Assembly: GCA_036172245.1 (NCBI GenBank)
Contig: JAYWIR010000013.1
Span: 2,604,001 to 2,668,000 of the forward strand
From: Raillietiella orientalis
Taxonomy: Eukaryota
Direction: 5' to 3'
Length of the DNA: 64,000 nt
In this document: positions 1 to 64,000 of the stretch, in pieces
Position numbering within the stretch: the stretch's first letter is position 1
How the letters are laid out: each line of letters opens with the position of its first letter
Made by a program: the position numbers and the translations under genes
Notes under the pieces: model-generated
Told to the model about the DNA's origin: nothing
Database searches by the model: none
The model's input: only the letters and a program-made list of their open reading frames with translations

Positions 1-33
1 TCTCCCCTCTGCTTAAGGGAGAAACGCCCTGAC

Positions 34-224
34 CGTCCGGGGGTGATCTGACATGCAGACATTGAGAGAAGAGCAACGCGTACTCATCGATTCGATGTTG
101 TCGGCCAACTCGCTGTTGAACCGAAGGCCACGCAGAGTCACCGCAGCATCCGCAACTCCGGACTTGCGAACGGAAGTGGAAACCTCGGATTTCACTGGTT
201 GGCCATCGGCTGTTCCGTGCTTTG
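34..224 (-). CDS. Candidate non-Cys exon after the array (AKHGTADGQPVKSEV...)
   Basis: Phase-1 CAG acceptor and open frame; weak GTCAGG donor. Confidence 0.3.
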
Positions 225-353
225 CTGATGCCCGCAGAAGGAGCGAATCAAGCGGCGAGAAGAGCGATGGAACGTGGAATTTCCTTTCCACGGACGCTCC
301 AGTCGTGGTGGCTCCTTTTGCCTTGCTCCGCTCTTTCCCTCCCGCGGCCTTAC

Positions 354-470
354 CGCAAGTTCCCGTCTTGTTGTGGCACTTCAGCCATCCCAGGCACTGG
401 ATGTTTTTTGAACACGGACACCCTTCGGCCAGTAGCCCGGACAAGGACACTGTGACTTTGAAGCAGAACT
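354..470 (-). CDS. Cys-rich exon FCFKVTVSLSGLLAEGCPCSKNIQCLGWLKCHNKTGTC
   Basis: ttccag acceptor, GTAAG donor, 117 nt, phase 1-1. Confidence 0.8.
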
Positions 471-3400
471 CTGGAACATCACGTGATGCGATGGTGAGCA
501 TCCTTCCCGGAACTCGGATCCCAGAGGGCGGTCGTCGATCGATCGCCCTGCGCATTGTACCTGCACAACTCAAGCCTTTGGCGGACTCGCTGGGGACGCA
601 TTTTCGGGAGAAGCACTCGTCGGATGTGGTGCAGGGACAACCGCTCGGCCGCCACTTGCGCTTCGAACACCCGTCATCTGGAACGAGGAAGCGGTCGCTC
701 GACCTCCCGTGTTCGTGGTGAGGAAGCGAACGCAATGCAAGGCGTGGCGGCAGCGTGAGCGTGAAGCTCTCCCGGAGGCATTCGCGGCGAGATGCAGGCA
801 GCAGCCAAGATTTCTCAGGTGGCACCCCAAGTCTCCCTCTCTCTTCCTTACAGGTCGTGAAGCCACGCCCGACCCACTGCGGGTGCGGGATGCATGGAGT
901 CGAAAGATACTTCCCAAAAGCAGTCGGCGAAAGCACACTGAAGCGATCCCGTCCTCCGTACCTGTGCAGTGGCGTCTCCTGCAGTGGTGTTTGCAGTGTG
1001 CATTCGAAGAACACGGGCAGCCAGGAAGTCGTGGTGCGACGGCGCAGTCCACTAAAATGGAGGGCGTGAACAAGTGTGCGGGACTCCCATGAGGACTGGA
1101 AGACCACTCCATTCTTTCAGGGCAGAAAGACGGGCGTGATCCGCCTATTCCTTCCATGCGAGGAAAGGGGTGGAAATTCCGTACCGCAAATCTTCTTCAG
1201 CAATTTCCTCCCGCATACGTTGTGTACGCAATCCTGGGGGTACTTGCACTTGCAAAAGGGAGCCTTGGGGAAGACATCGCACTTTGGATCTGCAACATCG
1301 TTTTCGAGTCAGGCGGGCGGGCAGCACACATAAAGTGACGCATCTTTGGAACTCGACACGGATGAATCGGAACCGGAAACCCTCCCGAGGAGAGTCTGAG
1401 CGCGACAAGGATTCATTTATCAGACGAAAGGAACTGATTGGTGCAGCGGAGCAGTCTGTCTCTACCCAGCCCTCTGTGCACACTTCGTGCACGCGTGCAC
1501 CACTACGGCCGGGGTCGTGCTACTCACAGCATGTTCCGTATACGGACTTCGTTTCCCGTTTCACACAGGAGCCGGAATCGCACTCCGCGTTGGATACGCA
1601 GGAGCAGCCATGCTTTTTTTTTTTTGAACACTTGTCTGCAAGAAAAAGAAAGGAAAGGGGAAGAGGGGGAGGAGTGCACCATTGCGGATTATTCGTGCAA
1701 CTCCCTTCCGTGCTCGGCACGCACCTGCATCGCCGCAACCCAGAAACCCCGTTTTCTTGTCCCTAACGCAGACGTTGAAGCACTCCTCAGGCGTGGAACA
1801 CGCGCACCCGTCTGGATAAGGAGGAGCGCAACCTGGAGAGTTGTCATGAGCCAGCCCGCGTGAGCAGCAGCAGTCCCCACCGCATGCTTTGCCGCTGCAG
1901 TACTTCTCCTCGCATTCGCCGGGCTGCGCGCAGGGGCATCCCGGAGGCTTTATGTTCTGCTCGCAGACCCCTGCACAGGACGAGATTGCGGGTTTGGAGA
2001 CAGCGCGAGGGCGAGGATCCGCGCGCGCACGCAAGCGTTCCGAACTGAGAACAACCTCCGTCGCAGAAGTGTCCTCTCGTGTGGATGATGCAAACAGGGC
2101 AATCAGGATTGCAAGGGCAACCTCCGCCTCCGGGACACGCTGGAAGCAACCCGTTTATTCCGAGAGAACAGAAAGGCCCACAGAGTACCAGTGCATTTCT
2201 TGAGGTCATCCACGACTGCCAGGCAATCGTACTTCCCGCAGCTCTTCCGACTGTCGCAGGGGCAGCCCTCCTTGTCTCCAGGAGAGCACTTGTCCTCGAA
2301 GGCTGCTAGCGCCCTTCCCGGAAAGGCACATCGCGAAGAACGAACTTTTCTCACCACATGTCTTCTCCACGCACAAGGAATTCAGGCAGTGGCTGTGATG
2401 TCCGCATGGACACGTAGGGAGTTTCGTCGCCATCGCCGCGCACGTAGCTATCAGGAAAAGCAAGCAGGGATGCAAAGATCCAATGGCGGCGTACTGACCA
2501 GCGCCCAAGGCGCAGATGCCGCCGACGCATTGCAAGCTCAGGCAGGAATCCGAGCTGCTGCAAGGGCAGAAGGCAGTGAAAGGTTGTTTCTTGCAGTTCC
2601 CTGCAAACGAGAGTTTCAGCTCCAGAGGCGTTTCACCCCACAAGGAGCGGGAAGCCCAATGGGTGGGAAGGCCGACAGTCGCGCGACTGCCTCGCAGAGC
2701 AGCAAGCTGCATCCCGACCATCCAAGGAAGGCGGGAAGAACAAACGGGGAATCTCCAGCTTCTTACCGCAGCGGCTGACCCCTTTCACGGAGACACAGTC
2801 ATAATTGCACGGCTTGTCTTTGTCGCATGGGCACCCGGGAGCTCCCGTGAACTTGCACAGCGTGTCTAAAAAGGGGAATGCTTCAAGCTTGGTGGATCGC
2901 TGCTTCAGGCACCGACTCCACTCTCGGCGCGTGTCCAATGCGTCCGGGCTGGAGGAGGTGCCTCAGGGTGGCGAGGGAACTGGAGCGAAGCGAATGCTCC
3001 AGGAAGGCTGCTGGTTTCTCGCCTCCGCCGCAAGCGACCGCAAATGGGCATCTTGCCCTCCCCTTACCTTCTTCACACTTGAGCTCGTTCAGATTGCATA
3101 CTCCTTTACACTGAAGAGAGTTACTGCAGGGGCAGCCAGGGGCGAAAGCAGGTTTGCAGCTTTCTGAATCTCAAGTAAAGGGGGGTGCGGAGGAGGAGGA
3201 AGTGTAGGTGAACTCACGGCAATAGCATCTGCTGCACACACTTCCGGCTTTGCAATCCCCATCGACCTTGCAAACGCATGATGCCTTGCCGCAGATTTTG
3301 GAAGCCGTGGCTGGAGGGGCAATTATCTCACGGAAAAGCAAAGGAAGGAAAGGAGGGAAAGAGACTTTCTTGCGCTCCCAGCTTCGCGCGGGCGCTACGC

Positions 3401-6400
3401 TGGAAGTGCCGGACAGCAAAGAGTTAGTGTGCCCGGCATGGTCACGTGGAGCGCATGGAACGAATCCGCACCGAATGGTGACCCTTCGGTGTCAGGATCC
3501 GACTTGGGCCTCCGCTGCACTGCTGGAGCAAGGAGCAGTTGCCTGTGCCTCTACACAGAGGGCGCGAACGAGCAAGAGGAGGAAGAGAAACTGGAGGAAC
3601 CGCAAGATTTGCAATTTCGAGTTCGCCACGGCAGCTCAGGAAAGGCGGCATCTTCCCGAAACCCCAAGCACTTACCACATTTGCCCTTGAAGCACACACC
3701 ACAAGCGCACTGGGAATGATCCGTGCACTCGCACTCCGGGGGGAATGGAGGGTTCGCAGGGCACACCATACGACCTAGGACGTTACATCCTTACCAACCA
3801 GCTGACATGTTCAGGACATCTTTCAACACAGTCTCATGCGCGATCGTATAAGGGAAACAAACCCCGACGGTGCGTTTATGTCGGCTCAGGGGCTCGTTCG
3901 CACGTCTCCCTAATCATCGTCCGCAATCGCCTCTGATTGAACTCTTGATTGAGATGCGCGCGCACGCTCTATGCTCCTTGCTTGCGGGCTGCGATGGCGA
4001 AAAGCGGCCACTGCCCATCCGCTCTCGCCAATAGCCAGAGAAGTTGCTGACTCGGCGAGTCGGCTCGAGGCCAGTGGACTTGACCTCATCGCTGACCTCA
4101 GAAAAAGCGGATTGGACTTGCGCGCGCAAAAACCTGTCGGAATGGAATGAAGGCGCTGGACGACCTCGAGATGGAGCAACGAGAGCGCAAGGGACTGAAT
4201 GGAACCACGGACGTGCAAAACAAGAGGACTCACTGCATATTCCTTCCACGCATCTCAAGGATTTGTCGCAGTCTTCGTGCTTCTCGCACTGGCAGTACTC
4301 GTTGCGGTTCTCTCCGCTGCAGAGGGCTGCAAGAAGGCAACTTTTTCCCCACCTCCATCACGAAGGGTTGATGGGATGCCACGCGAGTGGGGAAACTCCA
4401 CGGGCGACCCGGCAAGATGGAGGGATGGTGGTGACCTACCGCAGACTTCGTCCACGCACGTTCCGCTTGCACACTCGAAGCTGGAGCTGCAAGGGCAGTG
4501 GGGCAAGAGCGGTTCCTTCTCAGCGCAAGCTGCATCTTTGCGGGAGAAGCCAGCAAGTTGGCTCGTATTCGTCCCTGACGCCCACTTACCACAAACCCCG
4601 CCGTAGGCGCCGTAGAATCTGCAGATGAGTTTCCCCGAGCAGCTTGAAGGGACGGAACACGGGCACTTGGCTGGTGCTGGGTACACACACTTTGCTGGAT
4701 GAGAAAGCCGCCTGTTTTGTGTTTGGGAGCAGTGGGAAGGTACCGCAAGAGCATTTGGCCGCACACCACTTGGGATGAGGACAGAGGCATGTTTTCCCCG
4801 TGGATTTGCACGCAGCAGACGGGACTGGTAAAGAGAGCACACAACATCACAACTCGTACGGGAGGCAACAAGCGAGTTCCGTCTACGACACTGCAAAGTG
4901 TTGAGGAGGGGGTGCCGAAAGGGCGTGCCTGGAGAGGGTTCCAGGTTTACTGAGAGCGGAGGTTCCACTCATGCCGGGTGCTGCCGACTCGCAGGCAGGA
5001 GCGCGACGAGCTCCCCTTTCCCCCAGGAGCCAAGAGTCAATCGGAACGGGAAGCACTCTGGATGCGGACTCGAACCACGGCGAGTCTGCGGCAAGGAAAT
5101 GATGGCCGCGTGGGGAATCGGGACGCAGATGCGAGACAAAAAACGGTCGATGCGCGTCGCATGAGGCGAGCTGGGAGCGACCCTCTTGCAGCTGCGAGTT
5201 CAAGTATGGCCGGATCCACATCTGCAAGGCAAACTACGGTCTGTAGCAGAGTCAAGGGCGGGCAAGGAAGGCCACAGTGACCTCATTCGACCTTTTTTTC
5301 TTCCTTTTGAGGGAGGGGAGAGACCTTTTCTACCAGGCAAGCCCAGGATTTGCTTGCAACGTAACAGCGGACCTCGAAGCAGATTGCAGCTCAGGGGTAC
5401 TCACCGCATATTCCTTTCGTACCAGTCCTTACGCAGGAGTAACCCGGGGGACAGGCGCCACCTGCTGCCAGCCGCTTTCCGGCGGTGCAGTAGCCAACTA
5501 GAAGATACAGAGGCATGTTGTTCTGCCCGCACCAATTAGCACGCAGGCGTTCTTTAGGGATGAAGACGCACGCCCGGGCGCACTTCGCGAGGCACGGAAG
5601 TGAGGCACGGAAGCGAGGCGCCTGAGACGCAGAGTGACAGGTGTCGGGAGGTTGCTGAAACCGAGCTCTTCCAGGACGGGAACCGTGAGAGACCCTCATT
5701 AGCGAGCTTCCTAGAAGCGGCCCTAGGTCACCCAAAGGAACCCACCGCTCGATCCGCTGCGGGGAGAGACTCCGTCCGCGAGTGCGCAACCCGCGCCTCC
5801 CCGGCTGACCGACCCATTCGAAGGCACAAGTAGCTGCGGCTGCCGATTCCTTTGCAACGCTAGAGAGGAGGAAAGGGTGGGGGTGAAGGTGGTGGTCGCT
5901 TCTCGAGCGCATCTTCGCGTGGAAGAAGCAAGGCCAGCCGGATTAGGAAAGCAAACACCTTACTGCATGTTGACGTCACTTCGTCACATCTTCCCTCGCA
6001 GTCATCAGGAGCAGCACACGCGCAGTTGGTCGTTCCTATCTCTTTCATGCAGGGAGCTACCAAGAGGAGAACATCAGTTGAAAAATCTTGCAGCGAAAAA
6101 TCGGATGGCAAATTGGCTAGAGGTGGATGATTTGCTGAGCAGCAGCAGTGGCACTCGATGCTTCGCGTATGCCTGCCAGCCTCCGGACGGCAGCGACCAT
6201 CACATATTGCGATCCAGGGGGAGCCATTCAGGGGTTCCCATTAAAGCCGGCCTCCCATGTCGACGACGCCTAATCTCAGTTTCCGCATTCGCGACTCTTA
6301 CATACAGCATCCTCCATGACAACACGTGCCGTGCCTCACTGTGAGGATGGCGGAACCAGTCCATGGGATTCCTCGTTCCAAGTCTTGGAGGCCCCTTGAG

Positions 6401-9400
6401 TAACGATAACCAGCAGACCATCATGGAAGGTCTCAGGGATGTCTGCGACACAGGCTCCAAAAGCATCAAGTGCGTGACCAGTGCTATCCTAGGTGGGTCC
6501 CTAAAGCGGATCCCAGACGACGACGGGCTCGATGCTGTCAAACGTGCACATCCAGCAGTGGAAGTCGGTGCAGAGGGTTTGTGGATTCACGAGCATTGGC
6601 GTAGGAAGCACAGGCACGAAACGCCTTCGTAGCCCCGTGACACGGGCCTACCGAAACGGCTGCGTTGCAGCTCATGGTTCGCGAGGTCGGTGATTGGATC
6701 GCAATGCCTCCTTCGACCCAGGTCAGGGGCGCCATTTCCGGAAATGGCGGCGTGCTCGGCGGTTTCCGAACACGCGCACGTTCTCTTCCCGGGAAACCCT
6801 CAACGCCCGTTGCATCCATTTTGTTGAAGCGTTCTGAGCGGAGTTCCTCACGAGTTTGCAATGGGTTGTCGGGATAAGGGGCCGCTACCTTACGGTGAAG
6901 AACAAGGAGTCGACACTTACCGCAGTATCCAGCGTGACACACTCCGCTGGCGCACGTCGCAGGCAATGAACACTGGCATAGAGATAGAAGGGGAGGTTTC
7001 TGGCAGTCTGGAACTGAGAAACAGCAATTCTTGGGATGTCTCCTCTGGACCACCCTTCGACCGTTGCATAACCGCGACCACAAGCACCGCCTTGCAAGTC
7101 TTCCGCAGCCCGGGAGGCTTGCAAGGGAGCGATCACAAGTGGCTGAAGAGCAGAGTCATGAGGCGCTTACCACAAGCTCCGTGTGTGCACACGAGGAGTC
7201 TGCCGCATTCGGAGGATGCTTTGCAGGGACATCCCCTGTATTTTCTGAATTTGGAGCACCAAGCTGAAAGGTGTTGTCATTATCACACTTGAGATGCAAC
7301 TCCAAGGCACACATGGGATTTTGGTCTTTTGTTTTTATCCGTTCCTTGGATACACGAAGAAGGAGTGCCCCGTTTCTCATGCGAAACGAAATATATCGGA
7401 GGGCGGGAAGGCACAGAAGCGAAGGAGCAGAGTACCTAGGGACGGCCTTCCAGTGCGTGCTTAGCGATTGCTTCTTCGGTTGTTGACCACTCCATGGTTC
7501 ATCATGCATGCGAACTCATCTGAGGCGGCGGAGAAGGGCACACTTCGGGAGAGTGCTCTGGGCACTGACCTCAAGATGACTTACGCGATGAGCCACGCCC
7601 GAGTGCAGCTGAAGGATGGAAGCGAAAGGAACGATCGCAGCGATTCGCGCACAGGACCACCGATCCTCGAGGGATGCCCAAGGCTGTAATTCAGCTTTTC
7701 GTGCTGAGAAAGGAAGGAAGCTGGAGGCTGGGAACGTGCACCACTTCCTCGCTCCCTTCCCTGCATCAGAGCGAATGAAGGAAAGGGATGCGCACGTTGC
7801 AATCCAGCGTGATGGAGTGGACAACCCAGCAAGCACCCTCGTCCCAGAGGTTCTTTTATTTCCCCCCCTCCACCCTCTGTGATGCGGACACCGGGACCAC
7901 ATCACTGGAAGGCACCCTCCCCGCCATGGCACGATGGGTGGCGAAATGACGGGCAGAAGGACCTTCCGAGTGAACCCATCTTCGGAAGCCGAGCCGAGGA
8001 CTTCCGCTGCATTATTCGCCTGCGCGTGGTGAACGGAAGCACCCTTTCGTTGCTGCGTTGGCGCGTCCGCCCGCATTCCCGTGCAAGTGACCGGGCAATC
8101 TTGACGTGGTTGTGGCTTTCTGCCGTGCCTTCCGAGACACAGTGACGCTCTTCGAGCGGCATCGCGAAACTGAAGTGAGGGGGGAAAGGAAGGGAATCTC
8201 TCCCAGGGGAACTCCGTCCACCCATCCCGGAGCGTTCCGGCACTCTCATTCTGTGGGACGGGCAGTGTCCGTTGCCGAGACTACGCTGAGAGCCACGAAG
8301 GAGATCGGTGGGGATCCATCGCGTTGGCAGGCGACTCGGGACACAAGAGACTCCTCCCACTCCTGCCCCCGCGCGAGAAGTGGAAGGAAGGGAGGCACTC
8401 GGACGGACCTTTCCCATCAGAATTCGGGAGCGTCGGAAAGGGACCGGGCACTTCCTGGCGTTTTCGCCCCCTTCCCCATACTGACCGCATGTGCCTGCTT
8501 CGCACTTTGCATTCAGGCAGTCGTCATCCGAGGAGCAGTTGCATCCAGGAGATTTGAGCAATCCGCTGCAGTCTGGAACTGCAAAAAAAAAAAGCAGAAG
8601 CATGAGATGAAGCTGATGTCTCCGCCGAAATCCCTTCCGGAATCCCCACAGAGCAAAACCCAACACCGAAAAGGGAAAAAGAGGGCATCTTTTCTTTCTT
8701 TCTTTTTTCTTTCCTTTTTTTTTTTTTTTTTCTCCGAGACCGGAGCAGGAATTTCACCTTCTTTCCGGTCTTTGCATCCCGGGGAGGACGCTATGACGAC
8801 GGGCATCCAGGATGCCTGTCGAGGTTGCATACAGGAGGGAGGGGGTGAAAAAGAGCGTTGACCCGCAAGGAAAGAAGAGAGAGGCATACCGCAGAGTTGC
8901 GTTTCCTCATCGCAGGTGAACGGGCGGCTGCAGTCCTCAGGCAGGAAGCAGTCACAGTAGACCTCACGGCCCCTCCCCATGCAAGTAGCTGAAATGCCAA
9001 GAATTCCTTGGACTCCTTTCGGAGTTTGCCGGAGCAGCGCTCCGGCTGGCGAGATTCCGTGAAAGACTCAGTCGGAGGGAGGGAAGGAATTGACAATCGC
9101 TCCGTCGAAGATATCGACAGATTGCTAGAGGGAAAGCAATGGGTGGAGAAACGGAACGCTTACTGCATTTCCCATTCTTGCACATGTGGGAGGAGCAGTC
9201 TTTCGGACCGGAGCAGGGGCAGGAAGGCGCAGAATGCCATCGAATGGAGGGGCATTTTCCCGGAGCATACACTGCAAAGACATAGAGGTTTTCATCACAC
9301 AGAAACGCGCGTCCCCTTCTCTCAGCACGGGACGATGCTGAGAGACCACTGAGAGAGCTGCATCACGTTGGAAGCGAGTCTGTGGCTATTCTCCCGGAAT

Positions 9401-12400
9401 ATGCAATAGAGACCCAGGTTTCCATCTTTCAGCATCTCTGGGGTTCTGTTGTCAACTCCGTAATGACTCACCGCGGCCAGAACCTTCACAAATGGAGTCT
9501 TGCAGCCTGCGGTCCCTAGGCAGATGACTTCAAGAGACCGGAAACAAGTGCTCGCTCTAGAGTAGGGAGAAGGAAGATTCCTCCGTCTTTCTCTTCAAAG
9601 ATCTGCTTCGTGCATGGCGACATGCATCGCTGGCGGGAATCATGCGGATGCGCTTTTGGCGGCCTTATCTTTTCATATGGCAGCGGTCGCATGTTTCGCA
9701 TCAGCGCATCACCAGGAAAACGCGCCACTCTATTGCCATGTTTCACTTGCACGAAATGGAACCAGACAACAGTTATGGTGAAGACTTTTAAATATCCATG
9801 CATATTTCGTGGAAAGGCAGGAGTTGCGCGTGCGCTTCTTCACTTTGACACCTGGGAGAAGAGCTCTTTTCCTTTGGATGGGGAGGTGCCTGACGATCGC
9901 AGCCGCATGGTCGAACCTTTCCCGCATAGAAACCGCCTTCAAAAGGGCGATCTCGAATCTGGATATTGAGTCTGCAATCGCGGATAAAACTTTGTAATTC
10001 AGTGTCTTGAGATTCCGTGAATGCTACTTGAAAGTCCTTTTCCACTGTTGCATCTATGCATTGGTAAGCCTGACGTCTGGCTGAAGGTAATCGAAGGATT
10101 CGCAAACAAGGTGAGGAAAGAATTTGTCGGAAAGCATTTGCACCCTGAAAGCTGTCAAACTTTAAGCATCTGCTGAGATATCAGCGATCCTCGGTTCACC
10201 TAGACGGGATTCCAGAATTTTCTTTCCGGAAGCGGCTTTGCGTTCTTCGACAACCGAAGTTTTCCAAGCCACTGAGTTTCGAGGCAAGAAGGTTGTTTTT
10301 CAGAGGGCGGAATCAAGGTATGGGGAAGTCAGTTCAGAGACCCCGTCTGATAATCCCTGCGGCACTGCTTGTCTGCCCTCCGGCACTGAACACGTCACTT
10401 CACGTTCATTTGAATTTGGAAAACAACACTTGCATTCTTCGTTCAGCAATGTCACGTTTGTAAGCACCGCTAAAGAGCAAGAAATCTGGGGGCTACAGAT
10501 TTCGGTACGCAAATGCATCTCTCCTCCCATAGCATCAAAGGAGCAAAGAGATGCTCCTTTCTTAGCAAGGAGCTTAGCAAGGAGCAACATTGTCTCCCGT
10601 GTCTTCATGTTCGTGCTTGTTAACCATTCAATGTAACGCTCGTCTGTTGATATGCAAGAGGAGTACGAAGCCGTTCAATTTACAGCAACAACGAACACCA
10701 TGGATCTTATACGTGATGACCGCGTTTTCCAAAAGTCATTTCTTCACAAAACGGCAGCCCAGTATCTGCCGGAAGTGTAATTCTTTCCCGTGCAGTTGAG
10801 GGAATCACTTGCGTCTAAACGAGGTGTGTGAAACGCATGCGCGAGGCTGCAGTCAAGTGAGCGATCGTGACCTGCGTGACTGGTTGTGCCCATGTGCATC
10901 TTCGCTTTGCTTCGAATGCTTTTCTGCAAGTCGGTACTTACTGCACAATTTGGCCTTGCATTCCAATCCTGTGATACATTTTCGTCCATTGCAGGGACAG
11001 TACACCACCCCCAACGTTTTTTCACAGTACGGTCGTGTTTCTAAGATGAGAACACTCTGCTATAGTTTGCAAATCGGGAGACAGCCTTCGAGTTTGCTCC
11101 CTTTGCATCGAAAGGGCTTTCAAGAATTTGACAAATTTTGGTAGCACCATGCGTCTGCTAGCACTTTTTATTGCGGAATCGACTGCACTCTTAACTACGC
11201 TCGAAAGCACCCCTCCCGCAAAGAAGCACTATGAACTGATTGCTGCAATGTGGGTAAGCATTTTTACGAACCACAGAATCCTGCAGTACACGTCAAGTGG
11301 TTTTCACAGTCCATGCTAGACAGACAAGGGCAGTCTTCGAGACCAATGAATCTGCTGCAAGTCTCTGCAAAGAATGATTAGTGAAATTGGCCACGATTCC
11401 GTTTCCGGATGTGATGATTCCGCTGCTTTGTTCTGCGGGTATCTTCGAGCGATCGAGATATTGGATTTCATGTTGGATTTAGGAACAAAGCTAGAGGAAC
11501 CGAGTTTTCAGGTGAAACTCCTTTTGTTTAGGAATGGTGCATATTGTTCAAGTATTCTTCGCTGTAGCGAATATGTACCAGCGTTCATAGGGACGCTGCC
11601 GAAAGTTCCGTTTCGTGAAAGATCAGGATACATGAAAAGTAGTGGCTCTCGATGAGCTCAAAACTAAAACAGCAGCAGCAGCTTGTTTCCGCTCACGAGG
11701 CGGCTTACCTCCGTCGTCCAGCACGAATCTCTCAAAAGAGCACACGTATACTACGTGGGCTTCTTGTCTGCGTGGGAACCGAACATTGGAATCAGTGTTA
11801 GGGGTGCTTGGCTATCGTGGTGAAGACCGTTCACATTTATCTTACCGCACAATCCGTGTTTGCAGGTTAGACTTTCGCATTCCTTGTTGTCTTTGCATCT
11901 GCAACCAAAAGGCTTGATCTTCTCGCTGCAATTGGGAACTGAAACAAGCAAGTCACAGAGCTGCTAGTTGACGGAAGTGTTCACCCCATGCTTGTTCACG
12001 AAAACCAGCGCAGAGTGAGGACCACTCGAAAATGGCCAAGTACGCTCGTAGCGCCATTTTTGAAAAGGGACGAATGTATGGAATGGAAAGCCGAGAAGGA
12101 ACGCACACGCCGAAGCCTTTCGATGGCTTCAAGGAAACGAGTGACTCCCTAATGAACCATTCCGTGCTGGCAATTCACGCGTCTTGCATGGAAAAAAGGA
12201 ATTCTTCCCATTCCCGTTCGCTGAGCCTTTTCGGGAGCGCAGGAAAGACAACGGAGAACCTAAAAAAGAGACAGTCGGCTACCTTTTTCGGTCTTTGCTC
12301 TCTTAGAGACGGATGTGTCTGAGACATACGATGGAGTCCACCTTGGTATTCTCGACTCGATCGCTAATTTTAGCTTTTTGCAACTACTTCTTGCGAATTC

Positions 12401-15400
12401 TTCGCAAAGACAATTTTTCTAGATGTTATGTAACCTCAGTACTTTTTATGTGAGAGCGCGAAACTCCGTTTGAATTCCGGCATTCTCTTCTCTGTCTGTG
12501 TCTTAGTTTCCAGTCCCTATGGATTATTCCAGCTCTCTTCGCAAAGGTAAGATCTGCGGCAAAATGTGCAAATTCATGATGGCATTTTGGTCACACCCGC
12601 TCCTCAAGGCTACTGTCGATTCGACTGCGTCTTTGAGAAGCGTTATGTCCGAGAGCAGATGCCCCCCGTTCCACATGCGTTCCATGTCCGAAATGCGTTT
12701 GAGTCTTCAGCGACTGCACTTTGAGCATGATTTCCGGTATCTCACTGGAAAAGAGTAAAGGTGTGCTGTCCTGGCCGTGAGTCGAGTAGAACGCAAGCAA
12801 TCAGTTCGTGGAGTTCCCTCCTTCGCGTCGCGTTTTCAATAGGAAGAAACTCTTCCAGCGCCCCCTTGTTGAATGAAGAGGAAGGCAATGTGGAATCGAA
12901 CGCGCTTGTCTATTACTGATTTACCCATTGCTTCCCCACGCTGGTTTTCCGATTGGTCTACCAGAAAGCGGAATGCAGCCCCACACCCCGAATGCTAGAC
13001 TTTTCTATGCAGCTTTCGACCAAATTTAGGAGAAAACCCTTCACGGTGATTAAAGATCTTTCGTCGCTACTGTCCAGTTACTCCAGCCAATTTTCTTTCC
13101 ATCTTGCAGCAACCTTGAGCTACCATTGCTTGCTTGCTTCCTCCCATGAGACGCCTTGCTCTCTTCAAGGCTGCCTTGCAAGAAGACTTGGATCCAAATC
13201 CCGAAAGGTTACGACAAATACATGTGTGCGCTTGTTCGACACAGATTAATACACCAATTTATTTTTATATGTATATTCATTCGTATTTATTAACATACAT
13301 ACTATAAGGAATAATAATACGATTGGAACAAATACGTTTATTGAGGTTCATTCACATGCATCCGATCGATAAAATTCATAGACGTTGGGTATATTGTTGA
13401 TACATGTACAGTGAGGATCATGGAAAATGTATGCGCTTATCATATACATCAATTTTTATGGATAATGTAAATATGTATATGCATACACGATATAAATATG
13501 TAGAAATGTATGTACGAATATGTTCATAAATATATGTATCAATGTTAACATAATAATTTTCCTGTTTACAATATGTACGTTGATAAATAGGAATAACTGT
13601 GTGCGTTCCAATGAATTTGTGTAATAATCTATGTAGAATAAGCAAATGTGTATTTGCATTTCATGACCTCTCAGGATTTTGATCCTTCAGGATTTCAGCT
13701 AGGCGATTTTGCATATGACCACCGCCGCCTTGCAAGCAGCGGAGCAGTTCGACCTCCCTGCTCTGCACAAGACCTCGGCAGCGGTATTGCAGCGGTTGCA
13801 AGGACTGGTGGTCCAGCCGAAGAAAGAAGTTGGAAAGTCATACCAGTTTGATTCCGACATTTCTGATAGCAGAAGCCATTCTTCCCGTTGTGAAGTCTTT
13901 TCGCCGTTGCCCATGTATTGAGTGAGGGCTTTGCCTGTTTGGCAGACCAGCCGCTCGCATGTTTTGTTCGTTACCTTCCCCTGTGGGGCTGGACTCAAGG
14001 TGTGCTTTCGTGCCTTCACCGGTGTTGAGACCGAATCACACGGCCTGGTACTCCTTTTCGCAATGTGCAAATAGTGCAGATGCTAAACCGAAAAGGTAAC
14101 ACCGAACTAAGGAACGTAGCGAATGAATTTCCTTGATGCTGATCGATCGATCGCAATTCCTGCGGCCCTGAGACGAAGAACAGCTAACTGTTAAACTAAC
14201 GCTGGCAAGGATTCCCGTTCTAACGTGTTCCGACGTGGAAAAGAACGAGGCAAAGCAAGACAACCCTCTCCACGAGTCCCGATTTGCCCATTTCATTTCA
14301 CTCACAAGCAGAACTTGAACTGTGGGCTCTTTACTTTTTTTTTTTTCAATGTAAGGTCCGCATGTTCCTCTGTCGTTAGGATTTCTTAACAAGGGCAAAC
14401 AACTGGAGACACAATTCGCAAAAGCGCGTGCCAATTAGGGAAAAATTCCTCTAAGTAACCAAGAAACTTTGCAGAGCCATGTTCCCTGTAGCCAAGGGCA
14501 CCGAAGCCAAGCTTTCGCAACGAGCCAAGCACTCTCATTTTGAAGATGTTCCTTACCGCACAAGGTGGTGTTCCAGGATACTTTGGAGCAATTGTAGCGG
14601 GGTGCGCAGGGACAAGGGCAGTTGAACTTGCCGAAATCAGGCACACACACGCCTGCAAAACATGAAAGAACAAAGTTTCCTGGGTACACGTGTTTTGCTG
14701 TTCCGCTGACTTTCTCACCACAGTGTTCGAAATGGAAGGTGAAACTGCTTTCTCGCTAACAAAGACACGCACAAGGTTTTCTTATCGTGCAGTTCAAAGA
14801 CACTGCAACCGGATCGGAGCATAATCAACTCTGCGTTTGCTCCAAAAAGGCAAAGACGAGCAAGCAGAGCTCCTGAAGCCGTGGGAACAGCATGCATCGG
14901 CAAAAACGATCTAACCATTGCTTTGCACGCGGCCACGGTTGCGCGATGGACGGTTCCAAGAGACTGAAGCGCCTTGAAGTGGTGAAGGTCACTCGGAAAC
15001 GCAAGCGCCGGATGCTCTTGTGGTAACGGCAGGCACTGTCAGCAATCAAATCCGATGTGGTACACTAACGCGCCGCGATGAAACATCACACCGGAGACTT
15101 ACATCTCCGGCCCCTTCTACAAAATTCTGTGTGCCCACACCTTCGCGCATGTCAGCAACTCTCGAGATGCTGCTCCGTTCGCTCAGTGTCAAGCCCTAAC
15201 GGAAGAGGAAACGTACCGCATTTTCCTGCAGAACAGAATTGTATGGTACAGTCATCAGGAGACTGGCAGGAACAAGACGGATTCAGTGGTTTTAGATTGC
15301 AGGCTATCTCTGGAAAAACCATAATGCACAAGTATGAGATTTTCGTGTAAACCAGCAAAGATGGCATCTTTGATTACGGTGAGGTAATCAAGCAGGTCAT

Positions 15401-18400
15401 AGCAATGGCGACAAAATGCAAGTTTGCGCACAGTTTGCGGGCTAAGCAGGTTTGGAAAAACTTACTGCAGAGTCCCTTGGTGCAGCTGAAGTTGTCGTCG
15501 CAGTCCAATTCCGTGGTGCAAGTCTTCGATGTGCCTGGAATTGCATGCGAAACAGTGCAAAGCAAGTCTTCGAACCCCGTGGCAAACAGGCTCCACGGAG
15601 GACGCGTTGGGAACTACACATCGATTTCGGATGGCATGCTCATGATTCTAATGTTGGAGGTGGATGGAGACGAGTTTAAAATGGGACAGCTTTCAGGGAA
15701 ACCAGCAAGCTTCTTCATGGCCGTTCTGTTTGCCCGTGTAGCCCTTTTTACAAGTCGCCTACTTTCCGGCCCGGAGACCAACTTCCGTTATTACCACGGA
15801 GGAGCTTTCCTCAAGTATTTCATGTATTTCGTACAAATGTTTACGCAGGAAGAGTTGCAACTGAGGAAGCGTTCGAGTGAAACGCTCTTTCCAGATTCGA
15901 TTTGAAATCAAAACTGAGAAGAGCCATCCACTCAACCGAGCAGTTGTGTCTACGAAACAGCAGGAACTCGGTCTTCGTCAACTGGAGAATGTTGAGTCTG
16001 GGTAACCTGATGAGGACGGGATTACAAGAGAGGCTGGCTCAAGATGCGAAGTCGTCTCCCAGGCTGTCATCTGTCAGCATTCGTTCGCACTTAGGGCGGA
16101 AGTTTCAACGGACCTCCCGCTCCAAGTTCCCCTCTGAATTTCCCTCCTTGAACAGGCGGGCTCTGCTCATAAATTGAGCGCGTCCCTCCCTTTCCGACGT
16201 GCTCGCTGCCCAGCATGAGTAACTGGAAAGAGGTCAGGTTCCTCTACAAATGGAAAGTTGCGAAAGTAACTCGAACACTTTCAGTACGAAGCGGTACGCT
16301 CCTCTATGCAAAACCGTCTAAATTAGATCTTCGCAACTGCCCGGTTGAGTACGAAATGCCGCAGCGTTTCCCACCATCAGCAGCTGCTGCTTGCATTGAC
16401 ACAATGATCAAAGAGAGACCAGTGACGCGTTGCAAAGAAACTGTGGTACTAGGGCGGCGTCCTCAGCCCAGCGGTAAGCAACTCCTGCTTCCCTGAATGG
16501 TACGAACCATTTTTCAAATCAGAAAATAGTCGACTGAACGTATTCTGGTCGACTATTTTCTGGCCAAACCTACAGTCGAGAATAAGCCCTTTGCTGACAA
16601 CTGCTCCTGCTCTGCTCTGCGCTCGCATTGAAAAAGACATTCGCGGGCATCCAGCAAGGTGTGTGTTGAGGTCAAGTGTGTCGTCCGTTGGGAAGCGTTT
16701 ATTAAACTTTGGTGCAAGAGGGAGAACTCGGTTGAGTCTGGCCAAATTTTCCACTTACTGCATATGAACCCGACGCAGGTCTTAGACTCACACCAAGTGT
16801 CTTTCTTGCATGGGCAACCAACATAACGGGGTATCTTATCGCAGTCCTTTCCTGTAATCAGAGGGCATCAGTTTTTGCACACACTCGAGAGCATCACCCA
16901 TTTGCGGTGAAAGGGAAGCAGGACCGCCGCTTCTGGTCCCCCGAAATGACTTACCGCACTCATTGTCCTTGCACAGGAGTCCAGAAGCACATTCATTAGG
17001 AGAAGTACACGGACAGCCTTCTGGTTTGGAAGCAGACGGACAATCAACTAGACAACAGAAAGGGAAAGTTATCCTCGTGTTCTCGTTGGCACAAGGTTTC
17101 CAATCTGGAGGCAATGCTTAAAAACTCTAGCGGACTTTGGCGAAAAAGTGCAACCAATCTGATGTGCACAACACACTCCCCATGAGGGGAGGATATCCGC
17201 ATCTTTCTGAGAGAAACAGGTTAATGAAGCTTAAGACACTCTGCTTCCCGAACGTTCCAGCTTCTTGAGTACACCGAATGGGTCGATTCGCAAAATGGAA
17301 AATACGGGAGCCGTACTTCCCCACGGCCGAGCGAAGCGCTTCATGCAAACTGAGTGGGCAGAAAGCACCTGGAAGGTTCACCCGGAGTGGTGCTGCTCGC
17401 ACACAACCACGTGCCTCCAAGGAGATTGGTCTGTAGTTTCCTTCTTGCCGACTTTCCGTCAGCAGATGCAAGTCAGCTGGCGCAAGCCACATCGGAAGGC
17501 TACCTTCGAGCGGTGCATGATCGAGCGAAGCTAAAAGCTCTTTTCAAGGAAGCAAGCAATTGCGGGATAGACTCGAAGAAGGAAGATGCCCGATCTTCAA
17601 GTCTTCGGCACTGGGGGGATTCGCTGATAAACGATGAGAAGCTGCCGTCGAAACCGCCTCCCCTCGTACGCCACGGAACTCTGCTCAAGATTTCTGATCC
17701 CACACAAAAAGTTCCACTCCAAGGCAGTTCAGAACTGCTGCGAACACGTTGTTGGTTAAAGATGCCTGTAAATCGCGTGTATATTCGTCGAACGCACCAT
17801 ATTGGCCCCGTACAACGTGTGCGACCTGGATGCCGCATAGGTCAAGGGGCTGGTCGGGCGAGTGGTGATGGAAAATCCGGACGTGCTGCTGGCCCTGCTG
17901 GGGAGCGTGATCGACCAGCTCAGGGCTCAAACCGAGTGCGTGGTTATGCTTTGCCCTAGTTTGCTGCTGGATCCAGCTCTTGAGTGCAAGAAACTGCTCC
18001 CATGTGTGTCGACCAACGTTAGAGGTTCCCGCACTCGGCGGAACGATCGCTGCAAATGCGTTTCCAGCTGCGTAGATTTGGATTGCAGCGGACTCCGAGC
18101 AGCGGTCTTCACTTGTTGACGATCTTGGGGTGGTTGCATTTCCCAAGGAAGCCCACCAAGGCGCAGCTGGAGGAGGAGGGAAATCGAGCATGATCCGCTG
18201 GTGACTCGCCCAAGGCTCAAGGCTGTGAGGAGGAATTCTTTGTGATGCGTTTCGCAAAGTGCTGCAGAGGAGGAAACTGGCCGGCCAACGCACCTGAGTC
18301 GCGTCGCGCTCGAGGGAAACTGGCGGACCGGGCTTAAGCGGGTTCGGGTAGGAGGAAAATTCCTATTCGGATTTCCCCGGGGCTGCTGGCAGAAAGCCGC

Positions 18401-21400
18401 GAAGCAAAGACTCCTCGGTCGCGCGGAAGGAACGTGCCGGCGGGAAGATGGGAACCAACTTACGGCAATGTCTTTTTATGCACGACCCGCTCATGCACTT
18501 GTCGCCAGTCACGCAAGCGCATCCTGAAGGCCGCTTGTCACTTGGGCAAATCAAATCTTGAGGACATTCGGGAAGTTCTCATCAACCGACTTACTGCAGA
18601 TTCCTGCCATGCACTTGTATGGGGGGTCACAGGTGCCATTTACGGCACACGGGCACCTGTACTTTCCGAGCATCAGTTTGCACGTTACTTCGATTGGAAA
18701 AAGGGAGTGACCAGGAAAAATGGCTGCAACCCGGGGCAAAGGATGCACTCACCACATTTCCCGCTTTCCGAGCATTCCAAGCCGTCGATGCACTTGATGG
18801 AACTTGAACACGGACAGTTGTATGCAACCTTCTTGGATTTCGAGCAACCTGGAATTGATTCGACGGTGTGAACGCGACGAGATCCGATGTGCGAGAGGAT
18901 GATCGACACGCCTTTGACAGGCATGTGTGAAGCGTGGAACGGGCCGAGAGGCATCAGGGGACCCTCTCCCCTCCCTCCCTCCCTCCCTCCTGCGCGACAG
19001 CACCACTTGAGAGAACGGAACATTTCCCGAGTTTCGATCCCCCGCGGAGTAGCCGGACGAGTCCATGACGGTCACGGGAAACAGAAACGCGCCATGTTTT
19101 GCACGACTGCTGGCTGATCTTTCGAAGGCATCGGCGCCGTGCACGCAGGTGCGCTTTCTTAGAAGAAGGAGCGAGTTCCGCTTTTGGACGCACCACCAGA
19201 AGGAGCTGACATACTGAAAATGCTCACCTGGAGTCTCCGGTTCCGGACCTGCAACGAGAAATTCCGAATGAAAAGCTTGAATTTTGTCAACCGGATAGGC
19301 GGGGAGGGGATCACCACATAGGGGAAGTGCAAAGTGACAAATTTTCCCGTTAGCCGAAAATTCTCAAAGGATCGGGGATGCATACCGGGAACCGGATCGT
19401 GTCTCGGTAGTCTTTTCTCGCATTTCTGCATCGCGCCGGAAGGACCGGAAGCGTTCCCGAGTGCACACCGAAACGGCACTGCGCCACCTTCGCACGTGCG
19501 ACATCCACTCAAGCGATGACAAGAAAGGAAACCCTCGAAATATGGGTATGTGTGTGGATCGCTCTCGGATCGTCCACTCGGTGCTCTCGCTGGAGAGATG
19601 CTTTTCTTCCCGGTGAACACTGGGGAGCTGCCTTTCGTAAGCCTTCATGCACTCCTCCGTCGGAATGCTCACCCGTATGGCGAGTAGGCCGCTCGTTACG
19701 CCCGCTCGTGTTTGCAAAGAATTCGTTGCACGAGCAGCCTAGTTTTGCCAAGGTGTTCTGCAGTCCAGCAGAGGCACCGCACGACAGAGAAGGGAAACAG
19801 TCTTCCCCTCATCCCGTTGACGATGGGGCCGTCCACGCCCGCAAGCGTAAACTCGTGTGCGCGTGTGGAATGCGACGGAAGCTCCGAGACAGCAAGTGAG
19901 TGGATACGCCTAGCGCAAGAAGGGAGGCAGGAAAAGATCCGGATGTTGCCTGCCCCTGAGTGAGGCAGCATCAAAGTCAGCAGAGCAGGAGGCTGCCTGG
20001 GTATGGAAGCCTCCTGCTCTGCCGTTCGGCCGTCGGCATGCGGATGAGACACTCGGAAACTGGGTTGGTGCAACGAACGGCGGAAGACTGCAAGTTTCGT
20101 TTCTGCTGCTGGAGGAGGGACTGCTGGAGAAGCGGATGCTTTTCGGATCGATGGTCACGAACTGAGGAACAGTCGACTTAGCGTTTCCCAAGAGAGTCGG
20201 CATCGAGCTCTGCAGATTTTCTTGCAGCGACTCGGTGCGGAAAAGTGCGTAAGGGGATACCGCGGACGCTAAGTTGACGTTCGGCCACGCAGTCGGCAAG
20301 CACCGCGCTTGGCCCGAATGTGCCAGCTGCGTCGAGCCTCTCACCGCGGTCGCGAAATTTTCCACCATGCACGCGTGAATTCCTGCCAAGAGGAGGAGGA
20401 AGGTGAATCCCCCTTCTCGGACCTTCCCAGCTGCCATTACGAGCAAAGGAGGCGTGCCACTCACGCGCGCTTGGAAACGCGTTTGTGGCGCACCCTTCTG
20501 TGTAGACAATTTCGATATTTCCTGTTTATTTATTAATATATATTTAATATCGAAATTTATCACCTGGAATGACCGGGTGGGTAAATTTCGATATTCCCTG
20601 AAGATGCGACACTGAGAGCAAGAGATGCACGCAAGTAAGATGGAGCAGAACGATACTTACATCTCTCTTTCTCGCATATGCCTCTCGCTGCGCAGCAGCC
20701 TTTGCATTCGTCTCCTTTCCTTCCTGAGCACTTGCAATTCTCGTCCTTGAGAGCCTGCATCTCGCAAGGCACGTCCCCTTTCGGATCTAGGAGGGAAGAG
20801 ACGAATCACCTGGAGACCGCGGATTCCTGGAGTATGCCGACGACATGTGAGCGATCGCACGTACGCGGCCGCGCGGCTAGCTAATGCGGGCACTGCGACC
20901 TGAGGGAGGTCAACGGAAGGCTCTCTCATTCAGAGACGAAGAGCGTTTGCGTGCTCCGCTTGGACGTCTATAATAGACGTCCAAGCGGAGCACGCGCGCA
21001 TCTGCACACGCGAGGAGCGGCAGGCGCGGAACCCATGCGCGTGCACTGAGAGCGGTTCACAGCCACGGAGGAAGGGAGCTGCTCAGATGAGCGAAAACCC
21101 GCAGACCTGTTTTCAGGGTTGGAGGTCGCTGCCGGCGGCAGCCACCGTCGGAGTTCCGCATGCGCAAGAACTGTATGCTTCGGAAGGGAAAGAAATGGCG
21201 AGCCAAAAGGAACAAGCTCGTTTGAAATGGCATCCCCCGATGAGCGGGAGACACGCGGAATGCGCTAAGTTGCTGCGGCGGTGAGCGCAGGGATGTCCAA
21301 CTCTCTGAGCACTCCGGGAAACGCGCCAAATGGGATTTCAGAGTCGCAGCTCTGAGCACGCAGGCGCAAGCTCCCGCCAGGATAGAAAGGGGAAAAAAAG

Positions 21401-24400
21401 GAGGGGTGGGGATGACTTTTTGCGTGAACCGAGAGCTGGAGTAAAAAAAAGAATTGAGCGGGAAGTTGCGTTGGCGGCAAGAGGCAAGAACTGCTAATGA
21501 ATTTTCGGATCACTCTCAGTGAATTGCTCGAGCATGATCTCAAGACGAACGCATAGGCCGCTCGTACGTCTGAGCTGTGGAAAAGCCTCCTCCTCCAACT
21601 CGACTCACCTGAAGGGCACCCACACTGGTACACGTCAAAGCTGATGGAGAAATTCTTGACTAAAGTTGTGATTGAGAGCACGGCCTCCCCACTCAAACGC
21701 AGAATTGCTGAAATGGAATTCCTGAAGTATAGAACACTCATCGAACACCACCAGTGCTGTTTGCACTGAACGTCAGCGCATCAGCATGTGGTTTCTCGAT
21801 GGCTGACGACGGTTCGGTAGATGGTAGCGATAGGAAGAAAAGATCCAATCCCTGGAACTTGCGGGGATAAGCGAGTGTCAAGGATGGAATGCAGTGAGAT
21901 CAACACATTCGCAGTCGAATAATCCTCTGCCTTGACGGAAGAGCACCTGGGCGAAAAAATTCTCCTGCTCTTCCTACTAGGAAGAGTAGTAGTTGGTTCA
22001 CTGAGCAGGAACTTGGGCCTGTCAACATGAGCACAGCACCTCTGTGACCAGTGCTCTCTTTCAACAAGTACAGTGTGGTCTCACATCGATGACTTTTCCT
22101 AGTCTGCCTTGTAAGGATGATGATCAGGAGTTTCCACAACGTATCCCCTGCGATCGTGCGATCCAAGCTCTTCGGACACCCTTCCGATTCGGATCTCATA
22201 GTGTTTCCTTTGAAAAACAGGAGCCCAGAACTGGCAGCCGTCCTCTGTGGTCTCGGGTATCGGATAAGAGGAAACGGCCATCAGGAAGGATGAGTAAAGG
22301 GGATCTCGCCCCGTGGCACTGCTCCCCTTGCTTTCATGCTGAATGCATTCTTTCTTTCCCTTTCGGGCTGTAACTTTTGGACGTTTCTTCCTTTTCATAA
22401 ATTGCCGTGAGCGCGAATTTGCTGACATCTTGCGTGATCTTGCCTTCAAACTTTTCGTTTTCTTTTGCTTTTCAAGAGCAGAGACAAGGAAGGTACTTGC
22501 AACCTATCCAACAGCAGCGTCTATTAGAAAGACTTTGCTCAACACAGATTGTTGCTGCTTCTTGCGGGGAATAGGAAAGCCATCCACACCGAATGATCGA
22601 AAAACGAGCCACGTGATGCAGTTGCACTGCTTTCCGATCTGGAACCTGCGTTCGCCAACATCGCTGTTTCAGTGCGTAAAGTTTTTGTTCTCCAAACCGG
22701 GTTGAGATCACCATCCTGAATGTCATGAACCAGTTTGATCGCAACGGTCCGTTTCTCACGAGGCGCTCTGCAAGAATCCCAAGCACCGTGCTTTGCATAT
22801 TTGGAAGGAGCACACAATCCCCAAGAAAGTGAGCGAACGAGCCACTGGGTTGATGAAAACCATGCGTACGTTACGTAACCCTTCCGTTCTTTCCACTCAC
22901 TGGGTGGTAGAAGGAAAAATTCCGCCGCGATGCACGATTTGCTTTCAACGATCCCTCGCTCCTACGATTTTTTCTCCACTTGCTACCTGTGCGCAATGGT
23001 GCACATCTCCACGGTGCTCTAACTGCCTAGCAGTTTCACCTTCCGTGTTTAAGACATCCCCACAAAGGGATGTACGGAGGGCGATCGGAAAGCACTGCAG
23101 AAAGCAGCAGAAGAACGATGCATTGGTCTGCGACAGTGCTTGACGCACAGAGGTGCTTTTGAGCAGTTTCCACACTCCGTTGTCGAGCTACCTGGGTCTC
23201 CAACGCGCCTGTGTGCTCGTGAGAGCACCAGACAAGTCTTAGCCGGAAGCTGTTTCCCAGAACGTGCTGCGATGCACTGGTTTTCCGAACTTTGGTCAGA
23301 GAACTCGGGTTGCACTCGTAGCAGAAGGGATGGCAATTTTTTTCGGGGTTTGCGAGTGGCAAAAGGAACATTTGGTTTCCCTACTCCTCATCCCGATTCC
23401 AAATTTGTATTTTTCCGGCAGAAGAGTGGTGAGATTCCTGCTATCGGTCCCCATTTTTCGCTGCAGGCACCCGTGTTCTTACCGACGTTCCAGGATCGAC
23501 ACGAAGGGTACCGTTTTCAGCACAAGGGCAACATCCCTGAATTTCGAGAAGCGCGGTTACCTTGTTCGCCACTTTTGTTGCCGCAGACGATATGCTGCAC
23601 CTCCTTCCGCTGATCCAGCTGCTCCAAAGATATCGACTGTGCGGAGAAACACTCCTTCGTTTGCTGAAGTCCCGAAGCCATGAGTGCCTGTATGAAGTGG
23701 ATACTGAAAAGCAACGGGAAGATATTCTGTATGGGTCCTGCTCAATCCTCCCAGAGTGAGGTAACCAATCTGTCGTTCTTCCGATCCGAAACACCCACAC
23801 CCAGCAGTGCTTGAAGGAATGGCCGCGAAACACCCTGAAAGCAACTTCGATAGAACGCGAATCGGAAATGCGATCTGTTTTGCGACAAGAAACTTTCCAG
23901 TTGAAGCCTGCACGAGGTGGACATCCAGTGGACCAGGTAAAGATGTTTCTTGAAGAGTTGGCTGACAAGGATACCTGAACCCTCTGCCTATTTATGACTC
24001 ATGAGAGAGCAAACAGAGACAAGCCCTTTCCCTGGATCGCACCCTTGTCAACCCTCACCGTAGCAGTTCTTCGCCATATGTTTCCGAAGCACACAGACAA
24101 TGTGTGCGATCGCCACAAGGATGCTAGAAACGTGTGAAATGCTGCGCTCGCCCTTGAGGTTGCTTTTCTTCGCTCAGGATTGCTGCTCTCCTGCGCCTGC
24201 TGCTTGTTCACCTTCGCCCTGATCTTTCAAAAAAAAAAAAAAGAAACGGCGATTCGTGTTTCCTCCATCGGTCCGCCCGAAACAAGACATTCGCGATCGC
24301 TTGCACGCCATTCGATCTCCGCATTCAACAAGCGAAAGTCTTTTTTCCCTTCTCACGTACGATATGCACTTCCCGACATCCTCGCAATCTTTCGCGATGC

Positions 24401-27400
24401 CGACAGCGAGCCGTTTGACTGCCATTTCGTGGCACTCTTGAACGTGCGTGAACTTAGCTGGAACGGACTTCCCTCAGGGAGCCGCCTTGTTATTTCCGGA
24501 AAGAAATCGGAGAAGTATTGACTCGAGTTTGCGCCAGTGGTGGAAACTCGGAGGACATCGCGCGCCTTGCGGACCGACCGCATCTTGCGAACGGAATCCG
24601 GCGTCGTCCACACCAACCCACCGCTCTCGAACTCGTCCACACGATCCCCAAAATATGTCGCGAGGCGTGCTTCCCTGCCGGCTCTCGAATGCTCTCGAGG
24701 AAAAAGATCGAAGCGCAAGCACCTGGAGCTGTAGGGTACAGTCCGCAGGGAATTCCCGAGTGCCCCTTTCCGAGCGCTCAAAACTTCTCGACCTGCTTAC
24801 CTGACAGTGCATGTCTCGTTCGGGAGCCTCAGAGTATACAAGCAAGGACTGTAGCAGTCTTTCGAATCGTGTTTCACTTCCCACTTCATGGCTTCGTGAC
24901 AATCACCCTTGAATGAGACGCGCTCTTCTCTGTAACACATTGGGTCATCTGGAGGCACAGCATTGGTTTCCACACGATGCCTGGGGGCGTTCCTTACAGG
25001 TCGGTTTGAATTCCCTGGACACTTCCTTGCTTCCTCGATTGCTTTCCACCTTGCAGTGATACGTTTTGTTGGCCAGTTTGGAGATGTGGCCGCTTATCCT
25101 CAAGTACAGCGGGGACTCTTCAGCCCTGCAGCAGACATCCGTTGACAAAAGTGTGCATTCGGGCGGTGTGACAAGCGGGAGTTGGTTTGTATCTTACGCG
25201 TGCATGTGCATCGGGGCGTCCTTCTCCAACCCGAAGCTGGCGCGGAAAGGCGTATCGGAACTCACGGTGCAATAGATCTCCGCCTCCCAGCTCTTCATTT
25301 GCGGGGGGAATATGATCTTCACTTTTGGTTCAACTGGAGATGAGAAAGCGAAGTTTGCGTTTCCTGTCCGGTTCGGGTGCGTTTCGTTTCCGAAACAGGC
25401 AGGTCCAGTTTCGGGAAAGCCGCTGTCGAGAAAGGACGGCCTCTCGACGTGCGAATGCAAAAGGTTTCACAAGAGCAGAGAGAACCACGGGAAACCGAAC
25501 GAGGTGAAGGTTGCAACGCTGGCTGACAGAGAGAAGGGAACTGAGCATCGGTTCTCGAGCCAGTTGCTCGAGAACCGATTGGTCAGTTTGAGTTGCTCCG
25601 CACTCAAACTGACCAAGATGGAGTTGGTTTTTGAGCTGGTGCTGCAGAGTGGTTGGATCGTAACGGGTGAGCGCATACGTGCTGCAGTGCAGCGCGGTTT
25701 CTTTGTGTGTGTGCGTGTTTTCACGGACTACCTGTAAACAGGTTTCAGCCAGTGGATGGAAACAGAGTGACCGAATTGAAGACCAGAAGAGACATTTCAC
25801 TCGCGCATTTCCATGCCTAAGGAAATTCCAAAAGTGCACTGGGCAAACAGGAATAGAATTTTCTCAAACGAGGTGGGGAGGCGACCTGGAAATGCATCGC
25901 GAGATCGAGGCAGGCAAACAGTATAAACCGACCCGTCTCAGTTCATACGCGCGCGACCGCCCAAAAGCACGCTCTGAGCAGTATCCTTCTTTGCTACCAG
26001 TTCACAAGGTTTAGGTGGAGACCGCGATGGAGGGTCGAATTTTCCATAGGTTTGAGGAACCAACATTTGTTGGCACATCCGGTGGCACCGCATCGGAAGG
26101 TGTGGGCGAAGCAGGTCGTCGAAACGGGTTCAAAACCGCTTCGTTCCATGGCCTTTGTGATTCCGGGGGACGAAAGAACGCTCCGCTGTACCAAGGTAGC
26201 AACTCCAGCGCAGCTAGGCACAGAGGGCGATGCTGAACGAAAGACCAACTACGACCGCACTCCGTTCGCCAGACAGAAGAGGGGGATCGCCTCACTAGAG
26301 GTCGGTGTGACTTGGCGATTAGCGAAGACAGCGAGCCCCACACCATGTGATGGAATTCTGTAATAGAAACATCCCCAGGTTCTCGCAAACGAGAATCTGA
26401 ACCGATTTCTGCGATTCTCCATTCGAGCAGCGGGTTTCGGAAACCTCAGACCTCAAGCCTTCCCTAGTCCAGAGGTGTGTTGGAAAGCGGGTCATCCTAG
26501 AAGCGAAGAAACAGAACTCGTGACGTGCAGGTGCTGAAGAAAAGATTCCAAAATCAGGTCCTACGTCTCAGAGACCGACGTCGGTCTGTCTTCGATACGC
26601 GAGCGCAAGGAGTCAATCTCAGGATGGCCTTTATCCCGCAAATGTGATAAAAACCGATACCTAAGAGAATCGTGGACGCTGGTTGAATCAAGAGCAGGAT
26701 GCTGAAGGTTTTGCATTGCACGCGTGCGAAACAACACAGAAATGATCCTGAAGCTACGTAAACACGTTACTTACCTTTGTCGGTGAGAACACGTATGACT
26801 GTTTCCACCTGTCGAAGAAATGGAATTCCCGCAGAAGTGACTCCTCTGACCTAAGGAAACATCAGTGTTTAGTGTGGCATTCCTGGATCAGTACAAGCGA
26901 ATGCAATTCGGCGGTTCGGACCAACAGAACAAAAGCGAAAATTTTGATTTTCTTTTACCGTTTATAGAGTCCGTGGTCCCAGACCTCAGCTTGTCGAGCT
27001 ACTTGCGGGACGGCATGCATGTTCAGACGGAAGAAAGAAGAAAAAGTGACTCGAGCGAGCGAAGAAAAACACACAAGGGACGTGATTCAGAAATCAAGTT
27101 TCTTCCGCACAGGAAGGAAGAATCCAAAATGCAAGATGAAAGACGGAAAGCGATTTTTTGTGCAGACGAACAACGACCTCGTTATGGCTTCCCATGTCCA
27201 AGAGGCACTCTTCTTGCGTATCATCCTTGTATCGTTCATACAAACACATCTTTGCCGTCGTCGAGACCGAATCTTTTGCGTTCACTCGAGAAACCGGAGC
27301 GGGCAGCTGTGTGTACGCGCAGCTTGCTGTCACGACGAGGGGAGGAGAAAGAGTTGCATCTTAGCCACGTGGTGGATGTGGCCAAGGAAATTAGAGACTG

Positions 27401-30400
27401 TTTCCCCCACTCTTAGTTCACTCCGCACTTTCATCGAGTTTAACAAAATTTGCCAGATATTGAAAACTGACGAAATTTGATATTAAAAGAAGGAAGAAAA
27501 GAGCGCCGTCAGCGGATCAGGCAGTGTATTTGATTCGTTTTTGCAGCCATTCCGTGAGTCATCTCCCAGTTGTCATTCGACTTTGGAGACGCTCGCTACT
27601 TCCTCTGGCGTTCCGTTTTTGCTGATTTCATCCCACAATCGCGGGATTTTCACGGGACTTTTTCGACCTCAATTAACGAACTCCCATCCAACCGCTCGGT
27701 GTGGTTTTATCGCGAGGTCAGTTCGTTTGATTTCCGAGCTCTTAGACCCGCCAACCAGAATTTAGTGTTTCCTTTCGGATTCGACACACACTGAAAGATA
27801 AGAAAAAGTGTACCTTGACGAAACCAAAGTCGACCATGACACCACCAATAATGTAGAGCTCGTATTCCTTTTCTCTGGGAGGATTTGTGATCTCCAGCTG
27901 TGCAATGCCGTTTCGATCATAAATCTGAACCAAAGAAATCAAGCGGACGCCATCAAATGGAATTGGATAGAGAAAATAATCCAAATGGGCCGTTTCTAAG
28001 AACAAGGAATCGCTCTTCAGTACTCATTCTGCATTCCCCAAGAATCTTAATTTCAATTGCTGCGTTCTCCCTTTTCCTCCCAGACACATTCATTCGGAAG
28101 TAACACTTTAGCACACACATTCATCATGAGGTTTGAGATTGAAACAAACAGGCATTACGAGAATCCGAAGATAGTTCTCTCATCCGGATCTTGTCACCTT
28201 GGGTGCTCACCCGTGAGTCCGCTCCGTTGGTCCGGCTGACGTCCATGTGGTTTCTCACCTTCTCTTTCTCCATCCCTTTCCCTTCTGCGCGCTTCCACGT
28301 GTTTTTCTTTTGATTCATGAGAACCCAAGATTCCACTAACTGCTTTTCTCGTACACGATGTTTGCCACATTCACTCGCGAGAACGCAAATACACTCTTGA
28401 AGAATTACCTGTTGGATGCACCACGAGCAAAGCATTCCCACATACTATCGCCTGTGGGGATGAACTTTTTCATTCGGACAAGAGAATTCGTGTGATGCGA
28501 CATTCAGCATCCACGGACATGGCATGAAAACAGCGAAGAAACGGCAGTGCGGCTGCGCGTTTTCCTGGTTTCACCTACTGTTCATTACATGGTATAGAAA
28601 AGAGCATCGCAGATGATCGTGTTGCCGTAAGAAGGCGAGTAATGCCTTTGTCCCACGACTGGCGAAAGAAAAAGTGCGCTCACAATGGGGAACCGGTCCG
28701 TGAAACGGGATGGGAAAAACTCGCATCGGAGTGAAAGTCGGCTGCACAGCTCGCGACACGTTCGTTTTCTGGAAAAATCACAGCTGGGCAGCGGGCAAGG
28801 TGGAATCACACTTCGGAATCAGAAAAGTGAAGAAACTTGATTCTCCCTCGTCGCCAGCGAATCCTGCCAGTGAATTGGTAGAGTGAAGATGGAATGATCC
28901 TGTGTGTGGTAGCATTTCGAAATCCTCCTAGCGTTTTCCAGGCGTGGATCTTGTGCACGGAGGTGCTCCAGTTCTTCCCTTGTTTCACCCGGACGTGCGA
29001 CATCTGTCCTGAGTCTTTTCGGGGATTGCGGTGAGTGAAAATCGGAATTATTCGTGTCAGCAAAACTTTCTGCCTCCTTTACCCACCAAGTGTCTGTGCT
29101 GCATGCATGAAAAACCATAAGTATGCGAGTGAAATCAATCAAAGATGCGTTAGCGGCGCGAACTGCACTAAGCAACGTGACCATTTCCTCAGATCACAAT
29201 GGTGACTTTTAGTTCCTTGCCTGCCTCCGCGCACAGCATCTTTTGCACTTGAAGCATCGAAAACACATGATAAAAAAATACTACAGTGAAAAGCAAACAC
29301 GTGACGAAAACACGGACGGAAAGCACACCTGATGGAGCGTGAATCCCGTGATGATTGTTCTCGTTTGAAAATGAATGCCTTCCAACCCTTCCTACTTACA
29401 GCCATGAGGAAATCCTGGCCTGCAATTGAGATAGGTCCTTTCCCATTTCTTTCGCTGGTAGATACAATGATCAGAACGGTCTTGCAATCGACGCATGCTC
29501 TTGTGCTGTTGCTGGTCTTGAAACTCCTAGTGTCCTCGCACTCACAACGCAATGAATCTGCGCATTCGTTCATTTTCTCCCGAAAAACTTTCAACGCAGT
29601 TCTCTGGGCAAGCGTTCATTTACGACTTTCCTGAAATGCTATGGCAATATCGCCCATGTCAAGCAGCCTATTAAAAAGCTTTCGGTTTCCATGCGCATAA
29701 CCAGCCCAATGTTTCAATTTCCTTCAGTACTACCGCTGTGAATTCTTCCGTCTTGAAGATGCCACTCTCCATCCTCATGACCCGCTGCAGCATCAGCGCT
29801 GCGCTCCTGAAACTTGCAACCGGCTGCACAGGTTCCATAACGAATCCGTCCGATGAGCAATTCTCAACAAAAAGTCATGAGAACCATGCACTTTGCAAAA
29901 GTTGCGTGTTTTTGCTACCAACGCACTGATGGCATCCTTGCAGTGTGCGCTCCTGTTCGACCAGCAAGGCCGGATGGTTTTCTCAAGTCGGCACGAGCCG
30001 CTCTTCGGAACACTGTCCCTTCATCTCTCGTACATGGATGCAATGCTCCATTTGCTTCTTCGGAGAGCGCCCACTTCATGGCAGATCATCACCACCACCA
30101 CCATCCCTTTAGTTTCGCTTCCATACCTTGGATTCTCGCTGTTCCAAAAATGCAACTCCGGAGATTTATTTTCGCCTAGAACCCAACAGGGGTCGCATGC
30201 TTGCAGTCATGCCAACCGTCCGGTCATGACATTCCTTCGGCTTCTTCGGCAGGATCGCGAGAGGAAGGGAGCAGGCTCGTCTACTTCCCTTCCAAGAGGA
30301 CACCATGCAGCACTACGAAGCCGCATTACTCGACACCTCCATGCGAAGCTCCCCTCGTCGCTTTCCCCGAAAAGAGCAACGCATCGAGGACCCAACGGGC

Positions 30401-33400
30401 ACAGCACTGCGCCACGCGATGCACTTCCCTCTGCTTTCTGTTCAGACAGAGGTCGCGAACGGACGCTGCCTGCAACACTCGTCTCTGAGGAGACTGCGTT
30501 CCGCAATGCGGGATTCGTTCAATCGTACGGATGCACCCTACTGTTCTCTTTCCGTTCGCGAGGAAAGAAGAGCACTTTTCCGGTCGCGACTGTGACGCAC
30601 ATCTGCCTCATCAAGATCCAAGCTTTCGAGGAGAAAAGAGCAGCTACCTAATAGCAGCTTCTTGCTCAACCATCACCTGAGGAGGAGCAAGACCGGCTTG
30701 GGAGGGTCTTCTCGTACCTGAGGGAAGGTAAGGGATGGCATCGTTCAGCGGAACGGGAGAAAGCCCGAATCCTCCGTCTATCTCCAGTCCGCCGAATCCC
30801 CTGACTTGGAAGTAACACAAGAGTTTCAAGTCGGTCATCAGTGCGATTGTGTGCACCCCTACGACTGGAAACAGATCAGTGTGCACAACTTTTCCCTGAT
30901 CCATGCTGAGTTCTTGGGGGCTGGAAACTGGCTTTTGAAACGTGATGTCCATGTTGGGCATGTTCAAGGCATATTCTTCGGGATAAATTGTGTGCTGGAA
31001 GACTTGCGTGCAAGCTAGGACAAACGTGTAGTTCTGGATGGTGCCATCGAGCTCGAAAGAAAACGTGCTGCTTTCCGTTCTGATCTCGTAGTGGATCAAT
31101 TCCGCATACAGATGACTCTGAATGACGTATTTCATGAGAGTCTGGAAGACGAGCACATCAGCCACAGAATGAAAACGGTTGTGATCTATTCAGTCATCGC
31201 GAGCGTGGACTTCCCCGCATCAAGATGCGAGCAGAATTGAAGGGATTGACACCGAAGCTCGCTTTCCGACGGAGATTCAGCTTGCGCGACGGTCTGCAGG
31301 GTTCGCAGTTTCGCTAACCGCACGATCGAAATCCGGATGCTGTCTCAGGAAGGAGCCGTTTCGTTTCCAGGGGAAACGGGACGAAATCGGGTTTCCAGCG
31401 CTGGAACCGCTCCGCGATTTCTTTGCAGATTAGGGCATGAAGATGGCAAGTAACGAAACGTCGGACGAAGAGACGGGATGCTATTTCCGATTCCTCCCTG
31501 ACTTCCACGCGTTCTCACATTTTCCCGATCCGTTCTGGAAACTGTGCAGATGGTGGCACATCGTCGGAAACCACGTGCTGTGATTTCGGGACTAAACCCG
31601 CATCGCTAGGATCTTTACGGTCTGTTCGCGGAAGCACAGGGATCTGTGTACACTCCTTGTGCAGAGCGCTGAATCCTTGATTCTATTCAACGTTCCCATA
31701 TCTCCTATCCCCAGATGCACGTCAATCGTCCTTCCACAGAATCAGAGAAGTGTGCTCTTGAGATGCAAATATCCCGAAACTTTGAAATATGCACTTCGTT
31801 TTGGCGGTTCGTGGGCGAGAAAATTCGAAGGGAAAATGCGAAAACGGTGCCCTGGAATGAGCTCGTACCTTCTTCATCTCGCAAAGCACCCATCAAGACC
31901 AGTTAAAGCGAAAGGCAACAAAAATTGAAAGAATGCATGCAACCGTTCCACTGAGTGGTTTGGATGAGTGATTTTTCGTATCCAGCATTTCCTTAGTCCC
32001 AGAAACGCCCAGCAGTGGGAATAGTTTCATTGCAAAAAAAAACAACCTCTGCCTTTTTCTGTTTTTCGATGCATCGTCTCTTGCAGCTACTCTTTAGTGT
32101 CGCCTCCGGTTGCATCTTGAGGACGTGTGTTTCATAAACCCGTGTTTCACCCATCCGTTTCTCTCCTCCTGTGCCGTGACATGTGAGTTGCAGACCAAGG
32201 TTCCTCATTGCCCCTCCGATGTCTTGAAGCTGTTGTTAGCCGTAAAGGAGACGCACTTGCAGCGATCTGAGAGGCGTTCTGATTCAGGTAACTTTCTGTG
32301 GACCCTGATGTGGACTTAATTTTCAAACCTCTTGTCGCTCGTCCGGGTCACGCATCAAAAGTGACGAAAGGCGACCTCGCGGTATTCTCACTCACAGGTG
32401 AAGGTCGAAACTGACGCTATCGCATCGGTCATCATCATCGTGCAATGCTTTTGGCCTCGGAAAGAAAGTGTTTCAGGAGAAAAGACAGGGTTGCTTCCTT
32501 CTGACATGTTGCCTCTGAGATGGTTGCTTCCAAAGTGGCAGCGAATAAGAGCCTTCTACAGTATGGCTTGCTCTTCGGGGAAAGACCTGTTCTGCTCCCT
32601 CAACAGAAGACTCCATCTTCTCCAGGATGCTGCTTTCAAATGTGATGGTCCATGAAAATGGATGCACACTCTTCTTTTCGATGTGAGAGAATCGATCCTT
32701 CCGTATACGATTCAAAATGCCGTTTCAAAAGTGCTTTCTGTTTGAGCTTCTGGATCCTCCCTCTCTTCCTTTATTGGCCAGAGAATTTCGCCTTCTAAAG
32801 GCTGCAATTCCACTCGACGGTAGCACTGTCCTCCTGAAAGCTGTTTTACGCGCTCCGCTGCCTTTTCTTTTTCCAACAGGCTGATCCCGAAAATGGACGC
32901 GCCGCCCCTCCCACGATCTGTATCTCGGTCAGGACAAGTTTTGTCTGAGAGTACGCCCGAGACAGTATTCGAACCAGCCCTTGCACTGCATCCTGACCTT
33001 GAATCTGATACAGCTGACTGGTTCTCTGTGGAGCTCACGTGCTGATTGCTGGACTTCGTCTCGGCCATCAGTCTCGCGATAAACATGACGGATGTAAGAG
33101 ACTTTGCTTTCGTTTCCGTGGGAAAAATTGAAAGTTTGCGATCGAGACATTCTGAACCATTGAAAAATTCCTCCACAAGTTGCTGACGGTGGACAAACAC
33201 CATGGAGGTCTGCAAGAGTTTGCCTCTCACAAGCGATTTCCTTTTGATCTGAATACCATGGAAGCAGTACATCCTGGTTTATTATCAGTATCATCCAGTT
33301 CCCCAGTACGCATGGAATGATCTTATAAACCGCCGATGCTATTGCGTGAAAATGGAATCTGTAGACACTGCCAGGTGAATGCGTGCGCTGCTCCCTATTG

Positions 33401-36400
33401 TCCAAACCGCGGATGCTACGCCCGTTATGGGGTCGCCCTGACCTGGTACAACGTGGGCTCGCACAAGTGGATGCAGCTGAAGATGGTGGGGGGTGAAGAT
33501 CAGCCCCCTGCCAACGGACAGGACCCAGCCCCGTGCGGACGGGCAGACGTGATCGCCAGAGGCGGCGGCGGGAGGGGCAGACCCCTCCTCCCGCCCGTCT
33601 CCCCACGAGGCCCCGCCCTGCACGCTAGTCCGTCCAGGGATCCCGAGGCCGCCCGGGACCTCGGAGTCAACGAGCGACGACCCGACCGAGCGGTGGCCGG
33701 ACAACGCGGTTCTACTTAACAGCCCTGTCCCTTCCCACCAAGTTCACGATGCAATCCACACGGCTGCTTCCGAATTAAAGTGGAGACATTGCCTTTCTTC
33801 CATGTGGGTGAGTCTTGGAAACCACCTTCCATAAAAATGAAGTCGGCAGAAGCGGTTGTAGGAGTTTTGTTGCCTTAGACCACGGGTTGCACCTTGAATT
33901 CGAAATTCTTCGAGCCAGTTACGTTCCCTGACTTCCTTGCATTCCTTTCCTTTCTGCCTGTGCAACATGTCTACAGTGATTCTCCTTAAGGACCAATTGG
34001 AACTACGTGAAAACACGGCAGTAGCAAGGTTTGCTTCTTCCTATTCTTGGTGGCGAGGACAGTCACCGACTTTCCTGCAGCGCTGCTGCGGATCCTTCAT
34101 CGAAGCTATCCACGCGCTATTTATGCGTAAGGACGTTCTGAAAGGGAAAAACGGATGCCGGGATCTACGCGCCCTTGGCCTTGGCCTTGTTTCGTTTCGA
34201 AATTTCGGAATCCCATCACCCGGATCCAGTCACTAGGATCATGAGTGAATCACGTTTTGAGAATAGTAAGTTGCCTCATCGAGACAGTGCAACAAGCGAA
34301 ACCTGGGCAATCAACTTTCATTCGTGTTTGAAACCGTGTTTTCTCAGTGGATCTTTCCTTACATGGCGTCATGATGTCGTCTGCAGACACTCCGGAAATG
34401 CTCCTCCGCGCTGGACTTGGATTAACGAAGAAAATTTTCCCACGGCAAGTGGCAGAGCGGACCGAATCGTGTAAACTGACCTGCCACCATGCTCGTTACT
34501 TGACGGTGCTGAAACGTTCGTTTTCAAACCCGGAAGCCGCTCTTACTCAACGAAACCGTAGGACCATCAGACACAAAAATGGCGGCTCGCTGCATGTTCT
34601 GATGCTCCGATTTCAATCCCTTCAATTTTTTGCAACAGCGAAAATCAGGTTGCAGATTAATGCAACATTGACATGATAACGTACGTCCACATGCGTGTCC
34701 CGCAACGTGATTTTATCATGAAAAGCGACTATTATAAGAAAGGGACACGAATTTTTTCATCAGCTTACATCTTGGCCATGGGCGACACTATGCGGAAATA
34801 CCATTACTATGGATGTAGTGGACATCAGAATATCATTATAAAATGGACTGAATGACCTTAAGTCCATAGTGAGGTGCACGAAAACATACTGAAATACAGG
34901 AAACATTAACGAATAACACCAACAGTGAACGATTATTGAATACATTAAAGGAAATCTCACCTAATGAACAGTCCCAAAGATTTGGTTATGTATTTGGATT
35001 GTGAAATGCCTTCGGTTCGATTGTCTTGCCCAGAGTCAAACAAACCGGGGATCTGGGCGTTTCCGAGGAAATGGTAGCATACTGAATGAAATAGGTGGGA
35101 CTGCTTGGACTATGAGCGAGACCGCCTCTGGAGCAAGCAATACGGACGACCGTTTGCAAAAGAATGGGAATGTACGCGAAACGGACACTGCTCACTATGG
35201 TGAGTGTATGCTTAACGAGGAGTTTTTTGGGGGGGAGGGGAAAAAACTCTATTGGTATCTTCACACGTTCCTTGAAAATCGGGATATGTGAACGCCGTTT
35301 CCTCCATCCAGAGAGGACCGAGAGGTCTGTGCTGACGGCCTCTCAAACTGGCTTCACTTCAGCCGCCACCCTCAATTGCAGCATCAAAACAAACGTATCC
35401 GAAACACCTCGAGCTCACGTTTGTGTTTGCGTGCGATTTATGAAACCCAAAGAAATTTCAAACTCAAGGAATGGGAGCGAACTCTTCCGAGATCACGGTG
35501 CAAGAACCATCTTTCGGTTTCAATGTCTCTAATTGTAAAATGACTGGGACAAAAAAATTTCTTCAGCTATACGTTTCCTCCTACTTTGTGTACGTCTGGA
35601 ATTATACGCGTTCAGTACTTAAAACAGATCCTATATTTTGGTATGCGCACTACATCAAGAACGAACACGAAAGCATTTGTCATTGGTATACACACACATG
35701 TATTATTTCCGCCTGGGAAGCGATGTTTCCCTCATGTCATGCTTGCCGTGGACACGCGTTTCCGTCTATTGAATGAATGAGCTCTACCTTTATTTTCCAT
35801 TCCATCGACTCCTTCAAGACTTTCTCTTGAACGTGTTTGTACTTGCTAGCCGCATCAGAGAATATCATGACAAAGGACCTGAAATCGACAGAAGTAGCAG
35901 CTTCGTCACGGAATCTTCAAGATGTTGCAAAAGATTCCATTTCGCGCATCCCAGCTGCGATAGCCCGCACGGAAACGCACGCGAATGAGGAACGCGGGGA
36001 TGACCACCCACAAGGAATACGTGAGAGACCACTTTGATTGCATGTCAACCGACACAGACCCTAAAGGCCTGCAGTCTTCGCGTCGCAACACTCTTTGCGG
36101 AATGCGCTTCTCCTTCCGGAAGGACAAAGGTGACCCGTTACTTCGGGTGGAGATGTTAGAAGACCACGGAGAAATCGAGCTCTGCTTCCCTCTTCATCAC
36201 CATGCAAACAAAGCGACGTTTCGATCGAGGTTCGAATGTCAAGTTGGATCCTCCCAAGAGCCAGGGTCGCTTTTCTCCATCAACCTTCCAGAAAGAGGGA
36301 AAACTTCAAACGCCATCAGCTAATCTGTGCCAAGCTGCCGGAATATCCGTCCCGAATGCGTCCGTCGAGACATTTGTAAACAAACATCTTGACACGGCCG

Positions 36401-39400
36401 TGTGATTCCGAATCTGATTCCCGGTGTTGCCCCTGAGAGATTTTCTCATTTCCGTTCCGGAAGACAGCGACGACTCCTTCCTTTGCAGCTGATCCAAATT
36501 GCCTAATCGGTGTTTTGGAAATTTCGCTACTCAGTGTAACTGCTCGCCTTCATCCTCCTGACCAGGAATCGAGAAACAAACGCACCAATTAAGAGATGCT
36601 CTTCAGTGTCACTTGATCAATGATATCCCATTCGCATTACTCTGGAAGTAGCCAATGGTTTTCCTTGTTTCTCCTTGTTCCTTGCACTACTCTTCGTAGT
36701 TCTTTGCAACTATCCTTGTCTTACCTGGTCCCCCCACCTTCTATTCCTCACTTCGACTAGCTTCCACGATTCCTCCCTTCGTGTTTATTTTTCTCCACGA
36801 ATCCTCACTCAGCTGCAAGCAGGCCTTCACACAGTCGCTTTCTTCCGCTTGCGCAGGCTTGTGGCCAATCTTTGTTCAACGTTAGTGGACGGAATGAATG
36901 TTGCGGGAGACGAGTTTGAAGAAATCTTCCTCCAGTGGAACCTCGGTGCTTGCTGTGGTTGAAAATGGTCTCTTCTAACCAAATGTATTCTTCGCTTGGA
37001 CCGCGCCTTCCCAACCCTTTCCCACACTGTATCTTTCCTCAACTTGGCACCTTTCCCCATTTCTCGTGGGCGTCGCCCTTTCATAGGAACAGATACACGG
37101 AAACAACCTCTTGTCGGTTTTCCTCTCAAGGGAGCAACATGCTGTTGCACTTTCTGGAAGGGCCTCCCTATTCAGCCTGCCGATCCGAATAATGCCAATG
37201 CATTTGAGGCTTTGGGTATTTCCCCAACGCCTGACGCTCACCAGGAACATAAGGCTAACAGAAAGCACATTCCTGGTGAGCAGCCGTCCGAACTTCGGAA
37301 TCTCTGTGACTTTGCCAAACGAAAAAACGCATTCCGATTCTTATCCGTAACTCTTCCCTGTAACACCTTCCACGACTCTGTCAGTAACAGGGTGGTGGGC
37401 TGAACCACTCGAGGCTATCCCCCTCTCCGGAGTCTGCCCTGTTTCTGCCACATCAGCATGTCGGAACAAAGGAAAGCCACACCACGATCTCCCCTTCGGA
37501 AAGCTCTCTGACTGGAGCGCCGATGGAAACGCGGTTCCCTGACGGAGTGCTGCTTGAAAGTACTGAAACTCTTGAAATTCGAATCTGCGGAAAGAGGACT
37601 GGCTCTGGACCTTCGGCACATGGAAAGTCGGCTTCCACCTGCTTGCCGATTTTCCCGAGTTCAAGTTTTCCGACAGCGTGAAAGCACAGAGCGAGCAGAT
37701 ACATACCTTTTTTGCACCATGTTTAGTGCTACGGTATCCAGAGTGTGGTATAGTGTTTCCGGAAGATCTTCTGAAAAGCTATCTCGCATCACAACTTTCA
37801 GTATTTTCAGCAACTCTTCGTTTGTGTCCGCCACTCCAACTAGATGGGAAACACAAGGAAACTTGCAGTGTACGTTTGAATTCTTGTCGAGCACAGGCTT
37901 AGAAACTACTCTTTCATTCCTTGTTTCCAAATGGTGTCGTAAACCCCAAGCACTTGCAAAACGAAGGCATTGGGAGCGATGAAAGCAGGGGCATTTGAAT
38001 GGATCAAGGTGTTTGAGAAAGCAACAGGAAGCTCTTGTCAGGTTGCCTCTCCACAAAATTGTGGCAACGACGAAGAATGCATCGAATCACACGATTGGAG
38101 AGGGAGCATGCCGAGAGAAAATGTCTACTCCGGAACGCGTTGCGTTGATGTACTCGGATTCGCCGCAGGCGAGGCAGAAGGGATGCTGCCTGTCTGCTGA
38201 CGACGCGGGGCCACCTCAGGAATCTCTGCCCAGATGCGCGGGGGAAATCTTCCGGAACTCCGAACAGTGAGCTTCTCGAGGGTACTGCCCTTGCACGTGT
38301 GACTGCTCAACGCGCTTCAGTTAGGTCTCCAGGCTGGGACTACACGTTCTTATGTTGTTATGGTAAGCTTTCCACACTCCTACGTCGGAGCCACCTAATA
38401 GAATTTCCCCGTGGAAACCGAGTGCTTGCGAGCAGAGTACCGGTTTGCCTTCGTCTTTTACCACCCGGTTGCACTTCCGCTCTCGATAACCATCGGCGTT
38501 CCACAGGAAGCTCATCTTGCCACAGTTCTTACTGTTGGGGAATCGGCAGTGCGCACGTTTCGCAGAGACCCACCGATGAACCTGCAAACAGCAGTTCGAG
38601 ATCGGCGGTCTCTCGTACAGCAAGTACATTTCTATTTTCGAGATTCCATCTTTTTCACGTGGGCTAAGGCACACATGGCCCACAACGTGCTTCGCTGCAC
38701 CAAAGTTTGACTTTTCCTATCTCGATTTCGCATCGCTTCTCCTGGCTTTGATTTTCTACTTGTTCGTACATTAATGCTGGTGTCTTACACATGCTGATCA
38801 AGCTGACCGGTGAGTATGTAGTGCTGCACAATTCCAAAACATCGTTTCTTCCTTTGACTGGCGTCCAAATCGTGAGACCTCATTGCAGTCGGCTGTACTT
38901 CATTCTTCATTCTTCCCTTTTCAGTTGTTGAACGTGGGAAGAGATAGGCCATCCCAAAATGATGGAATTCGCTCTGACTTGAAGACTGTCAAGTTTGCCG
39001 GGTTTCCGAGCAAGAGGCACAAACTCGTCGCAGTTTATAGAGAAGATTCATCCGAGTGATCCCTCGAAGATGCCCACAGCTTCATGCCCCTTCTCTTGTA
39101 ATACCGCAAACGAGTGGGGAGACGTTAACAGAGAGGTACGTCTGACTGGCCTTTTATCAGCAGATCTGCGGCATTTCGCTGCTTGCTGCCAGTTGCCTGC
39201 CACAAGTCTAAACTGATGCACAGCCAAAGCAGCTGGGCGGAAAATCAGCTCTTTCCTCAAAGGACAGCGTTTCCAAGACTGCGGAAATTTTCGCAGCCTC
39301 ACAAAGCAATCACCTTCCCGCACCCTTACTCGGAGGTGAATCTGGCGTTGGAAGGCATTTTACCGAGAAGACCTCAAAACAGAAAACTGGAAACCACTGC

Positions 39401-41024
39401 CTGGCGGATGCGGAAACGCCGAGCGCAAGATGCTGCTGCGCTTTCAGGACCCTTCTCGCACGTGGCACCAAAGGCGTGCGCGACGTGGAGGAACGCACGC
39501 AAAAGGAATCTCGCGTGCGTGTAGCAACGCGCCGTGCGCTCGCAGCCGCCTGCGCGCGCGCGCGGTCAGGTCGCCTCATTCTTCCTGCCCGGCGTTTGTT
39601 CATCCGTGCAACCGCTGCCTGCCTCGAGGGCTAGTGTACCAACCGAAGCACTTCAGCAAGGGAGTAATTCGAAATTCCACGAGGGACGTGAGGATCCTCC
39701 ACAAAATGACCGAAACGGAAAGGACTCGTTCCTCACGAATTCAGCCATGCATTTAGGGCATTCTGATTCGAGAAACTCACGGTCCAGGGCTTGACTCGGT
39801 GCGTTGATCCGCGAGCACAGCGAAGAGCTGCTGCTGCTGCTGCTGCTGCTCTACTCACCCGTTGCGCAAAGTGTGTGTGGGGGGGGGGGGTTCCGCAGCA
39901 GGGAAGATTCTCCATTCTGTGCCAGTGTGCGTTCTCTTCTCATTCCAGCCGGGAGGGAACCTCGGAGCGCATTCCAGGAAAACCCCTGGGAACAACACGT
40001 GCAATCCATCCGTCATCTGGGAGAATCACTGCTTGAGGTCACTTGATCGATTTCCCGCTTCTGACTTGAAGGTCCCTGGAGCTTGAGGATGTTCCATTGC
40101 CCCCGCAAATCGTAGAGACACTGCACGATGAGCGACAACCACTACCACCGTGTTGTGTGCAAAACTCACTTCCACAAACACTGAAAGGATTGCTTGAAGA
40201 TGGAACGGAGGCTTCAAGTTGAGCTGGCATCAAGAGCAGCTGTTTAGAAGCATCCGCAGTCATCTCTCGGGCACTCCTTATCGTGGAGAAACGCTGCTTC
40301 CAAGGCGTATAGGAACGGCATTCAATGCGCAACAAGCCTGCGTATAGGTGAACACGAGATGTGTCCTTAGTGGCCGGATGCGATTCAACGGGTCCACCTA
40401 TGAAGAGGAGTTCCCTTGGACACCGCTGATGGTGAACCTGGCACGCGATGCTTTTCGAGCGAAAGCGCTTGCTCTGCACACGAACGGAAGAGCCCCGATC
40501 TCTCACGGGTGAGACAGCACGGGTAATGCCACATGGAACTGGACGGAACAACATCCTCATCTTCATGCTCCCAGATTCCCCGGATGCAGGCGGGAGTGCC
40601 GTGTGACGCACACGTAAAGGCCACACGCGAGCGATGGAGCGAAGGGGACGGGGAGGGGGGGGGGGGACCGACATGTCGAACACGTGAAAATCGCAATGGA
40701 AGCTACAAAATACTCACTGTGGGGGTACGAGCCTTCTTCGACGTCGCCGTACACGACCAGAAAGAAAGGATAAAACTTCCCTTCGTGCACCGTATTTACG
40801 GTCCTCAGGGTTTCCGATGCAGTCTCGTAGACATATGCCATGGTAGGTCCCATAGATCCCGTCGTATCAATCACTAAGCCAAACGTTTTGTATCCCCTTC
40901 TTTCGTTGGTGAACGCTTTGTCATACTCAAAATCAAAGGCATCCTTGTTTTTAAAGCTTATGATGCACGCTGCTGATGACAGCTCTGCTGATGAGAGCAG
41001 CAGCAACAGAATCCAAAAGCACTC
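354..41024 (-). CDS. Multi-exon secreted protein: signal peptide + hemicentin/VWA7-like VWA head + about 37 tandem Cys-rich modules (start codon and 3' end not resolved)
   Basis: Exons from 33248 down to 354 join with consistent intron phases at GT/AG sites with no stop. The N-terminal exons resemble the hemicentin N-terminus. Linkage into one transcript is inferred. Confidence 0.65.
561..677 (-). CDS. Cys-rich exon DGCSKRKWRPSGCPCTTSDECFSRKCVPSESAKGLSCA
   Basis: ttccag acceptor, GTACAA donor, 117 nt, phase 1-1. Confidence 0.8.
962..1051 (-). CDS. Cys-rich exon DCAVAPRLPGCPCSSNAHCKHHCRRRHCT
   Basis: ttttag acceptor, GTACGG donor, 90 nt, phase 1-1. Confidence 0.8.
1185..1289 (-). CDS. Cys-rich exon PKCDVFPKAPFCKCKYPQDCVHNVCGRKLLKKIC
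   Basis: ttgcag acceptor, GTACGG donor, 105 nt; not in the ORF track. Confidence 0.75.
1528..1635 (-). CDS. Cys-rich exon KCSKKKKHGCSCVSNAECDSGSCVKRETKSVYGTC
   Basis: ttgcag acceptor, GTGAGT donor, 108 nt. Confidence 0.8.
1725..1832 (-). CDS. Cys-rich exon CAPPYPDGCACSTPEECFNVCVRDKKTGFLGCGDA
   Basis: ctccag acceptor, GTGCGT donor, 108 nt. Confidence 0.75.
1881..1970 (-). CDS. Cys-rich exon VCEQNIKPPGCPCAQPGECEEKYCSGKAC
   Basis: gtgcag acceptor, GTGGGG donor, 90 nt. Confidence 0.75.
2056..2139 (-). CDS. Cys-rich exon CPGGGGCPCNPDCPVCIIHTRGHFCDG
   Basis: ttccag acceptor; weak GTTGTT donor chosen to keep phase, 84 nt. Confidence 0.55.
2189..2302 (-). CDS. Cys-rich exon FEDKCSPGDKEGCPCDSRKSCGKYDCLAVVDDLKKCT
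   Basis: TAGCAG tandem acceptor (2302 or 2305), GTACTC donor. Confidence 0.75.
2355..2447 (-). CDS. Cys-rich exon TCAAMATKLPTCPCGHHSHCLNSLCVEKTC
   Basis: tag acceptor, GTGAGA donor, 93 nt. Confidence 0.8.
2499..2600 (-). CDS. Cys-rich exon NCKKQPFTAFCPCSSSDSCLSLQCVGGICALGA
   Basis: ttgcag acceptor, GTCAGT donor, 102 nt. Confidence 0.8.
2767..2865 (-). CDS. Cys-rich exon TLCKFTGAPGCPCDKDKPCNYDCVSVKGVSRC
   Basis: ttttag acceptor, GTAAG donor, 99 nt. Confidence 0.8.
3068..3163 (-). CDS. Cys-rich exon SCKPAFAPGCPCSNSLQCKGVCNLNELKCEE
   Basis: attcag acceptor, GTAAG donor, 96 nt; not in the ORF track. Confidence 0.8.
3218..3310 (-). CDS. Cys-rich exon TASKICGKASCVCKVDGDCKAGSVCSRCYC
   Basis: ctccag acceptor, GTGAGT donor, 93 nt. 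Confidence 0.8.
3676..3774 (-). CDS. Cys-rich exon RMVCPANPPFPPECECTDHSQCACGVCFKGKC
   Basis: cctag acceptor, GTAAGT donor, 99 nt. Confidence 0.8.
4234..4326 (-). CDS. Cys-rich exon LCSGENRNEYCQCEKHEDCDKSLRCVEGIC
   Basis: ttgcag acceptor, GTGAGT donor, 93 nt. Confidence 0.8.
4440..4529 (-). CDS. Cys-rich exon CAEKEPLLPHCPCSSSFECASGTCVDEVC
   Basis: Acceptor at 4529 or 4535 (both in frame), GTAGGT donor. Confidence 0.8.
4590..4694 (-). CDS. Cys-rich exon KCVYPAPAKCPCSVPSSCSGKLICRFYGAYGGVC
   Basis: atccag acceptor, GTAAGT donor, 105 nt. Confidence 0.8.
4744..4824 (-). CDS. Cys-rich exon PSAACKSTGKTCLCPHPKWCAAKCSC
   Basis: taccag acceptor, GTACCT donor, 81 nt. Confidence 0.7.
5405..5497 (-). 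CDS. Cys-rich exon (4 Cys) GYCTAGKRLAAGGACPPGYSCVRTGTKGIC
   Basis: ttctag acceptor, GTGAGT donor, 93 nt. Confidence 0.7.
5964..6056 (-). CDS. Cys-rich exon PCMKEIGTTNCACAAPDDCEGRCDEVTSTC
   Basis: tag acceptor, GTAAG donor, 93 nt. Confidence 0.8.
6921..7013 (-). CDS. Cys-rich exon PDCQKPPLLSLCQCSLPATCASGVCHAGYC
   Basis: tctcag acceptor, GTAAGT donor, 93 nt. Confidence 0.8.
7062..7142 (-). CDS. Possible Cys exon (4 Cys) TCDRSLASLPGCGRLARRCLWSRLCN
   Basis: cttcag acceptor, weak GTCGAA donor, 81 nt; only 28 nt from the upstream exon. Confidence 0.4.
7171..7263 (-). CDS. Cys-rich exon WCSKFRKYRGCPCKASSECGRLLVCTHGAC
   Basis: tttcag acceptor, GTAAG donor, 93 nt; not in the ORF track. Confidence 0.8.
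8486..8578 (-). CDS. Cys-rich exon PDCSGLLKSPGCNCSSDDDCLNAKCEAGTC
   Basis: Poly-T plus gcag acceptor, GTCAGT donor, 93 nt. Confidence 0.8.
8890..8988 (-). CDS. Cys-rich exon TCMGRGREVYCDCFLPEDCSRPFTCDEETQLC
   Basis: tttcag acceptor, GTATG donor, 99 nt. Confidence 0.8.
9164..9271 (-). CDS. Cys-rich exon YAPGKCPSIRWHSAPSCPCSGPKDCSSHMCKNGKC
   Basis: ttgcag acceptor, GTAAG donor, 108 nt. Confidence 0.8.
10942..11040 (-). CDS. Cys-rich exon TRPYCEKTLGVVYCPCNGRKCITGLECKAKLC
   Basis: cttag acceptor, GTAAGT donor, 99 nt; not in the ORF track. Confidence 0.8.
11846..11938 (-). CDS. Cys-rich exon PNCSEKIKPFGCRCKDNKECESLTCKHGLC
   Basis: tttcag acceptor, GTAAG donor, 93 nt. Confidence 0.8.
14557..14652 (-). 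CDS. Cys-rich exon VCVPDFGKFNCPCPCAPRYNCSKVSWNTTLC
   Basis: ttgcag acceptor, GTAAG donor, 96 nt. Confidence 0.75.
15217..15309 (-). CDS. Cys-rich exon IACNLKPLNPSCSCQSPDDCTIQFCSAGKC
   Basis: ttccag acceptor, GTACGT donor, 93 nt. Confidence 0.8.
15466..15534 (-). CDS. Short Cys exon (4 Cys) TSKTCTTELDCDDNFSCTKGLC
   Basis: ttccag acceptor, GTAAGT donor, 69 nt. Confidence 0.7.
16955..17047 (-). CDS. Cys-rich exon DCPSASKPEGCPCTSPNECASGLLCKDNEC
   Basis: tctag acceptor, GTAAGT donor, 93 nt. Confidence 0.8.
18464..18556 (-). CDS. Cys-rich exon LICPSDKRPSGCACVTGDKCMSGSCIKRHC
   Basis: aag acceptor, GTAAGT donor, 93 nt. Confidence 0.75.
18595..18687 (-). CDS. Cys-rich exon TCKLMLGKYRCPCAVNGTCDPPYKCMAGIC
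   Basis: aag acceptor after a pyrimidine tract, GTAAGT donor, 93 nt. Confidence 0.75.
18753..18848 (-). CDS. Cys-rich exon CSKSKKVAYNCPCSSSIKCIDGLECSESGKC
   Basis: ttccag acceptor, GTGAGT donor, 96 nt. Confidence 0.8.
20661..20786 (-). CDS. First Cys-rich exon PKGDVPCEMQALKDENCKCSGRKGDECKGCCAARGICEKER
   Basis: cctag acceptor, GTAAGT donor, 126 nt. Confidence 0.75.
20949..20995. repeat. Perfect 23-bp inverted repeat with a 1-nt loop
   Basis: gcgtgctccgcttggacgtctat-a-atagacgtccaagcggagcacgc. Confidence 0.95.
21609..21721 (-). CDS. Linker exon NSISAILRLSGEAVLSITTLVKNFSISFDVYQCGCPS
   Basis: cttcag acceptor (phase 2), GTGAGT donor (phase 1); converts the phase into that of the Cys array. Confidence 0.6.
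24357..24728 (-). CDS. Candidate internal exon (SRCLRFDLF...GSAYR)
   Basis: ctacag acceptor, GTGAGA donor, 372 nt, phase 2-2, open frame; no recognisable motif. Confidence 0.45.
24801..24929 (-). CDS. Internal exon EERVSFKGDCHEAMKWEVKHDSKDCYSPCLYTLRLPNETCTV
   Basis: ttacag acceptor, GTAAG donor, 129 nt, phase 2-2. Confidence 0.6.
25198..25333 (-). CDS. Internal exon EPKVKIIFPPQMKSWEAEIYCTVSSDTPFRASFGLEKDAPMHMH (Ig-like start)
   Basis: ctccag acceptor phase 1, GTAAG donor phase 2; the P-x-V...I-x-C-x-V-x-S-x-x-P-F pattern resembles an Ig domain start. Confidence 0.65.
26775..26850 (-). CDS. Exon VRGVTSAGIPFLRQVETVIRVLTDK
   Basis: cttag acceptor phase 0, GTAAGT donor phase 1; resembles the hemicentin/VWA7 V-x-G-x-D-x-x-G-x-x-F-x-R motif. 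Confidence 0.75.
27814..27995 (-). CDS. Exon TAHLDYFLYPIPFDGVRLISLVQIYDRNG...VDFGFVK (post-VWA beta sandwich)
   Basis: cttag acceptor phase 1, GTACAC donor phase 0; phases match both neighbours. Confidence 0.7.
30718..31141 (-). CDS. Exon TLMKYVIQ...FSFELDGTIQNYTFVL...QVRGFGGLEIDGGFGLSPVPLNDAIPYLPS
   Basis: ttccag acceptor phase 0, GTACGA donor phase 1; parallels the hemicentin segment that follows the VWA domain. Confidence 0.75.
33039..33248 (-). CDS. Exon IKRKSLVRGKLLQTSMVFVHRQQLVEEFFNGSEC...ETKSSNQH (probable C-terminal half of the VWA domain)
   Basis: GTGAG donor phase 0; acceptor at 33248 (alternative 33273); 210 nt open frame. Confidence 0.55.
33336..33719 (+). mobile_element. GC-rich intronic insert with a Cys cluster resembling a degenerate gag zinc knuckle
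   Basis: LLRENGICRHCQVNACAAPYCP, with an abrupt GC shift; no terminal repeats seen. Confidence 0.25.
38330..38710 (+). mobile_element. Highly degenerate LINE reverse transcriptase remnant (intronic)
   Basis: SITIGVPQEAHLATVL resembles the GVPQGSxLxP motif, with an AFHT (AFDT-like) segment upstream. Confidence 0.3.
40170..40223 (-). CDS. Candidate VWA exon LNLKPPFHLQAILSVFVE (alternative acceptor 40337)
   Basis: GTGAGT donor; SVFVE sits where hemicentin has YVFTD. The phase link to the 40718 exon is unresolved. Confidence 0.35.
40718..41024 (-). CDS. Exon with signal-peptide-like segment and VWA N-terminal half (FGLVIDTTGSMG...FFLVVYGD)
   Basis: FWILLLLLSSAELSSA hydrophobic stretch; DxTGS MIDAS variant typical of hemicentin/VWA7; ttccag acceptor, GTGAGT donor. 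Confidence 0.8.
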
Positions 41025-41499
41025 CTGGAAGAAGAACTCCTTCAGAGTTGGAATGATACGCACGTTCCGAATGCTCGGCACACACACAACCGCGAACACC
41101 TGGACCAACAACCCGTGGTCGCGGGAATAGGGCGGTCTGGCAAGGATGGGACGCACTCGAGCCGCGCTCACCCCCCGTGGAACTCGGTCGGCAGGCGACG
41201 TCGCGAGGGCGCAACAATGGCGTGGAATTTGGCAGCGTTGGGGCTGCGCAGCGGCGTTGCCAAGTGAGCGGAGCGCGCGAAAAGTCCCGACGCGCGCCAG
41301 CCGCTTCGGGGACGAAACGTGGGGAGCCGAATCTGCCACCGCTCGCCGCATCTCCCGGGAAACACATTTTCAGGAAACACCATTCCCGCGGGAGGAGCTG
41401 CCTGAGAAACACCACCAATGGAAATCGCAAATGACTCTCCACTGCCTCGAAATCCAGGCCCGAGCTTCTCGCATTTCATCTCCGTAAATAGCGACGAGT

Positions 41500-41640
41500 C
41501 CATAACATCAGTACTGCTGAGAATTCAGCCAGGAGGGACGAGTCGGACTCAAGTGCTGCTACCATTCTCTTCCATGAAGGGCCCTCTCCGCATACACCGA
41601 TCGGAAATGCCTGCGTGGCGACACACCTACTCCGTCGATC
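41500..41640 (-). mobile_element. Diverged third fragment of the L1/Tx1-like element (ORF1/ORF2 boundary)
   Basis: Similar to 44715-44830, for example tcaagtgctgc.accattctcttccatg and caccgatcggaaatgcctgcgtg. Confidence 0.7.
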
Positions 41641-42572
41641 CGACGAGGAGGGGTCCCCATCCGAAATGAGAGGTCCGCTCCTTCACAACCGGAAGGAGGA
41701 CTCCCCACTCCGTGATTCCTGGAAGGACCCGGAGGTCGACTCCCGTTTGTCCCGGTCCTCATCGGGGTCATCAGGTTTGAGCTACTACCGATGCCGCACC
41801 CGGATGAATGTAGACCAACCAGCATCATCTTGTGGGGTGAACTCGGAGCCCACCACGCCCTACCTCGATTCAGTTTGGAGTATTCGAACCCGCGGAGCAT
41901 GATGGTGCCACGCGCAAAAACCACCGCAACCACACGGCCTCCGACGCTAGCAAAATAGCCACATCCCCATCGTACAAAACGATCAGCATGACGAAACGGA
42001 AGGAGACCTCGACGAAGAAACTCATCATCTCTCGCAAGAAGAATGTAAGGTGATTGAGGAGGAAGAGGCAATTAATGAAGTGAACGCTGAAGAACAAAAA
42101 CGTGAAAAGGTGGAAAAGTGGAAAATAAAATACTCAAAATGGCGCAGCCACGAACCGCTAAGGAAACCAAACTCTCCACGAAACCATCAACAGAAAAAGA
42201 GCGTTTTCAAGCCATCTACCGATCGGAGAAGACATGCTGGCATGCCAACAAATTTCACGTCGAAAGTAAAAACCATCCTTCAAGTAAAAGAACCGAAATC
42301 GTTTAAGAGTGAGCTGGAGATAGACTTCCTAAATAATAAAGAAATACAAAAATTACACCACATGAATAGAAAAAGAGCAATAGGAGCGGACATAAAAGCT
42401 CCGTGTGCTCAGAAAGGTTTCACGCCATTTGATGGAGTCCTCGATCAAAAAACTTCACCTTGCAAACACGTTCGCATCACGCGGGAAGATGCCGCAAAGA
42501 CCTGGGACTTGTCCTTACTGACCACGCAAACGTATTTGGGAATATAACGCCCGATCCATCCGACGAGAAAAG

Positions 42573-43381
42573 ATGTGGCTTTCCTTGATACGAAATGACC
42601 AAGGGAAAGCCATGTGCAGCGTTGGATTACACGAGGATTCCAGCCACTTCCTAACTTCGGTTGACCACATTCGTTTCGATAATTATCGCTTCATCCACCC
42701 CGCAAGGCTAAACGTCCTGTCCATAAGAGGAGCAGCAAGAAGATCACCGGCCGATCGCATATGCCGAGGGTGCAGCTGTCAAGATGAGACATTACCACAC
42801 ATACGAAACCACTGCGTAATGCTTTCCCGATGTACACCTCAAGACACAATGCAATCGTGCTGCAGCTGCAAGCAGGCGCCACCAAAGGTAGGAGGATGCA
42901 AGCTTGCATCACTGGACCAAAGGATACCCGAAGTCGACGCCCCGTTGAGGCCGAATCTCATCTTCCAAAAACACGGAATGCGGATCATAGTGGACGTTAC
43001 TTGCCCATTCCAAGGCAAGGAAAACGCGTTCACGGAAGCGAGAAGGAAAAAGGAAGAAAAATATCAAACTAATCCGCAGCATCAACCACTCCGGAAAAAC
43101 TGCCATCATGCAAGTTTTCATCGGGGGATCCCGAGAACTACACCGCACTAAGACTGCTAGGCATTAAAAAGTTGAGAAGCTATCCACAGCATGTTGCATC
43201 AGGACAAGCAGTGACTGGGTTATCCACCCGACGATGCGAGCGGCCCCGTCGGCTACATAACGAAGAAGGGACAACCCAAAGATCGGTCCACTATCAACTA
43301 AACAGCAGCGCACCGATCGTCATGGAAAAGCCGGAAGAGCGGGCGGAGCCAACGACAATGATTCTGCAGATGTAAAAAAAA
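42573..43381 (+). mobile_element. 3' fragment of an RLE-type non-LTR retrotransposon (NeSL/Utopia/R2-like), frameshifted
   Basis: DQGK, RFIHPARLN, CRGC..ETLPHIRNHC zinc knuckle, RHNAIV, LRPN(D)L, IIVDVTCPF and KEEKY motifs, then a short A tract. Confidence 0.85.
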
Positions 43382-43399
43382 ATTAATTGAACCAAACAG

Positions 43400-46300
43400 G
43401 TTGACCTCCGTTGGGTGACGGATTAATTCCCCCGCAGCAATCTAATCCTTACCTCGCAGAGGTATTCTTCCTCTTCTTCTCGGATGCGGAGCCTCACAGG
43501 CAGACATGCGGATACCGCTGCTACTGCGTGACGGGCCACGTTATCAGGGCCTGTAGCCACGTCCCTGCGGAAGTTCCTGAACAGCTTCCAATTCTTCGAG
43601 GTGTCTTCTTCAAGCTCGTGTCGTTCGTTGGTGATCAGAGATCCTATCCTTTTTTCCATGAACCGCAGAACAGTTTCTGTTTCCGCCGGTCGCACTTGTC
43701 GCTGTCGGAAGTGTTCCACCGCCGTTGAAAGGCTTTCACGATTTCATCCGACATGTGCAGGCTGTGACCGCCTTACTGGATGCAGACGTCCGTTGTCAGG
43801 ATTCCTCTTCTCCAGCACGCCGACTTCTCCTTTGCGTGTCGGAAGACGTACCGGCTCTCGAAGGAATGTTCCCAGTACTTCGAGAGGGAGCGGTCGTGAA
43901 TGTTCTGCTCCCGGTACGCTTCCTGCCTCAGTCGCTTTTACCCGAACTGCAGAAAAGATGGACGCGATGATTAAAGCTGTCGGCGACTCTGCGGATGGTG
44001 GTCGTCTGCAGAATCGCTCGGATGACTTCCTGGTGACGGGGAAGCGTCTCGAACCAGGCGGGCATGCAGATGAGCGCCGCCCTAAATTCCTTCGTCCGCC
44101 GAGAATTTTCTGTCTTCATGGAAAACCGCACCACTGGGTGATGGGACAGCAGAGTCTGCGTGTCGCGAAACCTGTGGATGCGCTGCTCTATGTCGGAGAT
44201 GCAAAGCACGTGGTCGATCGGCTTGTGGACAGTTGTCAGCCACAGCAGCCCGAACTCGTCGGACAGCCGCCGGTGAGCCGTCCTTCCTTTGGCGTCCTGG
44301 TAACGAGAGATGCTGTCTAGGATGTTCAGGTCTCCCATCACCATTACCATGTCCTTCGGTACCACTCTTTTGCAGTGCTCCGTGCAGCGCGCCTCGGCGC
44401 ACCGATGTTTCTGTTGCTGTAGTCCGTACACGTTCATCAGGACCAGGTGAACGTTGGCGCACCAGGACAATCGTATTCCGACTATCCCGCCAGGCATGGG
44501 ACAGAAGGTCTCCGGGATGGTGGGGGTGAGACCTTTGTGCATCCAAATCGCCACACCGATGGTCTGCCTCGCTGACGAACGGTCGCGCCTTCAACAGCCA
44601 TTCCGTTTCGAGGCTGATCTCGAGCCCGAGCACGTGGGTTTCCTGTAGACACACGAGGTGTGTCATGGTGCGCGATGGTCCGCGCGATTCTTTCTTCTTA
44701 AATATCAACCAGTTCATGACATCAGTATTGCTGACAATTCAGCGAGCAGGCACGAGTCGGTCTCAAGTGCTGCCACCATTCTCTTCCATGCAGGGCCTTC
44801 TCCGCATGCACCGATCGGAAATGCCTGCGTGCATCGCGGCAGGAATCCTCGTCATCTTGTCTCGAGGAGATGGCGTCCCGCTAATTCTTGTCTCCCGGTC
44901 TGTTCTACCGACCAAGGACTGCAAAGGGAAGGAAGTAAACTGAGCCGTCAAGAACAACGTCCACGCCTTTGCCACCGCAGGCTCACCACAGCACAGGAGT
45001 TGGACTTGACGTCCAGTGGTGGTAATTCACTCTCCAGCTTCTCGCGCTGCGAGCCTTCTTCCAACACTGCATTGTGGATGTCCTTTTCGACGTCGCGCAT
45101 GCGGGTCAGCAGACGTCGCTGTTCTTCAGCGATCACTCCAGGGTGAACTGCCTCTTCCTGGCTGACGCGCAGCGTTTCCTGCGTCACCGGGACGGGCTCC
45201 GCCATTTGCATGGCTTCGGTGGATGACGGTTCCTCGGGGACCTTCAGCCCCTATGGGCGCATCTTCCACCTGCTTCTTTTTGCCGACTTTCGTGAAGTCG
45301 TCTTCCGCCTCGTTTCGTGGTCGCACGGTTGAGAGGCCGCGCGTGGTGCGCCAATGGCCGTGCTCCTCGCAGCTCCACCGGGCGTGACCCGCAGTTTCGC
45401 AAAACGCACATGCTTCCGGCTGGTGCCGAGCCCTGGCGCGCTGCCCTTGTCTGCCCCTTCCCCGCAGCGGTCGTAGCACCTTGCTCGCGGACATGCCCCA
45501 CCCACCCGGTGGCCAAAGGTTTTCGCAGACGATGCAAGAACACCGGTTGCCGGCTATACCGGACGAGCACGTCCTGCGAGTGTTCGTCGATGTGCACGAT
45601 TCCCGCGATCCTGGCGTCCTCTTTTCGTTTGATTTTCACTCTCCCCGTATTGGCTCACGAATTTTCAGATCGAGTGCTTTGGACTGATGATGATGATCCC
45701 GGCGAGCTACACCGTGTGTGTGTGGGTCGTCTCGCCAATCCCGCGCATCCCGTTCCTTCATTCTCCCATCGATTATGATGGATGCCCTTTTTCTACGAGC
45801 GCGTCGATCAGTGGCTCACGCAGTCCGTGAAGGTGGTGAAGCCACTCGCGCTCGGGACTACCCCTTGCACTCTGTCAAAGTGCACATTTTCTTTGTATGT
45901 AGCGCAAGGTGCACAAAGAAAATCTTTGATGCGGTTCACTCTCGCACTGGGTCCGTCTTCCAGGTGATCGCCTTTGCCTCGGGGCCACCTTCACCATTGG
46001 CCCATCGACCGTTTCGCAAAAGTCTGTTGTTGCGTTCGTGCAGTCGGGGGCCACTTTGCCCGCTGCCACGGCCGGCTGGGGCGTTCCAGCAAGATGGCGT
46101 CGCGTCCCTCTTAGCTGGCGATGTCGCTTGTCGTGGCGACGCCGCCGCGACGTTGGCGCGCGCCAGGCCGCTTGAACGGTGGTGCCACCGGCCGCCGCCG
46201 TTACCCCCATCGGTGACGCGGGCCTCGGCACCGTTCACGAGGGGTACCTCCCCATCCTTCAGGTGGGACGGATTCCGGGCCCTCTCCACCCGGGGGTGGT

Positions 46301-46461
46301 GTCCTTGCTGGGTCGCACCGGCAGGCGCGGGCGTCAGCTGTCCGAAGAGAGAGAGCGCTGCGTTCTCCTCCAGATTTCACCGCGGAGAGCACAGCCGAAC
46401 GCTTCGCTCCGCACGCGACCCCCACCAACCGCACTTCTCCTGTCTTTGCAGTCGCTTTCGA
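43400..46461 (-). mobile_element. Degenerate L1/Tx1-clade LINE: ORF1 with CCHC knuckles + APE endonuclease, 3'-truncated
   Basis: CAFCETAGHARWSC; APE motifs SLNC, LQETH, NVYG, MGDLN, IDHVL and SHHPV; frameshifts and stops. Confidence 0.85.
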
Positions 46462-46626
46462 AGGAGGCTGCGCGAACGCAGCCTCCCAACCTAAAAATTA
46501 TGCTTCCGAGTAACCCGCATTTGGGGTTATCGCGGAGGTCAGCCCCGCCGCCGTGCAATGGCAAGGCCTCGCTCCGGAGGAATTGCCATCGTGAACACAA
46601 TTAAGACCTCGAAGCCAGGTAAGTAT
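46462..46626 (-). ncRNA. U1: U1 spliceosomal snRNA, copy 1
   Basis: Reverse complement of 57292-57456. Confidence 0.92.
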
Positions 46627-46639
46627 GAAACTTAACTTG

Positions 46640-46880
46640 CACCCATTTCCCCTCCCCTTACCCCATATCCACCTGCCCCGTATTGCCCCTTTACACGTCT
46701 TTCGCTTCCCTTGCTCTTGACCTTCTCCTTGCTTTGCCTCAGTCTCCTACGCCTCCCCATTCCCTTCCCCCTTTGCAGTATCTGCTCTTCCCCTTTTCCT
46801 CCAGGATTTCATCTTTTCTTTTCGTTTTCCCTTCTGCTTCGCACTTTGCCTCGCCACCCCTCGCTCTCCCTCTGTCCTTC
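46640..46880. repeat. Polypyrimidine/polypurine low-complexity tract upstream of U1 (mirrored at about 57040-57275)
   Basis: Strong C/T strand skew over about 240 nt. Confidence 0.7.
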
Positions 46881-49800
46881 CGTCTGCGCACTACTCGTCG
46901 CTGCATCCAGCGCCCCAGCCTCTTGCCCACCGATGGGGCAGATGTCGCAACGAACGGTGCGCGCGCACGCGCACACAGTGCGCCTGTTCGCGCCGCTCGC
47001 GCGACCCAGTCGTCGCATCGCCCTCCGGCCACGCACGTCGCCCGCGACGGCAGGGGGCAGTGCGCCGTGGCTCACCCCACTTTGAACTGGTGGCCTTTGA
47101 CTCTTGTGCTGCTTCGCAAGCCCGTTTGCTTTACGTGAATGCTGTGGGCGTGTTCCACGAAGGAAGATTCCTTTCAAAGCTTCCTAACAACGCTCCAGCA
47201 TTCCGTCCTCACCATTCCACGCGGATGCAGCTGTTGAGCATAGTGAGATCTGCAAAACCCGTTGTCAGAATCCACTTTATATTTTTCAACGTATTCGTTA
47301 TTGCTGTAAAGTGTGCTGCTGGGTAGTCAACCTGTCAAGCAAAGGCACTTTAGTGCGAGTGAGCTGTGCAGCCAGTCCAAAATGTCCAAAGTCTTCAAAC
47401 GTGGTAACAATTCTTGTCAAATGCACCCATACTATTGCGTCTTTCACGTTTTGGGAGCACACGTCTGATGTGATGGGTCGATCCAATCGTGCAATGTGAC
47501 CTTACGGTAAGATCTGTTGATCTGCGTGGACTTTCCGTAAGAAAACTATGGGAAGCCACGCGTTTCTCCGTGTTTCCACTTTGGGCACCTCAGGGATGCA
47601 CATTTCCAGGCAAGTGAGTGGCCCTTATGGAAAACAAACGGTTCCACCGCTTCCTCTTCTTGTTGCACAAAATGTGTAGGAAAACGTGTAACGGAACCAT
47701 TTGCATTCATTTTGACCCATGTCATGACTGGTACTGCATCCTTTCTCAACTACAACGAAACCTTCCTGTGCTTCAGGGAACCGGGATTTAGGAAGAAGTC
47801 ACCTGAATCCAACAACTCGAATCGAGAAAATGGCAACGGAATATAATTTTTGTTTTTGGGGGTTTTTTTTTGGAGGAGGGCAGGGGAATCCGGACGTTTC
47901 GGTGGAGGATTCGTCATGTACCATGCACTCATTATTGAATGCGGAATGGTTCATCATCAAAGAAAGTGCTGCTGCTATTGTTCATCCAATGTCGAACGAC
48001 ACGAACGCAGCATCTGCTGAATCGTGTGGGTGCAGTTCCTGCGTTGGTGCACTTGCAAGCTGTGCACAGAACATTCTTGCTGCTTTCTGGATGACGCAGT
48101 GGACTGCAATGCCCAATGCTTAACACCTCTTTATGTATGTGCTATTCACCACTTACTTCTGTTGCTGAACTGAGGTGCTGAATTTGCAGACCAGCTGGCT
48201 GAATTTCGAAGATGTTCCTTTCAACATTGAATTGAAAATGAAGTCGCTGTGGCAGTGCATTCCTGAGGAACATACTTGCACAATGCATCTCGGATGAAAA
48301 AAAAAAAAATCCCATCTTTGTCCCTGTGTTTCTCTGCTTGCACCTGCTGCACATCCGATGCGAATCGGCGTGGGATTCATTGGGGATGTGTGCATTTCTC
48401 TCAAATGGAGGCAAATGACAGGAGATGTGGCGAATCTGCTGTGGGGCAAGTGGTAGGAGGTGGACGCACTGGCAAATTTTGTAACCCTCACAGGCTCCTG
48501 ACACGTGTTTCGTGGACCTTCAGCAGTAGAGAAATGGCAAACTCGATTGCTTGAGCATCCCGCTTGTCCAGAAAGTGTTTCAATACTGATGCTGGCACTT
48601 CCATCTGCGGCGAAAGAAATTCGATGCCGTGTTGACCAGTTGGGTTGAGCAAAGTTGGCTGCTCAGTGAAAGGGGAATGAGGTTTTAGTTCATTGGAAAC
48701 GAAAGTACCTAGCATGGGACTTGGCTTGTGTAAAGTATTGCACAAACAGCTGCACAAGTTCGTTCTGTGCGTTGATGTATATTTCTATTTATATGTATTA
48801 TCAGCAGATGTTTTAAAGGAATAGATGAATACCAAAGTTGGGTATGATGAATAGCATTCGGTAAACACCCGGCTGCGCATGCATTGATCTCGTGAACGGA
48901 CGGCAGGCAACTGTGCTGAAGACTTCTTGTCGGCCGTCCGTGACTCCACTGGTGGACTACGCATCGATATTAATTCAACATATTGAATCTGTGCAGCATC
49001 CATTGGACCGGACCAACGGGAGGACGCGCGCATTGCGTGTTTGGGAAGGCCCCTCCCTCCTCTTCAGCGATGCACGTGCGGCTCTCCTGATGGATGAGAG
49101 GGGATCACGGACTGCCTCAAAGCTTTGCTTCCTTCGGATGCATATTCTGCTGTTCTCTGCATGTCGATTGACACCGGCGGGGAACGCATGCACGGCCGAG
49201 TGCTTTTGATCTTGCGATTTGCCTTTCCGCAAATTCAGCGGTCCACCCAAAGAAGGTTCCCTCCGCCCCCTGCTGCTTCAATGCCTGCTCGGCCTCGGAA
49301 GAGGGCAGTTGGGCATCTGCAGCGTGGTCCGACAGAGGCTCGAGACAAGGGACGGAGGGTGGCAGCGTCCTCCCGAACTTCGGGTGCGTGGACAGCCAGC
49401 CGGAAGAAGGTCTCCGGGAGTAAGGAGAAAACGTCAGCTTCGCGTGCTGGTGGCGCAGCCGTGTCTCTCCCCCCTCCACCCCGTCCCTCGCGACATTGCA
49501 TGCCGTCCAGAAGCACGTGGAACACGCCGTTGCGTACGTGCGTTCCCGCGGCAAGTGCATTGCTGGCACGCCCAGAGGCACGCTGTCGTGTTCCACGCGT
49601 GCCACGTCGGCGCTCCCGGTGTCGCGGCTGCAAGCGGAGACGCCCAAAGGGTCTCCGCCTCCCGGCCCAAGGGGCAACGCCCGAAAGGCTCTTCACCGTT
49701 TCGGTCGCGTCCAATCCATGTCGCTACCCTCTGCGTAGCGCCGTGGCCTAAAAGAGTCACGTGGGCTCCTTCTGCCCATCTTCCTACTCCACCGACCGGT

Positions 49801-52800
49801 GGAGTAAGAATGGCGCTTCTTGGGCCTCACTTGCGCCGCGGCGCAGCCCGGCAAGCAGGCCGCCGCAAACGAAGAAAGCCTGAAAGACGGCAGCCGATGA
49901 GGGAGATGCGAGCGCATCGAAAACGTGCGCCTTGCCCTTGCCTGGAGATCGAGAGCGTGGCGATAACCACGCAGCCGTGCACGTCCAAGAGGCCGCAAAG
50001 AATGCAAGCGCTTCCGGTAAAAGTGCAATCTCCGGCTGTGCTCTTATCCGACGCGCGACAGAGCGGCAGCTGACAGGCGAGGATGTCTGACCTGCTGAAA
50101 GCGACTTCCCAACGAAATCCGCGCGGACGAGTGCGCAGCGCTCGTGATTGGCTGCCGCTTCAGAAGGGTCTCCGAGCGACGAAGCAGCAGCAGCGTTCCC
50201 ACCCCGCAGCATCTCTCTTTCGGGAGGAGCAGGTTCGATGCGGCAGGAGCGTGTCGGCACGGTCTTGAGCCAACGCCGCTCGCCACGACGACATTTCCTT
50301 CGGCAGAGCGGGCGCGGAGGCCGACGCTTTCTCCGAGATCGCCGCCCGTGCGCATCATTCGTTTCCCGAGATGGGAAACAGGAAGCTGTTGCACCGCGGG
50401 ACAAGTGACCGCGTGTTTCACCAGGTGGCGCTTTCCGCATTCGTGCTAGCAAGTCCACACTTCGGGTCACGAACAGGAGGAAACCCGAGGAGCTGGTACG
50501 AACGACGCACCTCCATCGATGCGAACGAGCGTTGCAAGATCTCGGTTGATGGCCGTCTTCCAACTTCCGCATCCCCAAGGCAATGTCCATCCGAGTTGAT
50601 GAACTCGGGCGCTCGGGCGTGTGCGCAATTCCGTATACGAGAAAAGGAGGATGGCGTGTTGCGATGGTTCCAGGAGAGCAACCCGTCTCCTCGTGTACGG
50701 CGAACACGCCGAAGACATTTCGCCGTTTCCGCCTTTTTCCGTTCGGAGCCTTTCCGCTGGCCCGCCAGGTTTTGCGCGGCGACGGGTGAAAGAAGAAACG
50801 AAACAGCGCTTCCCGTGTTGCACGCGGAGATGACCATCTTGCAGCGGGGGGGGTGGCGATGGCCGAAGCATTCCGATCCGCACGGAAGTGACAAGTTGGA
50901 CGGATTGCAGGCGGTACAAGACCGAGGATCGAAGGTGCAGCGGTTCGTCGGACGGTGCGCGGAGAGAACTTGGTCCGTCGCGAACCTTGGTCTTGGTTCG
51001 CTGTTGGCAGCAGGGGGAAAAGCTTTCCTGCGCCGTGGCGAGACGGCTTCGAAACCCATCTTTCACGTCGAGTGCCTCGTTCCAGGTTCTCCAGAAAACT
51101 TTGCACCGTTCGAGTGCAAACCCCGGAAGGTGAGCACCCCACGAGCGAGTTGACTGCTCTTCGGCCAACACACTTGGTTGACGACGTGTCGCTGCTTTTC
51201 AGCAACTCGTCAGCGTTTGCATGCAAATCTCGCAATCTGGGACGCTGAGTGGACTCGCTCGGGCGATCGCTTTGGGGCCACTTTGAAACTTCCGACGTGG
51301 AGACGGCACCACGCTGTGAGCGTGGCGAAAGTCGCTTCTTCTTGGCGCGCCAAACCCCATTCTGCGCTTCTGGCAACTTCGTGTGCTCAGTCAGCCCGTT
51401 CCTGGAAAAGGGACCACAGATGCGTCCCACCCTGGGGTGTGGCTCGAAACCCTAAACTCCGAAATCCTGCAAAGCAAGTCCCGAACGATCTCAGGAATAT
51501 ACACACGCGCTACCGTACGTGCAAACACATGTATATGCAGAAATTGATGCATAGGTGAACACAAAGTATGATGATGCTTCGAAAATGCTTGCCCATGGTA
51601 TACATGGATTTCTAAGCATAAAATCGCTTCGAGCATTAGCATGGATTTAAAATAACGCATAGATGAATGTACATCGTGATGATCATTGCAAAATCGTGCG
51701 TGTGCTTCTTATGGCATATGGTAGTAACGCGCACGTCGATACCGAAATCACCACATCGCTCGATATACATTCCGGAGATGGGCGGACACTCCAGCTTACG
51801 ATGCCTTGTTTGATTCATTCATTTCACATTCATGAAACGTGCGTTACTATAGCTGTCGGGTACATACGTTGAGATGAGATGAGAAAAAACAAGGAAACGG
51901 GAATACGTGGATGCGTTCCTGCACGAAAGACGAGCTGTGCTCCGAACGAGTGTGGACATACCGCAGACCGAACACGTGGCTGTTGATGCGCGACCAATGA
52001 AAGTCCCGACAACGGGTGTCGTCACTTCCCGAGGAACTTCCGCTCACCGCGTGTCGGAAACGGTGGCAACGCACGCTTCCCGCCTCTTTTCTCGTGGTCG
52101 TTTGTTCGCTTTTCCATTTCAACGTCTCCCACGCTGTTTGGTGGTCACCATTTTTCGGAATCCCGCAGTATGAATCCCCGTGCACGTTTACGCACGTTGC
52201 AAGCACAGCAAGCGTGCACGCTTCCCTTTTCGGCTAATCTTCGCCGCGTCTATCAATGCAAACTAAGCATTATGTAATCATGTGTTGATTCCTAAATGAA
52301 AGTGCACATTAGCGTGTTTGACAGGCGCGCGCGTCAATTGTTTTAGCATCTTGGCGATGTGTAGCTTTTACCCGTACATTTAATCTTTCCCAATGCATAG
52401 GAATGTACGTAATAGGCATGTGTATTTACAGTTCATTGTAATTGATGTGCTTCGATCCGTTGATTCCTTTATAAACTCGTGCGTTCGTGTTGGTAAGAAG
52501 CCTATGTGCTTCTTTTGGAGAACTTTCGTGATTTTCAGGCACACCGGATCCCGAGTGCGAAGAACACGCCGAAGGGCGCAAGGCAGGAAGGAGGCGGATT
52601 TTCGAGAGGCTGCAGCGGGTGGTTCGTGTTCGATTTTTTGTCCGTTGGGTCTCGCAGAGGAGGGCGGTCCTTTCCGCCTAGGAGGATTGAGCGGATTAGA
52701 CGTAGAGTGAGAATCCCTTCGCCACAAGAGAACGGAGGCTTCTCGAATGCCTGGAAAGAGACATCTCTTTCCGATTTGTCATACGACTGCCGCGTGAAAA

Positions 52801-55800
52801 TCGTCGGTGTCGGCCAGTTTAAGGGGACCTGTTTTGAGAACTCACGGTTTAACCTCCGGTACCATGGTAAGGATGGGTCCGTCTTCGTCGTCTAAAACGT
52901 ATACCGAGGGTTTGAAGAGTGAAATTGTGAATTGTGAATACAATAGCTGAATTCACAATCTCGTGATAGGAATGGCAAACATGATTGAGAATGATCTTCC
53001 AGTATGCGATCATGTAGACTCGGCCCCTAAATTGCAGGCAGTTCGGAGAATACCATGAGAACAGCTTTACAAAAGAACTGCAAACACGAAATTTCTTTTT
53101 GTTCATTCGAGAATCCGGTAAAAACGAAGTACTCGCGTGCTGTAGTGCGATAGTAGGCAATGCAAATGCAACAGAAACGGCGAAATGTCTTCGGCGTGTT
53201 CGCCGTACACGAGGAGACGGGTTGCTCTCCTGGAACCATCGCAACACGCCATCCTCCTTTTCTCGTATACGGAATTGCGCACACGCCCGAGCGCCCGAGT
53301 TCATCAACTCGGATGGACATTGCCTTGGGGATGCGGAAGTTGGAAGACGGCCATCAACCGAGATCTTGCAACGCTCGTTCGCATCGATGGAGGTGCGTCG
53401 TTCGTACCAGCTCCTCGGGTTTCCTCCTGTTCGTGACCCGAAGTGTGGACTTGCTAGCACGAATGCGGAAAGCGCCACCTGGTGAAACACGCGGTCACTT
53501 GTCCCGCGGTGCAACAGCTTCCTGTTTCCCATCTCGGGAAACGAATGATGCGCACGGGCGGCGATCTCGGAGAAAGCGTCGGCCTCCGCGCCCGCTCTGC
53601 CGAAGGAAATGTCGTCGTGGCGAGCGGCGTTGGCTCAAGACCGTGCCGACACGCTCCTGCCGCATCGAACCTGCTCCTCCCGAAAGAGAGATGCTGCGGG
53701 GTGGGAACGCTGCTGCTGCTTCGTCGCTCGGCGACCCTTCTGAAACGGCAGCCAATCACGAGCGCTGCGCACTCGTCCGCGCGGATTTCGTTGGGAAGTC
53801 GCTTTCAGCAGGTCAGAGATCCTCGCCTGTCAGCTGCCGCTCTGTCGCGCGTCGGATAAGAGCACAGCCGGAGATTGCACTTTTACCGGAAGCGCTTGCA
53901 TTCTTTGCGGCCTCTTGGACGTGCACGGCTGCGGGGTTATCCCACGCTCTCGATCTCCAGGCAAGGGTACGCACGTTCTCGATGCGCTCGCATCTCCTCA
54001 TCGGCTGCCGTCTTTCAGGCTTTCTTCGTTTGCGGCGGCCTGCTTGCCGGGCTGCGCCGCGGCGCAAGTGAGGCCCAAGAAGCGCCATTCTTACTCCACC
54101 GGTCGGTGGAGTAGGAAGATGGGCAGAAGGAGCCCACGGGACTCTTTTAGGCCACGGCGCTACGCAGAGGGTAGCGACATGGATTTTGACGCGACCGAAA
54201 CGGTGAAGAGCCTTTTCGGCGTTGCCCCTGGGCCGGGAGGAGACCCTTTAAGCGCGTCTCCGCTTGCAGCCGCGACACCGGGAGCGCCGACGTGGCACGC
54301 GTGGAACACGACAGCGTGCCTCTGGGCGTGCCAGCAATGCACTTGCCGCGGGAACGCACGTACGCAACGGCGTGTTCCACGTGCTTCTGGACGGCATGCA
54401 ATGTCGCGAGGGACGGGGTGGAGGGGGGAGAGACACGGCTGCGCCACCAGCACGCGAAGCTGACGTTTTCTCCTTACTCCCGGAGACCTTCTTCCGGCTG
54501 GCTGTCCACGCACCCGAAGTTCGGGAGGACGCTGCCACCCTCCGTCCCTTGTCTCGAGCCTCTGTCGGACCACGCTGCAGATGCCCAACTGCCCTCTTCC
54601 GAGGCCGAGCAGGCATTGAAGCAGCAGGGGGCGGAGGGAACCTTCTTTGGGTGGACCGCTGAATTTGCGGAAAGGCAAATCGCAAGATCAAAAGCACTCG
54701 GCCGTGCATGCGTTCCCCGCCGGTGTCAATCGACATGCAGAGAACAGCGGAATATGCATCCGAAGGAAGCGAAAGCTTTGAGGCGGTCAGTCCCCTCTCA
54801 TCCATCAGGAGAGCCGCACGTGCATCGCTGAAGAGGGAGGGAGGGGCCTTCCCAAACACGCAATGCGCGCGTCCTCCCGTTGGTCCGGTCCAATGGATGC
54901 TGCACAGATTCAATATGTTGGATACAATATCCCGATGCGTAGTCCACCAGTGGAGTCACGGACGGCCGACAAGAAGTCTTCAGCACAGTTGCCTGCCGTC
55001 CGTTCACGAGATCAATGCATGCGCAGCCGGGTGTTTACCGAATGCTATTCATCATACCCAACTTTGGTATTCATCTATTCCTTTAAAACATCTGCTGATA
55101 ATACATATAAATAGAAATATACATCAACGCACAGAACGAACTTGTGCAGCTGTTTGTGCAATACTTTACACAAGCCAAGTCCCATGCTAGGTACTTTCGT
55201 TTCCAATGAACTAAAACCTCATTCCCCTTTCACTGAGCAGCCAACTTTGCTCAACCCAACTGGTCAACACGGCATCGAATTTCTTTCGCCGCAGATGGAA
55301 GTGCCAGCATCAGTATTGAAACACTTTCTGGACAAGCGGGATGCTCAAGCAATCGAGTTTGCCATTTCTCTACTGCTGAAGGTCCACGAAACACGTGTCA
55401 GGAGCCTGTGAGGGTTACAAAATTTGCCAGTGCGTCCACCTCCTACCACTTGCCCCACAGCAGATTCGCCACATCTCCTGTCATTTGCCTCCATTTGAGA
55501 GAAATGCACACATCCCCAATGAATCCCACGCCGATTCGCATCGGATGTGCAGCAGGTGCAAGCAGAGAAACACAGGGACAAAGATGGGATTTTTTTTTTT
55601 TTTCATCCGAGATGCATTGTGCAAGTATGTTCCTCAGGAATGCACTGCCACAGCGACTTCATTTTCAATTCAATGTTGAAAGGAACATCTTCGAAATTCA
55701 GCCAGCTGGTCTGCAAATTCAGCACCTCAGTTCACGGCAACAGAAGTAAGTGGTGAATAGCACCATACATAAAGAGGTGTTAAGCATTGGTGCATTGCAG

Positions 55801-57291
55801 TCCACTGCGTCATCCAGAAAGCAGCAAGAATGTTCTGTGCACAGCTTGCAAGTGCACCAACGCAGGAACTGCACCCAAACGATTCAGCAGATGCTGCGTT
55901 CGTGTCGTTCGACATTGGATGAACAATAGCAGCAGCACTTTCTTTGATGATGAACCATTCCGCATTCAATAATGAGTGCATGGTACATGACGAATCCTCC
56001 ACCGAAACGTCCGGATTCCCCTGCCCTCCTCCAAAAAAAAAAACCCCAAAAACAAAAATTATATTCCGTTGCCATTTTCTCGATTCGAGTTGTTGGATTC
56101 AGGTGACTTCTTCCTACTTCCCGGTTCCCTAAAGCACAGGAAGGTTTCGTTGCAGTTGAGAAAGGATACGGTACCAGTCATGACATGGGTCCAAAATGAA
56201 TGCAAATGGTTCCAAGTTGCACGTTTTCCTACACATTTTGTGCAACAAGAAGAGGAAGCGGTCGAACCGTTTGTTCTCCATAAGGGCCGCTCACTTGCCT
56301 GGAAACGTGCATCCCTGAGGTGGCCAAAGTGGAAACACGGAGAAATGCGTGGCTTCCCGTAGTTTTCTTGCGGAAAGCCCACGCGGATCAACAGATCTTA
56401 CGGTAAGGTCACATTGCACGATTGGATCGACCCATCACGTGAGACGTGTGCTTCCAAAACGTGAAAGACGCAATAATTTGGGTGCATTTGACAAAATGCA
56501 AGAATTCTTTGTTTCCACGTTTGAAGACTTTGGACATTTTGGACTGTCTGCACAGCTCACTCGCACTAAAGTGGCTTCGCTTGACAGGTTGACTACCCAG
56601 CAGCAGCACACTTTACAGCAATGACGAATACGTTGAAAAATATCAAGGGGATTCTGACAACGGGTTTTGCAGATCTCACCATGCTGAACAGCTGCATCCG
56701 CGTGGAATGGTGAGGACGGAATGCTGGAGCGTTGTTAGGAAACTTTGAAAGGAATCTTCCTTCGTGGAACACGCCCACAGCATTCACGTAAAGCAAACGG
56801 GCTTGCGAAGCAGCACAAAGAGTCAAAGGCCATAGGATTCAAGTGGGGTGAGCCACGGCGCACTGCCCACGGCCGTCGCAGGCGACGTGCGACGTCTGCG
56901 TGCGACGACTGGGTCGCGCGAGCGGCGCAGACAGGCGCACTGTGTGCGCGTGCGCGCGCACCGTTCGTTGCGACATCTGCCCCATCGGTGGGCAAGAGGC
57001 TGGGGCGCTGGATGCAGCGACGAGTAGTGCGCAGACGGAAGGACAGAGGGAGAGCGAGGGGTGGCGAGGCAAAGTGCGAAGCAGAAGGGAAAACGAAAAG
57101 AAAAGATGAAATCCTGGAGGAAAAGGGGAAGAGCAGATACTGCAAAGGGGGAAGGGAAGGGGGAGGCGTAGGAGACTGAGGCAAAGCAAGGAGAAGGTCA
57201 AGAGCAAGGGAAGCGAAAGACGTGTAAAGGGGCAATACGGGGCAGGTGGATATGGGGTAAGGGGAGGGGAAATGGGTGCAAGTTAAGTTTC

Positions 57292-57456
57292 ATACTTACC
57301 TGGCTTCGAGGTCTTAATTGTGTTCACGATGGCAATTCCTCCGGAGCGAGGCCTTGCCATTGCACGGCGGCGGGGCTGACCTCCGCGATAACCCCAAATG
57401 CGGGTTACTCGGAAGCATAATTTTTAGGTTGGGAGGCTGCGTTCGCGCAGCCTCCT
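57292..57456 (+). ncRNA. U1: U1 spliceosomal snRNA, copy 2
   Basis: ATACTTACCTGG 5' end; loop I TTCACGA; loop II CATTGCAC; stem III with CAAAT loop; Sm site AATTTTTAG; terminal GGGAGGCTGCG-TTCG-CGCAGCCTCCT hairpin; 165 nt. Confidence 0.93.
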
Positions 57457-60400
57457 TCGAAAGCGACTGCAAAGACAGGAGAAGTGCGGTTGGTGGGGGT
57501 CGCGTGTGGAGCGAAGCGTCTTGGCCAGCTCTCCGGCGTGAAATCTGGAGGAGAACGCAGCGCCTTCTCTTCGGACAGCCGACGCCCGCCCGCCGGTGCG
57601 ACCCAGCAAGGACACCACCCCTGCCAGGAGAGGGCCCGGAATCCGTCCCACCTGAAGGATGGGGAGGCCCCTCGTGAACGGTGCCGAGGCCCGCGTCACC
57701 GATGGGGTAACGGCGGCGGATGGTGGCACCACCGTTCAAGGCCTGGCGCGTGCCAACGTCGCGGCGGCGTCGCCACGACAAGCGACATCGCCAGCTAAGA
57801 GGGACGCGACGCCATCTTGCTGGACCGCCCCAGCCGGCCGTGGCAGCGGGCAAAGTGGCCCCCGACTGCACGAACGCAACAACAGACTTTTGCGAAACGG
57901 TCGATGGGCCAATGGTGAAGGTGGCCCCGAGGCAAAGGCGATCACCTGGAAGACGGACCCAGTGCGAGAGTGAACCGCATCAAAGATTTTCTTTGTGCAC
58001 CTTGCGCTACATACAAAGAAAATGTGCACTTTGACAGAGTGCAAGGGGTAGTCCCGAGCGCGAGTGGCTTCACCACCTTCACGGACTGCGTGAGCCACTG
58101 ATCGACGCGCTCGTAGAAAAAGGGCATCCATCATAATCGATGGGAGAATGAAGGAACGGGATGCGCGGGATTGGCGAGACGACCCACACACACACGGTGT
58201 AGCTCGCCGGGATCATCATCATCAGTCCAAAGCACTCGATCTGAAAATTCGTGAGCCAATACGGGGAGAGTGAAAATCAAACGAAAAGAGGACGCCAGGA
58301 TCGCGGGAATCGTGCACATCGACGAACACTCGCAGGACGTGCTCGTCCGGTATAGCCGGCAACCGGTGTTCTTGCATCGTCTGCGAAAACCTTTGGCCAC
58401 CGGGTGGGTGGGGGAGCATGTCCGCGAGCAAGGTGCTACGACCGCTGCGGGGAAGGGGCAGACAAGGGCAGCGCGCCAGGGCTCGGCACCAGCCGGAAGC
58501 ATGTGCGTTTTGCGAAACTGCGGGTCACGCCCGGTGGAGCTGCGAGGAGCACGGCCATTGGCGCACCACGCGCGGCCTCTCAACCGTGCGACCACGAAAC
58601 GAGGCGGAAGACGACTTCACGAAAGTCGGCAAAAAGAAGCAGGTGGAAGATGCGCCCATAGGGGCTGAAGGTCCCCGAGGAACCGTCATCCACCGAAGCC
58701 ATGCAAATGGCGGAGCCCGTCCCGGTGACGCAGGAAACGCTGCGCGTCAGCCAGGAAGAGGCAGTTCACCCTGGAGTGATCGCTGAAGAACAGCGACGTC
58801 TGCTGACCCGCATGCGCGACGTCGAAAAGGACATCCACAATGCAGTGTTGGAAGATTATGCCCGCAGAGCGCGAGAAGCTGGAGAGTGAATTTTGTCACT
58901 TCATTGGACGTCAAGTCCAACTACTGTGCTGTGGTGGAGCCTGAGGGCTGAAAGGCGTGGACGTTGTTCTTGACGGCTCAGTTTACTTCCTTCCTTTGCA
59001 GTCCTGGTCGGTAGAACAGACCGGGAGACAAGACTATGGACGCCATCTCCTCGAGACAAGATGACGAGATCTCCCTACGCGATGCACGCAGGCATTTCCG
59101 ATCGGTGCATGCGAGAAGGCGGCCCTGCATGGAAGAGAATGGTGGCAGCACTTGAGACCGACTCGTGCCTGCTCGCTGAACTGTCAGCAATGGATGTCAT
59201 GAACTGGTTGATATTTAAGAAGAAAGAATCGCGCGGACCATCGCGCACCATGACACACCTCGTGTGTCTACAGGAAACCCACGTGCTCGGGCTCGAGATC
59301 AGCCTCGAAACGGACTGGCTGTTGAAGGCGCGACCGTTCGTCAGCGAGGCAGACCATCGGTGTGGCGATTTGGATGCACAAAGGTCTCACCCCCACCATC
59401 CCGGAGACCTTCTGTCCCATGCCTGGCGGGATAGTCGGAATACGATTGTCCTGGTGCGCCAACGTTCACCTGGTCCTGATGAACGTGTACGGACTACAGC
59501 AACAGAAACATCGGTGCGCCGAGGCGCGCTGCACGGAGCACTGCAAAAGAGTGGTACCGAAGGACATGGTAATGGTGATGGGAGACCTGAACATCCTAGA
59601 CAGCATCTCTCGTTACCAGGACGCCAAAGGAAGGACGGCTCACCGGCGGCTGTCCGACGAGTTCGGGCTGCTGTGGCTGACAACTGTCCACAAGCCGATC
59701 GACCACGTGCTTTGCATCTCCGACATAGAGCAGCGCATCCACAGGTTTCGCGACACGCAGACTCTGCTGTCCCATCACCCAGTGGTGCGGTTTTCCATGA
59801 AGACAGAAAATTCTCGGCGGAAGAAGGAATTTAGGGCGGCGCTCATCTGCATGCCCGCCTGGTTCGAGACGCTTCCCCGTCACCAGGAAGTCATCCAGGC
59901 GATTCTGCAGACGACCACCATCCGCAGAGTCGCCGACAGCTTGAATCATCGCGTCCATCTTTTCTGCAGTTCGGGGAAAAGCGACTGAGGCAGGAAGCGT
60001 ACCGGGAGCAGAACATTCACGACCGCTCCCTCTCGAAGTACTGGGAACATTCCTTCGAGAGCCGGTACGTCTTCCGACACGCAAAAGGAGAAGTCGGCGT
60101 GCTGGAGAAGAGGAATCTGACAACGGACGTCTTCTGCATCCAGTAAGGCGGTCACAGCCTGCACATGTCGGATGAAATCGTGAAAGCCTTTCAACGGCAG
60201 TGCACGGAACACTTCCGACAGCGACAAGTGCGACCGGCGAAACAGAAACTGTTCCTGCGGTTCATGGAAAAAAGGATAGGATCTCTGATCACCAACGAAC
60301 GACACGAGCTTGAAGAAGACACCTCCGAAGAATTGGAAGCTGCGTTCCAGGAACTCCGCAGGGACGTGGCTACAGGCCCTGATAACGTGGCCGTCACGCA

Positions 60401-60530
60401 GTAGCAGCGGTATCCGCATGTCTGCCTGTGAGGCTCCGCATCCGAGAAGAAGAAGGAAGAATACCTCTACGAGAGTAGAGGATTAGATTGCTGCGGAAAT
60501 TAATCCAGGTCACCCAACGGAGGTCAACCT
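57457..60530 (+). mobile_element. Degenerate L1/Tx1-clade LINE (ORF1 + APE), mirror of 43400-46461
   Basis: CCHC knuckle at about 58502-58543; APE motifs at about 59160-59800. Confidence 0.85.
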
Positions 60531-60545
60531 GTTTGGTTCAATTAA

Positions 60546-61018
60546 TTTTTTTTTACATCTGCAGAATCATTGTCGTTGGCTCCGCCCGCTCTTCCGGCTT
60601 TTCCATGACGATCGGTGCGCTGCTGTTTAGTTGATAGTGGACCGATCTTTGGGTTGTCCCTTCTTCGTTATGTAGCCGACGGGGCCGCTCGCATCGTCGG
60701 GTGGATAACCCAGTCACTGCTTGTCCTGATGCAACATGCTGTGGATAGCTTCTCAACTTTTTAATGCCTAGCAGTCTTAGTGCGGTGTAGTTCTCGGGAT
60801 CCCCCGATGAAAACTTGCATGATGGCAGTTTTTCCGGAGTGGTTGATGCTGCGGATTAGTTTGATATTTTTCTTCCTTTTTCCTTCTCGCTTCCGTGAAC
60901 GCGTTTTCCTTGCCTTGGAATGGGCAAGTAACGTCCACTATGATCCGCATTCCGTGTTTTTGGAAGATGAGATTCGGCCTCAACGGGGCGTCGACTTCGG
61001 GTATCCTTTGGTCCAGTG
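60546..61018 (-). mobile_element. Partial copy of the RLE-element fragment, cut at the duplication breakpoint
   Basis: LRPNLIFQ...IIVDVTCPF...KEEKY; lacks the zinc-knuckle part present at 42573-42909. Confidence 0.85.
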
Positions 61019-62972
61019 TGCCCAGGGTACCATATTAATTAGCCGCTTCTTCGGCAACGACTTGGTACTTGGTACTTCATCGACATGGAAAAGGCTTTTG
61101 ACACAGTCGATCACGGGATGCTGCTGTAGTTGCTAGGAAGACTGGGCCTCCCGGAATACTTTAGCAACTTCGTGAGCATGATACTCCAAAGACAGCACTT
61201 CAAGATCAAGATCAACGGCGAGGAGACAGCAGTCATACGAATGGAGCGGGGAGTCCGACAGGGCGACGCTCTCAGTCCGATGCTGTTTGTCATTTATATG
61301 GAAACGCTTTCCTCGTTTATCTAACGAAGCGGCAAACTGCGAAGGATTTACATCGACCAACAGCGTCTCACCGATCTGGCGTACGCCGACGACCTACTCT
61401 TCGTCAAGGGGGAAAGGGATCAGCGAGCGTTCCTGGATGTGGAGGACATGGAAGAAGGATTGGGGCTAAGGAACAATGCCTAGAAGAGCCAATTATTGCC
61501 CGTTGGAATCCTGGATCTCTCCGCACTCATGGGGAAAGGATTCTAAACGGTGGATGTGGTGAACTACCTGGGAGTCCACATCGGCGAGGACTCAGCGTCG
61601 TAGCTGCTGTGGACGGAAATCCTCGGGAAAACAGCTGAAGAAACGGCAAAGTACACCCGGGTGGACTTTGATATGAAACGGAGGGCCAATCTTTGAAATG
61701 GTGTGCCACTTCCAAAGATTCTCTATGGAGCGGCCTTCTGCATGTTCGACAAGAACACCCGGCTCGAAGCGGAAAAGCTGCAACGGAAAACTCTTTGGCA
61801 CAAGTATTGACCAAGGGTCGGACTGAAACCGCTCTGACGTTCCAAGGAAGGAAGAAGGAGGCACCGGGATACAATCTCTAGGACACGCCGTCGACATCAC
61901 GGACGCCTCGAGAGCTCCTGGACACTGCTACCGATTGGGATGAGTGCCGTACGCCACTCATAGGGCCTACTCGTTGTTGCTGAACAACTCAAGAGGTCTG
62001 ATGACTGCCTTACTAGGCCGAGCATAGGAATGGTCATCCATCGACCCGACCTGGAGAAGAAAAGAGGCACTGGTAGAAAAGCACCAAATCAAGATCGTGC
62101 CTCGGAGCAAGTAGCCCTGGGAGGAAGAAAGCATCTTGTTGATCCCCTAAAAACTTCCGTTTTCTAGGGACACAAGGAGTTGGATCTACCAACGGCCCAG
62201 AGTCTCCCTACAGCGAATACAACAGTGGAAGCGGAATGGATTTCAGCATTACTGCGGGATACTCCGATACATGGACATGATGACGGGAAGGTTCACCCAC
62301 AAGACCCGCCAAGTGTACAAGTGCCACAACAACTAGGCGTGGTCCAGGATAACCAAGAAAAAACTACGCCGCATTATCAGAGAAGACAAGAACACCGGTG
62401 CCCTTTAGGAAGCTGTCCATCGCTACGGGGCTGACATACTCACTGTTGGCGATAGGGGCGATGCTCTGGAGGAGTGAATTACCGCTTGACGCCCAGGAAA
62501 ACCTGCTAATGTTCTATCGTGGATAAATCCTGAACGGATTCAAAATGAAATACCTCACAGGAGCAAGAGAAGACAAGGACCGCAAAACGTGCGGGGACGT
62601 GGACACAGGACTTTATGTGTTGTCCTGCCCCACAATCCATCATGACTGGAAGACTCTGAAAAGGGTGATAGGGCTCCTGAATTACCCGCTAGCGGAAGAC
62701 CTAGCCAAGATGTCCCAGGGAAGTGGAAACGTCCTCTGTTACAACCAATGGTTAGGATGACAGTTGCCCTATTCATCAACGCCATCCTCATAAGATGGTG
62801 GAAGATGAGGAACCCCAGAACAGCTGCATTTCCCCTGGAAATCATGAAAGGGGCTTTTCAGAATGAAATCAGCATGAGAAACTGTGGCACAGTGTCAGCC
62901 TGGACTTGTGGGTACATCCTGAAAAGGCTTGAAGATAATGCCCAAGCTCAGTCAACGCTCAGCCCATTCTAA
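61019..62972 (+). mobile_element. L1/Tx1-clade ORF2 reverse transcriptase and C-terminal region, pseudogenised
   Basis: DMEKAFDTVDH, GVRQGDALSPMLF, YADD and YLGV motifs; Trp-rich C-terminus; several stops and frameshifts. Confidence 0.9.
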
Positions 62973-63003
62973 TGCAGAACCCCAGTGTTGTGACTCGTAG
63001 TCA

Positions 63004-64000
63004 GTGAGCATCAAAGAGAACATAAGCGAAAGTGAGAAGTGGCTGGAATGGGTGAGTTGTAATTGGAATGAGAATAAATCTACCCCACCCCTTGTGAAAC
63101 TTGGAGGAACTTTAAATTGTGATCACGACGGCAACCGGGATTTAAAAACCTCCACCCATCTCCCACCTAGGCAGCTTGGAATACTGCTGCTGCGTTATTT
63201 CTCGTGCGTCCACAGTGGGCAAGAGATTGTGAGTGTTCAGTGGGGAACAAGATGGAGTCGCCAAAACCACGTGGATGGGCCGACCACCAAGGCCCACAGA
63301 GGAGGAAATAGCAAAGATGGAAGTAGAAGCAGCACCTTGCACTCAAGGAGCGTCGACGTCAGTAGCTGCTACAGCAGGTCAGCCGCACTGTCGTACGAGA
63401 GCGTAACCGCGTCAGCCCCACCCGCAAACCTCGCGTCGGTCGCGAGGAACGAGGTCATCGTCCGGTAACTTGTTCAAAAGGATTCAAGCCTTTTTCGGAA
63501 GTTTTGCCCAGAGGTGACCGTCGTCACCTTTCCTATGGTCCGTCTAATCAACAACGCGGTGCGAGATATTTACTTCGAGATCTACAGCAGGAACATCGAC
63601 TTTAAGTATGTTAAAGCGATCTTCCCATTCGTCGGAGGTTTCTTTGTTTACACGGACAGCCAGGACATTATCGACGACCTTGTTGAGAACGGGTTGTCCA
63701 TCAGTGGGAGGACCCTCCGAGGAATCTGGGAGCATACGGCCACGACGATCCATTTGCCAGGCCTCCATCCGATGACTGAGACCAAAGACGTGTTAGCTTA
63801 CTACCGCCAGTACGGCAAAGTGGTGCAAGTGGAAGAGAAAGCCTACCACGAATACACCTTCGAAGGAGAAGCCTTTCTAAAAATGGGGTTGTTGAAAGGG
63901 ACTCAAATATCGAGGCTCATCAACATCGATAACCATTCCAGAAACGTGGACGTAGCCTACAGGGAGTGGCCAGAATTCTGCCGCATCTGCATGACGTTCG
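63004..64000 (+). mobile_element. ORF1 of another L1/Tx1-like copy (RRM-like region and start of a zinc knuckle), runs off the window
   Basis: One frame with a single stop at 63466-63468. TIHLPGLHP...YGKVVQVE...INIDNHSRNVDVAY...FCRIC parallels IVHIDEHSQDVLVRY at about 58310. Confidence 0.8.

Follow-up and report, generated by a model that had tools for sequence, protein, structure and literature searches.

Anatomy of a cysteine-rich exon array

The minus strand of the 64-kb window (the whole stretch of Raillietiella orientalis DNA analysed here) carries a long run of small cysteine-rich exons, hereafter the tail, with five further exons, termed the head, upstream of it (Table 1). A regular expression for the six-Cys pattern matched the minus strand 33 times across the window, from 20766 to 565, and the plus strand once; in 20 whole-window letter shuffles, the same expression gave 0 matches in 18 and 1 match in the other 2. 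With splice sites considered, the minus strand holds 37 module exons from 20786 to 354, which bears out the count in the initial annotation of about 37 divergent Cys modules of approximately 30 amino acids. Together with a linker exon upstream of them, these form a tail set of 38 exons.

All 38 tail exons are preceded by AG and followed by GT and have lengths divisible by 3, and all are therefore phase 1-1. The donor typically lies one base past the last Cys codon and continues as a GTAAGT-like sequence, the acceptor is a pyrimidine tract with CAG or TAG a few codons ahead of the first Cys, and each module exon encodes one module of approximately 30 amino acids. Spliced by script, the 38 exons give 3789 nt, or 1262 amino acids, free of stops; the product contains 226 Cys (17.9%) and is Lys-rich (K+R 158 versus D+E 123). 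Tail introns are 38 to 2618 nt long (median 218 nt), and several are very short (38-65 nt). Since a stop or a frameshift blocks read-through in 33 of the 37, splicing is required, very short introns included. The exon and module anatomy of the tail is established, as is the need for splicing. Exon boundaries are uncertain for module exons 3, 7, 19, 20, 30, 31/32 and 36; the intron between module exons 31 and 32 is open, so that both may be one exon. Because the last exon stops at 354 on a GTAAGG donor, the gene extends past the left edge of the window.

To the right of 20786, we saw no further modules. A module HMM built from 35 modules and run on every six-frame ORF of 20 or more amino acids in the window (1842 in all) found 33 minus-strand domains at i-E<0.01, all within 20769-355, and none on the plus strand; the scan is circular for the training modules, and its informative part is that nothing was found outside the array. 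Tandem Repeats Finder reported no DNA-level array. A further 80 ORFs on both strands inside the gene region matched no Pfam family, so that no transposon or nested gene is seen there. A Yos1-like ORF adjoins the gene and has too few words in common with any library protein. The window is approximately 53% G+C, contains no N, has GT-AG introns and shows many spurious long ORFs in all frames.

The modules were aligned after leaving out the atypical 5551-5405 and 4824-4744, i.e., 35 of 37. Their consensus is C-x8-C-P-C-x5-C-x4-C-x2-G-x-C, with 4 invariant Cys columns and 2 more conserved in at least 90% of the 35. Mean pairwise identity is 31% and falls to 13.5% without the Cys-Cys columns. Adjacency brings no extra likeness (0.303 identity between neighbours versus 0.316 between distant modules), and the best-matching partner of a module lies 3-30 positions off. 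Given this low identity, the open frames and the kept Cys columns, we read the tail as an old array maintained by purifying selection, in which the Cys skeleton and the frame have been retained; it looks like neither a recent expansion nor a decaying repeat.

Table 1. Exons of the head and tail, in the order in which they would be transcribed (positions in the window)
Feature	Position	Strand	Phase	Remarks
Head exon E1	40718..41024	-	0 -> 1	signal-like stretch; putative first VWA strand and helix
Head exon E2	37707..37839	-	1 -> 2	...NEELLKILKVVMRDSFSEDLPETLYHTL...; coding-like composition
Head exon E3	35788..35914	-	2 -> 0	FVMIFSDAASK...KIKVELIHSI; both boundaries uncertain
Head exon E4	30718..31141	-	0 -> 1	141 aa, beta-rich; alternative donor 30863 gives 0 -> 0
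Head exon E5	27792..27995	-	1 -> 1	67 aa, beta-rich; alternative boundaries 28014-27814
Linker exon	21609..21707	-	1 -> 1	ends ...YQCGCPS; acceptor score 6.3; donor CAG/GTGAGT 4.3
Module exon 1	20661..20786	-	1 -> 1	7-Cys variant
Module exon 2	18753..18848	-	1 -> 1	
Module exon 3	18595..18687	-	1 -> 1	alternative acceptor 18723
Module exon 4	18464..18556	-	1 -> 1	38-nt intron ahead of exon
Module exon 5	16955..17047	-	1 -> 1	
Module exon 6	16759..16851	-	1 -> 1	
Module exon 7	15466..15567	-	1 -> 1	5-Cys variant; acceptor weak
Module exon 8	15217..15309	-	1 -> 1	
Module exon 9	14557..14652	-	1 -> 1	divergent; i-E 0.31 with module HMM
Module exon 10	11846..11938	-	1 -> 1	
Module exon 11	11272..11364	-	1 -> 1	
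Module exon 12	10942..11040	-	1 -> 1	
Module exon 13	9164..9271	-	1 -> 1	first row of module alignment; module used for folding
Module exon 14	8890..8988	-	1 -> 1	
Module exon 15	8486..8578	-	1 -> 1	
Module exon 16	7171..7263	-	1 -> 1	
Module exon 17	6921..7007	-	1 -> 1	
Module exon 18	5964..6056	-	1 -> 1	
Module exon 19	5405..5551	-	1 -> 1	atypical 5-Cys spacing; acceptor weak; not in module alignment
Module exon 20	4744..4824	-	1 -> 1	short, atypical; not in module alignment
Module exon 21	4590..4694	-	1 -> 1	
Module exon 22	4440..4529	-	1 -> 1	
Module exon 23	4234..4326	-	1 -> 1	
Module exon 24	3676..3774	-	1 -> 1	
Module exon 25	3218..3310	-	1 -> 1	
Module exon 26	3068..3163	-	1 -> 1	
Module exon 27	2767..2865	-	1 -> 1	
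Module exon 28	2499..2600	-	1 -> 1	
Module exon 29	2355..2447	-	1 -> 1	
Module exon 30	2189..2302	-	1 -> 1	splice scores weak
Module exon 31	1881..1970	-	1 -> 1	48-nt intron downstream, in frame and open
Module exon 32	1725..1832	-	1 -> 1	boundaries uncertain
Module exon 33	1528..1635	-	1 -> 1	
Module exon 34	1185..1289	-	1 -> 1	
Module exon 35	962..1051	-	1 -> 1	
Module exon 36	561..677	-	1 -> 1	donor weak; alternatives 567 and 591
Module exon 37	354..470	-	1 -> 1	GTAAGG donor at end

VWA-like exons and their proposed connection to the array

An exon-chain model trained on the tail splice sites was used with 5 penalty settings. E1, E2, E4 and E5 were retained in 5/5 settings, while the linker exon was picked in 2/5 and a variant of it starting at 21721 in 1 more; a low-exon-penalty version of the model, which predicted dozens of tiny exons, was discarded. 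An exon at 33248, with which the initial annotation had begun its chain, did not prove robust, having weak donors and being chosen in 0/5 settings, with a variant starting at 33209 in 1/5. By contrast, the upstream exon with a signal-like segment and GLVIDTTGSMG lies at 41024-40718 (E1), just as that annotation described it.

E1 is bordered by the acceptor ttcttccag/GAG and the donor ACA/GTGAGT, and its hydrophobic signal-like stretch reads FWILLLLLSSAELSSAAC. There is no in-frame ATG in E1, and a search beyond 41024 for a start exon with an ATG and a phase-0 end yielded unconvincing candidates only. The proposal of a VWA-type head with a DxTGS motif agrees with the match of E1 to the Pfam family VWA_4 (E 3.1e-4, 20.8 bits, profile positions 2-48 of 169) and with that of E3, which covers the SDA motif on VWA strand 4 (E 4.9e-3, 16.9 bits, profile positions 90-133); the two were scored as separate exon translations, and each lies under the VWA_4 cut-off of 27 bits. 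These were the two relevant Pfam matches among the 145 + 146 minus-strand ORFs between approximately 20.8 and 41.4 kb, where the last fifth of the profile (134-169) was unmatched; this part may be too divergent to score or be divided between exons. Both fall at successive profile positions in gene order, and the colinearity of the VWA-like pieces is established. A MIDAS metal site is defined by D-x-[ST]-x-S past strand 1 and D past strand 4. This signature is present as VIDTTGSMG in E1 and VMIFSDAAS in E3; the third contributor, a Thr, could not be placed.

For E1, the ten top-scoring named Atlas clusters are without exception from the VWA clan (integrin beta, VWA_4, VWA and VWA_2; scores 0.76-0.89), which we take as a lead only. 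A homologue search found no relatives of E1 among longer proteins, none of 226 pattern matches in metagenome contigs was confirmed, and matches to PDB sequences were at chance level (E 1.5). E2 alone has no Pfam match; by its position and by eye, we infer that it forms the middle of the VWA domain. The boundaries of E3 can be drawn in more than one way, with an acceptor at 35914 or 35878 and a donor at 35788 (AAG/GTAGAG) or a weak site before the stop at 35740, and no good donor precedes that stop codon. E1, E2 and E3 have protein-like composition and, taken together, look like pieces of a VWA domain. Among the head exons, E4 has the highest coding-likeness (15.8; acceptor score 7.2); E5 scores 11.7. 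E4 matched nothing in Pfam, in PDB sequences or in the homologue search among longer proteins, and its AlphaFold model, made without an alignment, is unusable (pLDDT 34.6). A bacterial YxiG-like assignment of E4 (Atlas best 0.89) was taken as noise, recognition being under the usual level.

Head and tail lie on the same (minus) strand, the phases agree from each exon to the next (Table 1), and the 43 exons joined from head through tail give 1661 amino acids without a stop. The junction from 21609 to 20786, which the initial annotation had put up for testing, is a plausible phase-1 donor/acceptor pair as far as can be read from sequence. The first tail exons start at phase-1 acceptors, and an upstream exon is therefore needed. 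As a separate tail start, there are 4 weak candidates upstream that combine an ATG, a hydrophobic run and a phase-1 donor, none of which has the look of a classical signal peptide. That the phases agree counts for little, because a choice among several splice sites was possible, and the 6.1-kb gap between E5 and the linker exon contains no robust exon and could be intergenic. We consider it somewhat probable that head and tail belong to a single minus-strand gene of an intron-rich eukaryote, which would span 41 kb or more, comprise 43 exons or more and be truncated where the window ends on the left.

Alternatively, there may be two same-strand neighbours, a VWA gene from 41024 to approximately 27792 and a Cys-array gene with its own 5' exon between 27792 and 21707. 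The 6.1-kb gap exceeds every tail intron (maximum 2618 nt), although introns of 1.8-4.6 kb also occur elsewhere in the head, and a candidate start exon exists at 22199-22085, with an ATG, a nine-residue hydrophobic run and a phase-1 donor scoring 2.6. However, this run is preceded by a 20-residue charged stretch and followed by a strongly basic one, which by eye makes it unlike a cleavable signal peptide. In addition, no terminal exon of a head-only gene was found, and the strongest head exons run in phase and stop-free into the tail. A pair of neighbouring genes seems possible but rather unlikely to us. More doubtful still is the idea that the Cys array is real while the upstream VWA-like pieces are remnants in decay or resemble a VWA by chance. 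The sub-threshold scores of both VWA_4 matches, the missing C-terminal fifth of the profile, the lack of an ATG in E1, the stop that E3 meets before any good donor and the lack of homologues of E1 and E4 would all fit such a relic. Yet two independent exons match one Pfam family at successive positions in gene order, DxTGS and SDA stand where the VWA metal site is expected to have them, the Atlas matches of E1 are uniformly of the VWA clan, and E1, E2 and E3 combine protein-like composition with matching phases; we regard a relic or chance origin as improbable.

Returning to a single gene running from head to tail, the locus probably encodes a real, lineage-specific secreted modular protein; the joining of head and tail, secretion, disulfide bonding and an adhesive role are what we infer for it.

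Probable relatives of the module

None of the 35 aligned modules reaches the Pfam cut-off for any family. Below the cut-off, eleven families are each matched by 1 of the 35 modules. The best is DUF7107 (E 0.0029), and the others include Dickkopf_N (E 0.076), EB (E 0.079), EGF_DL_JAG, three spider-toxin families and LEAP-2. A module profile gave 0 matches at E<=1 among PDB sequences. Against 1.84 billion representative proteins, it gave 15 at E<=0.001, the best at E 1.6e-7, and 0 at <=1e-10; with 15 weak matches in a library of this size, the claim that the architecture has no close match stands.

Ten of the 15 library matches reach the cut-off that Pfam sets for DUF7107, Dickkopf_N or EB and contain 4-Cys repeats of the type P-x-G-x-x-C-x5-C-x-S-G-x-C-x2-G-x-C. 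Aligned by hhalign with 75 such 4-Cys units, drawn from 13 of the 15 matches, the module profile scored a probability of 95.3% (E 2e-8, 28 columns), a figure that is partly circular because the same profile had selected the units. The spacing of DUF7107 (PF23416), Dickkopf_N (PF04706) and EB (PF01683) corresponds to the last four Cys of the modules described here, including the G ahead of the final Cys. Those families have 4 Cys, whereas our modules add two (C1, and C2 of the C-P-C motif) and, set against DUF7107/Dickkopf_N/EB repeats, occupy one separate phase 1-1 exon each. Judging from these sequence comparisons, the modules most probably represent the 4-Cys DUF7107/Dickkopf_N/EB unit extended by a further pair of Cys. 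They are presumably disulfide-bonded, and the extra pair would supply a third disulfide.

Two further library matches share the six-Cys frame of the modules and belong to no Pfam family, VWA included. One is Amphibalanus amphitrite XP_043214807.1 (P0001, from a barnacle, 1846 amino acids), with 48 modules by the regular expression, and the other is an MMETSP transcript from a marine protist (P0013); both are long tandem arrays, and the frame they have in common with our modules is C-x9-C-x-C-x5-C-x3-C-x5-C. The likeness of P0001 is weak, its E of 1.6e-7 being summed over 44 stretches, and hhalign of the module profile with the P0001 modules gives a probability of 64%. Moreover, P0001 has two alternating module types whose copies are recent and near-identical, whereas those described here are old and diverged. 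Tentatively, this organism, the barnacle and the marine protist may share an undescribed six-Cys mini-domain family found across eukaryotes, which phase 1-1 exon shuffling would here have placed onto a VWA head, in a lineage that would have no sequenced close relative.

The source name of P0001, the best library match, is 'neurogenic locus notch homolog protein 1-like', which raises the question of whether the tail is simply an array of ordinary EGF-like or Notch-like repeats, and EGF-type Pfam families are indeed weakly matched by 2 of the 35 modules (E 0.025 and 0.088). Nevertheless, P0001 itself has no Pfam family at E<=0.1, and 0 of the 35 modules reach an EGF cut-off. In EGF spacing, it is the 4th and 5th Cys that form the C-x-C pair. 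In the modules the pair stands between the 2nd and 3rd, and because of this different placement we read the module as something other than an EGF domain; an ordinary EGF or Notch array is, in our view, very improbable.

Predicting the structure of single modules had been suggested as a check. AlphaFold, given one module (exon 13) with the 35-row alignment, returned a model with a mean pLDDT of 73, but comparison of this model with known folds produced only insignificant matches: with Foldseek, the best was the spider peptide 5fzv (E 2.0, probability 0.20), and with VIA-align, a knottin-type spider peptide (Z 2.8, rmsd 2.4 over 28 residues).

Comparison with known architectures and a proposed role

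The head was initially called hemicentin-like. As in the N-terminal VWA of hemicentin and VWA7, the head has DxTGS on its first strand, and VWA_4 (PF25106), which we take to be the hemicentin/VWA7-type VWA, is the sole Pfam family of the head exons; in both cases, a very long secreted modular protein would have the VWA at its N-terminus. The label holds only in part. According to the Atlas clusters, VWA_4 is also common in bacterial proteins, and the match of E1 and E3, itself under the cut-off, is therefore not specific to hemicentin. Hemicentins are laid out as VWA, beta-sandwich, long Ig array, EGF repeats and a fibulin-type end. A Pfam search of the ORFs in the head region gave no hemicentin-type Ig, EGF, G2F, galactose-binding-like or beta-sandwich family; the window does not reach the 3' end of the gene. 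Unlike that of hemicentin, the tail here consists of a different, unclassified six-Cys module.

Proteins in which a VWA domain is joined to small Cys modules in series are known, namely matrilins (VWA + EGF) and hemicentin, and giant matrix proteins built from such arrays join an adhesive or assembly domain to a rod of disulfide-locked modules on symmetric phase-1 exons. Drosophila Dumpy, for example, consists of EGF and DPY modules; the Pfam family Dumpy_DPY appears at E ~0.015 in two bacterial-type library matches and never in the modules of the window. Another parallel in layout is P0012, an unnamed protein of 585 amino acids from a Logan contig, which like the present head-plus-array carries a VWA domain and DUF7107-type Cys repeats. 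Its VWA is the classical PF00092 and not VWA_4, it has approximately 8 four-Cys repeats compared with at least 37 six-Cys modules here, and it shows no detectable orthology with our gene. By eye, its N-terminus resembles a lipoprotein signal, suggesting that P0012 is probably bacterial. Since it pairs a VWA with small Cys repeats, the general architecture has a precedent.

The initial description of the architecture as unfamiliar consequently needs qualifying. No close match was found, but the modules are akin to DUF7107/Dickkopf_N/EB, their six-Cys frame recurs in P0001 and P0013, and P0012 anticipates the overall plan. Literature searches by keyword and with the motif DTTGSM turned up no description of this architecture in titles and abstracts, which does not in itself show its absence from print. 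What is new is a six-Cys module that has no curated family, an old 37-fold array with one exon per module, and the pairing of this array with a VWA_4-like head.

We propose that the product would be a secreted, disulfide-rich extracellular protein with a role in adhesion or the matrix. Its N-terminus would comprise the hydrophobic signal-like segment and then a VWA domain with the DxTGS...SDA metal-site signature, through which the head may bind a ligand via a metal ion. Beyond the VWA domain would come approximately 200 or more beta-rich residues of no known family, and the remainder would be a stalk made up of 37 or more six-Cys mini-domains, one phase 1-1 exon each. Such an array could form a disulfide-locked, protease-resistant rod of beads on a string. 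With at least 37 three-disulfide beads, the rod would, by analogy with EGF-type arrays, be stiff and tens of nanometres long, and it might either hold the head off the cell or matrix or present many weak binding surfaces.

If this model is right, the locus would enlarge the repertoire of extracellular proteins by a small disulfide-rich module and a head-plus-stalk architecture, both new, and it offers a clean example of a domain array built on symmetric phase-1 exons. Genes of this kind slip past annotation because no single exon attains a family threshold. Being tiny, probably very stable and open to nearly any residue outside the six Cys, one Pro and one Gly, the modules are candidate scaffolds. 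Should the reading as an undescribed family across eukaryotes prove true, the resulting protein would represent a class not yet described among adhesion or matrix proteins.

A palindrome upstream of the gene

Less than 2 kb upstream of the first recognisable exon of the gene (E1), a large palindrome begins, with arms of approximately 7.8 kb each and a spacer of approximately 2.4 kb between them. It is made of 11 inverted-repeat blocks with a complementarity of 94% to 100%, and it could be a genuine inverted duplication or else have arisen as an artefact of the assembly. Each arm carries one U1 spliceosomal RNA gene, and a Yos1-like ORF is likewise present with a mirror copy. A homologue search with this ORF found none, as it has too few words in common with any library protein, which suggests that the source lineage is poorly sampled. 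For the 555-codon open frame, Pfam gave no family; rather than being a gene, this frame has probably arisen by chance in G+C-rich DNA within the palindrome.

Features of the palindrome and very short introns of the tail
Feature	Position	Strand	Details
Palindrome, near-perfect	arms 42910-50729 and 53174-61018		inverted-repeat blocks
U1 RNA gene, full-length	46461-46626	-	Rfam RF00003, 127.2 bits, model positions 1-166
U1 RNA gene, full-length	57292-57457	+	Rfam RF00003, 127.2 bits, model positions 1-166
Yos1-like ORF	47117-47323	+	Pfam PF08571, E 9.5e-11, profile 6-81 of 81
Yos1-like ORF, mirror copy	near 56601-56818	-	
Open frame, 555 codons	49787-51451	-	Arg-, Ser-, Pro-, Ala-rich
Tail intron	18557-18594		unreadable through
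Tail intron	4695-4743		unreadable through
Tail intron	2303-2354		unreadable through
Tail intron	3164-3217		unreadable through
Tail intron	18688-18752		unreadable through

Introns and base composition of the tail

Intron lengths in the tail are two-sided within one gene, with very short introns (38-65 nt) alongside others of 1-2.6 kb; this spread may be of use in placing the source organism. The G+C content is 44% to 49% in 10001-16000 of the window, versus 52% to 59% on both flanks, and this low-G+C stretch is where the tail introns are longest, at up to 2618 nt. The ORFs tested there showed neither a Pfam domain nor a transposon.

A barnacle protein with like modules

The module profile matched a protein of Amphibalanus amphitrite (P0001, XP_043214807.1), which consists over nearly all of its 1846 residues of two alternating six-Cys module types. 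Despite its source name, "notch homolog 1-like", no Pfam family was matched. The Cys frame of its modules is that of the tail modules of the gene, and it may be worth setting up a separate family for this module type.

Follow-up and report, generated by a model that had tools for sequence, protein, structure and literature searches.

Hemicentin and VWA7 bear a domain of the VWA_4 kind (PF25106). The insect membrane receptors Eater and Nimrod have a stalk made of many small six-cysteine NIM repeats, the NIM repeat being a variant of EGF. In Drosophila dumpy, the internal exons are divisible by 3 save one, and RT-PCR has documented the exclusion of exons (PMC2930355); the spacing of its DPY module is given as Cx5Cx5Cx4C (PMC12723725). 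In Dscam1, competing RNA structures are described in which multiple selector sequences pair with one docking site (PMC6071210 and PMC8042237). Short exons, long flanking introns and weak splice sites are listed among the correlates of exon skipping across eukaryotes (PMC6142364), and frame-preserving skipping in animals has been argued to stem from symmetric modules (PMC6335736).

Here we describe 37 small exons, modelled on the minus strand (20786-354) of a 64,000-nt stretch of the Raillietiella orientalis genome (GCA_036172245.1 JAYWIR010000013.1:2604001-2668000; the window, below), each with one six-cysteine module. As in dumpy, the predicted product is a giant cysteine-rich, modular protein, extracellular or membrane-anchored, encoded by small exons divisible by 3. 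Unlike the DPY module of dumpy, the module has six cysteines, with an extra C-x8-C-x in front; the gaps from the third to the sixth cysteine are 5, 5 and 4, as in DPY, in 6 of the 37 modules, and 5, 4 and 4 in 11. Also unlike dumpy, the array is free of interleaved EGF modules within the window, it gives no match to PF21164, and a putative VWA-type head lies upstream. This head recalls those of hemicentin and VWA7 in its two collinear, sub-threshold VWA_4 fragments and a DTTGSM motif on the array's strand, but the body of hemicentin consists of Ig and EGF domains and not of the six-cysteine module of the array. The NIM repeat probably differs from that module in its cysteine spacing. Finally, the array shares with the variable clusters of Dscam1 a tandem series of similar-sized exons in a (predicted) surface-protein gene. 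Unlike those clusters, its exons are whole and strongly diverged modules, many of its introns measure just 38-65 nt, and neither docking/selector complementarity nor a shared intron motif was found with exact k-mers.

Results

Exon models of the array

Exons were sought by scanning for a cysteine codon followed by one base and a GT donor, with an open, cysteine-rich frame upstream. The scan returned 30 candidates, from which 27 exon models were derived. Three were discarded: the candidate at 19783 does not code for a module, the one at 3700 uses a GT internal to the 3676 exon, and the one at 1881 belongs to an exon that was re-anchored. Ten further exons (1, 15, 25, 27, 29-32, 35 and 36) were placed by eye, and exon 37 combines the scan with a by-eye pass. 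The models, all on the minus strand, span exactly the limits that the earlier note had proposed for the array (354..20786). Lengths are stated below except where they are 93 nt.

The array opens with exon 1 (20661..20786, 126 nt), which has seven cysteines and scores 13.3 bits against the module profile; the codon at its junction with exon 2 (18753..18848, 96 nt) contributes one extra cysteine. Exons 3 (18595..18687) and 4 (18464..18556) follow introns of 65 and 38 nt, the latter the shortest of all, and both have AAG acceptors. The models for exons 5 (16955..17047), 6 (16759..16851) and 8 (15217..15309), like that for exon 2, come from the donor scan and are supported by the profile. Between the last two lies exon 7 (15466..15567, 102 nt), with five cysteines and a C-x-C pair without the first cysteine. 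The flanking introns are 564 and 2618 nt for exon 9 (14557..14652, 96 nt) and 2618 and 481 nt for exon 10 (11846..11938). Exon 11 (11272..11364) has a weak donor, GTTCGT, and is followed by exons 12 (10942..11040, 99 nt), 13 (9164..9271, 108 nt) and 14 (8890..8988, 99 nt), by exon 15 (8486..8578), with the donor GTCAGT, and by exons 16 (7171..7263), 17 (6921..7013) and 18 (5964..6056). Exon 19 (5405..5497) encodes a degenerate module with four cysteines. Exon 20 (4590..4694, 105 nt) is separated by a 54-nt intron from exon 21 (4440..4535, 96 nt), which has an AAG acceptor, and then come exon 22 (4234..4326) and the neighbouring exons 23 (3676..3774, 99 nt) and 24 (3218..3310), each with a seventh cysteine.

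The remaining exons are closely spaced. They comprise exons 25 (3068..3163, 96 nt), 26 (2767..2865, 99 nt), 27 (2499..2600, 102 nt, donor GTCAGT), 28 (2355..2447), 29 (2189..2302, 114 nt, donor GTACTC), 30 (2056..2139, 84 nt), 31 (1881..1970, 90 nt, donor GTGGGG), 32 (1725..1832, 108 nt), 33 (1528..1635, 108 nt), 34 (1185..1289, 105 nt), 35 (962..1051, 90 nt), 36 (561..677, 117 nt) and 37 (354..470, 117 nt). Least certain among the models are exon 30, the weakest of all, with a GTTGTT donor and atypical cysteine spacing, and the intron between exons 31 and 32: this 48-nt gap is in frame and stop-free, and the two could be a single exon. Exon 37, the last in the window, terminates in the donor TGCG|GTAAGG; position 354 is therefore not the end of the gene, which extends beyond the left edge of the window. 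On the other side, an exon of 113 nt (21609..21721, minus strand) directly precedes the array; it has a CAG acceptor, a CAG|GTGAGT donor and a single open frame, and its phase-1 end is compatible with array exon 1.

All 37 exon lengths are divisible by 3, and they add up to 3651 nt, or 1217 codons. They range from 84 to 126 nt: 15 exons measure 93 nt, four each 96 and 99 nt, three 108 nt and two each 90, 102, 105 and 117 nt, with 126, 114 and 84 nt occurring once each. The upper limit of the range of 69-126 nt given previously is thus confirmed and the lower one is not, and the previous figure of about 13 exons of exactly 93 nt was too low. In every model the first two bases complete a codon and the last base opens one, in agreement with the earlier claim of uniform multiples of 3 with phase-1 flanks. 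The modal spacing of the module is C-x8-C-x-C-x5-C-x4/5-C-x4-C. Since exon boundaries fall at a constant position in the module, with the 3´ end one base past the last cysteine codon in 29 of 37 exons and the start 1-2 residues ahead of the first cysteine in 28, the phase is not an artefact of modelling choice. All acceptors are AG (26 CAG, 7 TAG and 4 AAG). Donors conform to GTRAGN in 24 of 37 exons and are non-GTRAG in 13, both being raw counts. Every module has an open frame, and 32 of the 37 retain six cysteines.

The symmetric phases have the consequence that almost any subset of exons could be skipped in frame, as the earlier note had stated. When the exon at 21721-21609 was joined to each of the 37 array exons, and the array exons to each other, 696 of the 703 joins kept the frame and were free of stops; exon 1, whose last base is T, takes part in six of the seven stop-bearing joins. 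The same note had rightly added that symmetric phase-1 exons alone do not prove alternative splicing, this being a property common to any phase 1-1 array.

Module divergence and classification

A profile built from the 37 modules was run over all six-frame ORFs of the window. Only exon models scored above 12 bits (36 of the 37, the profile leaving exon 30 unreported), and nothing outside them exceeded 9.5 bits on either strand of the 64 kb. The profile found no degenerate module relics in the long introns, so that no module looks dispensable. Identity between modules outside the cysteines is 13% on average and 37.5% at most. Adjacent exons are not more similar than distant ones (permutation p 0.84), and module similarity shows no periodicity along the array.

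Searches in Pfam returned no family for the module, and none of the 37 modules matched Dumpy_DPY (PF21164) with an E value of 1 or lower. Below threshold, DUF7107 (E 0.0029), CC (0.0046) and Lustrin_cystein (0.011) came closest, with one member each. No protein with an array of this module was found among 1.8 billion representative proteins. The sole match of the module profile among PDB sequences was a DPY module, 1oig, at a non-significant E value of 0.28.

Introns of the array

Intron lengths divide the array unevenly. Eight of the 36 array introns measure 38-65 nt, and those among exons 24-37, the 3´ third, are all between 48 and 284 nt, which favours constitutive splicing there. Introns of 300 nt or less lie on both sides of 14 of the 37 exons, whereas in seven (exons 1, 9, 10, 15, 18, 19 and 23) each of the two flanking introns reaches 300 nt or more.

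A search of the introns for complementary docking and selector sequences had been suggested, and none were found beyond shuffled controls. Scored by exact, ungapped Watson-Crick k-mers only, the most-connected 9- to 12-mer complements at most three other introns, which is not above block shuffles, and the summed complementarity between introns is at most marginally over that of dinucleotide shuffles. No 8- to 10-mer other than pyrimidine runs is shared among introns clearly above shuffles, and no intron repeat families were found in the array. A perfect hairpin of 23+23 nt (20949..20995; -51.2 kcal/mol, z -8.35) is situated 163 nt ahead of array exon 1, within the preceding intron, with neither a second copy nor a complement anywhere in the 64-kb window.

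A putative VWA_4-type head

Two matches to PF25106 hint at a VWA_4-type head 15-20 kb upstream of the array on the same strand. The putative start of the head (40725..40952, minus strand) covers profile positions 3-49 of 169 (E 0.0015, 18.5 bits) and contains DTTGSM, a motif resembling a metal site; the second piece (35740..35916, minus strand) covers positions 90-133 (E 0.0052, 16.8 bits). Both fall under the gathering threshold of 27 bits, and the low score of each piece may result from the splitting of the domain across exons. The pieces, at ~40.9 and ~35.8 kb, preserve the order of the profile; no counterpart of its positions 50-89 and 134-169 was detected. A protein-language-model search grouped the head fragment with integrin-beta and VWA clusters, which is a lead only, and neither a PDB relative nor a word-sharing homologue was found. 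No recognisable coding ORF was detected from 35.7 to 21.7 kb, a stretch of 14 kb. The constant VWA head postulated in the earlier note is thus weakly backed, by two collinear sub-threshold matches, and it is not adjacent to the array.

Discussion

The array probably encodes the stalk of an invertebrate protein of very large size, either secreted or anchored in the membrane. As judged from the sequence, this stalk would consist of at least 37 small disulfide-bonded modules with at least 1217 residues, each module being a DPY-like four-cysteine core with an extra C-x8-C-x loop ahead of it, and would keep a VWA_4-type binding head off the cell surface. The array would have grown by old duplications of a symmetric exon, according to the classic exon-shuffling rule, and splicing would be mostly or wholly constitutive. 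The layout of one module per phase-1 exon would then exist because of this mode of growth, and the ease of in-frame skipping would be a by-product of duplication history, not evidence for a diversity generator. The low identity outside the cysteines, without neighbour effect or periodicity, and the lack of intron repeat families speak for an old array, and the short introns and the absence of module relics for constitutive inclusion. Three observations sit less well with a constitutively spliced stalk: the 13 non-GTRAG donors, the seven exons between introns of at least 300 nt and the closest analogue, dumpy, which omits exons from some mRNAs (PMC2930355). The union of head and stalk is called into question by the 14 kb without recognised coding exons and by the sub-threshold scores of the VWA_4 matches.

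A possible, though less probable, explanation is regulated skipping of cassettes as in dumpy, in which exons would be omitted in a tissue-dependent manner, so that one and the same head would be borne on stalks that vary in length or composition. Candidates for skipping lie in the array's 5´ two-thirds and are bounded by long introns, in clusters (exons 2-4, 5-6, 7-8, 13-14, 16-17 and 20-22) or isolated (9, 10, 15, 18, 19 and 23). The preservation of frame in nearly all joins without creation of stops would permit such skipping; the shortness of the seven exons with long introns on both sides and the departures from GTRAG would be in line with the correlates of skipping cited above, and the exclusion of dumpy exons in RT-PCR provides a precedent. 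On the other hand, the short introns separating exons 24-37 speak against it, each of the modules has been conserved in its own right and decayed copies are lacking, and the odd cysteine counts of exons 23 and 24 favour their joint inclusion. If their seventh cysteines are paired together, skipping of either exon would leave a free thiol.

A stalk of tunable length, in which clusters bounded by long introns are skipped as regulated units and exons 24-37 form a constant base, appears unlikely to us. It would place the VWA_4 head at graded distances from the membrane, and the resulting surface code would be based on the length of the stalk rather than on variants of a binding site.

We consider it quite improbable that the array lies outside the VWA gene, either in a separate gene starting between 35.7 and 20.8 kb or as an unexpressed relic. 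The lack of a recognisable coding ORF from the last VWA_4 piece to the exon at 21721-21609, and of array-bearing proteins in the representative set, would fit this explanation. However, 37 of 37 open frames with intact splice sites and cysteines are unexpected in a relic, head and array agree in strand and order, and the exon directly upstream has well-formed splice sites and fits exon 1 in phase.

Mutually exclusive choice as in Dscam, with one exon (or one per sub-cluster) in each transcript through docking/selector pairing, draws on the length of 93 nt common to 15 exons and on the hairpin just ahead of exon 1 but is already contradicted by the sequence: the exons are whole modules and not alternative versions of one segment, they differ in length and in most non-cysteine residues, their introns show no complementarity hub of exact k-mers and no shared motif beyond shuffles and have in eight cases no space for selectors, the hairpin is without a partner in the window, and a single module of 31 residues instead of 37 modules would not make a stalk. 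The description of the locus as a Dscam-like cassette array is therefore not upheld, and the DNA gives no positive sign of exons being mixed and matched into many isoforms.

Combinatorial splicing, if true, would constitute a second diversifier of surface proteins in an arthropod-like animal besides exon choice of the Dscam type, and the sequence is unsupportive of it. The structure is an ordinary exon-shuffling architecture, and in the favoured reading as a largely constitutive stalk it would serve to present a VWA_4-type head. The array provides a clean case in which every phase-1 exon holds a single module, and its family is one that current libraries leave unclassified.

Results

The array of one-module exons

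The window is eukaryotic DNA of ~44–59% G+C with GT-AG introns, and its minus strand carries numerous short coding segments in a row, each of which closes with ...TGC G/GTAAGT or a variant (the slash marks the exon end). A first pass by regular-expression scan for six-cysteine patterns and a second for donors of the form "Cys codon + one base + GT" preceded by an open frame rich in Cys, followed by inspection of irregular segments by eye, gave 37 exon models, all built from the sequence alone. They run from 20786 to 354 (minus strand; numbered 1–37 in the direction of reading), exactly the limits that an earlier note had drawn around a series of small exons with one Cys module each. As that note had also stated, the lengths are multiples of 3 throughout (37/37; 3651 nt in total, or 1217 codons) and every exon lies between phase-1 introns, such that each exon opens at the second base of a codon and closes at the first base of another. 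The range of lengths needs correction: the maximum of 126 nt stands, the minimum is 84 rather than 69 nt, and exons of 93 nt number 15 rather than about 13. The other common lengths are 96 and 99 nt (four exons each) and 108 nt (three); 102, 105, 90 and 117 nt occur twice each, and 126, 114 and 84 nt once each. Exons end one base past the last Cys codon in 29 of 37 cases and start 1–2 residues ahead of the first Cys in 28 of 37. Since the boundaries hold a fixed position relative to the module, the phase pattern is not an artefact of splice-site choice.

As a check of specificity, a profile of the 37 modules was run against every six-frame ORF of the window. Scores above 12 bits were confined to array exons (36 of 37, with exon 30 unreported), and elsewhere in the window no score on either strand exceeded 9.5 bits. 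Exon 30, which has the donor GTTGTT and odd Cys spacing, is among the weakest models, and so are exons 31 and 32, the gap between which is 48 nt, in frame and stop-free. Exon 37 terminates in a donor site, and the gene thus extends past the left end of the window. If splicing does not occur at this donor (354), the minus-strand frame of 1–353 stays open for some 115 codons until a stop close to position 14; the read-through contains neither a cysteine module nor an obvious hydrophobic anchor, and could be an alternative terminal form or simply intron.

A six-cysteine module with a DPY-like core

The consensus of the 37-module alignment is x-C-x8-(G)C-P-C-x5-C-x4/5-C-x4-C, the next residue being the codon split by the intron. 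Six Cys are present in 32 of the modules, seven in exons 1, 23 and 24, five in exon 7 and four in exon 19; the codon at the exon 1/2 junction adds one Cys beyond the seven of exon 1. Exons 23 (3676–3774) and 24 (3218–3310) are neighbours, and the seventh Cys in each, judged from sequence, hints at an inter-module disulfide that would require both exons.

In Pfam searches none of the 37 modules reached any family; the top sub-threshold names were DUF7107, CC, Lustrin_cystein, Dickkopf_N and EB, each for one member. In the PDB the module profile matched only the DPY module, a Cys module of the Drosophila protein Dumpy (E 0.28). The DPY spacing, Cx5Cx5Cx4C (PMC12723725), equals the Cys3–Cys6 spacing of 6 of the 37 array modules and is one residue off (5,4,4) in 11. 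An exhaustive hmmsearch of the profile against 1.84 billion representative proteins returned 22 at E <=0.001 (best 1.9e-12). Among eight of these that were inspected, none has a module array and seven have just the widespread C-terminal hairpin motif C-x5-C-x4/5-C-x4-C. One of the eight, P0006 (from a public library, 277 residues), has a single C-terminal module with full six-Cys spacing, C-x9-C-x-C-x5-C-x5-C-x4-C; it also has an N-terminal membrane helix and several four-Cys hairpin repeats. The 81-aa read-through of exons 31–32 scored at best 0.88 in the ESM Atlas, in bacterial clusters of Dickkopf_N/DUF7107/EB/DPY type that serve as leads only, and an AlphaFold2 model of one module, made with the 37-row alignment, had a mean pLDDT of 60.2, too low to trust. 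We therefore treat the module as unclassified, with six cysteines and a DPY-like core, and assign it to no named family.

Introns and splice sites

In order, introns 1–12 measure 1812, 65, 38, 1416, 103, 1191, 156, 564, 2618, 481, 231 and 1670 nt; introns 13–24 measure 175, 311, 1222, 157, 864, 466, 710, 54, 113, 459, 365 and 54 nt; and introns 25–36 measure 202, 166, 51, 52, 49, 85, 48, 89, 238, 133, 284 and 90 nt. Only seven of the 37 exons (1, 9, 10, 15, 18, 19 and 23) are flanked on either side by introns of 300 nt or longer. The 5´ part contains the exon clusters 2–4, 5–6, 7–8, 13–14, 16–17 and 20–22 with long introns between them, and exons 24–37, with introns of 48–284 nt, should on this layout form a constitutive block. 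The donor is GTRAGN in 24 of 37 exons and weaker in 13, as counted within this array. AAG acceptors are found on three of the eight introns of <=65 nt (18688–18690, 18557–18559 and 4536–4538) versus one of the 28 longer ones (15568–15570; Fisher p 0.028). Mutual exclusion of exons 3 and 4, on the grounds that the 38-nt intron is unspliceable, was considered and dropped. A perfect intron hairpin is located at 20949–20995, 163 nt upstream of exon 1 (23+23 nt, 1-nt loop, -51.2 kcal/mol, z -8.35), with no second copy or complement anywhere in the window.

Discussion

Constitutive splicing or exon skipping

The proposal of a combinatorial array rested on the statement that almost any subset of exons can be skipped in frame, and this proves right: 696 of 703 joins are in frame and stop-free, counting those from the upstream exon (21721–21609, minus strand, just before exon 1) to the 37 array exons and those among array exons. 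Exon 1, whose last base is T, takes part in six of the seven stop-bearing joins. Our reading of the sequence is that splicing of the array is probably for the most part constitutive. That certain exons or clusters are genuinely skipped as cassettes, by analogy with the Drosophila gene dumpy, is a possible but rather unlikely alternative. In dumpy, the internal exons are all divisible by 3 but one, and RT-PCR reveals exon exclusion (PMC2930355). Patthy argues that symmetric modules account for frame-preserving skipping in animals (PMC6335736); on this argument some skipping here would be unsurprising, but the argument does not set the array apart.

A putative VWA head and its possible link to the stalk

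The array would encode a stalk, for which the earlier note had proposed a constant VWA head. In the window, the putative head lies apart from the array. Its first piece is a DTTGSM motif at ~40868 (minus) within an ORF that matches Pfam VWA_4 (E 0.0015, profile positions 3–49 of 169), and its second an ORF at 35740–35916 (minus) that matches the same family at E 0.0052 (profile positions 90–133). Both matches, which arose among 245 ORF scans (148 + 92 + 5, with a few ORFs scanned twice), are under the gathering score, yet they are collinear and on the same strand. In a language-model search the first fragment grouped with integrin-beta and VWA clusters, which is a lead only. A word-sharing homologue search of that fragment (residues 135–215 of P0023) against longer proteins gave no matches, and phmmer with the head fragment against the PDB gave chance matches only (E >1). 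Among 148 minus-strand ORFs (30 aa or longer) at 20.5–33.6 kb, Pfam searches detected no VWA family at E <=0.1; the sole related match there, to Vwaint at 27239–27412, is faint (E 0.048) and is not trusted. A scan for DxSxS motifs gave nothing useful. Over the 14 kb from the VWA_4 fragments to the upstream exon nothing was recognised as coding. The upstream exon has a good acceptor and donor, one open frame and the phase-1 end that exon 1 requires. As far as the DNA can tell, it is plausible that head and stalk are one gene; that the array is a separate gene or is not expressed appears improbable.

Beyond 22 kb, 146 ORFs (110 aa or longer, both strands) were searched against Pfam, and Yos1 was the only match. 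The Yos1-like ORF (46721–47323) lies in the left arm of a nearly perfect inverted duplication with arms at 42910–50729 and 53174–61018 and a spacer of ~2.4 kb. The arms consist of 15 collinear segments of 120–893 nt with 92–100% complementarity, and each has a U1 snRNA gene (46461–46626 minus and 57292–57457 plus; 127.2 bits each). The duplication may be a genuine palindrome or else an artefact of assembly. Its inner part includes a 555-codon open frame (49787–51451, minus) with no Pfam match at E <=0.001.

No sign of a Dscam-type array

A Dscam-type mechanism requires that the variable exons are alternative versions of one segment. Identity between modules outside the Cys averages 13% and reaches at most 37.5%, neighbouring modules are no closer to each other than distant ones (permutation p 0.84), and module similarity has no periodicity up to lag 12. 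A repeat search recovered only the junction of donor and Cys codon as a "repeat", together with isolated inverted pairs. The mechanism also depends on pairing between a docking site and selector sequences (PMC6071210 and PMC8042237). The introns were searched for such complementarity, as the earlier note had suggested, with exact k-mers only. The best-connected 9- to 12-mers reach <=3 other introns, the same as in shuffles, and no 8- to 10-mers common to introns are clearly beyond shuffles, pyrimidine runs aside. Taken over all introns, the complementarity between them exceeds that of dinucleotide shuffles marginally at most: k=13 gives a count of 7, where shuffles average 2.3 and peak at 6, and k=11, 12 and 14 are inside the shuffle range. 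With neither alternative-segment exons nor, at the level of exact k-mers, selector/docking pairing present, we give a Dscam-like mechanism hardly any credence.

Origin of the array

We favour a reading in which the array is an old, diverged stalk with one module per exon that would have arisen as a symmetric phase-1 exon was duplicated. The module profile, run over the six-frame ORFs of the window, revealed no decayed modules in introns. Together with the preserved Cys and reading frames, this suggests that all copies are held intact by selection.
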